A stretch of 64,000 nt of DNA from Protoeuglena noctilucae. Its lineage: Eukaryota. This document shows, piece after piece, positions 1 through 64,000 of the stretch. The notes beneath the pieces are model-generated. The model was not told where the DNA came from. It searched no databases and was given only the letters and a program-made list of their open reading frames with translations. Each line of letters opens with the position of its first letter. The stretch's first letter is position 1. The translations under genes were made by a program, and so were the position numbers. The DNA lies in contig OY253668.1 in assembly GCA_958009085.1 (NCBI GenBank), positions 1,240,001 to 1,304,000 of the forward strand. The letters are read 5' to 3'.

Positions 1-1655
1 CGACCCGAACGTGCAGGCGTCCGGAAAGGCGAGAGCTGGGAGGGAAACGAACGCTTTATCTGTTGCAAAGGTGGTTGCGACCCACCACCCTGTGTCGGCG
101 TTCGACGGCCCCCACCCTGGCCCGCATGCGCAGATGGGGAGTGCGGGGCGGGGAGTGCCAATCGGTGCCATGTTCGGGAGCGGCGGTGCGAAGGAGAGCA
201 AGAGCCTCTTCGGCTCGTCGTTCGCCAACGCAAAACCTGCCCGCGATCTTGTGACGGGGCCGAGCGCCCTGCCGAGCGACAACGGCAACATGCCGCCCTC
301 CTCCGCGCCCGGCGCACGCGTCGACAACCGGCCCACCGTCAAGGTGTCGCAGGAAAGCATGCCGGCTGTCCGGCCGACCGCCCTTCCGGCCGCCGGGGCT
401 TCCGACCCTGGGACCAAGGTCTCTGCCGCGGCTGTCAAGGACGAGCCCTCCACGCCCGTGGCCATCCGCACCGGCATCACCGCCCTCCAAGCCTCTCTGC
501 CCGGAGAATTGCAGTGAGGCTTGCTTGCCCGCCGGCCCCTCGCATGGCCGGCCCGTGCCATGCAAGCCACCCTGGGCCTGCCCCTGTCCCCTTGCAGGAG
601 CCTCTTGGCGTGGCGGAACCCCGCTCAGACCATCGTTGTGCTCGGTCTGTGTGGGCTGGCGCTGGCCGTGATCCAGTTCGTGGCGTCTGGGGGCCTCGGT
701 ATCTCGCTGGTCGAGGGGGTCGCCTACGTCCTCCTCGCCCGCCTGGCCATGGGGTTCGTGTCCGCCACGCTCGGCGCGTCTTCTCGCGACAGCGCGCAGG
801 TCTGGGACGCCACCATCGACTGGGCCAGCAGCAGCCTCCGCAGCGTCTGCCAGGGGTACGAGACGGCCATCCACAACCCCAACCCCCATGCCACGCTGGC
901 CTTCACCCTGGCCCTCTGGGCCGTCGCCGTCGTCGGCCGCGTCCTCCGCCCCCACCACGTCGCCTGGCTCGTGCTCGGCGTGGCCTTCGCGGCCGCCCCC
1001 GCATGGGCCCGCTTGCACCGGGTGGTCAAGTGCGGATGGTCCTTCGCTGCGGAGGCCCTGGACCATCAGATGGAGGCGAGCGCAGCGCCCTGCATGTGCC
1101 TACTCAGTCAGAGTGCGGGGCACTCTGCTTCACCGCGCCACCTCTATTCATTCGCTGCACCCACCCCCCTCGATTTCTTGAGGTCCCACTAACGATGAGC
1201 CCGCGGTGTGATCCCTCGCAGAAGATGCAAATCACCCGCGGCAAGCGTGCCGTGGCCCTCGTGGTGGCCCTGGCCTTCTTCTGGCTGTACGTCGGGTGGG
1301 TGCACCGCGCGGTGTCTCTCCTGGTGGCCCTCGAGCTCATCCGGTGCCAGATGACCCCCCAGGAGGCGAAGAGCATGATGGAGACGGTGGGGCCCGTGGT
1401 GAAGAAGACCGTGGGGGACGTCACGAGCGTCATGAAGGCGTGGACGCCCCGAGGCAAGACGTACATGACGCCCGCCCCCAACCAGGGCTCCCTGGTGACC
1501 GACGCGGCTCTCCCGGCATGCCTACGACGACAAGCGAACGAGGGCTTGTTCGTTCGGCAAGTGGCCTTAGGCGCGACAGACCTTCGCGGGCCTCCTGCCT
1601 GCAGAACTTTGGAGCCGCAGAAGAACACCCGATGTTTAAAACCAAGGGGCAGTGA
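1..1655 (+). CDS. Reticulon-domain membrane protein (5' end outside window)
   Basis: After intron 514-597 the frame reads QSLLAWRNPAQTIVVLG (reticulon LLxWRxP motif), followed by two long hydrophobic hairpins. GC-AG intron 1076-1221 joins HQME|KMQITRG. The last exon NFGAAEEHPMFKTKGQ* is inferred. Confidence 0.7.
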
Positions 1656-1845
1656 GGGCTGCGAGTACAGCAAGCAGCGACCCCTGACGTCCCTGTCACG
1701 TGCCCTGCCGCGATCGCCACCGAGCGCAGCCACTGGTTGGGGCAGCACCATAGCCTAGGGCTGGCGGGGGGCTTTCCGCGGCACCTTCCTCGTTCCCCTC
1801 TGGCCCTACCGCGACAAGCTTGAACCAACTTCAAAGCGCGGTTGG

Positions 1846-1850
1846 TGTAA
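1846..1850 (+). promoter_or_regulatory. Candidate TGTAA polyadenylation signal (chlorophyte type)
   Basis: TGTAA lies downstream of the reticulon stop, in the short gap before the convergent kinesin. A 5-mer is weak evidence alone. Confidence 0.35.
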
Positions 1851-1877
1851 CACCTGACTAGCCACCCAGCCGTATCG

Positions 1878-4366
1878 TCAGATGCGCCCCAGGCTCGGGC
1901 CCCTCGCGGGCTTCCCGACGCCCGGCTGCCCCAGCTCCCGAGCCGTCTTCTTCGCGGAAGGCACCTGGGCAGCCGCTCCCCTCCTCGCGCCCCCGTTCGC
2001 CTCCCTCAGCGGCGCCCCCGCGATCCCCGTGATTCGCTCCTCTGCCTCCACTGCCGCCTCATGCACCGCCTTGGCCGCCTTGCCCAGGGGCTCCGCGCGC
2101 AGCATCATCTGCCTGCTGCGCCACTTGCCCATCGACACCGACTCGTACACCGTGTGCTCCAGCTCCCGGCGCTCCTGCTCCCGCGCCTCCTTGGTTTCGT
2201 CGTCCCCGCCACCGTCGGCGTCCTCGCCCCCGGGCCGCTTGAACAGGCGTGTCAGGATATTCCCCAGCTTCGAGAACAGCGCGTAGTCTTCCCGCAGGTA
2301 CCGATCCACCTCGGCCATCGCTTGCCGCGTCATCTGCGCCTCCTTGGCGATGGCGCCCACCTCGTGACGCATCCGCACCGCCTGCTCGCGGTAGCCCTCC
2401 ACGACACCCCGGAGGTCCACCATGTCCCCGGGCCCTGCAATTGGAGGGACAAGCGTTTCAGGCTCAAGTCCTCGCACGCCTGGCGATGGGGCAGGCATCA
2501 CCGCGCTGGAACGGCCGCCCCGGCGCTCGCCTTCGAGGGGCCCGAACTTGATCCGGTAGAGCTCGGCCTGGCGCGCGAGGCGCTGGCGCTCCGTGTGCAG
2601 GGCGGCCAGCTCCTCGCGCAGCTGGTCGATCTGCGCCTCCCGCTTCTGCAGCAGCTCGTCCATGCGCGTGCCCCCGTACCCGACGTGCACCTTGGGCCGG
2701 TTCCGGATGAACTTGGCGCGCGTGCCGAATCGAAGCGTGCTGATGGTTTCCGCCACGTTGGCGGAGGCGGGGGAGCAAGCGACGATCAGGCACGCACGGG
2801 ACGTCCCACCCAGGGAGTCCTGCAGGATGCGCGTCAGCTTCGAGTCCCTGCGAGGACGAAACGCCACCTCGAGGTTCCAGCGAAGTCGCACGCCGCGGCC
2901 CGCTTGGTCGGGTTGGCCGAGCGCGACGTGGCACAAGCGCCGCCCGGCACGCGCCTGTAGGGGACGAAGGTGGCCGCCTTGTCCGTGAGGGCCTTGATGA
3001 CGAGGCCCAGCGCGGAGAGGGACTTGTTGATCAGCTTGGCCTCCTCGAGCCGCTCGCCCGTGGCACCCGTCTTGCCCACCATCTCGCTCCCCGCCAAGTC
3101 GACCAGGAAGAGCTTGCCGGTCTTGGCAGTCAGGTCGCGGCGGCTCTTTTGCACCACCGTGATCATCATGCACGCGTGCGAGCGAGACGAGTCCGCGTTC
3201 ATCTTGGTCGCCGCCTGCAGAGGCGCGGGCAAGGGGCGGTGGGTCGGATTACGGGCAGGGCAGCCTATGGTGGGAGATGAGCCCAACGCCTCGGACCGCA
3301 AACAACGCGTCGATGCTCACCACGTGGCGCATGGCCGACCCTTCCGCCGCCACCCGCAGGAGCTCGGCGTCGCTCTGGACTTCGAGCTCCGTCGCCCCGT
3401 CCACGTACACGCCCCGGTTCAGGTCCACGCGGATCTCCAGGTTGTTCTTTTGCTGCTGCCGGTCCAGCAAACAGCGGATGCGCTCCATGTAGATCTCCAC
3501 ATAAGACACCTGCGGTGGCCCGGTCCACGCGCCATGGTCGATGCATCGACCGGCCACCTCGCAAGCGAGGTCCTTTGGAGAACCGCTGCTGAATGCACGC
3601 GGCTGGCTCCAGCCTATCCCGGCTGCACCTTGATGGTGAAATCGACGTCCTCGGGGGCGCTCTCGACCGCGTCGAAGATCTGCTGGACCGCACGGGGCAT
3701 AATTCCCTCCGTATCCTCGTCCCGAGCGCCCATCGCGCCTTCCATCGTGTACGTCTTCCCGCTGCCCGTCTGTCCGTACGCGAAGACGGTCGCGTAATAG
3801 CCATCGAGGACGTCGGCCACGAGCTGCCGCGTCGTCGCATCGTAGACGTCGGCCTGGTTCGCCGCGGGCGTGAAGACCCTGTCGAAGGTAAACCGGTACT
3901 CGTCGCGGTCTCCACGATACTCCTTCAGGCCCTTGACGTTCACGGACACGCCCTTCCCCTCCTCGTCAAAGTCGACGCAAATGGTGCTGCTCCGCTGCTC
4001 CGAAGCGTTGGGCGGCCGGAAGCGGGCGACCACGCTGCGACAAGAACCCGGGGGACCTCGGGGTGATCGAAGGAAGGGCGGAGAGCGGGCGCAGGCGCGG
4101 CGCCCAAATTGAATCGACGACCGGGCACTTCGGCATGTGGTGGAGCCCAGGAGGGACGGCGACCCGCCAGGCCCGGCCCCGGACCGTCCCAGTGGGACTC
4201 CGAAGCCAGAGGAGCACGCCGGTCACCTCACGGAGTCTTTGCGGCTGAACTGCCGGTCCTCAGCCTCGATGTCAGCCCCGGCCCCCTCGGGAGGAGTGCC
4301 CGTCCCGTCCCGGCCCGACGTGGACGGGACCTCCCCCAGGAGGAAGGACCGGCCACGGAACGACAT
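1878..4366 (-). CDS. Kinesin motor protein (N-terminal motor, kinesin-1-like) with coiled-coil tail
   Basis: Motifs [19 protein letters not shown]-loop [35 protein letters not shown] and [18 protein letters not shown]. Introns include 4035-4226 (GT-AG) and 2848-2954 (GC-AG). Confidence 0.95.
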
Positions 4367-5149
4367 CCTGAAACAACTTGCTGATGGCCCCGTGCCCGCG
4401 GCCTGCTCTAGTGCTGAAGTGCGGATCCCCGGAGTCGCAGGAAGGGTAGACAGATTGATGAAATGGGACTTTCTGGCGGAATATTCACAGCGTCTCGCTT
4501 GGAATGAACGCTTCCGGCCGGGGGAACCCTTTAGGGCAATACAATGAAGCCCTTCTGCGCTCACAGGCCAAGTCTGTCCTATGATCCGAAAGACTCATAT
4601 GCTTAAAGTGCTGGACCGTCGATCCTGTCTGGAAGGCGATCGTCAGCTGGCTGCAGGCCACGTGCATCTGAGCGTCGTGGCCCTATCAAACTCCAGCCAT
4701 TGATTGTCGTGTCCGCCGGTGGATGGGCAGATGAACGCCGCTGTCGTCGTTCCTGTCGGCCGTCTGGGCCACCACGCGCACGGTCGAGGTCGTGAACGTC
4801 ATGGGACGGGACTCCCGCTGGTGTGTTGCCGTGCGGGGACGTTCCCAGCACATCGCATGCCATGCTGTAAGCCCCTTAACATCGTTACTTCATTTACAGT
4901 GCTCGTCGACGTCCCGACGTTAGTCTCGTGTGCGACATTGCCTGGCTTACACAAATCGCATCCATGCCAGCAGGTCGCCCAGCCGATGCGGGTGGAGCGG
5001 GGCGATCCCGTGAGCCACCGGTGTGACCACGCTGGTCCGCGGCACGCGAGCTCGGCGGACCTGCCGCCGGCCACCGGCACGCAAACCAACACGCCCGGGG
5101 TTCCACACCGTCCCCCGCCGCTCCGGACGGTGGCCGTCCTCGCCCTCGC

Positions 5150-6275
5150 ATGCGCGTGCTTCGTGGTCCTCGCCGCTGCCAGGTGACGGCCCTGCTCCTC
5201 TCGAGCGTGGCGAGCCAGGTCCTCCCCATGTCTGTGGGAAGAGCGTCGCTGATGAGATCGCCTGCCGCCCGCAGCGCGACGCCGGCATGGGCAGCGGCCG
5301 CGAGCAAGGCCGTCGCTGCGGCCAAGTCGACGGCTGTGGCCGCGTCCGCCTCCGCGCCCTCCAACCCCCTCCACGGCATCCTGTCCTTCGTGCTCCACCT
5401 GGACAAGCACCTGTCACACATCATCACCACCTACGGCACCGCCACGTACGCCATCCTGTGGGCCATCGTGTTCTGGTGAGGCCAACGGCAGCACCTGCCG
5501 CGTGCGTGAGGACACACGACCCTCGTGGATGAGCGGCTTCTGCGCCCCTGCAGCGAGACGGGTGTCGTCGTCCTGCCCTTCCTCCCCGGCGACTCCCTCC
5601 TCTTCGCCACGGGCGCCTTGGCTGGCATGGGCAAGCTGGCCGTGGGCCCTCTCGTGGCCGTGTATCTGTCGGCGGCCGTCCTGGGCGACGCGGTCAACTA
5701 CGCCATCGGGTCGTGGCTGGGGCGGGCGGCGATCGAGAGCGGCAAGGTCAAGCGGGAGTACGTGCAGGCGAGTGGCTGCGCGTGGGGCTGGAAGGCGCGT
5801 CTCGCCCGCGCCCTCGCGCTGGGATTGGTTGCACCTGCCACCGCCGCACGCCGGTCCGCCCCCAGAAGACGGAGGGCTTCTACGCCAAGCACGGGGCCAA
5901 GACGGTGGTGCTGGCGAGGTTTGTGCCCATTGTGCGCACCTTTGCGCCATTCGTCGCCGGGGTCGGGAGCATGGAGTACCGGTGAGCCGATTTGCGGGGG
6001 CGAAACCTGCGACACTGATCTGCGCCCCCGCGCCTGGCATTCAAGCCTCCTGCGCCCCTCGCACTTGCAGGGAGTTTGCGACGTACAACGTGCTCGGCGC
6101 CGTGGTTTGGACGGCGCTGTTCGTCGGGGCTGGCTTCACCTTTGGGAACCTCCCCGCCGTGCAGCACAACTTCACGCTCGTCGTCCTGGCCATCATCGCC
6201 GTGAGCGTGTTGCCTGTCGTGTGGGAGATCATGCAAGCTAGGAAGGAGGCAGCGAACCCCCCCGCTGCCGCATGA
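5150..6275 (+). CDS. dedA: DedA/VTT-family membrane protein with Ala/Ser-rich leader (start uncertain; an upstream exon is possible)
   Basis: Motifs [61 protein letters not shown] and [12 protein letters not shown] across at least three introns, one GC-AG (5768-5865). Confidence 0.93.
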
Positions 6276-6395
6276 CGGGCACTGGTGCTGCAGCACAGAG
6301 CCTGTTTCCCTGCCTAAAGGTCCTAGCCTCGGCCCCATCCCATCCCATCGGTGCCGTGTTTGTCTTAGATTCATGTGCCACTAGCCACTAGGAGG

Positions 6396-7629
6396 ATGGC
6401 GTCGCGCTCGCTCCCCCCGGACACGCCGGGACAGGGCGACCCTAGCTGCGTCGTGGAGCTGGTGGGCCCGGGGCGTCTGGGCGAAGAGTGCTCATCGTAT
6501 TCCATGTTTGTTGGAAAGGTGAACTACCCGCGACGCTTGGCAGCTGAGGAAGCGCGCAGGGAGGCTGAAAAGCGCCGGGACGGTCCAACCGTCCACGAAA
6601 GCACACCATGGCGCACCTGCAGGTCGAGGCCTACCTCCGGCTAGCCAGGATCCCGTTCAAGGTCACGATGTCCAAGGCGAGACCGTGCTCGAGCTACAGG
6701 CAGGCTCCGCGCCAAGCTAACGGCTTCTTACTGAGCTCTAAGCCTCTGCTGCCCCGTGCAGGGTCCTCTGCGCGGCCCCAAGGGAAAACAGCCCTACATC
6801 ATACACGGGAAGGTGAGGCTGCTATGTTTCTGCATTCTGCTTTGTGAGCGGGCCGCTACCTCGTGGAAACAGGCCGAGCGAGTGCGTAGCTGTTGCGGTG
6901 CTGTTTTGCGGTGCTGTTTTGCAGAACACGGTCGGCGACAGTGAGCTCATCATCGCCTATCTCAAGGCCGTATACCCGGACCTGACGAGTCGGGTGCCCT
7001 CGATGGAGACGGGCCCTCCGCTCGCCACCGCAGCTGCAGCCAGGTGCTGCGCTGAGGCGGAGGTGCAGCTACACCCGCGCAGCTGCGGACCTGTCCCGCC
7101 CCTTCTCATAAGCGCCGACCCTGCGATCCGCAGAAAAGTCGCGGAGGACTCGCTGTACTTCCACCTGCTCTTCTTCCGGTGGCTAACCCCCGCTGGGTGG
7201 CGGGGCATGCAGCCCCTCTTCGCCTCGGCGGGGGTGTGGGCGCCGATGGTAGGGGGCGTCATGCGCAGTGCGGTTCAGAAGAACCTGCACGGCCAGGGCA
7301 CCTCACGGCACAGCCCCGCCGACATCATGAGGCTCGCCAAGGCGGACATCGACATTCTGGCGGGCCTCCTGGGCGGCCAGCCCTTCTACGGGGGAGCGGC
7401 GCCGTCGCAGGACGACTGCGCCGTCTTTTCGTGCCTGGACCAGCTCCTCTACGGCATGCGGGCCGGCGCGGAGGACGCGGCCGCGTACGTGGAGCGGCAG
7501 CCGACGCTGTGCGCGTACACGGATCGCATGCGGCGCCTCCTGTTCCCTCACGTCGTCGAGGGGCGCCAGCTCGCCGACGGGACGCAGTTCCCCATGGCGC
7601 TGGCGCAGCAGCCCTTGGCGTCCTTGTGA
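6396..7629 (+). CDS. Metaxin/FAX-like glutathione S-transferase-fold protein
   Basis: Motifs SMFVGKVEAYLRLARIPF, GPKGKQPYI, VGDSELIIAYL, EDSLYFHLLFFRW and LLGGQPFYGGAAPSQDDCAVFSCL across four introns. Confidence 0.85.
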
Positions 7630-8414
7630 AGTGGGACGTCAGCCCCGTGCCCGCACGCGCCGGGGTCAAGAACGCGAGTAGACAATGAATTGAGACGCTG
7701 TTTCATGCGCCGGGCGGTCGGGCCAGAGCTCTTGAGAGGCATCCGCCCCGAGGCGCGAGGCGAGACCCGCAAACACGTCACATGCTTTGATTGAAGGCCG
7801 GCGGCCGGCCCTCTGTGCCCATCTGCCGCAACATCGCCGTTGACCGCGGCGCTTTTCGAGCAGGACCGCTATCTGCCATCGCCCCGGCCACACTTGCGCT
7901 GATTTCCCCAACAATAGCTCCTGGCGACGTCAACCGAGCCCGAGCTCCCGGCATCGAGTGGCGCACGGAAGTGCAGGTGAGGCGGTGGAGGGAAGAGCGA
8001 CGGCGCAGCCTCCGGGATGGCGAGGGCGGGGTTCTCACCCTTACAGATGTCAGCAACACTCCGATCTGCCTGTCGGCTGGTACCCGGCCTCCGGAACGCC
8101 ACCGCCGCGCACGCATGTCGGCCTTTGACAATGTTGTGCTCTCGTCCGGGTGCGGCTGAACCCGGCACACTCCCGCCATTGCGACCCTCCCGGAACTTTA
8201 TTTTGACAAGTTCGCTCCAAAGGCGGAGGAGAGCGCCCGTTTGTGCCGCGGCCGACCTCAGCTGCCGGGTCTAGGCGGCGCGGCAGCGGTCAGAGCATTT
8301 CCGCGTCATCGGCTTCACGGATGGGCTGCGCGACGCAAACCCAGCAACGTGATGTCCTGTAACATGCTGAGTGCTGCGCCTCGCTGCCCGCAGAGCGCGG
8401 AGTCGGCGCGCAGG

Positions 8415-11400
8415 ATGGGCGTCCGCATGCGCAGGCGGCCGGGTGCCACCGCCCTCGCCGCTGCCCCTGCCGCGAGGATTTTGGCGGCCCTGCTGTGCCT
8501 GCTGGCAGCCACGTGTGCCACAGGGCAGCCGAGCGCGAATCTGTCGACCTCGAACATCACGGACACCTCCGCGACCCTCGTGTTGTCGGTGCCGGCGGGG
8601 GCCTCCTACACGAGCGTCGCCACGGTGGCCGTGGTCCCCCAGTCCCTCGGGGTCCCCGACAGCTACACCTACTCGCTGACGACCTGCTTTCTCAATTCTG
8701 GCGACGCCACGCAGACATCCTGGTCCACGCAGAACGTTTTAGGCTGCGACCGCACGGCCCCCATCTCCCCCGGGAGTTCTGCTAACGTGACGATGACAGG
8801 ACTGAGCCCGGGGAGCTCCTATAAGTTCCTGGTTCTGGCCCAAACGCCCGAGGTGAGGCACTGCGCGGGGGATGTGATGTCGAAGAGAGGGTGCATGTAC
8901 CCGTAGAGAGCCCATCCTTGCGCATTACGAACCCCATGATTGGGTGATACCCAGACCCGGGCTTGCCATCCTTGCTCATCACGAACCCGCCTGCCGTGGC
9001 GACTCGCAGATCGTGGGGCTGCAGTGCAACACGTGGCACCCCCAGTCGCCCGTGTGCCTGAAGACCAGCGCGATGCTGTCCCAGGAGTTCACCACGACCA
9101 ACACGGGAGCGGCCCCGGCCACTACGGCCTCGGCGGCACCCCCGCCCCCCTTCAACGTCCACGCCCCCACCGTGGCCATCACCGGCCTCGCGCCCACGGA
9201 CACGAGCGTCACCTTCACGCTCAACGCGACTGCCGTCGCGGCCAGCGTGACCTACGTCGTCGTGCAGGGAGGCCAGGTGTACTCGGCCACGGACAACTCC
9301 TTCGACATTGCCTCGTGCCTTGCCAACACCTCCGACGTGCCCCACAGCTCCATCATCGCCTGCAAGGTTGTTCTGGCGTCCACGGGCAGCCCGGCCACAG
9401 TGACCGTCACAGGCGAGCCACGCCCTGCCCAGCGGCTCTGCGTGGCCCAGGGAACAGGCAGTCTGGGGCCAACGCTCACGTCGCCCCCGCTTCGTGTCCT
9501 GCAGGCCTCAACCCCGGGACCACGTACGCCGTCGGGGCTCTGCCACAGGACCCTAGCGCTGCGGGACAGGTCTGCCAGCCCACGACCAACCCGTCCTCCG
9601 CCGCGTGCGTCAACACCGGAAACGCAGCGACGGCGAGCTTCACCACCACGCAGAGCCCGCCCCCGCCCCCTCCGAGCCCGCCTCCCCCGCCTCCGCCGTC
9701 GCCTCCTCCGCCCAGCCCCCCGCCCCCGCCCCCCAGCCCGCCGCCCCCCAGCCCGCCTCCCTTCTGGTCTGGCGCGCCGGTCGTGAAGCTGACGGCGGCG
9801 GCTGCGGGCGACTCCTCGGCGACGCTATCCTTCGCCATCAGCAATGGCGACGCGACGGTGCGGTACGTCGTGCTGCGCAACTCCGTCACCTTCCCGAGCG
9901 GCTTCAACGGCTACGATATCGCCACCTGCCTCACCAACTCAAGCACGTTCGTCTCGCCCAACGACATCATCGCCTGCGGGGCCACCCCGTCACGTCCGGC
10001 CACACCGGCACCGCCACCGTCACGGGCCTGACGCCCAACACCATCTACGACGTCCTCGCGCTGCCCAGGCCCCCATCGTCTTCGGGCAGGTATGCGACCC
10101 CACCACCTCCACCACGTCTGGCGCGTGCCTCCTCACGGGGGTCTTCGCGTCCACCACCGTCACGTCCGCGCCCGCGCCCCCGCCGCCCAGCCCGCCGCCG
10201 CCCCCTCCGAGCCCGCCCCCCCCGCCCCCGCCATCGCCCCCTCCCCCGCCCCCCCCGCCCCCGCCCCCGCCGTCCCCTCCTCCCCCGCCCCCGCCCCCCT
10301 CGCCGCCTTCGCCGCCTCCGCCCCAGGCGTGGTCGCTCCCGCAGGTGAAGCCCAGCTGCAACGCGCGCCTGCTGCCCGCCCCACGCACCTCGCCGCCCCG
10401 ACCGCGTCCCCTGGCCCATTTCTGCGCAGATGAAGCTGACGTTTGTCTCAGCTTCAGACAACTCGATAACCATTCGTGTGTCCCTGGACGGCGCCAACCC
10501 CGGCATCGCTGTCTCCTGGGCGCTCCTCAAGGGTACGGCGCCCGTGCCCTCCGGGGACGAGGTGTACCGCATCGTTTCGTGCTTCAAGGACTCGACGGCG
10601 GTGTCTCAGAGCGACCTCGTCAACTGCGGCTCCAACGTCGTGGGCAGCTCCAAGACCCAGGACATCTCCATCAACGGCGTGCAGGCCGGAATGGAATATA
10701 TCATCGTGCTGCTACCCCAGCTCGTGAGATTTTTTACAGGGTCAACCAGAGGCACCCATGCATGCCAACACGCAGGCTCTCACCGTGTCTGCTATCGCCC
10801 TCTGCCCGCAGTCGTCCGTGGCGGGCTCCGTCTGCGATCCGGTCAACGACCCCTACTCCGCGGCCTGCCAGGGCACCGGCGCCATGGCCGTGCTCACCAT
10901 CACCACGGGCGCGCCATCCACGCCTTCCAGCACCGCCATGCCCTCTGCGTCGCCCGGCTCCACTGCGGGCCCCGCCTCCACGACCCCCGTGCCCGCCACG
11001 ACGCCTGCCGCGTCGCCCACCACGCCCTCGTCGACGTCGGCCACCACCTCGACAGCCACGCCGTCGTCTACGGGCACGCCGTCTGGGTCCCCGACTCCCA
11101 CAAGCACTCCCGCGACAGTCAGCGTCCAGCAGTCTGTATCACGCTGCCGGCGCTCGACCCCAACGTGGTGTCGACCAGCCCGTCGTTGGCCCAGACCATC
11201 CTCGACGTGCAAGTGGCAGTGGCCAACAGCGCGGGCGTCGACCCGACCATCGTGCACGTCACGTACGTCATCACTCCGCGATACGCCACCTCACGGCGGC
11301 TGAGCCAGAACCAGACTCCTGCGCCGGTGGGTACCGACGTGGTCATTACGGCGTCCCTGAGCGTCGCCACCGCCGCCACCGCCCAGCGGCTCCAGAACCA

Positions 11401-12178
11401 ACAGGCAAACCTCACCGCGTCGGTTGCTACGGCCGCGCGCAAGGCCTTCGGAGACGGCGCCGTCAGCAACGTCACGGTGTCGCAGCCGCGCGTCGTGCAG
11501 CCTGCAGCGCCGCCCACGGATGCCGGGAACGCGCCCAGCACCTCGGGCCAGACCTCCCAGGCGAGCGGGGCTTTCAGGGGACAAGCAGCACAGTTGCCAT
11601 GCCACAAGCCAAGGCCGCCGAAAGCGACCTGCGCTCCTCTCCCCTCCCCCTCACACACGCAGACTGTCACGATTGCCGGCGCAGCGGCAGGGTGTGCCGC
11701 AGTGGCTGCTGTCGGGGCTGTCGTGGCCACCGTCGTCATCCGCAGGCGGTGGAAGAAGCGGTGAGCAGCGGGGGACGCAAACACAGCTCAGCGCGCCTGC
11801 GACCTTGCCTGGGGTGGCAGACCGATGCTTCTGAGCTTGCGTGCCGTCAGCTGGCCCTCTCCTCCCCCACGCAGGCCGCGCAGCGACAACGACCCTCTGG
11901 CCGACTGCCCCTCCGCGGCGTCGTTCAAGAGCTCCCAGGGAGCGCCGGAGCCCGCGAGGATGCTCAGCGTCTCTGGGAAGCGCCGTTCTCACCGTGGCGT
12001 CGTCATGCCCCTGGAGCGCTACATGATGGACGGCGACGCCGCCAGCGACAGGACCACCGACGCCGACACGGCCGCAGCGGACGGCGAGGAGCTCGAGGAG
12101 GGACTGTCCCCGGGCTATATCGCCAATCCCACTCCCCTGTCACCGCCGTCACCGCCGCGCGACCCCATCCCCGTCTGA
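8415..12178 (+). CDS. Type I membrane glycoprotein: signal peptide, four Cys-containing FN3-like domains, Ser-Pro (extensin-like) rods, Ser/Thr stalk, TM helix, cytoplasmic tail; apparent frameshifts
   Basis: Hydrophobic leader ILAALLCLLAATCATG; four repeats with VTGLxPxTxY-like motifs; SPPPP tracts; TM segment IAGAAAGCAAVAAVGAVVATVVI followed by RRRWKKR. Single-base frame breaks near 9987, 10065 and 11136. Confidence 0.8.
9654..9760 (+). repeat. Ser-Pro(n) coding low-complexity repeat 1
   Basis: C-rich tract encoding SPPPPPPSPPPPPPPSPPPPSP... Confidence 0.9.
10171..10323 (+). repeat. Ser-Pro(n) coding low-complexity repeat 2
   Basis: C-rich tract encoding PAPPPPSPPPPPPSPPPP... Confidence 0.9.
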
Positions 12179-12361
12179 TGCGACTTGGCGGACCCTGCTT
12201 GCCTCGATTGGGTTCTTGAAGGACTCGCGGTGCCATCAGCGTCTGCGTTCCAGCCATATTGTTGAACGGCGCGCCCAAGGTGCATCGCCTATGTGCGATG
12301 GGCAACCCCACGCGAACCAATCCGCTCGCCTGCCAAAGCCCTACACGACACGCCTGCCGCA

Positions 12362-15300
12362 TCACTCTGGCACGCGTTGCAGCGACCCGTGGCGGCAGTG
12401 GGGGCCGTGCCGGTGCCCTCCCGCCGCCGCCGTGGGCACGCTGTGGGGCATGAGGCCCAACAGGGGCGTTCCCTCGGTCCCGGCCCGCTCCCCCGCCACC
12501 CCGCCGTTCGCGTGCCCGTTCTCCGCCCTGGACGGCCCCGGGGAGTCGAGCGTCACGCCCATCATGGGCTGCCGCCAGGGCGTGAAGGCCTCGACAAGGT
12601 TGGCGCTCCAGCCCCGGTCAAAGGGGTTGAAGAAGGTGCCAGTCCTGCAAGGTGTCAAAAGTTGAAAACGTTGAGTGAGATTGTCGCAGAGCCTTAGCCC
12701 GTCCCTGCGTCTCTCTGGTGTCGTCGCCAATCGCACGCAACGGCCCCACGTGCAGCCGCGGCCGCTTCCGCCCCGCCGCTCGCCTGGGGTGCTTCATGTG
12801 GCTGTACCGGTGCCAGTTGGACATCTCGTTGGTGGTGACGTTCGCAAGAAGGCTTTGGACCTGGGCGACGATGATGGCGGTGGTCGAGAGGAGCAAGACG
12901 CACATCCATGCCACGAAGAGGATGATCCAGAAGCCGCCCGCCAGGGACCGGAGTCCACCCGCCCCCTCCCGAAGTCGAAGAGCGCCCGTCAGCGCCCCCA
13001 GCAGCTGCGGGCGGAGGCGAGGTTGGAGCGTGGTTGCGCCATCGGCATCCCAGCCAAGACGCGTCGCGCCTCTTGAGAGCAAGCATGCGCATTGATCACC
13101 AGCAACTCTGTGCACAGCGACAGAGCAGCACGAAGAGACGCGGCTCACCAGCGAGAGCGCGGTGACGACGAGGAGGGTGCAGAAGATGTGCCGGTTCTTC
13201 TTCCCAATCGTGTTCCCCACCCAGGGGCAGTAGTGGTCGAACACCTCCACGCACCGATCGTTGACCGCGCAGTGCTTGGCGCGGAGGGGCCGCACCAGGC
13301 GGCACGACACGCACAGCTGCCCCCACTGGCCCGCCCGCAGAGCAGGGGACGCCTGGACCGTGAACTGAGCCCGCCGCGCGTCCTCCGGGTCTTTCATGTC
13401 AACCGGCTTGGTCTTGCTGCGGTGCGACCGGGGAAGGCGCGAGGAGTCAGGATGGCAGCGTCGACGGACTCGCCCGTTTGCAAGAGCCATTCTCGCGCCT
13501 CCCGACACCCATCCACAGCAGGCAGGTGGTTATTGCCACGTGCAGTCGACCCCATGATGACACGTAGCACGTGACCCTTGCGTGTCATCTTGCACACCCC
13601 TCCCGGCACCCCGAGCTCCCTCGCCTGACCGCGTTGAGGTCGCCGAGCTTGACGGGGACGAAGCCCGGGTCGGAGAAGGTCGTCTGGTAGAGGAGGACCA
13701 TGCCCGTGATGGACACGGCCAGGGTGGCGTAGCACATGCGCGTGATGAGCGGCGAGGGCGGGGGCAGACTCACGGAGTTCTGCGGGGGGCGCGAGGGTCG
13801 TGTCGTGTCGAGGAACGCGCGTATGAAGTTGCTACCAGGCTAGCACATCCACCGAGCCAGCAAGACGGCCCGGGCGCGTGGGCGGCCAGGAAGGGAGGGC
13901 GGCGGTACATGCCGGAGTGCAAATTGACCGTGCGTGAAGATGCGGCCTGCTGCCTCGTGCCACGGCCCCGCATCACCTTCACGAGGAACCACAGGATGCC
14001 GTTCATGACCATGTACTGCGACCAGACGAACCACGACATGTCCAGCCGCGCCAGCCACGCCAGCTGCCCGTGCTGGCCCCACAACCGGTGTTTCCGCTTC
14101 TTGATCTGCGAAGAAAGGGAAAGGGCGAGACGAACGTCGATAAGAGTCGACAGACGCGCTCCGTGAGCCGCTTGCCTCGCGGCGATGCTCCCAGAAAGGA
14201 AACCAAGACAACGCTGACTGACTCGCGCCCCTCGACACCCGCGGCCACAGTCCCCCACCCTCGCACCTGCTCCTTGAACATCCGCAGGTGTCCCACGACC
14301 ATGGCGTGCCCCTTGTCCCTCGCCAGGTCCTCCGGCGTCTGCCCGTTGACCTCCGGCATGCTCAGCGCGTCGCCCCCGCCCCCGTGCACCAGCGTCGTGA
14401 GGCACCCCGCGTACCCCCGGATGGCCGCCCAGTGCAGCGGCGTGCACAGCTCCGAGTCCGTCCGATTGACCTTGGCGTCCATCACCAGCAGCAGCTTGCA
14501 GATGTCCTCATTGCCCTTGTACGCCGCCCAGTGCAGCGCGCTCCGGCCGTCCCCGTCCGTCACGTCCACCGGCGCCTTGTACCGCGTCGCCAGCGCGTAC
14601 ACCATCGCCGTCTGGCCGTACTGCGCCGCGATGTGCAGGGGCGTGTACCCCTTGCAGTCCGCGTCCAGCGGGTCCGCCCCCGCTCGCATCAGCACGTCCA
14701 CCGCGCGGTCCGCGCCCGTCACGGCAGCCCAGTGGAACGCCGACTGCCCCGTCTGCGGGGAGGACCAGGCCAGGGCAGACGGGACGCTGGCAGCAGACCA
14801 TAGCGTGCGTGGCACCGCCCCGGCAGAGCTGGCGTGCCACCCAGGCTGCCCCACCTTGGTGTCCTTGTTGTCGATCCGGGCGCCGTTCTCCAGCAAGAAC
14901 TCCATCAGAGCGTCGCGGTTGTTGAGCGCCGCCCACTGCAGGGGGTAGTAACCGTCCGCGTCGGGCTGGTTGAGGAAGGAGATGGACGTGCTCTCGGCCA
15001 GGAGCTCCTTGACCCTGCGAAACGCGCGAGAGGTTCCGGTCATTCATCCCGGTCAGAAGCGTGTGCCGCGCGATCGATGCGCTTCTGCCGGGCTGCAGGG
15101 ATGCGGACCCCTGGGGATCTGGTGCCGTGGGAGCCGTGCTGAGACCGCAGCGCGGGTCCGCGGGCGCCAATCCAACGCTCGCCTCTCAATGTTGCCGTAG
15201 GCGCATGCCTTCGATATCGTGAGGGCCTCGGGCGTCTCGTTCGTCCTCTGCGGGAAGGGCTCTCTTCCGGTGGCTCCCGCAGTCGCCCGGGAAGCGTGGA

Positions 15301-15476
15301 CCGCGCACCCGCATCCGCGCAGCGACAATTGGACATTGTACAGCCGCTCCGTATTGCCGGGACGGGCATGCGCGCGGCTGCCAGCCCGTTGTTGTCACCT
15401 CCGCGCCACTCCCCCCTCGCGGATCCTTCTCCTGGCTCGGGGCCGCAATCTCCCCATCTCCAGACATGATGCTCAT
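12362..15476 (-). CDS. Ankyrin-repeat DHHC-type protein S-acyltransferase (TIP1/AKR1-like, DHYC variant)
   Basis: Ankyrin repeats GYYPLQWAALNN, GYTPLHIAAQYG and GRSALHWAAYKG; SDPGFV; CVSCRLVRPLRAKHCAVNDRCVEVFDHYCPWVGNTIGKKN; NVTTNE; NPFDRG. Confidence 0.93.
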
Positions 15477-15697
15477 CCCCCCGCGCCTGCACTGCCCGCG
15501 GGCGGCGGCGACGCGGCCCCCACGGTGCTCGGAATTCTGTTCTATTCTGGTCGCACCCGAGAGCGTCGACCGAGTCAGGGACGGGCCCGCGTCGTGTCCA
15601 CGCAAGAATTTACAAAATAATTGGATGTGTCGCGTTCCTCAGGGCGCTCACGCCGAGTCGCCAGAGACGCCGTTTGAAGCCGCCAGTGAAAGCTGTT

Positions 15698-17282
15698 TCA
15701 CCACTTAAATTGCAGCGAGGGGTGAGCCGCGACTCGCGCGAGCGTCTCGCCCGCGCGCGCCTCGACCTTCAGCTCCAGGAACTCGTCGGCACGCGTCTCG
15801 CCGACCGTGAGGGCCGCGACGGGCATCCCGCGGTCGCGGGCCAGCTTGGCCAGGCGAAAGGCCGACCACACCATCAGGGAGCTCCCGCACACCAGCACGC
15901 CGTCGCACTCCTCGGCCATGCGCTGCGCCTCGGCCGCATGCTCCCGAGGAATGCTGTCCCCGAAGAAGACCACGTTGGGTTTCACCAGCAGCGAGCCGCA
16001 CGACTCGCACGGCGGGTGCTGGAAGTTGTCGTAGAGCTCGCTCGCGTCCCCCAGCTCGGCGTCCCCGTCAGGCCTGCGGGCGTGACGGCAAAGCCCGACT
16101 GTCTCCTCGTGGCCTCGGCAGGGCACCCGTGGCCCGTCCGAAGCGATCCACGCCGTGCTCACCTGGCAGGCGCGGGGCCCTCCCTCTTCCGCAGCTCCTC
16201 GGCCTCGGCCCCCGCGCGCCACTCGGTCGCCGCACTGCTGAAACCAGCCGCCCCCGTCACCGGCGTCCACGCATGACCCCCAGATGCCTTCCCTTCCCGG
16301 CCCATCATGCCGGGCACGGACACCTTGACACCGGGCGCCGCCCGGAGGTCCTCGCTGGGGATCGGGCGGAACGTCCCTGGCGCAGACACGGCCGCGCGTG
16401 GCGCCGGCGATTCGTCACCAGGGGCACCCCCTCGCCGCTGCAACCTGCCCGCCAAGAGCTGCTCGGCCAGCATCGCCACCTTCGGATTGAGGGCGTCCAT
16501 CTTGCGCTGGAACGCGTACCGGTCCTCTGCGAGGGGTGGTTGCGAGCGCTGAGCGGACGTCGGCGCGCCAATCGCGCCGTGCGACTGCTGCGGGCCCCTC
16601 TGCCCTCACCTATGTGCCCGCAGTCAAGGCACACCACCTCGTGCGTCGTTCCGTGCAGCTCCACCACCCGTTCGCTCCCCGCCCTCTGGTGCAGGCGGTC
16701 CACGTTCTGCGTCACGATCCCGCTCACCCACCCTGCCCCCTCGAGGCGGGCCAGCGCCGCATGCCCCGCGTTCGGTTTCGATCCTGCGGGCCCCACGACG
16801 CGTCCTCGCGTCATGGCTCGTCTGGAGGCCCTGTAAATGCCCGAGAATGGCCGGCGACCGTGGCTCCCACCTGCAAACTCCTGCCAGCCCACAAAGCTCC
16901 GTGCCCAGTATCGTCGACGGTTCGTCTCGCTGGCCAGGAACTGCTGGTGCATCATGGGCTTGAATCCCGTCTTGTAGGCGCCTCGAGGACCTCTGTAGTC
17001 GGGTATTCCGGACTCGGTCGACAGGCCCGCCCCTGTGAGGACCATCAGATTCTTGCAGCGGGTCACGAACTCCGCGAGGCGCTCGACCTGTTGCGCGGAC
17101 GCCGGCGGGGTCTGCGGGGCTGCGTCGGCGCGGAGCGGCTTGGACTCCACATCCGCGTCGGGGCTCGCTTGGGAGGATGCGGCCCTGTGTTCGGCGATCG
17201 CCCGCAGGGCGGGGCCCCGGGCCAGCGTGCGCAGCGAGTTGTAGCGACATAGGCGGTCCGGCTGCGCCGCGGCACGAGCCAT
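15698..17282 (-). CDS. SRT2: Class II sirtuin (SIRT4/SRT2-like NAD-dependent deacylase)
   Basis: Motifs VLTGAGLSTESGIPDYRG, RRRYWARSFVGW, PNAGH, TQNVDRLH, ELHGTTH, CxxC pairs, RPDGDAEL, KPNVVFFGD and GSSLMVWSAFRL. Confidence 0.95.
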
Positions 17283-17667
17283 CGTTGGCCGGGCTCGACG
17301 AGCGTCGCCGAGCGCTGTGGGCCACCGGACGTGTGCGCGCGAGGGACGGGGCAGATGGCGCGGACTTTGGATTCGCGCTGACTTCGACGTCGGTAGCGTC
17401 CGATTCTGGTGGCAGACGGCTGTCCGGACAGAGCTCGACGCCGCGGCAGGCTGGGGTTCACTTCTGGCAGGGCAACCTGGTCTCTGGCGGGGACGGAAGC
17501 AAATTTCGACGTGGTCCTGGGCACCCCATCCATGTGTCTGGTCGTGGAAAGGTGGGCGCGCCCGCGCCCGGGCGCTCTCGACTTCAGCGTTTGCTTCCAG
17601 ACGACCGGAGGTCTCGCAGACCGCTGAGCGACGGGGGGCGCCGAGCGCGCCGAGCGCGTGGTCGGCG

Positions 17668-18188
17668 ATGGATGAGGTGGTGCCGAAGCACGCCGAGGAG
17701 CAGCTGAGGAGCAAGCTCAAGGCCCGGGCGCTCCGCAAGTGCGACGCCCTCGCCGGGGTGCGTGGAGGGCGCTCATCTCGAGAGCCCGCGTTGCCGGGAC
17801 GAGCCCGCGCGTCGTCAAAGTCAACTATATTTGCTCCTTTTCCTGTCGCGCCCCAGGCGATGGTGGAGTGCACGCGGGACCGTCTCTTCTCGGTAGTGTG
17901 GGCGTGCCGCGAGCCGCTGCATGCCCTGAACGAGTGCACGCACCAGTGGACGAACGAAGAGGAGCTGGCGCGAGTCAAAGAGCGATGGGTCAAGGCGGGG
18001 AGGCCCATGTGAGGCCCATGGGCTCAGGTGGGCTCAGAGCAGGCCGCACCAGCATGCCGACAGCTCACAGCCTGCGCTGCTGTGCTAGCAGGGACTGGTC
18101 GTGGGAGCCCTGGCCAGAGGAGGCGGGAGAGATCGCAGACCACGAGCGGCGCAAGCAGGAGAGGCTGGCCAAGAGGGGGAAGAAGTGA
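17668..18188 (+). CDS. CMC1: Twin CX9C mitochondrial COX assembly protein (Cmc1-like)
   Basis: ALRKCDALAG|AMVECTRDRLFSVVWACREPLHALNEC: two CX9C motifs after removing intron 1; second intron near 18009-18090. Confidence 0.85.
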
Positions 18189-18275
18189 CGCATGCGTGTC
18201 GTATGCAAGCGTTGTCAGCAACTGGGCGGCTCTCTTCACATCTCAAAATCTATCACTAAGCCCACCTAGCCCTTA

Positions 18276-19507
18276 TCACAACCCAAACGCCACGGCAGCC
18301 TGGGCCGCCGTCCGCTCCGCCGGCTGCCCCGCCGCCAGCAGTCGCTTTGAAGGCACGCCCCGGGCGCCCGCCGCCGGCTTTGCGCGCACCTCCATCGCCT
18401 GCGGAAAGGGCCGGAGCGTAGGCATCGCCATGCGCCATGCGCGCCTCCGCGCCGCGTCACCCAGACTCCGAACCACGGTGTTGCCCGCTCGCCTTGCGTT
18501 CGTGGGGCAGCCGGTACCCCTGGATAGACGCCAAGAGCCTCCCGCCCGCGCCACCTCCCCGGGCCGACAGCACGCCCTCGCCGGTGGCCCTGTCCTCCGC
18601 CCTCGTGGACGTGAGGTGGGCCACGATGGCTCGCACGTGGCCCAGCCCGTGCACTGCGGGCGAGCGATACGTGCGGCTGCGTGAGGCAGTTGCGCGACTG
18701 CGGTTCCTCGCACGGGGCCATGCCAGGTCAGGCCGCTCACTGAGCTCGGCCACCGCCGCGGCCGGGTCACGGCTGAGCCCCTCGGCGCGCGCGTCCGCGG
18801 CGAGCCGCGCGTCCGCGCCGTGGATCTCCGGCGCGACGGCCGCGGCCAGCAGCGACGGCAGCTCCTTGGCGGTCGCCTCGGTCACTGCCCGAGGGAACAG
18901 CATCAGGTGCGTGGTCGGGATGCCTGCCGCCGCCCGCCGACCTGCGTGGGGAGGGGGGTGCACGCGCTATGGTATAGCAGTCGGGCTATACACTCATTCA
19001 TTCAAAACCCCTTGGCAGGGCCCCAGTGCGTGCACTCACCCAAAGAGCTGACGACGCGCTCGGTGGACGCGTGCAGCAGGGAGGCGTCCCGCCCGCACGC
19101 CGCCTGCGCGTACTTGAGCACCGCGTCGAACCCTGCGAACACCAACAACCCTTCGCTTCGATATCGACCGCCAGCAGCGACCCTGGCGCGGAACAGCGCA
19201 CCGGGAGCGGCGTCGCGCACCCGCCATGACTGCCCGGAAGCTCGCCGACAGCGCCGGCCAGTCCAGCGCCTCCGTGGGATCGGGGAGAGTGAGAGACCCC
19301 TGCAATGTAGCCATCAGTGCGTTGTTCTCCTTCATCAGCAGATCCACGGCGTCCAGGACCTCCCTGCGCAAAGCGAGCTCTGGGACGGAGGCTCGCGCCG
19401 CGCGCGATGCATGGGAGGGGGAGCGCGGCTTCGCTGATTCTCTCTATCGCTCACCGCAACCTCGCTGCGCTATTCGGGTCCACCAGCGGAGGGGCGGAGG
19501 CCGCCAT
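18276..19507 (-). CDS. MED8: Probable Mediator subunit MED8-like protein
   Basis: DWPALSASFRAV and HLMLFPRAVTEATAKELPSLLAAAVAPEI resemble the plant MED8 blocks (W..ilgqy; VlPknVnaena.iLPvmLsskllPE). Recognised by eye only. Confidence 0.55.
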
Positions 19508-19834
19508 GGCCCCGCCCCGGGTTTACACAGCCCAAGCGCGTCGCACCGAGTTGCGATGGTCCCGATGAGCGGGGCGGAGGAAGCTCGCGAGTCTTTTTTT
19601 CTTGAATGTGGGACCGAGGCCCGCGTATGCTGCCGACACCCGGTGAACACATTGACTGACAGGGTAGGGTAGGGTTGGTTTTTTGCCGTGCCTGGCCGAG
19701 CTCAATGCCCGGTACCCGGCGCAACACACGTCATCTCTTTGAATTCTCATTGGCAAAAAAAACACAGCAACTGACAAAGTCTGCACCTGTCGACGGCATC
19801 CTTTGGGCGGCTATGGCGTCGCATTGACGGGGCC

Positions 19835-22046
19835 ATGCAGTCCCGGACGCGCGATGACGAACCGGCCTTTTGGAGCGCCGTTAGCGCTTTGAGCCTGACG
19901 CTCACGGGGTCCTCGATCCTCCCCATGCCCTACACCCTCTCGCGCACATCCGTTCTGGTCTTCGTGGCTGTGATGGCCTTCGTGGGCCTCTTAAATTCCT
20001 ACACGAGCAAGCTCCTTCTTAATGCCTCCGACAAGACGGGCACGCGTGTCTACGAGAGCCTGGCGGATGCTGCGGGCGGCAGGTGGGTGCGGTGCGCTGG
20101 CTCGGGCGCCCTGCTTCTGCCGCGTCCCAGCGCTGAAAAGCGTGATGTGCCCGGCCCTCCCGCAGACGCTTGAGGGTGATGGCGACAGCGTCCATGCTGC
20201 TCCTCCTCTTCGGCACCGTGTGTGGCTCCATCGTGGTTCAGGGCGACGCGGCACTCCGCATCGCGGAGGGTCTCGGCGTTTTCCAGGCCGGCGACGCCAC
20301 GCGGGTCCTGTGGGGCTTGGGGCCCCTCGACCTGTCCATGATTGGCATCGCGGCCTGCCTGCTGCTCCCCATGAGCCTCCTCAGGCACCTCCGCTCCCTC
20401 GAGGTCGCGGCACTGGCGTCCGTGCCCGCCTTCGCCGCCCTCGTGCTCGTGCTCGCCGGAGACTGCGTCGCATGGGGCTTTCCCGGCGTCAGGAGCGGCG
20501 AAGTGGCTTGGGTCGTGCCCAACGCCGGCTGGGCTGGCGTCCTCGAAGCCATTGCCATCATCGGGTTCGCGGACTACTGCCAGCCCGTGTTGTTGCCGCT
20601 GCTGGCAGAGATGCCCGAGGGACCCGTGGGACTCCGCACGACCAAGCGCGCCGTTGATTTCACCATCTTCGTCTTTGGGACGGCGTGCTACTTCTCCACT
20701 GCGTTCTTCGGCGCAGCGGCGTTCGGCTCGCGCGTCCGCGGCAACATCGTCTCCAACGCGCTCCTACCGAGCGTGGCGGCCTCCGTCGTACTGCAAGGCG
20801 CCATTCTCATCTATACCAGCCTCACCTGCATCCCCATCGTCATAGGTCAGGATGGCATGGCGCCCTCTAATGAGCGCAGCTGCATCGGCGCAGGCTGGCA
20901 AGGGTCACTGTCTGCCTCCCCCGCAGCCCTCCGCACGACCATCGACGCCCTGCTGTTCGGCAAGGATGGCCGCGGCCGCGGCGGCCCCTTCAGCGCCGCG
21001 TCTCATTTTTTCAAGACGGCCGCCATTGTCGGGGCTTGCCTCTTCGTCGCCCTCATCATGAAGGGTCACTCCGAGGTCGTCTTCTCCATCACCGGCGCCA
21101 CAGGCGTGTGCCTGATCTGCTATGTCGCGCCCGGTGAGCAAGCAGGGGGCCATGTCCCCAGCCCGCAGCACCGTGGCCTGCAGCGGCTACCAGCTGACTC
21201 TGACTCCAAGCCTGGGCCCCCCACGCAGCCGCTGTGCATATTTCCCTGTGGTATCGTGACAGGGTGCATCCGGAGTCAGCGCGGTGCTCATCATGCGGCT
21301 GCGTCGGCTACAAGGACGGGCAGCTGCTCGACTGCCCCGAGGAGGGATGTGCCTGCGTGCCGTCTGCGCAGAGGGCCCCGGGGGTCCTCTCCCCCGCCGC
21401 CCTCCGTCGCGCGTCGGTCTCGGGTGGGGCAGGTGCCGAGGCGGCGGCGGGGCCTGGCCACCGGAGCTTCAGCACGCCGCGGGAGGCCGTCGCGGTGGCG
21501 CTCGACCTGCTCCTGTCGCGCGCGGGGCCGTTGGGCGAGGACGGCATTCCGCAGGTGACGCCGCGGTCTGCGGGGCCCCACGCGCGGGGGTGGCAGCAGT
21601 CCGTGGGCTCGCCGGGGGAGAGCCGAGAGCCTTGGGGGCACGAGCGGGGAGGGGAACCGGAAGCGGGCGTTGGGGAGGCGGGGGTTGGTGGCCAGGCGAG
21701 GGCAGGAGGGCGAGGCGCAGAGGACGGGGCTGGCGAGGGGCCAGATGGGGTGGAGGAGGAAGGGACGCTCAACGCTTCCTCGAAGCGTCGCCGGCCGATG
21801 GCTGGCGTCTTAGTTCCAGGCGCTGAAGAGGACCCGCCACCCCGACGCAACGCTGGGGAGCATGGGAGCCTCTACGAGCCCCTGCTGCATCCTCCGGGTG
21901 TTGATGAGAGCGAGGAGGCCGGGACGCGCCTCTGGATGCGTGACGTGACGGCCAACGTCGTGGTCCCGCTGCTCGTGAGCGTGGCGGGCGTCGGCGTGAG
22001 CGTGGGCGACCTCTTTCTCAGCTTCTGCAGCTGGTCCCAGGTATAG
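19835..22046 (+). CDS. Amino acid transporter (Aa_trans / SLC38-AVT family) with a long loop before the last TM helix
   Basis: Motifs LTGSSILPMPYTL, YESLADAAGG, LLPMSLLRHLRSL, IIGFADYCQP and VFSITGATG; about 11 hydrophobic segments. Confidence 0.9.
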
Positions 22047-22702
22047 AGGGCCTAGAATGAAGCACACATAGCGATTATAGCACTCGTCCCAGGCGGGCCG
22101 CGGCCCCCTGCCAGACTGGCAGGTCTTTGAACCGCGTTTTGGCGTCGCCAGGCGTGTGAAGCCCGCGACACTTTCCCAGCGCCAAAGAGACGCGATCTAT
22201 TCCACGCTGCATCACACGCGGCCCTGCTGCGCGGCGTGTATCATTGGGAATTCGAGCAGGCGTTTTCGAGCGAACGAGCGTTCGCGCATAGCGGGGGAGC
22301 AGCGAAATGGCGCTCGCCGCGCGGTTACTCGGCCTACAATGTACGGCCCGGGGTGCCCAGGGCGCGCTGGGGGACCTCTCGGTGAGCTTCGAGGGGGAGC
22401 GCAGTACCCGCACCCGCGCTTCAGGCGGTGCGGAGTCCGCGTGGGTCGCATGTTTGTTCCAATAGCTGCCGGTCGCGCTCGAGTGCGCCCGCTGCCGCGT
22501 CGGCCGCGGCCTGCGTCCATTGGAGACCGGCGTCGCCCGACGGCAGCCGCGCGTTTGGGTCGCCGGCGTCGGCAACGGCGCGGCGGTGCTCCCCCCACGC
22601 AGGTCCTCTCTTCGTTTCTGAGGCTGAAGCGGGAGCTCTCAGGTGCCCCGGCGGCCCCGCAGGCCCTCGCCGCCGTGCGCAGGCCCGGGCGCAGCGCGCG
22701 CG

Positions 22703-23861
22703 ATGATGTTTGGCGCCCCCGCGTCCGCCCGCGCCGCGCGTGGCCCGCCGTCGACTCTCGCGCCTCCATCTCCCTGTTTTGCAGCGGCGTCGGAGGAGGG
22801 TGCGCCCCGTTGGGTCTTCCTGGGCCCGCCGGGGGTCGGCAAGGGCACGTATGCAGCACGGGTGGCGGAGCACGTCGGCATTCCGCACATCGCCGCCGGG
22901 GACCTCGTGCGCGCCGAGATTAAGGCGGGGACGGCGATGGGGAAGCAGATGAAGGAGACGGTGGACCGCGGGAGCCTCTTGCCGGACGAGCTCGTCCTGG
23001 AGTTGGTTCAGGTGACGCTGGGGTGGCTGCTGGGCCCGCTGCGCCCCGCGGGCGCCTCCGCGCGCTGCCGGGCGCTCTGGATATCTCCGCCGATGATAAA
23101 CGTGACATTCGAGACGCGATCCGCCCGCAGAAGCGCCTGGAGGCGGGCCAGCGCGATGGGGAGAGGGGATTCCTTTTGGATGGGTTCCCGCGGACCGTCG
23201 GGCAGGCGCGCGCCTTGGAAGCGGCGCTGCCCGTTACGCTCGCGCTGAATCTCTCGCTGAGGTGCGCCGCGGCCTGCGATGCCCGGGGGCTGGGGATGCT
23301 CCACTTGTTGCCCAGCTGTCGCGACAGCCTGCTCTCGCCGCGCCGCGACCCGCCGCCCCGCGTCGCCCCCCGCTTTTCGCAGGGAAGACGTCTTGATCGA
23401 GAAGTGTCTGGGCCGCCGGTTGTGCTCCAAGTGCGGGAAGAACTGGAACGTGGCCGACATTTGGCGCCCGGCGACGGGGGGGCAGGCTGAAGTCCGCATG
23501 CCGCCGCTGAGCCCGCCGGCACAGTGCGCGCAGTTCATGACGACGCGGTCGGACGACACGGAGGAGGTCGTGCGCCACCGCCTGCGGGTGTACCAGGCGA
23601 GTGCTTGTGGACAGACGGGCACCATGTCGTGACGGGACCTGTGACGGGCCCTCTGGGAAGGTTTCCGCGGCTCAGCAAGGAATGCTGCCGCGTTTGCAGG
23701 AGGAGGCGGGTCCGGTGGAGGAGTTCTACGGGGCTCGCGGGTTACTGGTCGACTTTGCGGTGACGGGCGGCATCCCCGAGACGCTCCCCCGCCTGCTCGA
23801 CACGCTGACGGTGGCCCTCTCGAGCACCGGGCAGCGCGCAGTGCGCACCAGCACCGCATGA
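22703..23861 (+). CDS. ADK: Adenylate kinase with organellar leader
   Basis: Motifs WVFLGPPGVGKGTYA, HIAAGDLVRAEI, GFLLDGFPRTVGQA, LID GRRLCSKCG and RSDDTEEVVRHRLRVY; three introns, one GC-AG (23597-23699). Confidence 0.95.
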
Positions 23862-24303
23862 CGGGCCGCACCCCATTCCCTGGCCTCTGGTTCCGGCAGG
23901 GGACTGCACGCGCGCGCGGCAGCAGCCGGGGGTTTGCCCTGGGCGCGCCGCACCGCGGGGGGCGCCGAGCGCCCTCGTGACCACGCCCCCCCCGTCCCCT
24001 TGCGCCCTGCATGTTGTTAGCTAGACCGTTCTCTCTCCTTCGCAGCGCACCCCAGTGCACGCCTGGTCGCCCTGCTCGCGTGCTTGCATGTTGCGGTTGG
24101 TCGCTCGAGGCTGTCCCCGCCACTTGCAATACACTGAGCACCCCTCGCACGCCTGTTCCCACGACAACGCGCGGCAGCAACCACGCGAGTGTCGGCTTTC
24201 GGTTTTGCGCTTCCTTGCTACGGATCCTGGCCGTTGCGAAGCCAACGGCGTGTAGACGCATGCACGTGGAAGACATGTCGGTATTCAATGGAAAGCACTG
24301 CTG

Positions 24304-27300
24304 TCAACATTCCTCGTCCGCCGTAGCAAACCCTACCATGAGGTTGCACAGCCCCACGTCCTCGTCATCAGGCCCATCACCTCCATCCTCTGGGGAGGCA
24401 TGGGCAGAGGGGAGCCCATGGGGAATCCCGCTCCCACTCGCCGCACCGAAGGGCGCCAGAGACCTCTCGCCGTCATGGGAGCCGTGCTTCTCCCCGTCGC
24501 AGCCGTCGGACAATCCGTCATGGCACCCGATCCGCTTCTCCAGGAAGATCTGCGATGCGTGGAACGTGACATGCGTCGATTCTGACCGGCGATGATGACG
24601 AGTCGACAGCCATGCCGCGCAAAGCCCGTCCCTGCTCTGCCATGATCCTGGCAAGGCAAGCGGTGAGTCCTGCATGCGTCACTCGCCAGGAACCCACAAG
24701 CCCCCGCGCCCCTCGCCTGCTGCAACGCCGAGTCAGAGGCCTCGACGACCGTAAGGAGGATGACCACGCCTTGGACGCCGAGCTCGCGGCACACCCGGGG
24801 GCACACGCGCGCCATCGTGGCGGCGATGCTCTCGGTCTGGCACAGGACGTGCAGGATGCTCTTGGTGTAGGACTGCCGCGCGTCGGTCACATGCGCCAGA
24901 CTCCCCCAGAACCAGTGATGCGAGCTGCACCCCACGCGCGCCACGACCAGACCGTGCTGCAGGGGCGGGGGGGGTCAAGCCGTCATCGCGCGCCCGGGCC
25001 CAGCGCGTCGCGAGCAGATTCACATCGCAAACGCCCTCACCAGCTTCTTGGCCAGCAGGCGGTGGGCCTGGACCTCGGTGAAATGCTGCGCGGACGGGAA
25101 CCCCATGGCCCGCGTGACCGAGACCCCCACCCGCGTGTTGCCCCACACCGTGCACGTGAAGTCGACGCGCTTCCACGACGAGCTCCAGTACTCGACCTCC
25201 ATCTCCGTGACCACGTCGCGGGCGCGGAACTTGGTGGCCAGGTACTCCATGGACTGCGGATGGGGCCGGGCAGAGGATCACGGGTACCTTTTGGAGCCTG
25301 GCTGCGTCACTGGGGCAGGGGGCAGTGCAGCAGGCCTGGTCTGAGCGAGCGCTCACCAGGACCTCGGAGCGTACGCTGTTCCCGCCCGCGTTTGGCTCCT
25401 GCAGCACGCGCCGGGCGTCCTGGCCCAGCTGTATCTCCTCGAACGACGGCGCCGTGATGGTGAGGCGGTCCATAAACACCATGGGGCGGCGGGCATCGTC
25501 CCGCGTCAGCGCCACCCGCGCTGCGTTGTCGTCGCCCGCAAAGGCACGGATCCGCAGGTCATCCCTGTGTAGACAGGGTAAGGAGGGGCACGGCGTCACG
25601 TCATGTGTCACGTGCCGCGCTAGCTGACCTGCGGGGTCGCCGTGGCAGGCTCTGCCAAACAACAACGCTCTTGCTCCACGAGCACCCAGCCCAGTCCAGA
25701 CGACTCGCCTGGAGAGTAATCTCCTGGGGCCTTTCCGCGCCGGCACCGTCACGCCCAGCTCCGGGACAGGGTGCGCCGCCATGGGACGGAGCTGTCCTTC
25801 TGGAGGGTCCCCGTCTGTGGCGCCCCCGGCCGCCCGCACCCCCACCCTGACCCTCACCGCCACCTGCACGCCGTCCTTTCTACGCTTCGACATGCTCGTC
25901 GATGATTCTGCTAGTGATGTCTCTTCTAACCGCGTCTCTGAAGCCACATGTCTACTCCTCCCTGCGTGCACGACGCGTGCCTTTGCCTCCCTACCCACAC
26001 AACCTCGCTCGAGGCAGCCACAAGACAAGAACCGCTGGAGCGTTGCGCCTTACCAGGGACACTGCCGGGGACCCTCTGGCCCACGCCGTCCCCCGCCTCC
26101 TCCTCAGCCCACGCCTCGTCATTGCATGCAACCCCAAACCCATCCCCATCTCTTGCTCCCGCGCTTTCCCGACCCTCGTTCTGCCCCTCCCGCACAAACG
26201 TGACCACCGTGACCCCCCCGCCCGCCCCGCGAGCCATCGTCACCGCGCCTACCGCCGCAGCTGTGCCCCTCCGGCGCTCACGCTCCCACGACCGCGCCCC
26301 AGGGGTCCCAGCGCTGCGGCGGGCGGGGCTCCAGCGCGTGCCCCCATCCGCACCGTCCGCCTCCACGCCGCTCATGCGCCACGCTTCGTCAGAAACCTCG
26401 CAAGCCGAGGGCCTGCCAGGCGGCGACTCGAAGCCCTCCCACAAATCACCCCGCTCGACTGCTTCACGTGCATGTCTCTGCGATGACGCCTGGGAGTCCC
26501 CGACGACGTCCTCGCCGCCCTGCAGGGGCACCCAAGAAGCATCGTCTTACACCGATGCTGCCTGAGCAAATGACGATTCCGCAGAGGAAAGGGTACGCGC
26601 AGCGCCGACGCGAGTCCCCGGCTCACCCACAAGGCCACGTGGCTCGATGATGGCTGCCAGTCACGCGGGCCCGGCGGGGACGCGCACGGCTGCGTGCCGA
26701 GGGAGGAGCTCGGACCCGCAGAGCCCACGACGATGGTGCTGGCGCCGAGGCTCACGTCGAGAGGGGCGCTGGGCTTGTCCTTGCCCGGGATCGCGACCGC
26801 GGTGGAGCGGCTGCCACCGCCCTGATGGCGGGGGTCTTCCGCGTCCCTCGCAGGGGGCGAGGACAGGGGCGGGTGGAAGCTGTTGCACACGCGCACGCGC
26901 GTCGTGCCCAGCGGGGCCGAGCTGAGCGGATCGAAGTGTAAGTGCGCCCGCGACCCCCGAGGCCGGTGCATCCGGTGCAGCGGAGCAGGCCAGCCCTGGG
27001 CGCCCATGTCGCGCAGGGTCGCGGCGGCTGCGAGGCATGTGATCCAGACGGCGCGGTGGACCGAGGAAACGCTTGCGGGCGTGCCTGGCCCCACCGCCAC
27101 CGCGATGGCGCGCGCACAACACGCGGGGAGGATGCACGGCAGCAGGCGCCCGAAGGCATCCTCCTGTGGGGACGTCGCGACGCGCCAGCGCCACATGCAC
27201 TCGCGGCCGTCTTCGTCAGGCGGCGACTGGCCCGTTGGGACTGCCACGCGACTCTGTGAGGGCGAGGCACGCAAGGGGGGGTCAGACGCGCAAAGTAGGT

Positions 27301-27599
27301 GCGGGATCCACACACGACACCCGACCTTCCACGGATGCCACGGCGTCACCTGTCGTAACGGAGAGCCGGCCCGGGGCTCGGCGCTGGGGAGCGCCTGCAC
27401 CCGTGTCGGCACCTTAACCGCCTTCCGCTCCGCAGGCCCCGGCCCCGTCGCGAGCGTGCCCGGGCGAGCCGCAGCGGCCTCCATTCAGCGTGCCTGCGCG
27501 TATCGGGGGGGTCGACGGCGCGTCTCGGGCTTTGAACTGCGACGCCCCAAGCTTGAGAGAGGAATCCCCGTCGATAAGGATATCCACGACCTGTTGCAT
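24304..27599 (-). CDS. AAC4-like protein (restriction-endonuclease-like domain) with long low-complexity N-terminal extension; 5' end uncertain
   Basis: C-terminal domain PNAGGNSVRSEVLSMEYL..TEMEVEYW..KRVDF..VGVSVTRAM..AHRLLAKKL..KSILHVLCQ matches my recollection of the Dictyostelium AAC4 family. GT-AG intron 25962-26053 joins the upstream ORF in frame. Confidence 0.7.
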
Positions 27600-28349
27600 G
27601 ACGAGAGAGCGCAAAGAGGTCCCGAACGACCCAGGGGAGGCAAGGCGAGTCCGCGCGTGCCTCGCCGCGGTGTCGAGCGCGAGCCCTAGCCGGGTGACAC
27701 AGCGCATCGAGGATCCCGCCTCGCGAAGCTCAGCTGTCGAAAGCGCACCTTCAGGCAGGTCGTTGTGATGCAGACGTCCGTTCAGTGAAAGGGTTCGAGG
27801 CTTGGGGGAAAAGGAGGCGCGGCGAGGGGCTTAAAGAGCGACGCATGAAATGCGAGTGTCGCGTGTTCCCCCCTGGGCCTCACGGCAGCGTCCCTGGTCA
27901 GAGCAGCATCAGCAGCGGAAAGGGGTGGTACAGGACTCCTGCGGGCGGCTGAATTCGCGGTGAGAGCACAGGACGGGAGGCCGCGGGGTCCTCCAGAGGG
28001 TCCCAACGACTCCGCGGGCGAAAGTGAATATGCTTGAATGCGTTGACGATGCCCGGAGTCGCAGTCGCTGTGCAAATGTTGAGCGTGCTCCACCTCGGCT
28101 CGGGCCTCACCATGATAGTCAACAGTTTCTCAAATACGCCTCCGCGTGAGTTGCCCCTCGTAACTTCGACACCAATCCCGGGTCTGGCCTTTATCGTGAG
28201 CCTCCTCCCCCTCTGGCATCTGGAATACCCTACGTGCTGCAGCCTGAATAGCCTCCTCCTTGCAAGCGACGGTGAGGATCGCTGCGACATTGTGCTGGGA
28301 GGGGGGCCGCGCTGCCGCCCCAGCCGGGGCGCCTGCACACTCGATCGTC

Positions 28350-28933
28350 ATGCTCACGTCGTCCCTGCGCTCGCGCCTCCGCAACGTGGTCGTCTCCTTC
28401 CCGCCCACGCCATCTGCCATCGCGCAGTGGTCGCGCTTCTTGGAGAGATGGGCGTCCGGAGGGTCCCATCAAACGGTGGGTGCAGGTTTGGCCCAGAGTG
28501 CTGCAGCCACCCGCTTTATCCTGAAGCTGTTTGTCGCACGAGATGTCCTCGCGATGGAGATAACTGTCATCGCATGGCATCTCACCTGCGTCACCTCGCT
28601 GCCGCGCTCCCTGGAGCGTCGCAGGCGGCCCAGAAGCGCTTGGAGGAGCTGCGCGCGCTGGCGGAGCTCGCGCGTCGGCAGGCCGCCGCGCGCAAGGCGA
28701 ACGAGAAAGAGGGTAGGAGATTACAGGAGCAGGGGACCTCTCGGGCGCCGCCCATTCCTCCCGAGGAACCTGCCAAGGACGCGACGGGGGCGCAGCCAGC
28801 ACATGGGGTGCCATCCAGCCCGCCAGCCGCTGTCCCGTCCCAATCACGGCATACCATCGAGCGTGCAGGTACTTATCCGCTACTGTCGTCGCGTAAGGGA
28901 TCAGCAGGCCCAACGAGATGGTTGAGAGTCTGA
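28350..28933 (+). CDS. Small hypothetical protein
   Basis: MLTSSLRSRLRNVVVSFPP... plus a coiled-coil-like exon AAQKRLEELRALAELARRQAAARK after a CGCAG acceptor near 28624. No family recognised with confidence. Confidence 0.35.
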
Positions 28934-29053
28934 GTCTCCCCTCGCTTACGTGTCGCAGGGGGCGATACGCAGGGTGGGATTCGGCAGGGGCCCGAGGGAA
29001 GAGAACAGAGCGGTGGAGATAAGGGATCGCATAATGGGTCGGCGCCGACGCTA

Positions 29054-32000
29054 ATGACGAGTGCCTCAGTGGGGCAGCCGACAGGGTTGATGGCCGAGAG
29101 GGTCCATGGGCGATACCAGCGTCACATCAGGGCGCCCGCGGACAGGGGGCGGGTGGAGCAGGCACATGCAAGGAGCGCAATCACGCTGGGAGAGAGGGGG
29201 ATGGTCGGGCCCAAGGAGAGGGCTGTGTTGAGTCCTGTGGGAGATGCCACAGGCGCTCTGGCGTCGGAGCCGTCGAGGCGGGCGGGGGAGGGCGGGGCTG
29301 CGCATGACCTCACGTCTCGAGGTGAGCGACGCGGCAGGAATTTGGGCACGCAGGCAGCGCTTCCAGTGTATCGGGATGGAGGTGCGTGTGTGGCGCGTTG
29401 TTGCAGGTCGGCGGTGGAGACGCAGGGGGAGCGCAGAGGAGCACGAGAGAGGCCGTGGGCAGTCGGAACAGCTGGTGGGCGCCTGGGTGGGCGGCGGCCG
29501 CGGCGACGCACTCCCTCTGTCCCCCGAGGCCCTAGCAGTGTTTCGGCGGGGAGCGCACGGCCGTGTGGTCGAGTGGCTCAACGAGAGGATCCGCGAATGT
29601 CGGCACGGAAGGGCCCAGAAGAGGGAACTGCAGGCGAGTCTGCGGTGATCCCGGCTCATCACGTGTCGCAGTGCCCCACTCTGTCTTTGTCATGCTCCGC
29701 ACAGAGCCATGCCCCAACGTTGTCTTGCTTGGTTTCCTTTCAACCCTGAGCCACCCCTGCCCGCAGGCATGGGTTCGCTTTGAGGGCGACTTCCTGCGCG
29801 TGTTTGGCGAGAGCGACTGGGACGTGGCCGCGGCGCTCGCCGTCGTTTCGGGCGCCTTGACGGAGTCGCGCCTGCTCCCCCGCGTGGCCGCCATGGCCGC
29901 GCCCACCTACCTCTCCTCCCCCGGCACCGTGCGGCCCCGTGGGGACCTCGAGCTCTTCCTTCGTGATTCCTTCCGAGCGCTCACGAACGTCGTGGGGGGG
30001 CTCCCGGGCCATCCCAACGCTCTCATCCAACGCCGCACCGCCCCAGCCATCCCGGAGGTCACGTTTCTGGACGTCTGGGACACCAGCCACGTGGCCTGCG
30101 ACGCCGCAGCACGTGCCGCCCAGCAGCACTTCCTGTCGGCCTGCCGCGGCTTCGCAGAGCAGCGGCCCGGCGCTTGCCACGTGGAGGAGTTCCCCGGCAT
30201 ACCCCCTCGCGTGGTCGAGTGGCTGCTGGGCCCGCGGGCGGGGCGGCCCCACTCGGCGCGGATGGCGCAGTGGGTGGCAGACCACGTCAACGCCACCCTG
30301 CTCATCCTCCCGTCCCTCCCGCCCCACCAGACCCTCGCGTCGGCGCCAGACGCCCCCGCGAACCTGCCTGTGATTGGCGCGCCTCCCCGGGGCCCGTTGA
30401 CGAAAGCTGCTGGCGCAGACGGGGCGCGGTCGGAGCACGAAACCCCCCACGACCTCGCAGAGCCGCGTCTGGTGTCTCGCATCCCGCATCGCGGGTTTTA
30501 TGCGGAGGACTTGCGGGCGCTGGGGCCCGGGACCCTGCTCCTCGCGGCAGAGAGCATCACGGAGGGCCTGGCCGCCTCCCGCGTGCTTCGCGACGTGCTG
30601 CGAGAGCTGATGAGCCCCGACAAGGTGCTGTACCTGCCCAGGGACAGCGAGGTGGCGCAGGCGCTAGGCAGCTGCGGGCCCGACGTGTGGAGCGCCGTGG
30701 AGGCCGCACTGCAGGTCCGATCCCCGCCAGGTACCCTCGTGCGCCTGTACCGGTCCCGGGGCCCTCGGGTCAACGTGCGGGCGCAGGGCGCGTCAGATGG
30801 GCGGAAGGAGCAGGCAAGGACTGGGGCACCGCTTGCTGCTTGGCTTCACTGTCGGCCAGACACGCTGCGGCACCAGCGTTGCTGTCCAGCAATCGCACTT
30901 ACCGTGTGCCATCCTTCGTGTGCCCGCAGGCCCTCGCGGTGGCGAAGGATGTGCTGGCAAGGGGCCTCCCTGGCTTGCACCTGGCAATTGACGAGGCAGC
31001 GGCCGCCATCGAGGCAGAGAGGCGGGAGCGGCGCCGGGCCCTACGCATGTATGCGGCAGATGACCGGGCCACCCGGCCCGTGCCGAGTCATCCGCCTTCG
31101 CCCGCGCCCTCCCGGCGCACTGTTCGCCGCCCCGTTCGCCGGGCTGCGCGTCCCGGCGCTCCCGCCGCAGCAACGACGCGCGACACGAAGCCCGCCGTTC
31201 TCACCCTCTTCTCCCACCTCTCGCCGCTCCGCCTGCCCGCGGCTGCGGTCGCATGGGGCCTCACCCCCTGGGTCGCGGCGGCCCTGAAAGAAGGGCCTGC
31301 CGTCGAGTTCCTCCCGACTGGCAAGACGCGCGCCCGCGTCACCCACAACGGGCCCCTCACCTCGTTCCACCTGCGGGTGCCCACCCGCCAGGTCGCGGCC
31401 ATTCGGCGGAGGTGCGAGGGTGCTCTGATGGCGCTGGCGTTCCGACGCGTGGTGGCGCGACTGCTGCGGGCCCCCGCTCCCGGCGCCGTGCTCGCCGCCG
31501 CCCCGGCCGTGGACTCTTCGGGATGGGAGGAGGCGGAAGACGGAGGCGACGCGGCAGCGGACGCGGAGGAGGGCCCCCCGCGCGACGAGGACCATGACGG
31601 CGACGTGCGACGACTCCTGCGGCCGCTGCGTTTCACCTGGGTGTGGGCGCCGGCGGACGAGCGGGCCACTGCGCCTTGGGGCTTGGAGCCTCTGACGTGG
31701 GGCGAGGTGTTCCCGTCAGCGGTGCGAGGGGAAAGGGGCGAGGGGAGCGGCAGGCCTGGGGTGGGCAGGGGCGCAGGCACGGCGAGCCCCGTGGGGCGCG
31801 CGGCGGGCATCGACTGGGGTCGCGTGGGGTGGCCAGCGGGTCGGGAGGACAAGGGGGAGTGGGTGTACCCGGATTTGTCGACGGGAATGACGGTGGCCTT
31901 CCCGGCGGTGGAGCACGTGGGGGCCGAGGAGGTGTGGTGTGGGTCGCGTCCTCGCCTTGTGGGCCAAAAGAGCATGGTGGGGTTCGTGGAGCCGGGCAGC

Positions 32001-32171
32001 CTGCCTCGGGGCGCAGAGGAGGTCATGCGGGCAGTGGCGAGGGGCGTGCCGCTGGGGGCCGTGGCGACCGTGGAGCGGGTAGGGGAGGGGGAGGACGCGT
32101 ACGGTGTGGCGGTGCGGGCGGTGGCCGACGACAAAAGGGACGAGGTGAGGGAGCTGGGGTTCTTGCGTTGA
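29054..32171 (+). CDS. Large hypothetical protein (about 900 aa), no recognised domain
   Basis: Long coding-like exons joined in frame by introns near 29322-29406, 29634-29766 (GC-AG) and 30715-30929. Confidence 0.65.
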
Positions 32172-32352
32172 GGAGCTGGGCACGGTGGCAACAGCGCATA
32201 GGACAAGGCAGCTTGCAAGTTGCTGCGCCTCTCAGGGCTTTGTGGCCATGAGCTCTCATCCGTGCATCGTCCCCTTTTGCACAGGCGGCAGAGGCGGTGC
32301 GGGAGGCACTGAGGAAGGGGCTTGGGCCGCCCGTCGCGTCCGATTACGCCGT

Positions 32353-35300
32353 TCAACACGAGTCATTGTGAGCTACGTGCCACGCTCGCATGCGACACGG
32401 CAAGCGTGGACTGCAAAGCATGGCTCGTTCACGACGAAGGGGCGGTGCTGGGGGAACCAGCGGGGGTAGGGGTGGGGGTCGCCGCAGCGGTGGTGCACGC
32501 GGTCCGCGGCGCGGGGGCGCACGTGCACTGCGTCGTGTCGAAGCCATCCGCCGTGCAGCACGACCCGAAGTCGACGTGGCCGCCGCTCGAGTCGATGGCG
32601 TTGAAATTCCAGATGTCGGCCTGCAGGCGGATGAGCAGTGGCAGTGCGGCAGGGATGGTGCGCGCCGCTCCCCGTGGGCGCTGTGGCAGGCCACCAGTCA
32701 CGAGACGCCAACACACTGTCGCAAAGAAAGGGTCACCTGCCCAGCGAACTTCCCCGTCGGGTCGAGCGTCTGCACGGCGCATCCGAAGTTGCACCAGTTG
32801 TCGCCGAACTGCGCCTGGCCGTCGAAGCACACGTTGAAGCCCTGGCTCACCAGCCAGCCGGCCTTGCCCCAGTGCATACGCCCGGCGCACGTGGAGGACT
32901 GCGGAAAGGCGGGCAGACACGACAGGCTTCGTGTGTTGAGTGTGGTTCATCCGGGCGAGTTGCAGGGCGGTGATGGTGTGGTGGGGGTGCCTGAGTGCGC
33001 GTGGGGGCGGCTGGCGGCTCCCACCATCAGCAGGGACACGACGGCAAAGAAGGGGGTGTTGGGCGCAGCTCCGTTGTGGGTCACGTAGTCCTCCAGGTTG
33101 ATGAACATGCGCGGGCCGTCATGCGTGAGTGCCAGGTAGGCGTCCTCATTCGACACGAAACGGATCAGAGGCGGGGTGCGGAAGCCCTGCCAGAGGGCCT
33201 TGGGACCGTAGATCTCCTTTTGCAGCTGCGAGGAGGAGAGCGGTGGGGTCAGCGTTCGCAGAGCCGTAGCTGTCACGGGCCAGGAGGGGCCGCGTGCTCG
33301 GCTGATGGAGCGCGGCCTGGGATGTCAGAGAAAGCCGCCAGAGGGAGGAAGAGTCACCAGAGCCAAGCAGTCGCCGGCATGTTGCAGGGGCACCGAAACC
33401 TCGTACTGATCGTACACCGCAGTCGAGTCCGTCGTGCGCGTGCCCGTCTCAGTCATGCTGACGTACGCTGCGGGGGCGGGTGGGGCGACAAGAGGTGAGG
33501 CGGAGTGGAGACAAGCAGTCTCGAGTGCACTGCTTGGACCCCATCCATCTCACCCTGGTCGCGTGCGAAGGTGCCGGACTCCACGGTGGGCCTGCAGAAG
33601 AGGCGACATGGCATCGCTGTTTCATGGACGACACCATCCCACGTGCACTGCTGAGGCCATGAACGCCGAGCCAGCACCCAGCAACGCATGCGCCAGGCCT
33701 GGGCGCGCTCACTTGATGGACGCAGAGGTGATGGCGGAGATGAGCTGGGCGTTGAAGAGGAGCGTCGGGTTCACTGGAACGCGCTTCTGGCTGAGGTCCT
33801 GGGGATAGACGTCCGGCACAGCCCTGCGTGCGAGGCACATACAGCGCGATGCGAGTGTCCAGAGACAGGCCCAGTGACAGGTGCTTCCATTGACTTATTG
33901 GCCCTCGACTTGTTGGCACCCGCAGTCATGCGTGCGCCACTCACGAGTCGGACTTCTCTTCCACCACTGGGCTCGCAGAGGGCGTGGGGGTGCTAGCGCC
34001 TGCAGCCGGGCCGAACAGCTTGGCAGCGAGCTGGTAGTCCGATTGGTTCAGGTCTGCGAGCACAGGGGCGAGACGACGGTGGGAGCCGTACCATGGTCGT
34101 CCAAGCAAGCAGCTGGACTGACAGTGGCGGCAGCCGGGCGCAGGGAAGGGCGGCGGGAGTGAGCAGGCCTTGCCGGGGATGCTGTTGAGCAGAGCGTTGG
34201 GAGGCTCCTTGTCCAGTCGCGTGTAGTCGGTGCGCCAGAGCTGGTTCTGGGGCACCAGCCACAGAGCCTGGGTCTCATTGATGACCTCGAGGGTCTTGCT
34301 CACAAGCTCGGCGTCCTCCGTGGTCATCGCGGCCCGGTAGGTTGCCTGCACTTGCTGGATCTGCGGCAAAGGGGGCGCACGTCGGGTGTCCATCGCACGT
34401 CTCTCGACAGCGGTGCCTCTCTGATCTACAAGGCATCCAGCATGGCCGGTCACCTGGCTGACGAAGTCGGTGAAGCTCATCTCGGTGAGGGTGCGCTTGA
34501 CGGCCTGCTGCTTGGTGATCATGAGGCGCACCCGCGTGATGACGCCCAGGCGGCCCACGGAGATCTTGAGAGCCCGGAAGAGGTGCGGGTCAGTCTCGGC
34601 CGTGTACCACCTGGCCTCGCCGTCCGCGGTGACGACCTCCAGGCCCACGGCCTGGTTCGACACCGATCCCCACCTGGGTGGCAGGAGGCTCGGGGCGGTA
34701 AAGGTGTGCGGGCGCAGCTCAAAGCAAGGGAGGCGTGCCCAGAGGCAATCCTACGGCATAGGACACGCATGCTCACTTGAGGGTCGACCCGTGGGTGCCG
34801 GTGGCGACCGCGCCGCCGATCGTCTGGTCGATGAACCAGCTGAAGGCGTTGAGGGTGTAGCCGTCGGTGGAGTTGCTCGACTTGAAGGATGCCAGGTACT
34901 GGAGGAGCTGCCTCTGCGGGGTAGGCGGCACCGGTAGACAGGGGTGACCACACGAGCAGGGCTGGCACGCTGGTTCTGTGCCACGCGGGCGCCGGCGCTC
35001 GCCTGGGTGAGCCCCGCCTCGACTTCCACGGTGAGGGCCGCCTCGTCCACCTCGACGGCGGGGCGGTCGCCGCCGCCGGGTCCCGTGCCATAGAAGGGCT
35101 CCAGGTTGGTGAACTCGGTCGTGACGATGCCGACGGCGTTAGGGCCGTCGCCGGCGCAGAATGGGTCGGGCCACCACGAGTGACCGACTCCCACCCCCTG
35201 GGCACGTGGGAAGGCTCGAACCATGGCCTGCACCTCCGTGACGTTCTTCGGCCTGCCCACGAGGACCGCGGGGTCGCACGGGTACATCGCCTGGAAGTTG

Positions 35301-35419
35301 GAGAGCTGGTACGGCAGGCCGCAAGCGTCCGACGCCGCGTTCGGGTCCATGCGGCAGTGGAACGCCGCAGCCAGGGTGGCGACCACCGCAGTCGCGACGA
35401 CCGCGGCGAGCGTCTTCAT
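32353..35419 (-). CDS. FAD-linked sugar-lactone oxidase (GULO/ALO-like) with signal-peptide-like N-terminus
   Basis: FAD_binding_4 motifs PKNVTEVQ..GVGHSW, VEVEAGLTQ, DQTIGGAVATGTHGS and SVGRLGVITRV; C-terminal ALO-type HWGKAG; about nine introns. Confidence 0.88.
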
Positions 35420-36242
35420 CTGCGGGCGGGATGCCGGAACTGCTGCGTTCGGAGCTGTTGGGCCCAGCAGGTGGACCCACGCTGGGACGCGCACATCAGC
35501 GCGGTCCCGGACCCATCAGGCCTGCGTTGAGACAAGTCATGGATACGAGCGCTCGCTAGCGTGCGCCAGAAGCGTGAACGCTTGGTCGCTCGGGCCGAGA
35601 GGGGCCGGGAAAGGGGTGGTTCGGAAGAAGCAGCACTCGGCTCACCGCGGGCGGCCTCATCGTCGACGTTCACGCTCACGCGACGAAATCGTTTTGAAGA
35701 ATGGTTGCTTCCAGAGATCGCGCTCGGGGCGACGCGGCAGAGATGACGCGGCCCGGTCGAGTGTGCGGACCCCGAACGGAAAATCGGGAGGGTAAGCGGC
35801 GAGACCCAATACCTATGCACGCATATAAGTTGTGGAATGTGAGAAAGGAACGCCTACAAATGCCTTTAACGACGCAGGGACGGTCCTCTTGCAGGTGACG
35901 CAAGTCGCCAGTGCGGTGCTGCACAAAGCGCTGCAAGTGCCAGGAAGGGCGGTGGGCATCTTGCAGGCCAGGACGTGCATACGCGAGCCTCTGGTCTCAA
36001 ATCCGCGAGCTTCCGCGGAGGGCCAACAGCACGTAGCCCAACACGGGCCCTTCCCGGCGTCCGCGCCGAGTCGTTACGGGTCCGACAGGGCCGGCCCCAG
36101 GACGCATGAGTGGTCATGTAGCTGTGGGGCTGGACGGCGCAGGCGCCGAGGCCGCGGATGGCGCGTGGGCGCTCGCTGGCTGGGATGCGTGCCTGGGCAG
36201 CCGCGACGGCGCGCGGGGGCCGTGTCCGCAGGCTTTGGTGCC

Positions 36243-37982
36243 ATGCCACGCGGCAAGAAGGCCAAGCGGACGTGGAGGGCCAAGCAGCGGGGCCCCCGCG
36301 TCGGTGAGGCGCTGCGCCGAGGCACCCATCGTCCTGACGCCCGCTTTTAACGGCTCCCCGCGTCGGGCCGCTCGCGCGCGCAGGGTGGGACGACCTGCCG
36401 GGGGAGCTGCATTTCGAGATCCTGCGGCTGGTGCCCCTGAGCGACGCGACGGCGGCGCGGAAGTTGTCGCGGGAGATGCGCAACGAGGTGGACGAGACCT
36501 TGAGGGCCTGGGGCATCCGGGCGACAGCAAAGATGCGCTGGCCCGCGAACCGTAGCTCCAACTGGCGTGAGCGCGAGGCCGTGCTTGACTGCGGCCCGCT
36601 CGCGGTGTGGGCGCTGGGTGGGTCCCATGAACACCGCCTGGTGTGCCTGGGGCTCAAGTGGCAGGCCCAGCTGGTGGCTTGGGAGGAGCAGGGGGTGGAA
36701 ATCGGCGACTCCTTTTGGTTTGGCGAAGGTTGCGAGGACTCTTCTCTTCTGCTGGTGGCGGTGCGGGTGCGGCGGCCAGTGGGGCGCGGGGCGGACGGCA
36801 GGGTGGAGTGGGAGTACATGCTGGGGGAGGAGGAGTTCGTGAAGGTGGTGAAGGATGCGCAGGAGCGGGCCGCCGACGTCGATTGGCCCTGGTTGAATAC
36901 CTGGCCCTGGCGGCCCTTACTGTCACAGTGCGCGATGCGGGGCTGCTTGGGGGCGGTCAAGGCGTGCCTGGATGTGGAGGCGGACGTTGACGCCGACTCG
37001 CCTGTCAGTCTCTGTCCTACCATGGACTGCGACATTCCTAACCAGCGCAGACGCGACTCCTCCCGGCTCGCTGGTGCTGGCCGCACGAGCTGGCCACGAG
37101 GCGGTAGTGGAGGCGCTGCTGGAGGCGGGGGCGTCGGCTCAGATCGGGTGGCATGACGGGGACTGGACCTTCCCTACAGTGTGCGGGGGTCAGCCGACGC
37201 CGGGCATCCTGCGGCGGCTGGCAGAGGCGGGCGCGGACGTCAACGCAGTGCCCATGGGCGGCGAGCCCTGGATGGAAACGATAGATCATTACGGGCACCC
37301 CCCCACGGCGCTGATGATTGCGGCCCGCGACAAGAGGCTCGACATGGCGCAGACGCTGGTGGAGCTGGAGGCAGATGTCAACGAGGGTGCTTGCTGTGGG
37401 CATACCGCCATGCATATGGCGGCAGACGGGGACGTGGTGCGGTGGCTGGTTGCGCGTGGGGGCGAAGTGCGTGGCGACTCCTTTGCTGATTGGCCCCCGT
37501 TGCAGAGCGCTTGCATCGATGGCCGCGTCGACGCCGTCCGCGCTCTCATTGAGCTGGGCGCGGACGTTGTGGACAGCGAAGCTCTGGAGTGGGCGGTCCG
37601 AGCTACGGATGAGGAGAGCGCCGTGGAGATCACCAGGATGTTGCTGGCGGCGGGGGCTGACGTCAACGGTTCGGACTCGTCGTGGGGGCCCCTGCACTGG
37701 GCGAGGCACCCTGGGTGCGTGGACCTGCTGGTGGAAGCGGGGGCGGACTTGGAGGCGCGCAGCTACAAGGGTGAAACGCCCATTTATTGGACTGTCGAGA
37801 GGTTGCTGAGGGAGGAGGAGGAGGTGACGCCTGGCAAGAGGCACGACTGGGGAGCCGTGGTGCTGCGGCTGGCGGACCTTGGCGCGGACCTGGTCCACAC
37901 GGGCGGGAAGCGGGGGCTGGTGAAGCGCAAGGTGCAGGAGCTGCGGCGCAAACAACGGGCGAAGCGCGGTGCTGGTAGCTGA
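36243..37982 (+). CDS. F-box plus ankyrin-repeat protein; frame break near 37005-37060
   Basis: After intron 36304-36383 the frame reads WDDLPGELHFEILRLVPLSDATAARKLSREMR (F-box). Ankyrin repeats include LVLAARAGHEAVVEALLEAGA, PTALMIAA, HTAMHMAA, PPLQSACIDG and GADVN/GADLE. Confidence 0.82.
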
Positions 37983-38100
37983 GGGCCAGAGTGCCGGCAT
38001 GCAGGGGCTCGCTCGTACGGTCCGTCCATACTAGGGTTCATGTCTTGCAGTGTCAGTGGCACAACTCATGCCACGTTTGTCCAATTCAAGTCTACCTGCC

Positions 38101-39758
38101 CTAGGCGACGGTGGGGGGCATTTGTGGGGCTGGCTGGCCGTCCTGGATGGGCAGCACGCGGTCCAGACTGCGCCGCAATGCCTGGCGGACGCTCTGCTGG
38201 CTGCCGGGGTCCAAATGCTCGCCATGCGCCACCTCCGCGCTCCCCGCTCCGCCCGGCCGCAGGGCCCGGAGCAGCTTCCCCTCGGCCATCATGGCCAGCA
38301 GACTGGGCGCAGCGCCCCGCTGCGGTTCCCGGCAGGGATTGAACACCATGCACACCGACCCCTCGCGGTCCCGGGTGAACCCGCAGCCTCGGAAGAAGGC
38401 CTGGGAGTCGGAAGGCACGAGCGCCCCTATGTCGTAGATCTGCAGACGGCGTCGCGGTGCGTGTGAGGGCCAGTGATCACACGAGCAAGGGCCGGGGGCG
38501 TCTCTCCGCCTGACCCGGCCTCGCGATTCAGGCGCGGCTGGCAGCTCGTCACCTCGTAGGGCCCCGTGGTGGATATCTTGCACGTCAGCTGCTGCGTCAT
38601 CAGCGTCCCGATGCCCAAGTCCTGGAGTTCCGGGTCCACCACGACCTGCACGAGCGTGGCCACCAGGCCCATGTCCGATATGGCCCGCGCGAACCCCACC
38701 AGCCGCTGCTTGCGGTTCCTCTTCATGCTCCCCAGCAGCCCGGCCATTGGGCCGACTCGAGAGGTGGGCTGCGGGCATGGTTGCAGCCAGGGTTGCAGGG
38801 TCAGGGAGGGATAGCCTGCCGGGTGCAGAGCCAAGAGCCGAAAGAGTCAAGCACCCCACCTGTGCCGGGCATGGATCCAGCCCAACGTAGCTTCGCAGGT
38901 CGTCCTCCCACATCAGCGCGCCCACTAGCCATGGGGAGTTGTCCAGCGCCTTCGACAATCGCTCTTTCGAGCCCGCAGTGCGCAAGAACCTGCACGTGCC
39001 GCGCGCCACGCCTCACGCGACATCATCAAAACCGCGCGAATCTCGGACGCGCGCGCATGTCGAAAGAACGCTCGCTCGCTCGCTCTCCTCACCTCCTGAA
39101 CCCAGCCTTCTCCTGAGGCCCCAGGTGGCTCACACCGGCGACGTCCTCTTGCAACCGCACCACGTCCTCGTCCGTCAGCCTCACGAACATCCTCCGCGCG
39201 CTGACCCAGCCGCTTGCGGCCGCGGACGGGCCCGCGCCATCTGGACGAAGTCGGCCATTCCATCCGTGATACGCGGAGCGCGGTGCGACGCCCTTCCAAG
39301 AGCTGCCACAGCCCCCAAACCATCTCTCACCGGCAGATGCGGAGCGCTCGAGCAGAGCCAGCGCCTCGTCGTCATTGATCCTCGAGCGGTCCCAGGTCAG
39401 CGTCACCCGTGGCTGTGGAGGGGCCCCCTGCGATGGCGACTGGCGCCATGGTGCCCGCACAGTCGGCGCTCAGGAATTCTCGCGCACGTGTCACCGCGAC
39501 CACCACTCCCCAAAGGCCCTTGGGCGTCTACCGCCCTCGCAACCCCCCATGGCATCCCAATCCACCTACCTTCCGCATCGGGGCCGTCCGAGGGCTGCGC
39601 GCCGCCACGTCGTTTAAGATCGCTTCAAGAGCTGCGTCCGACAGTCCCGTGGCGTCCAAGCGCAGGCCCCTCGGCACGCACGGGGCACGGGCGGGTAGCG
39701 TTGGCCTTACGCGGCCCCCTGCCCACGCGGGAGCGCGGGCAACTAGGCGCGATGGCAT
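38101..39758 (-). CDS. GNAT acetyltransferase, plastid GNAT3-like
   Basis: Motifs RLSKALDNS, LVGFARAISDMGLVATLVQVVVDPELQDLGIG and IYDIGAL..AFFRGCGF; Arg/Ala-rich transit-like leader; five introns. Confidence 0.85.
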
Positions 39759-40044
39759 AATCACACGACGGAGGAAGGGCGGAGCAATGGTGTCTACCTG
39801 CAGCAGCTGCAGCCGGAGTGGAGTGGGAGTGATACGACACACGCTGCTGGTCCCCTCACAAAGGCGCTTGGCAAAGGTGCACTAGCTGTTGCACGGACTC
39901 CCTTCTCCCGAGTCCCCGTGGGCCGCTGGCTGGCAAAGCCCTGCCCTAACGCTGATGCTGGCAGCAAGTGTCAGTTACTCCCAACTGGCCGCTTCGAGCG
40001 GCCAGTGACGCCTGATTGCAGCTCTCAGCCACCTCGCAGCTTTC

Positions 40045-42462
40045 ATGGAGACCGAGGATGCGACGTGGGACGTCCCGTGCGACGTCCTGATCGTCATTTG
40101 GTCCTTCCTGCGCGGCCGGGACCTGGCTCGCTGCGAGAGCGTCTGCCGCCGATGGTGCTCGCTCCTTTGTCGCCGACCGGAGCCCTGGCATGCCGTCGCC
40201 GAGCGCGAGGGACTCGTCCTCGCGACCGGGAACGCGCGGGACTGCGTCGTCGCCGCGCTGACCAGCGAGCTTTGGGCCTGGGGAAATTTGTCCGGGCCGG
40301 GCCACGCCTGGAGCGGTCACGGCTCCGGCTGCGACCGGACCACGTCGCCACGGGCCCTCGGACGCGTGCTGCACGCGCGCTCGGACGCGGACCTCTGCGA
40401 GCCCCGCCCGGTGCCGGTGCACTCGGTCGCGGCCGGGGCTGACTTTGTACTGCTGCTGACGTGGGCCGGACGCGTGTTCGACAGCCGCGCCGGGGCCGTT
40501 TCGAGCGCCCTCGGCTGGGGCTTCTCGTACGTGATGCCCACGACGGGTGCGGGGCAGGTGGACCCCATCGCGGAGGGGCAGCCGCTTGGGTGGGCCCCGG
40601 TCGGCGACTACGTGCGGGCCGTCGCTGCCGGTGCGGACGGTGGCGTGCTGGCGGTCACGGGGTCGGGCGCGGTGTACGCGTGGGGCGACAATGGCGACGG
40701 GCAGCTTGGGAGGGGCGTCGACAACGGCAGAGGGGCGGAGGCGGCTTGGTGGTCCGAGCCCAGCTGCGTGTTCCTGCGAGACGGCTTCCACGTGTCGGGA
40801 TGCGCGTGTGGGCCCCACGCCTCGTGCTTCTGGTCGGCTGACGGGTTGTGGGTGTCGGGGGCGGGGATCGAGTCCGGGGCCGGGCACGTGGACGTGCAGC
40901 CGCTCGTGGGCGCCCCGGTGGCCCATGCATCGCTGTCCCGAGACGCCCTGGCGGTCGTCACCGCAGACGGTCGCCTGCTCGGCGAGTGCGCTGTCCTGTT
41001 GAAAGCTGATGAGCTCGTTGTCAGAGTCAATCTGACAATCCTGCTCCCATCCCCTGTCACACCATCGCAGTCGCGGACTTGGAATCGTGGGCATCGACGG
41101 GCGCCCCAACGGCCTTTGTCTTGCTCGGACCCGACGTGACGTGGAAGGGAATGCCCCGCCTGCACCAGGCGAGCGCGGGTCGGGTTCGCTCCGTTCGCTT
41201 ACCTCGCTCTGCGGTAGCACGACACCGTCCAACTCTTGTTCCGCCTCTGCCCCTGGCCGGCGCAGAGGCCGGGGGGTGGCGGGGGCGAGGCGCATGACCG
41301 TGTGTCTGGGGTCTGCCTGTCAGACACCGCCAAGTACTGCACCACGGAGGGAGGGTCTCTGTACGTCTGGGGATCGGGGAGTCAGGGGGAGCTGGGGCTC
41401 GGGAAGGGGTGCCTGGGCCACCTGTCGGTGCCTTGCAGGGTGTCGTGGTGTCGGGATGTCGTGGCCCTGGCAACCGGACCGCATCTGGTGGTGGCCGTCG
41501 ACCGGCAGGGGAGGGTCCACTCCGCAGGGCGCAACGTGTCGGGGCAGCGGGGCCTGGGTTCGACAGCGCGGCAGGCGCAGGGCAAGGCGGTGCGGTTCCC
41601 GGCCCACGTGGCCGTCCGGTCGGTCGCGTGCCTGGCTGACAGCTGCGTCGCCGTGTCCAGCTGGGTCGAGGGCTCGGGGGGCGGAGCCAAGGCCGCGCCG
41701 CGCCTCACAGCAGCCAAGGACGTTCGTGGGTCGGTTGAGAGGGACGCGTGTGTTTCCGAGCCGCGCAACTCGGACGAGGGGCTCTTCTCTGCAACATCCC
41801 TGGCGCGTCATGTGGGTGACGGCGAGGAGTGGCTGGAGCCAGCCTGGGTGCGTATGCCGCCCCACGCAGTGTTTCACGCAGTGTTGCAGGGGTCGCTGTG
41901 ATAACGACTGACTTGAGCCGCGAGTGCTGCCCCCCGTCGTGCACAGCAGCCATCGGATAGGGAGAGGGAGGTGGAGGACGCTCTGCAGTGGGACCCACTG
42001 TCACCCGGGGGAGGGTCCTCGCCGGCTTGTCGTGACGTGCGCCGGGAGCGGGGGAGGGCGCGCAAGGTCAGTGCCCGATGAAGGCGCTGGGTGATGAAGG
42101 AGCAGGGTGCTGTCTTAGGTCGCCTGACTGACGAACAACCACCAGGATGTGGTCGCAGGAGGGGTTTGAAGCGCACATTGCCCGGCGGCTCTCGGCGTTT
42201 GCCGCCGCCGACGGGCAAAGCACGTTGGCGCTGTCGCCCCGGCTGACCGGCTGGCAGAGGCACCTGGCCCACGTGGCTTGCGAGGTGCGCTGCTCGTGCC
42301 TCGCTCGGGGGCTGGCTACACGTTGGACCAGGTGTTTGCACAGTGCTGTGGCGCCTCGTCCCGCAGAGTCTGGGGCTCCAGCACCAAAGCTTTGGAGAGG
42401 GCCGCAGTCGGAGGCTGGTCGTGTGGAAGAACGGTGAGGAGTCAGATCATCAGACACTGTGA
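40045..42462 (+). CDS. F-box + RCC1-repeat protein with C-terminal R3H domain
   Basis: F-box DVPCDVLIVIWSFLRGRDLARCESVCRRW; RCC1 blades VAAGADF, VYAWGDNGDGQLG, LYVWGSGSQGELG and GRNVSGQRG; spliced tail LSPRLTGWQRHLAHVACE|SLGLQHQSFGEGRSRRLVVWK (R3H). Confidence 0.8.
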
Positions 42463-43067
42463 GCAGGGCAGCAGGTCGCAGGACCATTGAAATCCACGCC
42501 TCGCCAGGAAAGTTCCGAAACTTAGGGTTAGGGCGCACCCAACTCAGCCCCCCTCAAGTCCACCGTGCCCCTGGCCCCCACCTGCCTTGTGTGGATGGTC
42601 TCGCGAGGCGTGTGTGCGACCGGGCGCGCGGGCGAGGGCTGCAGGTGAGGCACAGTGTGGGAGTCGAGTATGTGCCCCGATCGTCGCGCCTGGGGAATGC
42701 TTCGCGGCCTTTCGAAGCGTGTCAGTCGATCGGCTGGGACCCGGGGCGGGGCGCCTGGCCAGGGAGGGGGCCCGAGAACCGAATGGGTAGGAATGCGCCG
42801 GGCGTCGCCGGGGCGCGCGAGTGGTCGATCTAGCTTCGACAAAAGCCTCCGTGCGAGGGCGACCGCGTCTTCCCCCTCCTCCACGGGCGTCGGGCTCGTC
42901 CCACCGATTGGAGGCCCCGCCGAGGCAGCGGAGGCTCGCTGTTCACCCAGGGCGAACACGGTGGGGTACCTCGGAGCGAGGAGTCGCTTTCGCGTGACTC
43001 TCGCGTGCTGCGCCGCTCGCGCAGGCGTGGAGATTTGCGTGGCGTGACTTCGGGAAGGCGTGCCCAC

Positions 43068-43930
43068 ATGGCGACCGCTGCGGTTGGACTGCCCCTCCAG
43101 CGCCGTGCTGTCGCTGATTGGGCGTGTAACGGACGGATTCCAGGGCATGCCGCGCGGGCCTGCAGGTGGGGCGAGGCGCTACCGCATCGTAGCGGGCGCT
43201 GTTCATGTATGCGAGGCTCATTCCCACTCGCGCGTCGGCCCCAGGTTCTTCGGAGCCTCCGTCGTTCGGGGGCCCGCGACGCCTCTGGGGCGCAGCCTTC
43301 TGAGGGCGTCGAAGCAGGACGGGTCGGTCATCGACAGGCGAGTGCAGCGGGACCGGCCGAGCGCGGGGCGGCGCCGTGCGTTTCTTTGTCCGATCTTTCA
43401 AACGGCAGCATCGCGTTCCTGGCCTCGCAGGCCGACCACGGAGAAGGGGAAGAAGGTGGACAAGAGCAAAAAGTTCGGGCCCATCTACAAGGTCATGCTT
43501 CACAACGACAACTTCAACCGGTGCGCGGCAGCGTCGGGAATCAGTCAAGCTGGGCTGGCGTGCGCGGACTGGGCCGCAGCACAGGCCACGTGCCGAGCTC
43601 TCATCCTCGTCCTCGGATTCCATCCCCAGGCGCGAGTACGTGGTGCAGGTGCTGCTCAAGGTCATCGACTCGATGCAGGTGGACGACGCCGTGAACGTCA
43701 TGCAGGAGGCGCACGAGTCGGGCATCGCGCTCGTCACGGGTGAGGGCCGGGAAGGGACCTGGGCGAAAACTCCGCCCTGCCCGCGATGCGTGGCGTTCCC
43801 AAGAACCCGTGGCTTGGCTTTTCCCGCAGCCGTGGTTCAAGAGGATGCGGAGAGGTACTGCCAGGGTCTTCGGAACGGCGGCCTTATTTCGACCATCGAG
43901 CCCGACACGGCGCCTGGCGGCAGCAACTAG
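43068..43930 (+). CDS. CLPS1: Plastid ClpS1 adaptor (N-recognin of the Clp protease)
   Basis: YKVMLHNDNFNRREYVVQVLLKVI..AVNVMQEAHESGIALV..QEDAERYCQGLRNGGLISTIEP; four introns. Confidence 0.95.
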
Positions 43931-44077
43931 GCGCGTTGGCGGGCCGGTGGTAGCGCAGGACCTATATCCCCTTCCCTCTCGAGACTACTGCTGACACGCG
44001 TCGCTTGCCCCTTGCCGCCGCGTGCGACAAGTGATCGAGTTTTTCTTGAACGCGCATGCAAGCACCTCACTGACCCG

Positions 44078-45705
44078 TCACAGCTTATCGAGGAACCGGG
44101 CCTTCGCCGTGCGGCTCCGCGGGTTGCGCGTCACCTCGTCCGCGTCCGCCTCCAGGGGCCGCTTGGTCACGACGCGTGCCACCGCGACCGGCCCGGGGGG
44201 CTCCCCCGGCTCGACCACCGCGAAGCCCCCGTGCATGCGGGGGTCCAGGGCGCGGCCGGCGGCGAGCGTGGGCCGCCAGAGCTCGTCGGCGCCGCCGGCC
44301 TCGTCCCCACCGCGCCCCGCGGCCCTCAGGAAGGCCCGCTTCACCAGGCGGTCCTCGAGGGAGTGGAAAGAGATGACGCAGAGGCGGCCGCCGGGGTGCA
44401 GGGCGTCGACGGCGGCGGGGATGACCTCCGCGAGGGCGCCGAGCTCGTCGTTGACCGCCATGCGCAGCGCCTGAAAGACGCGGGTGGCGGGGTGGATGCC
44501 CCGGCCCCGGCGCCCTGGCCCAGCCATGCCCAGCGCGGAGAGCAGCTGGGACGTCGTCTGGATCTCCGCACGTGTGCGCGCGTCCACCACGCGCTCCGCC
44601 AGCGCCCGCCAGTGCCGCTCCTCCCCTGCGAGCAACGATGTGATGGTGCCGTGGGTGCGGGCACCGCCCTCTGATGCCCCTCAGGGTAAGCCGCATGGAC
44701 AGGAAAGGCAACGCTTCGACCACAACGGGAGCCCTCGCTTGGATGTCATGACGGCTCACACGAGCGGGGCACTCACCGTACTCCCGAAAGATGCGGCCCA
44801 GTTCGTGCTCCGGCCACGAGTTGACCACCTCCGCCGCGGTGATCCCGCCAGACTGGTCCATGCGCATGTCCAGCGGGCCATCGTACCTGCCGGGCGCCAC
44901 ATTACATGAAATCATGTCCCAAGCTTCTGCGCTGCTGCCCTTGCCCGCAAGACAGGCGTGCAACCCACGCGGCCAAAACTCACCTGAAGCTGAAGCCTCT
45001 CGACCCGGTGTCGAACTGCATCGAAGATACGCCGAGGTCGAGCAGGATGCCTGAGACACTGCCGTACAGGCCCAAGCCAGTCAGCACGCGCTTCATGTCC
45101 CTGAAGTTGCCGTGGCAGAAGTGGACCTGCATAACGCATGGACCCGCGGCGTTCGCGGGACTCGCTGGGGGGTGCAGTTGCGGTGCAGGCCTGCAGTGCA
45201 GAGACAAGGCCTTGCGCGCACCTCGGGCGATGAGCCTGTGCCCGACGCATCTCTGCTGAGAGTCTCCTTGGCCAGAGCGAGCGCCGTGAGGTCCTGGTCG
45301 ATGCCAACGAACGTCTTGAGCTCTGGGTGCTGCGTGAGGATCCCCCTGGCGTGCCCCCCTGCGCCGAGTGTGCCGTCCACAAACACGCTCACGTCGCGCC
45401 CCTCGAAGCCACCCAAGACCTTGTCGAGCAAAACGGGGACGTGTGGTGCCTCGTTCCTCTCGACTGCTGCAGGGTCTGGGCGCAGGTTGTTACCGAGAGA
45501 GATGGAAGCGGCTGCTCGCGGCATGCCAGCAGTCACGCCGCTCACCCTCTTGGCCGAGTGCTGTCGCGACCGCACGGACCTGCCTATATCTTTTGTGAGT
45601 CAATACCGAGCGGAGAGGTCGATGCAAGGGGCCCGCCGGCGTCCCCTTCGCCCACGCCCGCCACGTCATCGTAGGGCACAGCCGCAACGCCTGCCGTAGC
45701 GCCAT
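44078..45705 (-). CDS. rsmH: Organellar 16S rRNA m4C methyltransferase (RsmH/MraW)
   Basis: Motifs [85 protein letters not shown] and [10 protein letters not shown]. Confidence 0.96.
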
Positions 45706-46062
45706 GGCTGGCTTCTCCCGGCAACCCGGTGTGCTGGTGCTTGCCGTCCCACCCCTGGCAGCCATATCAGCCCTGACGCAATCGCAGCGGCGCTTCGGTG
45801 AGAGGCTGACGCCACGGAGTTGTCCTCCTGGTGCTCCGGAAAGCCAGATAGAGCCGTGACAGTGTTGAGCGGCAACACGTGCATTGTCTGTCCCCCACGA
45901 GCGCCTGCACCGTCGAGGTATCTTTGTCCTCCAGCCCCCTTTCCAGGTGTGCTGACATTTGCGCCAGAACTGCCGGTCACAGCCGTGTTCAGGCCGTGGT
46001 GCGACCCACAGTGTGCACATTCCTGGCAATCACGCGACTGCTGAGCAGGTCTGCCTGTCTGA

Positions 46063-47646
<1,584 letters not shown>

Positions 47647-48167
47647 CGATCGAGGCTTGTCTGGCGGATTGCAGTGCCAGCGCAGCCTGGGCCCTTCCAC
47701 CGCCCGCCTTGAATCATGCACTGCCCAGAAGGGTGCGAGTCAGTCACAGCTACGGGGTCTCGCGAGGCACGGGGCCTAGAGAGTCGCGAGCCAAGCACTG
47801 CCTGGGCACCCAGTCGAGCCTCAGGTCGTGCCCGAGAGTCGCTGGTTGCATTCGTCGGCTTATCCGTCGCCTGGCCGTGCTCGTCGCCGGCATGCCGCCG
47901 CGCACGCGCTCGCAGAGCCGGGCCGAGGAGCGTGGGGTCGATGAGGTGAGCCCCGTTGCTCCGCACGCAATCCGTTACCGTTATGGCCTTAGCGGCATGT
48001 TCAACGGTCGACTTTCGAGGAGGGGCAAGCCCGCGAGGGCGTCCCCAGTCCCACGCACGCGGAGGCGGGACAGTGCGATCGATCGCGTAGGGTTCTAGGC
48101 CGATCGCGCGCCCCGGGAAGCGCGGGGGATCCAGCGCAACCTCCAAGTCCTCGTGTCAACTCAGGAG

Positions 48168-50239
48168 ATGCAGAGACGCGCGTCCAACGGCTCTGATGTC
48201 GAAGGCGGTGACGAGGCGGTCACGGACGTGGAGACGGCCACAGAGGGCTCAACCGACGAGGACAGCGACGAGGACGTCGAGCTGGAGGAGGAAGGGGAGG
48301 ATGACGACGAGGACAGGCCAGGAATGATGCTGCGGTTGCTGAGCCGGTTCCAGGCTTCGCAGGCCAGAGAGCGGGACCGCTTCCCACCCCTGCCCGCCGT
48401 CCCCGCGCCCCTGGTGAGGACCCTGCCCGCCGGTCACCGCAGACCCCTCCTGTCGAGCGGGGCATCAGCAATCGCGTCTTCCCGCGCCAGCTCCCGCACC
48501 CCGCGACGTTCCCGCAGAGTCACGAGGAGTTGGCGGAGGAGCTTCGGCACGGGAGCGCCTTCCTGCCGCCGCGTCGCCGCCGGATGCTCGACCCCAGCTG
48601 CGCCCAGCGCGGGGGTGCGGTGGCGGACGGGTCCGAGGGGTCGTCGTCTTCTGCTTCGCTGGCCCGGCGTGCGGACCTGCCCCTGCCCCGCGTCCTGCGC
48701 CTGCGGGAGGCGGGGCTGGCGGCCGCGCGCCCCAGCGGCCGGCTCACGGACCGCGCCCTGGCCGCCGCGCCCGGCCCCGAGTTCCTCCCGAACTCGATCG
48801 TGGCCAAGATGGACGAGCAGGCCTCGCGGGGCTACTGCGGGTGCTTCTCGGCGGATGGGAGCCTTTTCGTGGCGGCGTTCCAGGGCCGGCAGGTCCGCAT
48901 CTACGACGTCGACGACGACTGGCGCTTGGTGAAGAACGTGGAGGCGCGGATGCTGCGGTGGACCATCACGGACTGCGGCCTCAGCCCCGACCAGGAGTGG
49001 GTCGTCTACACGAGCATCGGGCCGGTGGTGCACCTCGTCAAGGCGCGGTCGACCGAGGGGCTGGTGCAGAGCATCTCGAACATCACGGAGGTCCACGAGG
49101 CGCTCGACTTCGACCCGGACGAGCACGGGCTGCCCCTCGGGCGCGGGAGTTCCGCGGGGCGCCACGGCTCCCGCGGCTTCGGCATCTGGTCCTGCAAGTG
49201 GTCGCCGGGGGGGCGGGAGGTGAGCGGTGGTGGTCGGGGTGGTTATTGCTATAGATAGGAGGTTGGTGCCTGTGGCAACGGGCGCGGTAGGGACAGAGCA
49301 TTGGCCTATGCATGCGCGTCCGACTCTCGCCTCCGCAGCTGGTGGTCGGCACGTCCGAGCCTGCCGTGGTTTTCTTCGACGTCGAGCGCCGGCTGCCCGT
49401 GGCGGCCACCCAAGTGCACCAGGACGACGTGAACGCCATGTGCTATGCCGGGGGCTGCGACCCGAACATCGTGGTGTCCGGCAGCGACGACACGCTCCTT
49501 CGGGTCTTCGATCGGCGCATGGTGGACGGCACGGGCAGCGCGGGGCCCGTCGGGGGTCTGCCGGGCCACACCGAGGGCGTCACGCATCTGCACGGCCGCG
49601 ACGACGGGCGCTACATCCTGTCGAATGGCAAGGACCAGACGGCGCGCCTCTGGGACCTGCGTGGCATGGTGCCCGCAGCGGAGATGCGCAAGTGAGTCTG
49701 CTTGCAGCTGGGAGCACAAGGGGCAGTTTCAGAGGGGACTGCGGTTGATTGCGCCCCGCCTGCATGGCCCAGTTCTGCCCCAGCTCTGATCCCGCTCCTT
49801 TCGCCCGGTCGCTCCCAGGAGGTCGTTCGTGTCGATCTACAGGCCGTTCGACTACGACTACCGATGGGGTTCGTACCCCGGCCATGGCCGCCTGGTCCAG
49901 CACCCCAACGACCGCAGCATCATGGTGTACCGGGGCCATGCGGTGCTGAGCACGCTCATCCGGGCTTACATCAGCCCGCTGGAGACGACAGCCGGGCGGT
50001 ACATCTACACGGGCAGCGCGTGCGGGAGGGTGTACGTGTACGACGCCCTGTCAGGGAGCGTGCTGCGGCGGCTCTCGTGGCACGAGGAGGTGGTGCGCGA
50101 CGTGGCCTGGCACCCGCGCCGGCCCATGCTGGCGTCCATTGGCTTCGACGGGTGCATCGCACGGTGGGAGTACCGCTCCCCAGACGCACCAGTCAAGGTC
50201 GGGCAGGCGGGGCAGGACAAAATGCCGGCGTGCTGGTGA
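48168..50239 (+). CDS. DCAF11: LEC14B/DCAF11 (WDR23) WD40 protein, CRL4 substrate receptor
   Basis: Motifs RGYCGCFSADGSLFVAAFQ, RWTITD, HQDDVNA, SGSDD..RVFDRR, GHTEGVT, SNGKDQTARLWDLR, FDYDYRW and YRGHAVLSTLIRAY. Confidence 0.93.
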
Positions 50240-50305
50240 AACGGAGCGGCGCGTGTGCCCTCGGCGCTGCAAGCTGCTAGATGCATGCCCCGTCATGTCT
50301 CAAGG

Positions 50306-50310
50306 TGTAA
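50306..50310 (+). promoter_or_regulatory. Candidate TGTAA polyadenylation signal for DCAF11
   Basis: TGTAA starts 67 nt after the stop codon, next to the stop of the convergent gene. Confidence 0.35.
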
Positions 50311-50316
50311 GTATGT

Positions 50317-51928
50317 CTAGGAGAGGGGGTCTGCTCCCGACCAGTCGAACCCCAAGGACTCGAGCAGGCCGACCTTCTCCGGCGAGAGCTTCCGGCACCG
50401 CATGGCCACGCGCTGCACGGCGCACCAGTTGATGAGGTAGTAGTTCGTGTTGTCGCCGAGGGGGTCTGGGTACGCCACGCCCTTGTCCGCGACGGTCCGC
50501 TTCAGCTCCGCGTACCACCGCAGCCACTCCGCGTCCGCCTCGTCAAATCGGAACCCCGCCTGGGCCAGCCGCGCCCTCCGCGCGTCGGGCAGCCGCCCCT
50601 CGCGCAGGGCCGTGCGCTGTGCCCGGCACCACCGCGCCAGGTCGCGGTTGTCCCCGTCCCGGAACCCCACGTGCGCGTCGCCTACCCGGGCCTTGTACTC
50701 GAGCAGCTCCTGGAATCGCGCCTCCCACGCCGGGTCGTTGTCTGACACCAGCCCCGCACGCCATGCGCCCTGGCGCTGGCCCGCGTTCTCTCCGGGGTCC
50801 ACCTGCGACGGCGAGAGACGCGCGTCGTGGGCGGACGGCGAGCCAGTCGCGTCGTTTTGATCCCCAAACTCGAGGACCGCCGCACACGCACCGTGGACTC
50901 TGACAGGAGAAGGGAGGGCTGCTCCTGGACGGTGCGAACAATGTCTGGGCCCGCTGTCGACGCCTCTGCTGCCCGCATGTCCAGGAGTCGCTGCGGACAT
51001 CCACAGCTGTGAGGTGTCAGGGAAGGTGTCGGCAAATGCATGCGGCATGCCAGACCCACGCTGCACTAACCACCGCACCTGCACCACGGCGCCCGCCTCG
51101 ACGTCAAGCACTCGCGGCTCCTTGACCGCCATCATGGCCACGTCGGCACCCTCGCCCCCCAGCAGCCGGTGGAGCCGCAGAGCGCGCCTGCTGATCTCCC
51201 GGATGCGCTCCCCCGACACCAAGTCCCCGTCCGCCTCCCACAGCATCACGGCCTGGCCCAGGTCCCGCGATATCTCCGCCGCGGAAGTGTCCCGAAGCCC
51301 GCAGAAATCTCCCCAGAAGGCGTCCATGGCCGCATCAGAAGGGTCGTGGTCGGGCAGCTCGGCCGCCGCCGCCGCATCGCCCAAACGAACTAGGCCGAGG
51401 CGTCTCTCCGCGCTCTGCACTCCACGCAGGGACCAGAACCGGTCCAGCACGGCTGCCTCCGCGGCTGTCAGGGCCTGGTACGCGGGTGCTGCCGGTTCAG
51501 GTGGCTCAGGCGCCGACCAGGATGATGAGCTCGACGTCGCATCCTGCTTGCGCTCTCGTGCCCGCGCATACTCATCCGTCTCTGAAGGACCGCCTCCCAC
51601 GGCATAGGACTCGGCGTCGTAAGCAAGCGCGATCGTGAACTGCGCCCAACCGCAGGCACCTCTCGTTCGCAGCCCCAGAGGCGAAGTTACTCGCACGCAA
51701 ACGTGTGGCGTCGCGATGGTCAAGTCCGTCCAAAATGCTCATACCGACTGCACGTGCGGCGCCCCACGCTGCCCTCCTCCTCACCATCCCGTTGTACGTG
51801 CCCGCATCGCCCTGTCCTGGCTCCCGCGCGGGCTGTGAGGATCGCACGGCGACCTCCCTCGACAGACACCCCCGCAACCTGACATGTGGAGCTGCCAAGG
51901 GCGCTGAGGACGCGCCGAGGCACGCCAT
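50317..51928 (-). CDS. Protein with two helicase-associated (HA) domains and no helicase core; transit-peptide-like leader
   Basis: AWEARFQELLEYKARVGDAHV..LARWCRAQR..GRL...RRARLAQAGF and EWLRWYAELK..LINWCAVQR..LLESLGFDW. Confidence 0.85.
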
Positions 51929-52495
51929 TTCGTTCTCCTTAGGAAGGACTGCCGACTGCTTGATGCGTCAACGGTGCCTGCCACCCGCAAAAAGCATGAA
52001 AATGCTCAGGAGAGCGTCAGAAAATATCTCTGCGTTGCTTTCCCGAGCAGGTTGACCCCGAAGGGCAGCCCCCAGGCGCGCAGCGCAGGGCCCGCCGTCG
52101 AACGCCGAGGGTGTCACGCGATCGCTCCTTTCGTGATTTGTCCCCTCGTCGCTGGCATCGGCGACTTGCGTGCCTGTACAGGTGAGACTCGCGGCCGGGC
52201 TGGGCCCCCTCCTCGGGACCGATCTCGCCCGATGTGGGCCCTGCGCCTTTGTCCTTGCTGTGTTCGCAATGAGCCACGTCAGAAGTCTAGCGCTGGCTCG
52301 TGGGATAGAGGCGGTGCACACCTTCCTGGGCCTGTGCTGGATAGACGCGCGCCCCCACATGTCGCTCCTGGCCACCAGGCGCATCAACTCTTTTCGCAGC
52401 AGACGCATCCGCACCCTTGCATCGTCCCTTCGGAGCTGGCCAGTCTCGAGAGGGGCTCACCTGTCTCTCAACCGCCCTTTTCTGCAGGGGTGCGA

Positions 52496-53684
52496 ATGAC
52501 GTGCGTCGCCCGCGCTCCCGCGCCCCACGCGGCCCTCGCGCGGGGTCGCTCCCTGGCCATGTCATCGCGGGTCGCCAGCGTCAGCAGGCGCACAGGCGAG
52601 CGGCTCGCACTCGCGCACGCAAACCCCACGCGCAGCTCCAGCCATCCTCACGCCGCCGTGCCTGCCCCGTGCAGTGGCAGCGCGTGCTGCGGACCTGGAC
52701 CCCGACAACACGAACATTCTGGTGTGCGGCGGTGGCGGCGTGGCCCTGGAGACCGTGAAGCTGCTCAAGGACATGGGGTCGTGGGTGTGGATGATGCAGC
52801 GCCATGACGAGCGGAAGTCGCAGATCGAGAAGTGGTTCGCGGTTTGGGTCAAGGGCGATGCCATGGACAAGGCCTCGGTGGACAAGGTCTTCCAGCAGAT
52901 CGAGGGCGGGCAGGCGAGCGCGGCGCGGATGGGGCCGACCGTCCGGCCCCCTCTGCTCGACTGGCGCTTGGTGCCGCTCTTGCCGGCGGCAGACGCGAGG
53001 TCTCCGTCGCTCCGCAGGTGGACGCGGTGGTGTGCACGCTCGGCGGCACCCTCCAGGACTACCGGGTCGACTCGGCGGGCAACATCAACGTGATGGAGGC
53101 GGCGGCCAAGAACAAAGTGAAGAAGTTCATCCTGGTCACGTCCATTGGGTGCGGGGAGTCGCGGTCGGCCATCTCCGAGCAGGCGGCCAAGGTAAGGGCG
53201 GAGCGTGGGGCATGGGGATGCGGGGCGGTCAGGGTGGGCGGAGTTAGTGAGCAAGCGATGGCACGTCTGGGTGCAGACGCTCGGGCCGGTGTTGGACGAG
53301 AAGGACAAGGCGGAGAAGCGCCTGTGGGAGCTGGCGGGTGACATGGAGGTGGTGATCGTGCGCCCGGGGGGTCTCAAGTCGGACGAGGCGACGGGGAAGG
53401 GCATCCTGACGGAGGACCAGCAGTTGGTGGGGGCCATCACGCGCAAGGACACGGCGCGCATGGTGGTCAAGGCCCTTTTCTCGAAGAAGACAGGTGAGGA
53501 GGGAGCAGGGGTGTGCGGGGGTGGTGGACTAGTGTGGGTTGTGGAATGGGAAGCGCCAATGGCAGGGACGGGGTGACTTGGAGAGCGTATGCGTTCCGCG
53601 CTCACAGGGGGCAAGGTGCTGCACGCGCTGGACCGGGACATGACCACGCCCGCTGACCGGCCCGTCACCGTGTTCGAGTGCTAA
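52496..53684 (+). CDS. NAD(P)H-binding Rossmann protein (atypical SDR, NAD_binding_10), probably plastid
   Basis: Motifs ILVCGGGGVA, VKGDAMD, VDAVVCTLGG, GNINVMEAA, FILVTSIG, KDKAEK and VIVRPGGL; two GC-AG and two GT-AG introns. Confidence 0.9.
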
Positions 53685-53793
53685 AGGCGACACTTGGGGC
53701 AGGGAAGGGACAGCTGGCGGGGTCGTAGATGCCTGACGCCGTTTCAAGCAGGACAGGACAGCGCTGCTCGCCCGTCTGTTCTAGAACCTCAGT

Positions 53794-56403
53794 CTAGGGC
53801 CACCAGCTCGCGGTCTGACCCGGGGCCTCTTCCAGGAAATCCGGAAAGGGCCTTCCTCCCTGAGGATCGTTCCGGGACTCCCTGGGCGGCTTGCGGCCAC
53901 GCGTCTCGGCTCCTGAGGCCTCGTCCCTGCAGTCAGCCGGGTGTTGCTCTGCCGGGTTGGTACAGTTGACCCAAGGCACGTGCCCACGCGCCAACCAGCC
54001 CATGCAGCGTACCAATGGATGAACATGTCCCTCCCGCCCTCGTCTCACCCGAACTTGCCATCGACGTCCATGCCATCCGGCAGCCTCCTTCCCACAATTG
54101 AGCTGTCATATAAAGGGACAGACACCGTCTTGCCCTCCTCCCTCATCGACGCACCCTGCCGTCGCCCTGCATCCTGGGACCTGCCTGAGAAGGTCCCACC
54201 CCTGCCCTGTCCAGCAGACCCCGCCAAGTCCTCCTCATCAGAGTAACGAGTACTCGCGTTGCGGCGGTACCCCGCGCCCCCTGCACCCCTGCCCTCGACC
54301 CCTCCCCACGCCCGCTCTTGTTCCCTGCCCCTCCCCACCTCGCCCGCTGCTTCCCGCGCGACTCCACGGCCCCGGCCCTCCGATCCCCGGTCAGCCGCAG
54401 CCCCGTATGCTTCGGCCCGATACGCAGGGGCTCCGGCCATCTCCCGCCCGTTCGGCACCAACTCAGGCTCCCTCCGTCGCTCGTCCACGCCCCGGCGCGG
54501 GACCGGACGCGACCTGGGCTCCGGCAGAGCCATGGGCTGGCGTGCGGGGGAGCGCTGGCGCACCTCGGAAAGGTCCGCAGCCCCGCGAGCCCGCCGTGTG
54601 GCCTGAGATCCGTACGTGGCCTGCCACTCAGCCATGCTCTGCGAACGAGAAAGCGCGGGGCATGTCAGAGCTGACACGGAGTAAGGATGTGCTCAGCAAA
54701 GTGACTGCGCAGTAGATGCCATGCGAACGCACTTGGAACCACTGCTCGAGTTGGGCAGCGTAGACGGGGTCGTCCGCCGCAGCCCTACGCATGCGGTCGC
54801 GGACGTCGGGGTCCGAGTAGTCGACGGGCCGGTCGCCGACTTCGACCGATGACGACGCGAACCCGAGCCTCTCCACGATGCCCACCGTCAGCTGCTCCAC
54901 GTGCAGCAGGGCGTCCGCTGCGGGCACGTCATGCAGGCACCTCTCATGAGCAGCCAACCTGGCAGCGATTACATAAAACGGCTAGGCCGCTTTCATGTGG
55001 CAGCCATTGAACGCCCTTGCAGCAGTTTGAAGCATGTGTGCCCTCACCCTGCACGATGACGCGGCGGCGGCCCTGCGGATTGATCCCGGCGGCCACGATG
55101 CGGTCGGCGCCGAGGCGGAAGGTGCTGACCAGGGCATCGGGCACAAGGGGCGACCCATACGTGTCGTACACGAGCTCCAGCACCGCGCCGTCGTCCGGGC
55201 GGAACGAAAAGTCCCGCACGCGACCCAGGAAATCTCCTCGCTCTGCGGGAGTGGGCCAGGCTATGGCTGGTCGATGCGTGGACCTATGCGGTCGGAAGAA
55301 GGGCCTGGGAGACGTTGCGACCTGCAGTGCGGTTGTGCGCGGGCGCGCGTCGTGAGCCACGCATGTCAGCAACCACCTCGCGGCTCCTCACCCGTCACCA
55401 CTTCGAACCCCACCAGGCGCAGGAAGCCTTCTGAATCAAAGGGCGGCTGCACCGCACTCTCGTCGTGCACCAAAATCACATCCCCGATCTGGCGCAGCGA
55501 AGACAGCAGGACCATGTCCTCCTCTTCCGCCGAACTGCGCCCGGAGAGGTCGGATGCGGTGGGCGGAGGCAACAGTGCACCCCTCGCCTGCGTGTGCGTC
55601 GCTCTGACCACCCCAACCCACCAGCACGGCCGCCCCCCGGCAACGCCCTGTCCCCCGCGACACGCACCTGAGACCTGCGATGTTGAGCAGGCCACCCGGT
55701 CCGATGAACACGGCCTCGACGCACCAGGTGGACGGGTTGATGCCGAGGTGCTGGGCCGTGCCCAGCTTGACGCCCGACGTCCGCGTCACCAGCTCCTTGC
55801 CCACCACGGCGCTGCGCGGCAGCACTACGCGACCGGAACGGTCGCGACCGGACGGGGAGGACCCGCGCGGGGGGCGCCGCGGGGCCGAGAGCGCCAGAGC
55901 CTCCGACCCCAGCCGGGGTGCCTGGGCCCGCGCGTCGTAGGGATCCGTCGACGCGGTGTCCACGCGGACTCGCGGAACTCTCCTGGGCGCGTCGCTCGCG
56001 TAGAAGGCCCGGCCGGAGCTGCGGAGGCGTCATTAGCGGGCAGCTTGAGGCGGAATGCACTGCCGGAGCCCATCGCGGCCCCCCTACAAGCCGCGATGCC
56101 ACATCCTGAGCAACGACCGCCGTCTCTGACAGTTGCGTGTCGCGGCGCAAGTTAGAGAACGGCTCGCCTGCTTGGCGTGGAGGGCTGCCGCATCTCCTCG
56201 CGAGGCAGGGCGGCCTCCGCGCTGCCCGCTGGCCCAGGCTCGGGGGCTCGCCCCGGTTGGGGTCTGCTGAAAGAGGCGTCAGAAGACTCCCTTCCTGTCA
56301 AGCGGCGCGCCGGCCCGGCGGCGGTGCGGCTCGCACGGGCAGGACGATGACCCAGATGACAGGGCCGCCGCCCTGCCAGCGAAAAGCCGCAGGCCGCGCT
56401 CAT
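53794..56403 (-). CDS. Tandem PRC-barrel protein (cyanobacterial type), probably plastid
   Basis: RSAVVGKELVTRTSGVKLG, LLSSLRQIGDVILV, LVGFEVVT|ERGDFLGRVRDFSF and YGSPLVPDALVSTF; leader joined by GC-AG intron 56019-56167. Confidence 0.85.
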
Positions 56404-56654
56404 GACCCTTCCCGGAAACGCATAAGCGAAGCAACGCGCAGCTAGCCAGCGGAAACGGTCGTGTCTGGGGGCCAGCACCCTTGTTCAGAGCCGTTTTATA
56501 CAACACTCAGCACACAGCTGGCTTCCTTCGGAGAAGCCCAAGCATGGAGCAACTGATCCTGGTGCTGGAGATCAGCCCTCTTCAAAGGAGCAGCTGACTG
56601 TCAGGGCCACGGCCTGTGCGGCACAAACGCTTGCCAGTGCCACCGCCACCGCGG

Positions 56655-59600
56655 CTACCACTGGAAGGCGGCGAAGTCAGCGTGGCACGAGGGGTCGTGG
56701 AGCCCCTGCGGCGGCGCGTCGTAGAACGCCACGGGCACTTCAGGCTTGAGCTTCCGGCCATGCTCGACCTCGAACATCTCTGCGGGGACAGTCGAGAGCA
56801 GGGGAGCCCACGTCGCGTGCAACAAGCGTGACCAGGCAGGACATGGATGCAGCGGCAAGCGGCGCAGGCATCCGAAGCATGCTACATCCCAGCACTCCCG
56901 CCTTGGCAGCCCGGACGCCTGGGCCGCCCACTTACTGGCATAGGTGAGCCGCAGCAGGGGCTCCAAGTCCGCCTCCGCCGTCTTGGCGCGGTCCGTGAGG
57001 TCCTTCTGCAGGACCTGGTGCGCGAAATGCGCCACCTGGGGGCACGCGTGCCGCACGAGGGCCGCGAGCTCCCACAGCGAACTCTCCACGGCCCGGCTCT
57101 TTGCCGGGTCCTCCTCGTCTTCCGCATACGGGTCCGTCCCCGCGCAGCCCGCGCCCTCGTCGCCCGCGCTGTCCGGGAGGGGCTCCCACAGCACGCTGCC
57201 CTCGTGGAGCTTCGGGTGCGTGACCAGGTCTCCAACCGTCTTGCCAGCGGGCACCCGGTGGAGTAGGACGTTGCAGGCGGGGTGCCGGCGGACGACGTTG
57301 TTGATGAAGGCGATGCAGACCATGGCGCTGAGGGCGGGCGGGCGAGGGACGCGCGTGAGGGAGCTCACGTGTGGATGGCAGGCGGGGGCGGCGAGCAACC
57401 GTGGTCAGAGGCAGGGAGGGCGACGAGTGCAGCGGCGACGGTGGCATCGCGACAGAGGTATCTACTGCAGCGTTGTCTGGCATAGGCCTGGTCTCACCCG
57501 TGCGGCGGGGCGGAGAGCGCGAGCCGGCCAAAGCGTTTGGCGAACGCCGCGGCCGTGTAGGCGGGCACCATGGGCGAGGAGAGGAAGACGTCGGCAAGCT
57601 GGAAGAACTGTGCGCGGTTCTTGATCAAGAAGACGGCCGGCTTCAGGAGGCTGTAGAGGCGCTGGAAGAACTGGGGGTACTCGAGGCCGTGCTGCGGGGT
57701 GGGGAGCAAAGCACGGCACGATATCGTCAGGGCACCGGGCAGACGTATGGACTTTTTGTTTCGCATGGCAAGACATATCTTACTCGTGCAGAGTTTGCCG
57801 GCGCAAAGACCCCGTGACACAGGCACTGCCATGGCACGGCGGTCGCACAGCATGCAGACTGCTTGACCCTCTGCATTGCGCAGCCTCGCCTTGGTGACCA
57901 GGGTGAAGATGCCATGGAGGGCCAGCATGCCGATGATGCCCCCGCGGCTGAGAGAGGCCGTGAGGAAGTCCGACAGCAGGAGCGGGTTGGGCATGTTGGG
58001 GAGGACCGTGGAGTGCACGCACAGGAGGACCTTCCTGCAAAGGGACGGAATATGTGAAAGCAATTGTCACAGGGCCCCAGTTGCGCGACGGCCCGCACCA
58101 CGTGGCAGACTCGCATGTCCCCACCTGTAAATGTCCCCAGGCAGCGGCACGCGCAGGAAGGCCAGCCAAGCCGCCGCGAACTCCTTGACTTGGTTGATGG
58201 GCGTCGCCCACTGCGCTCTCCGGAGACCCTCTGCCGCTCCCTCTTCGCGCTGCCTGCGTGCCATCCTTGCAGGGGGCAAGTCCTCAGTGAGCTGACGAGC
58301 ATGCAGCACCCCAGCGGCGAGTCAGTGGCAGCAAGGCTTTGCCAAGGCCAGAGTGCCACGCTCGGCAAAGCAGGGGCGGACCGCCCGGCGGCATCCGCAG
58401 CATCGTGTGGGCATTTGCACCCCCCTGCACCCGGGTCACCGTTTCCTGCGCTTCCTGGCGCTCTCGTCCCGGTCCGCCGCGCCCTCCACCGCCCCCGACT
58501 CGATGGCGCCACACCACGATGTGAGCGCTGCGTCTGCCGGGAGCGCCTCCACCCTCCGCAAAACGTCAAACGCCGTCCGGACCGCGTCGTCAGAAGTGGG
58601 AGCCTGCGGTGGCTGAGAGGTCGGCTTGAGTTCCGGTCCATGCATGCACGAGGTGATGGTGTCGCAGCAACCACTAACGGCGCTGGCCGCCTCGCCTGCA
58701 GCCCTGCCCTGCTGGGCGGGGCGTCGGCGAGGGACTCGGAGAGATGCCGGATGGTCCGCAAGGTGTAGTATCGCACGTCGGCGTGGCGCAGGTACCTGCA
58801 GGAGTGAACGCCAGCGGCGGCGTTCAAGTCTGTGGCAGTTGAAGCCCCAGATGTAAACAAGTAGCGCATAGCTTGGCCCCACGCACCGCGCCACCAGCAC
58901 CCCGACGACGTCCGACGACGTTCCTGGGGACTTGAGTACGTGCAGGAGAGCCTGGCAGAAGAGGTCGCTCCTGCAAGCGCGTGAAAGCCTCTCGGTGTGC
59001 GGGTGGCCACCACGTCAGCCACGCAGGCAAGAGCTGCTACGTATCGCAAAGAAAGCAGCGGCCATTCGCTTACCGAAACTCCTTGTCCACCTCCCGCCGT
59101 GCCACCTCCATGACGGCAGTGAGGGCCGCCACCTGCATCTCCACCTCCAGGGAACGCTGCAGCACCTCAAGGCACCGCGCCTTGAAGTCCTGGTACTGCT
59201 TCCGCAAGTACACCACGAAGCGGGGCTCCTGAAAAAAAGATGTGTCTCCTAGTAACGATGGGCTCGGCACAGACGGCCGGGCACCGACCTGCGCGCACGT
59301 CGCCCTCACCTCAGGGTCCTTGACGCCGTCCTTGCGACGGGGCGGGTCCACCACGAGGTGGCCACGAGCGATGGCATCCACGAAATAAGTCCGCAAGCCC
59401 TGGGGAAACGGCGGCCGAGTCATCTGCTTCACAGTTGCTGCCGGCGCCCCCATGCGAATTATTTGGGCAGCCCCGGCGACGCACGAACCTCCATTGCTGT
59501 CACTGCCTCTCCCGCCGCCTCGAAGACGGCTCCCGCGTCGACGAAGGCGAGGGCCCGGGGCAAAAGCTTGACGCGCCCGACGGCGTCGCCCCCCAGCTGC

Positions 59601-59775
59601 GGCCGCGGGAGATACACGCGTCGCGATTTGCACCGCCTTCCTATCGTCGTCACGGTTCCGCTCCGCATGAGCCACTCGCCTCCTGCAGCAGCCCGCGCAC
59701 GCCGGAGGACGTCGCGCTCGGCCCCGGCGGCTCGGTGACCCTCTGCCCGAGCTCGCGCCCCCCTGCCCGCGCCAT
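56655..59775 (-). CDS. NOC4: Nucleolar complex protein 4 (CBF/Mak21 family)
   Basis: Motifs YLRHADVRYYT, AWLAFLR, VLPNMPNPLLLSDFLT, HGLEYPQFFQRLYSLL, PAYTAAAFAKRFGRLAL and DPY..EEDPAKSRAVESSLWEL. Confidence 0.93.
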
Positions 59776-60400
59776 GCTGATGATATCGTTTGTGCAATAG
59801 CCGCACTCGGGCTTTGCTGACGGGGCGCGCACGCGAGGAGGACAGGCCAAGAACCCCGCAAACGTGTCCTGCAGGCCTGCGCAAGAGAAATCCACTGAGC
59901 TAGCTAGCAGATTCTACGCCGGAACTTCAGAAGCTCATGCTGAGGCCCTGGGCTTACGCAGGATGCCCGAGCCGCTGCAGCACGTCACGCTGGCCGTCTG
60001 ACGGTGGGCTCAGGAAAAGGAGGACATAACTCTCACTGATGCCTGTGCAGATACGCTTTATTGGCTAATGAGCATCCGGCGCTATTTCAAGAACTGGGCA
60101 AGGAAGTATCTTGTCTGAGATCCCGTGCACTGCCAAAGCATCTAAAGGAATTTGCCCAATCCCGGGCATCCCTACCCGATTTGCGGAAGTGTGCCGCGCT
60201 CATTTAGTTACTCGATTTGTTGGCTATTGCCACTGCTGTCTCGGAGACTCCAGCGGGTTCCGGGGGCGGTCCGCAGGCAGGTGAATGCAGCTGCCCGCGA
60301 CCGACGGCGGTGGCACTGGGCTGTGGATCGCAACAACACAGTCGCTCGACACCCTCAGGCCCGCGCTGCCGTGCTCGCGCATCCAGCCAAGCGAGCCAAG

Positions 60401-62518
60401 ATGGCGTTCGTGGAGTACCAGTGGATCGTCGGCGTGGGCGCCGTGCTCTGCGTCTTCATGGCCTACGGCATCGGGGCGAATGACACGGCCAACTCGTTCG
60501 GCACGAGCGTGGGCTCGCGCGCCCTCACCATCCGCCAGGCCCCCCTGGTGGCGGCCGTCTGCGAGATGGCAGGGGCGCTGGGCCTGGGCGCCAACGTGAC
60601 GGACACCATCCGCGGGGTGCGTTTGCTTACGCAGCGGGGCGTGCCGCACGAGGGCTGTGTCGTGGATGACCTGGATTTGCTGCAACCGAGCTTGCAGGGC
60701 ATTCTAAGCTACGAGGATTTCACGAGTGCCCCCGAGGTGCTGATGTTCGGCATGATGTGCTCGCTGGCGGCCGCGGGCATCTTCATGGTCTTCGCCACAC
60801 TGCTGGAGATGCCCGTCTCCACGACCCACGCCGTCATCGGCGCCATCATCGGCTTCGGCCTCGTGGCGCACGGGAAGGACGCCGTGCAGTGGGTCGCGTG
60901 GGGGAAGCCCGGCGAGTTCCCCATCCAGGGCGTGGTCGGGATCGTCATTTCGTGGGTCTTCTCGCCCGTGTGCTCGGGGATCCTGGCCTCCTTCTTCTTC
61001 CTCTGCGCGCGCACCTTCGTCCTCCGCCACAACAACTCGTACATCCGCTCGTGGATCTCCCTCCCCGTGTGGGTCTTCCTCACCGTCTCCATCGACGTGC
61101 TCTTCATGGTCATGAGCGGCGCCAAGGCGAGCGTGGCTGAGGTCGGGCTGTGCGCCGCCTGCACCTCCTCGTTACGCCGCCCCACCGCTGCCACGCCTTT
61201 CCGCGGCCCGCAGCACAGGGCCTCCCGCATCACGACCAACCAGGCCATCGCCATCGGCCTCGGCACGGGTGCTGGTGTCGCGTGCATCGTCGCGCTCCTC
61301 ATCCGGGCCGTCCTCAAGCCCAGGGCGGAGACCGTCTTTAAAGGCCGCATGCAGAAGGGCGAGATCGTGCAGGTCAGGCGCCGCCCATGTGACGAGGTCT
61401 TGCTTTAAACGGGGGTTGGGGTTTCGAACCCTGACACCTGGTTCCCGCACAGCGTCAGGGTCTACCCGCAGCCGCCACTCCCTCTGACCGCGCAGGACCC
61501 CAACAACCCGCACTGGTACGTGTTCGACCAGGCGCGCATCAAGGAGCTGGAGGCGGAGCGCCGTCGCAGCGCGGAGGGCGCCGAGGAGGCGAACACCCGG
61601 GGCAGGCTGTCGTCGGCCGTCAAGACCATCTTCCATGGTCTCGACCAGGATGTGCACGCCGTCGTGGACACGGACGAGCACGTGGGCGCGGTGCACGCGA
61701 CGGCCGAGGTCTTCGACGCTCGGACCGAGGAGTCGTTCCGGTACCTCCAGGTCTTCACGGCCATGTCCATGTCCTTCGCCCACGGTGCCAACGACATCGC
61801 CAACGCCGTGGGCCCCATGGCGGCCATTTACTTCGTCTACAAGAACGGGGTGGTCAAGAAGAGCACGGACCAGTCGACCGAGTCGGCGCTCTACTGGATC
61901 CTGTTCCTGGGCGGCGTGGGCATCTGGCTGGGCCTCGCCACGCTCGGCTACATCATCATGCGCACGCTGGGCGTCAAGGTGGCCAAGATGACGGCCTCGC
62001 GCGGGTTCGCGGCCGAGCTCGGGCCGGCCCTCATCGTCGTCATCGGCTCCAAGCTGAGCCTGCCCCTCTCGACCACCCATTGCGTCACGGGGTCCGTGGT
62101 GGGCATCGGCATGACTGAGCGCAGCCGCGGCGTCAACTACTACGTGCTCCCCCGGATCATCGCGGGGTGGGTGCTCACGCTCGTGGTCGCGGGGGGGGGT
62201 CTCGGCGGTGCTGTTCTCGCTGGGCTACTTCGCCCCCGGCGCGTTCGGCATCCGGGACCGCAACTTCTACCAGGCGCAGCTGCAGCAGTTCGCCGAAAGC
62301 GTCGCGTCGGCTGTGGAGAGCACCGCGTCCCTGCGCACGTCGGCCCACTACGCCCCCACCTGGTCGGCCACGGCCACGAGCCTCAACCGTACCGCGCACG
62401 CCCTGGCCAAGACCCAGGTCGTCAACCGGTTCGAGGAGGCGGGGATGCTCGAGACGGTGCTGGCCCTGCTGACGGACGAGCGGACGGGCGTGTTCCACAG
62501 CTGCCGGCAGTGGGAGTA
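60401..62518 (+). CDS. PTB: PHO4/PiT (SLC20) Na+/phosphate symporter, PTB type; apparent +1 error in the G run at 62191-62199
   Basis: Motifs AYGIGANDTANSFGTSVGSRALT, PVSTTHAVIG, SWVFSP, FRYLQVFTA..SFAHGANDIANAVGP, SRGFAAEL and PLSTTHCVTGSVVGIG. Confidence 0.95.
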
Positions 62519-62634
62519 GTAGTGGCAGGACTCGAACCCACCCAGGGCTTTGCATCTGGTGCCTGCAGCACAGCCGCTTTTGTCGAGCTCCCTGAAAGCT
62601 CGCCAGCGCATTAGAGCTGCACCCTGTTTCAAGG

Positions 62635-63686
62635 ATGGACGTTGACGAAGACTCTCTGTAAGCAGAGGCCGCATTGTTGCTAACTGAGCAGGGCACGGAC
62701 CATCTGTGGCAGAACCTGCAGTCTCGGCGCGGACCCAAGCTGAGCGCCGGCTGGCAGAGATAGAGAAAAGCGTTCCCAATCATCAGGAGATTGCGCTTCG
62801 GTCCCTCCAGGCGAGTGCTGCGCACTTGCTGTGCGTTGCTGGCCTGGACGAGGGCGGTCACGTGGAGATGCGCGACGCGGAGGTCGCCGATTGCAAGGAG
62901 TCGGGCGTGTTCACTTACGGCGAGGGCAGCACGGTGCTCATTGTGGGGGGCGGCATCTCTAGGTCGAAGCAGTTTCACGACGTGGACTGCCAGCAGGGCG
63001 GGACGACGACGTTGCAGGAGGTCAAGATCGCCGACTGCCGGGAGACTGGCGTGATGAGCCGGGACCCGGGCAGTAAGGTGGTCTTGCAGGGCGGGAGCGT
63101 TTCCGAAGCGAAGGACTTCTATGGAGTGTGCTGCCAGGGTGGGGGGGGAGCCGAGGTGCGGGGGGCGAAGATCGCAAGGAGCAAGAAGTCCGGTGTGCTC
63201 AGCCGGGATGCAGGGAGCCAGGTGGTCGTGCAGGGCGGGAGCATCACGGACAGCGGGGAAGACGGAGTGCGCTGTGAGCTGGGCGGGCAGGCGGAGGTGC
63301 AGGGCGTGGCCATTGGCATGTGCCGCGAGGCAGGTATGCTCAGCCGGGACTTGGGGAGTAAGGTGGTGGTGCAGGGCGGGAGCATCACAGAGGTCCGGCA
63401 CCCCGGAGTGTGCTGTGAGCTGGGCGGGCAGGCGGACATTCAAGGCGTGGAGATCAACCCGGTCAAATCATCCGGGGTGTTCTGCAAGGGTCAAGGCAGC
63501 AAGGTCGTGGTGCAGGGGGGCAGCATTCGGAACGCTGGTCGTGGATGCTCCGTCGAGCAGGGCGGGCAGGCAGAGGTGCACGGCATGGTCATTGACAATT
63601 GCTATTTTTCCGCCTTTTACTGCTGGCGTGGCACGTTGTCACACAGTGGGTGCACCATTACGAACTGTAGTCTTTGCGCACGCTGA
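62635..63686 (+). CDS. Right-handed parallel beta-helix repeat protein (start uncertain)
   Basis: 47-48 aa tandem units of the form RDxGSKVVVQGGSI...GVxCExGGQAEVxGxxIxxC..SGV. Confidence 0.75.
62860..63600 (+). repeat. Coding tandem repeat, about 141-144 nt unit, about five copies
   Basis: Homologous blocks (..AAGGTGGTxxTGCAGGGCGGGAGC..) start near 63060, 63204, 63345 and 63486. Confidence 0.85.
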
Positions 63687-63726
63687 GAAGGTCTTAACTG
63701 TGTACTACGCTGGCAATTGATCTGAC

Positions 63727-64000
63727 TTAGGGTTTTAAAAGGTGCCCCAGCTGCCCATAAGCGTTGCAAAACCAGGAGCTGCAACCTGAAGCTCCGTGAC
63801 GGCGGCTCCTGCTAGCGCCTGGAGGCGCGGCGAGGCCATCATGACCCAGCCCGCCGCAGCGGGTCCCGCGCCGGGCGCAGGGTCGGGTGGGGGCGGGAAG
63901 CAGGCAGGACAGCGGTCCCCATGTGAGCGGGCAGATGAAGATGTCGCAACTCCATCGCGTGGCTGCGGACCCGACCATCACGGCTCGCTGTGCGGGCGCC
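63727..64000 (-). other. Possible 3' end or fragment of an RCC1-repeat gene entering from outside the window
   Basis: SWFCNAYGQLGH resembles the RCC1 WGxNxYGQLG motif. Only one motif is visible. Confidence 0.3.

Follow-up and report, generated by a model that had tools for sequence, protein, structure and literature searches.

GC-AG introns are abundant in a 64 kb window of the GC-rich Protoeuglena noctilucae genome

Roughly a quarter of the introns within a 64 kb stretch of the Protoeuglena noctilucae genome (assembly GCA_958009085.1, contig OY253668.1, positions 1,240,001–1,304,000, forward strand; hereafter the window) begin with GC and end with AG. They are probably ordinary U2-type introns in which T-to-C substitution at donor position +2, under GC bias, is tolerated where the other donor positions all match. 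Abundant GC-AG introns are already known in GC-rich marine algae, to which the window adds a further, green-alga-like lineage.

The GC fraction is 0.65–0.70 in all 4 kb bins of the window, which is also intron-dense, with about four introns per modelled gene. The best named protein matches are to chlorophyte green algae, at 35–70% identity; because Micromonas, pelagophytes and haptophytes are absent from these best matches, the window probably represents a further lineage. Genes were modelled with a self-trained gene finder run on the window (25 genes). Its final donor matrices were trained per donor class from a seed of four GCGAG donors, a partial circularity through which GC donors in weak contexts may be under-called. 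The RNA evidence comprised contigs from three metatranscriptome runs, all of one study, and 15 of 43 splice joints were examined. A DNA-like run of a different study, X2, served as control.

Each of the 15 joints had a single canonical-type solution, GT-AG in 11 cases and GC-AG in four. The GC-AG joints fall exactly on introns 43338–43430, 47380–47473, 52596–52674 and 52914–53017; each was found in the three RNA runs and in no contig of X2. Splicing at a nearby GT instead, an objection that the first-pass annotation of this DNA had raised against its own reading, is absent at these four joints, none of which has a GT solution, and three RNA-proven introns use GC despite frame-compatible GT alternatives. 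At 41169–41265, one RNA contig (run X7) leaves the genomic sequence after 41168; of its 15 further letters, the first 12 are those of the downstream exon from 41266. The RPN11_C profile begins on the first residue downstream of 47380–47473, and the NAD_binding_10 profile reaches position 60 upstream of 52914–53017 and resumes at position 61 downstream. A second objection, that the +2 C is a base-calling error, is opposed by an X2 contig that covers 40900–60508 with no differing letter. All sampled words of 22001–32000 are likewise present in runs of two further studies.

Protein homology supports a second set of boundaries. As had been noted from the sequence, intron 2848–2954 splits a conserved kinesin motif; the Pfam kinesin profile is seamless over the junction, with position 279 as the last upstream residue, 280 in the split codon and 281 as the first downstream residue. 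Green-algal homologues run without gaps over the junction at 23597–23699 (RLRVYQ/EEAGPVEEFY), and those across 57692–57889 end at 57890 and restart at 57694 on the same residue. The GC model is ahead of the best GT alternative by 12–16 bits at 23597 (391.6 against 379.2 bits), 57692 (667.2 against 651.5, with 643.2 for the retained intron) and 34914. The off-consensus intron 34054–34173 has no frame-compatible GT-AG option within 45–48 nt and scores 9 bits higher spliced (708.1) than retained (699.1); another GC site lying 9 nt upstream competes as its exact donor, at 710.6 bits. At 15015, 12645 and 58604 homology weakly suggests the GC donor, by 3–7 bits, and read-through of 15015–15182 runs into a stop codon. 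The 1.5-bit gap at 59597–59679 (667.2 against 665.7) does not discriminate; read-through there also meets a stop codon. Among the 24 sites claimed originally, RNA shows the boundaries of five introns and strong homology those of five more, while three have weaker homology, ten (59597 among them) have frame and motif only, and 61127–61213 is ambiguous (Table 1).

Table 1. GC-AG introns and candidates in the window; donors are given as exon (lower case) and intron (upper case)
Position	Strand	Donor	Gene	Support
1076..1221	+	gag GCGAGC	reticulon-like	predicted: sequence, linked frames, gene model
2435..2530	-	aag GCGAGC	kinesin	extra candidate: gene model only, AGGCGAG match; new here
2848..2954	-	cag GCGCGT	kinesin motor domain	seamless Pfam kinesin profile
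5768..5865	+	cag GCGAGT	VTT/DedA-domain	predicted: gene model
6677..6761	+	aag GCGAGA	GST-like	predicted: sequence, linked frames, gene model
9413..9504	+	cag GCGAGC		predicted: sequence, linked frames, gene model
11561..11662	+	cag GCGAGC		extra candidate: gene model only, AGGCGAG match; new here
12645..12783	-	cag GCGAGC	ankyrin-DHHC S-acyltransferase	GC 618.9 bits, GT 614.8
13417..13624	-	cag GCGAGG		ambiguous extra candidate: GT donor 15 nt downstream 622.9 bits, GC model 618.9
15015..15182	-	gag GCGAGC	ankyrin-DHHC S-acyltransferase	GC 618.9 bits, best GT 612.3
18399..18492	-	aag GCGAGC	low-scoring gene	extra candidate: gene model only
23597..23699	+	cag GCGAGT	adenylate kinase	homologue profile
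24550..24716	-	cag GCGAGG		predicted: donor from first-pass annotation, acceptor from gene model; frames linked
25565..25708	-	cag GCGAGT		predicted: sequence, linked frames, gene model
29634..29766	+	cag GCGAGT		predicted: gene model; read-through hits stop codon after 12 nt
34054..34173	-	ccg GCAAGG	FAD-oxidase-like (same gene as next)	homologue profile; off-consensus donor
34914..35002	-	cag GCGAGC	FAD-oxidase-like	GC 708.1 bits, best GT 695.3
40982..41070	+	tcg GCGAGT	F-box/RCC1-repeat (same gene as next)	predicted: sequence, linked frames, gene model
41169..41265	+	cag GCGAGC	RCC1-repeat	RNA loose end
43338..43430	+	cag GCGAGT		joint in 3 RNA runs, 0 X2 contigs; sole canonical-type solution GC-AG
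47380..47473	+	cag GCGAGT	RPN11	3 RNA runs, unique GC-AG solution
52596..52674	+	cag GCGAGC		3 RNA runs, unique GC-AG solution; no GT alternative
52914..53017	+	cag GCGAGC		3 RNA runs, unique GC-AG solution
56019..56167	-	cag GCGAGC	near gene 5' end	predicted: gene model; no GT alternative
57692..57889	-	aag GCGAGG	NOC4/CBF-domain	homologue profile
58604..58695	-	cag GCGAGG	NOC4/CBF-domain	GC 667.2 bits, best GT 664.1
59597..59679	-	gag GCGAGT	NOC4/CBF-domain, 5' part	predicted: frame and motif
61127..61213	+	aag GCGAGC	PHO4 phosphate transporter	candidate, from first-pass annotation

The VTT profile, reaching position 55 upstream of 5768–5865 and resuming at position 64 downstream, is only roughly continuous, and a GT site 6 nt further upstream may be the donor instead; one frame-compatible GT alternative exists at 29634–29766. 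The coding signal is weak on either side of 56019–56167. Candidate 61127–61213 is 87 nt long, in frame, free of stop codons and neutral in coding score; the gene model reads through it, and Pfam and PDB alignments stop there within a variable loop.

GC and AG termini are present on the assigned strand at all 23 intervals claimed originally, and the lone claimed donor at 24716 on the minus strand reads CAG/GCGAGG. The reported uniformity is also accurate: 22 of the 24 sites start with GCGAG, the exceptions being 2848–2954 (GCGCG) and 34054–34173 (GCAAG), and 22 follow an exonic AG, with CG preceding the donors at 40982 and 34054. AGGCGAG occurs 38 times in the window against 17.1 +/- 4.3 expected (none of 100 shuffles reached 38), and modelled donors, including the hand-added 61127, account for 25 of the 38 matches. 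Once the claimed intron is removed, the best coding frames join up at 24 of 24 sites, but the further statement that most GC donors are required to restore the frame was overstated, because frame-compatible GT-AG alternatives lie within 45 nt at 21 of the 24.

Against a hand estimate of about one in five of roughly 110 introns, GC-AG accounts here for four of 15 RNA joints and 32 of 107 modelled introns, about 26 of the 32 being credible and 25 beginning with GCGAG. When GC was permitted as a donor, the gene finder added 34 introns, 26 of them with GCGAG, and the total score rose from 1833 to 2093; as decoys, GG and GA added 16 and 15 introns, respectively, among which no motif dominated, and the score did not rise. 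Restricted to GT, the model dropped about 1,400 nt of coding sequence and fell by 260 score units. GC and GT introns are alike in median length (102.5 and 104 nt), and GC donors are spread over about 17 of the 25 modelled genes, including the housekeeping genes for RPN11, adenylate kinase and NOC4.

The two donor classes differ in context. The perfect context AG/G_GAG (five of five matches) is found at 25 GC and 10 GT donors, and weaker contexts (four matches or fewer) at seven GC and 67 GT donors (Mann-Whitney p = 3.7e-7). In other words, 25/32 GC donors but only 10/77 GT donors are perfect, bearing out the remark that GT donors here are looser. The difference persists when only introns with motif-independent evidence are counted: perfect donors make up 8/10 of the GC and 3/11 of the GT class (p = 0.016). 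Among AG/GYGAG donors, 25 have C and nine have T at +2, a C share of 25/34 (0.74) that is close to the neutral sense-strand intronic C/(C+T) of 0.66.

In the mechanism that we consider probable, T-to-C changes at donor +2 would arise and then persist because of the strong GC bias of the genome. A C at +2 would remove one contact to the 5' splice-site readers and would be tolerated only if all other donor positions match (exonic AG, then G-C-G-A-G); given such a perfect match, T and C would be nearly interchangeable, whereas in weaker contexts selection would remove C, so that donors would stay GT. We infer both the mutation pressure and the role of U1/U6 pairing. Of the two causes proposed originally, GC-biased substitution at +2 fits the context and the composition; a generally relaxed 5' splice-site reader is not favoured, since the contexts of GC donors were not found to be as loose as those of the GT class. 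Micromonas RCC299, at 64% GC, has 2.7% GC-AG introns compared with 22% in M. pusilla (PMC3033335), so GC content alone is insufficient and a lineage-specific tolerance may be needed. The splicing machinery of the lineage may have changed quantitatively; no U1 or U6 snRNA genes were found in the 64 kb window. It is conceivable, if rather doubtful, that the spliceosome of this chlorophyte-like lineage no longer tells U from C at +2 when the other positions match, GC being the majority among the best donors (25 C, nine T). If that were true, GC-AG richness would have an independent origin within green algae, and the lineage would be a natural system for learning which features of U1, U6 or Prp8 determine how costly a C at +2 is.

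A possible but unlikely alternative is that an altered 5' splice-site reader (U1 or U6 snRNA, an RNA base modification, U1C or Prp8) accepts +2 C and that GC richness by itself does not suffice. Across species, the GC-AG share follows GC content only loosely, and Micromonas offers a pair of species alike in GC but about tenfold apart in GC-AG (PMC3033335); moreover, +2 C in perfect context turns up at the frequency expected from neutral composition, which implies very little cost. However, the confinement of GC donors to perfect context is also predicted by a standard reader with compensation, and both Aureococcus and M. pusilla have a U1 with the canonical 5' end, AUACUUACCUG (PMC3033335).

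It is improbable that selection keeps GC donors as weaker sites at which splicing can be regulated or the intron retained, a role put forward for mammals, nematodes and plants. Elsewhere, GC donors and alternative splicing are linked (PMC2490688), and those of E. huxleyi are accompanied by high intron retention (PMC4028052), a property not measurable from contigs. In the window, however, they occur in about 17 of 25 modelled genes, housekeeping ones included, and their +2 C share is near the neutral expectation.

We regard it as very unlikely that the GC donors are artefacts, either boundaries misplaced from a nearby GT or C-for-T sequence errors. Frame-compatible GT-AG alternatives at 21 of 24 sites, the approximately 15 false introns that decoy dinucleotides yield in the gene finder, and the ambiguous candidates 61127–61213 and 13417–13624 speak for such errors; against them stand the four RNA joints that lack a GT solution (three with unused GT alternatives), the 12–16 bits by which homologue profiles prefer GC at three sites, identical DNA in a run of another study, and an AGGCGAG frequency twice that of chance. 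RNA joints and homologue profiles refute artefact at 10 sites at least.

That the GC introns form a mobile family (introner elements) with its own GC donor, or are U12-type, is hardly credible and is refuted within the window: an all-against-all comparison of 35 introns gave only chance matches of 9–15 nt, each intron matching itself alone within the window, and the U12 branch motif TCCTTRAY occurs in 0/32 GC and 0/77 GT introns. GCGAG donors also differ from the U12-type donor consensus. Introner elements are present in Micromonas pusilla CCMP1545. The same strain does have a high GC-AG share, 22.2% (PMC3033335).

The first-pass annotation had left novelty to a literature check, and introns of this kind prove to be published already, at GC-AG shares of 14–60% in Aureococcus, Micromonas pusilla, Emiliania huxleyi and Pelagomonas. 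PMC3033335 gives 39.6% for Aureococcus and 22.2% for Micromonas pusilla; other values are about 56–65% for Emiliania huxleyi (PMC4028052), and 14–17% for Aureococcus anophagefferens and about 14% for Pelagomonas calceolata (bioRxiv 10.1101/2024.10.30.620910). The window resembles these marine algae in its GC content of about 65–70%, its tens of percent of GC-AG introns (a share taken here from one 64 kb window only), its canonical AG acceptor and its short introns, and the published explanation likewise invokes high GC content. Unlike Aureococcus, with 0.4–0.9 introns per gene, the window has about four per modelled gene. Chlorella sp. NC64A, a GC-rich green alga that also has a raised GC-AG share, has the second-highest GC content of 61 species and 7.7% GC-AG introns (PMC3033335), about one third of the share in the window. 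In animals and plants, U2-type GC-AG introns make up at most 1% of introns (PMC2490688, PMC3167603); they share with those described here GC at +1/+2, the AG acceptor and a donor otherwise nearer to consensus than GT donors, but the frequency in the window is about 25 times higher and the local +3 is G (GCGAG), not A. We found no description of the splice sites of this chlorophyte-like lineage in the literature.

The quantitative picture that emerges is one in which +2 T changes to C at about the neutral rate and only in perfect donor contexts, and it bears on the question, raised in PMC3033335, of why some GC-rich algae gather GC donors while close relatives do not. Gene finders restricted to GT would get roughly one intron in four of this organism wrong, and most genes would be hit.

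For the DNA of the window, a public protein collection holds read-through open reading frames (P0009, P0219), not spliced proteins.

The frequent GC-AG introns that the first-pass annotation had proposed from 24 sites in the window (23 intervals and a lone minus-strand donor) are confirmed. All 23 intervals start with GC and finish with AG on the strand claimed, and the lone donor reads CAG/GCGAGG (slash, exon-intron boundary). The GCGAG start was rightly attributed to 22 of the 24 sites, the exceptions being 2848-2954 (GCGCG) and 34054-34173 (GCAAG), as was a preceding exonic AG, which is missing only at 40982 and 34054.

Window DNA was found in metagenome runs, in runs labelled with one organism and in four metatranscriptome runs from one study. 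Over 40900-60899 we compared the RNA runs X7, X9 and X11 with X2, a DNA-like run from a different study; the RNA contigs, assembled and from a single study, show presence and not splicing efficiency. A contig of X2 spans 40900-60508 with no joint and no letter different, so an independent data set also has the C at +2 in its DNA, and this C is not the base-calling error that had been considered as an objection. The RNA contigs gave 43 joints, of which 15 are listed, and for each listed joint all cut positions permitted by ambiguity were enumerated. Each of the 15 has a single canonical-type solution, GT-AG in 11 cases and GC-AG in four. These four fall at exactly the claimed bounds (table) and were seen in all three RNA runs and never in X2. 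The claimed sites 40982, 56019, 57692, 58604 and 59597 also lie in the compared stretch and are not among the 15 listed of the 43 joints. Contigs of all three RNA runs break at 55865, within a modelled exon, and at 42035, with up to 255 trailing letters that do not fit 40900-60899; possible causes of these breaks are a paralogue, splicing that the model missed, or contig chimerism at a low-complexity, GC-rich run.

A self-trained gene finder, which combined codon log-odds, donor and acceptor matrices and a length prior and permitted both GT and GC donors, yielded 25 genes with 107 introns (75 GT and 32 GC) and recovered 13 of the 15 RNA-proven introns and 23 of the 24 claimed ones. Modelled GT introns match the ends of RNA contig pieces near 48517, 49217, 49819, 50799, 51079, 56936 and 57327. 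GC introns occur in about 17 of the 25 genes and start with GCGAG in 25 of 32 cases; the GC donors at 9650, 9976, 30814, 31045 and 62189 look like noise. Two other versions were less successful: without splice matrices, 5 of the 15 RNA-proven introns were recovered and the version was dropped, and permitting long introns led to mis-joined exons. In a decoy control with pooled matrices and a neutral +2 term, the permitted donor dinucleotides were varied. GT alone gave 77 introns (total score 1833), GT plus GC gave 65 and 34, respectively, with GCGAG in 26 of the latter (2093), GT plus GG gave 64 and 16, with no motif found more than twice (1787), and GT plus GA gave 58 and 15 (1775). Accordingly, about 26 GC donors exceed a background of about 8-15 spurious calls, which, together with the four GC-AG joints among the 15 listed, places the GC-AG share near one quarter in this window. 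The earlier description of GC-AG introns as a major class, with a hand estimate of 24 in about 110, holds for the window.

Donor context was scored as the number of matches at -2 A, -1 G, +3 R, +4 A and +5 G. Five matches were found in 25 GC and 10 GT donors, four in 3 and 48, three in 1 and 18, and two in 3 and 1, respectively, a difference (Mann-Whitney p = 3.7e-7) that is partly circular because the final donor matrices are class-specific. When only donors backed by RNA or strong homology are counted, the context is perfect in 8 of 10 GC and 3 of 11 GT donors (p = 0.016). C is present at +2 in 25 of the 34 AG/GYGAG donors (0.74), and the sense-strand C/(C+T) of intron bodies is 0.66. The motif AGGCGAG occurs in 38 copies as compared with 17.1 +/- 4.3 expected from 100 dinucleotide-preserving shuffles, none of which attained 38; 25 copies serve as modelled donors (including 61127, added by hand), and the 13 unused ones are close to the chance expectation. 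For AGGTGAG, 21 copies were found versus 8.6 +/- 3.2 in shuffles, with nine serving as modelled donors. Unused AGGCGAG copies at 7760(+), 21696(+) and 27645(+) lie outside modelled coding exons, and some such copies could mark the start of UTR introns or belong to genes missed by the model. About one third of GC donors read GCGAGT (+6 T in 31%), for example at 5768, 23597, 40982, 43338, 47380 and 59597, which puts a GT 4 nt into the intron; at 43338 and 47380 the RNA contigs are joined at the GC and not at this inner GT.

Homologue profiles provided a further line of evidence. For each modelled intron, profiles from fetched homologues were used to score retention and all GT-AG or GC-AG variants that preserve the frame and lie within 48 nt (table). 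Modelled GT introns mostly scored best as GT, so the comparison is not biased toward GC. An additional candidate, 13417-13624, is ambiguous, scoring lower as a GC-AG intron (618.9 bits) than with a GT donor 15 nt downstream (622.9). In PDB, the FAD-oxidase exons had one weak match and none at junctions, the short downstream exon of adenylate kinase had no relevant match, and the upstream exon aligned with PDB chains up to residue 174, short of the junction. The modelled 222-nt GT intron of NOC4 at 58218-58439(-) is probably wrong: shifting its acceptor by 48 nt lifts the score from 667 to 691 bits, and tblastn places homologue residues at 58315-57890.

Evidence at individual claimed GC-AG sites (profile scores in bits; intron start or bounds in window positions)
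Site	Gene	GC model	Best GT	Retained	Outcome or other evidence
2848-2954	kinesin				Pfam profile reaches 279 at last upstream residue, resumes at 281 at first downstream; split codon is 280
12645		618.9	614.8		weak
15015		618.9	612.3		weak
23597	adenylate kinase	391.6	379.2		strong; green-algal proteins align without gaps over ...RLRVYQ/EEAGPVEEFY
24716(-)					lone donor
34054-34173		708.1	no variant	699.1	intron supported; alternative GC donor 9 nt upstream, 710.6
34914		708.1	695.3		strong
41169-41265					X7 contig stops matching at 41168, runs on for 15 letters; first 12 are the downstream exon start
43338-43430					RNA joint
47380-47473					RNA joint
52596-52674					RNA joint
52914-53017					RNA joint
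57692	NOC4	667.2	651.5	643.2	strong; homologue alignment halts at 57890, restarts at 57694 with the same residue
58604		667.2	664.1		weak
59597		667.2	665.7		no discrimination of GC and GT
61127-61213	PHO4				candidate intron only

With a codon model trained on Pfam-matched stretches, excision of the claimed interval connects the best upstream and downstream coding frames at all 24 claimed sites, and the frames are likewise connected for 13 of the 15 introns proven by RNA. The claim that most of these introns are required to restore the reading frame still goes too far, as frame-compatible GT-AG alternatives lie within 45 nt at 21 of the 24 sites, all except 34054, 52596 and 56019. The RNA-proven introns at 43338, 47380 and 52914 have 9-20 such alternatives each and use GC regardless. 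The PHO4 interval is in frame and stop-free, and its coding score is neutral; the gene model treats it as exon, and Pfam and PDB alignments stop in the variable loop of the transporter.

The GC-AG introns are most likely ordinary U2-type introns. GC and GT introns have similar median lengths (102.5 and 104 nt) and like acceptor profiles, with a strong C-rich tract followed by GCAG. The U12 branch motif was found in none of the 32 GC and 77 GT introns, no clear branch-point motif was detected (CTRAY is present within the last 50 nt of 18 of 109 introns), and intron-versus-intron comparison revealed no shared sequence. The GC content is 0.65-0.70 across all 4 kb bins of the 64 kb window; such a strong genomic bias would supply T-to-C changes at +2. 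Only donors that match the consensus at every other position would tolerate the change, at what appears to be almost no cost, and selection would act against it in other contexts. A compensation rule for GC donors is described in PMC2490688, and the window would represent the same rule under extreme composition. A quantitative change in the splicing machinery may also be involved. Across species, the GC-AG share does not follow from GC content alone, and both algae whose U1 5' end has been examined to date have the canonical form (PMC3033335). The generally relaxed 5' splice-site reader is the less favoured part of the first-pass interpretation, because it predicts GC donors in loose contexts and that pattern was not found, whereas the GC-biased composition that it also invoked fits when combined with compensation.

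GC-AG-rich intron sets are already known from published algal shares. PMC3033335, which terms the origin of this abundance an enigma, lists Aureococcus (39.6%), M. pusilla (22.2%), Chlorella sp. (7.7%) and Micromonas RCC299 (2.7%). The preprint bioRxiv 10.1101/2024.10.30.620910 gives 14-17% for Aureococcus strains, about 14% for Pelagomonas calceolata and 0.32% for the lower-GC Aureoumbra, and PMC4028052 gives 56-65% for E. huxleyi, verified by RT-PCR. In contrast to Aureococcus, the window is much denser in introns. PMC3033335 was the only report on GC-AG introns in green algal groups found in the literature searched. The main texts of the genome papers on Chloropicon primus, Pseudoscourfieldia marina and Prasinoderma coloniale have no word that starts with 'splice', and Chloropicon, with 57.5% GC and 0.5 introns per gene, is a poor match for the window. 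The top named relatives of three window genes are chlorophyte green algae with 35-70% identity (including Haematococcus, Tetradesmus, Monoraphidium, Raphidocelis, Chlorella and a pedinophyte). With the window, the GC-AG-rich algae appear to include a chlorophyte-like lineage as well.

For the direction of GT/GC change, we examined 80 metagenome loci encoding RPN11. The two closest to window 46472-47646, L001 (3658-4645) and L002, encode an RPN11 protein 90% identical to that of the window at a GC content of 0.71-0.73. In both, the first GT intron sits where it does in the window, and the two later introns are missing, among them the GC-AG intron proven by RNA; their neighbouring genes are unrelated to those of the window, with none in common. 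Three other RPN11 loci have a GT intron about seven residues upstream, a different position. The gene finder predicted few introns in L001, L003 and L006, with no clear AG/GCGAG donors, an intron number too small to judge.

The window is dense in genes and introns. A Pfam search detected eukaryotic gene pieces scattered over adjoining reading frames, with matches to kinesin, ankyrin-DHHC acyltransferase, SIR2, amino-acid transporter, adenylate kinase, RCC1 repeats, RPN11, WD40, NOC4/CBF, PHO4 phosphate transporter and others; an Rfam search of the window returned no matches. The gene finder merged the acyltransferase with an upstream SIR2-domain gene (15698-17282) in one 13-exon model at 12362-17282(-), which most likely represents two genes. 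The only 100% matches in protein collections are two read-through ORFs from the same DNA, P0009 (181 aa, 22628-23245(+)) and P0219 (240 aa, 33944-34750(-)). Both are deposited unspliced, so that residues encoded by introns are carried in public collections as protein sequence.
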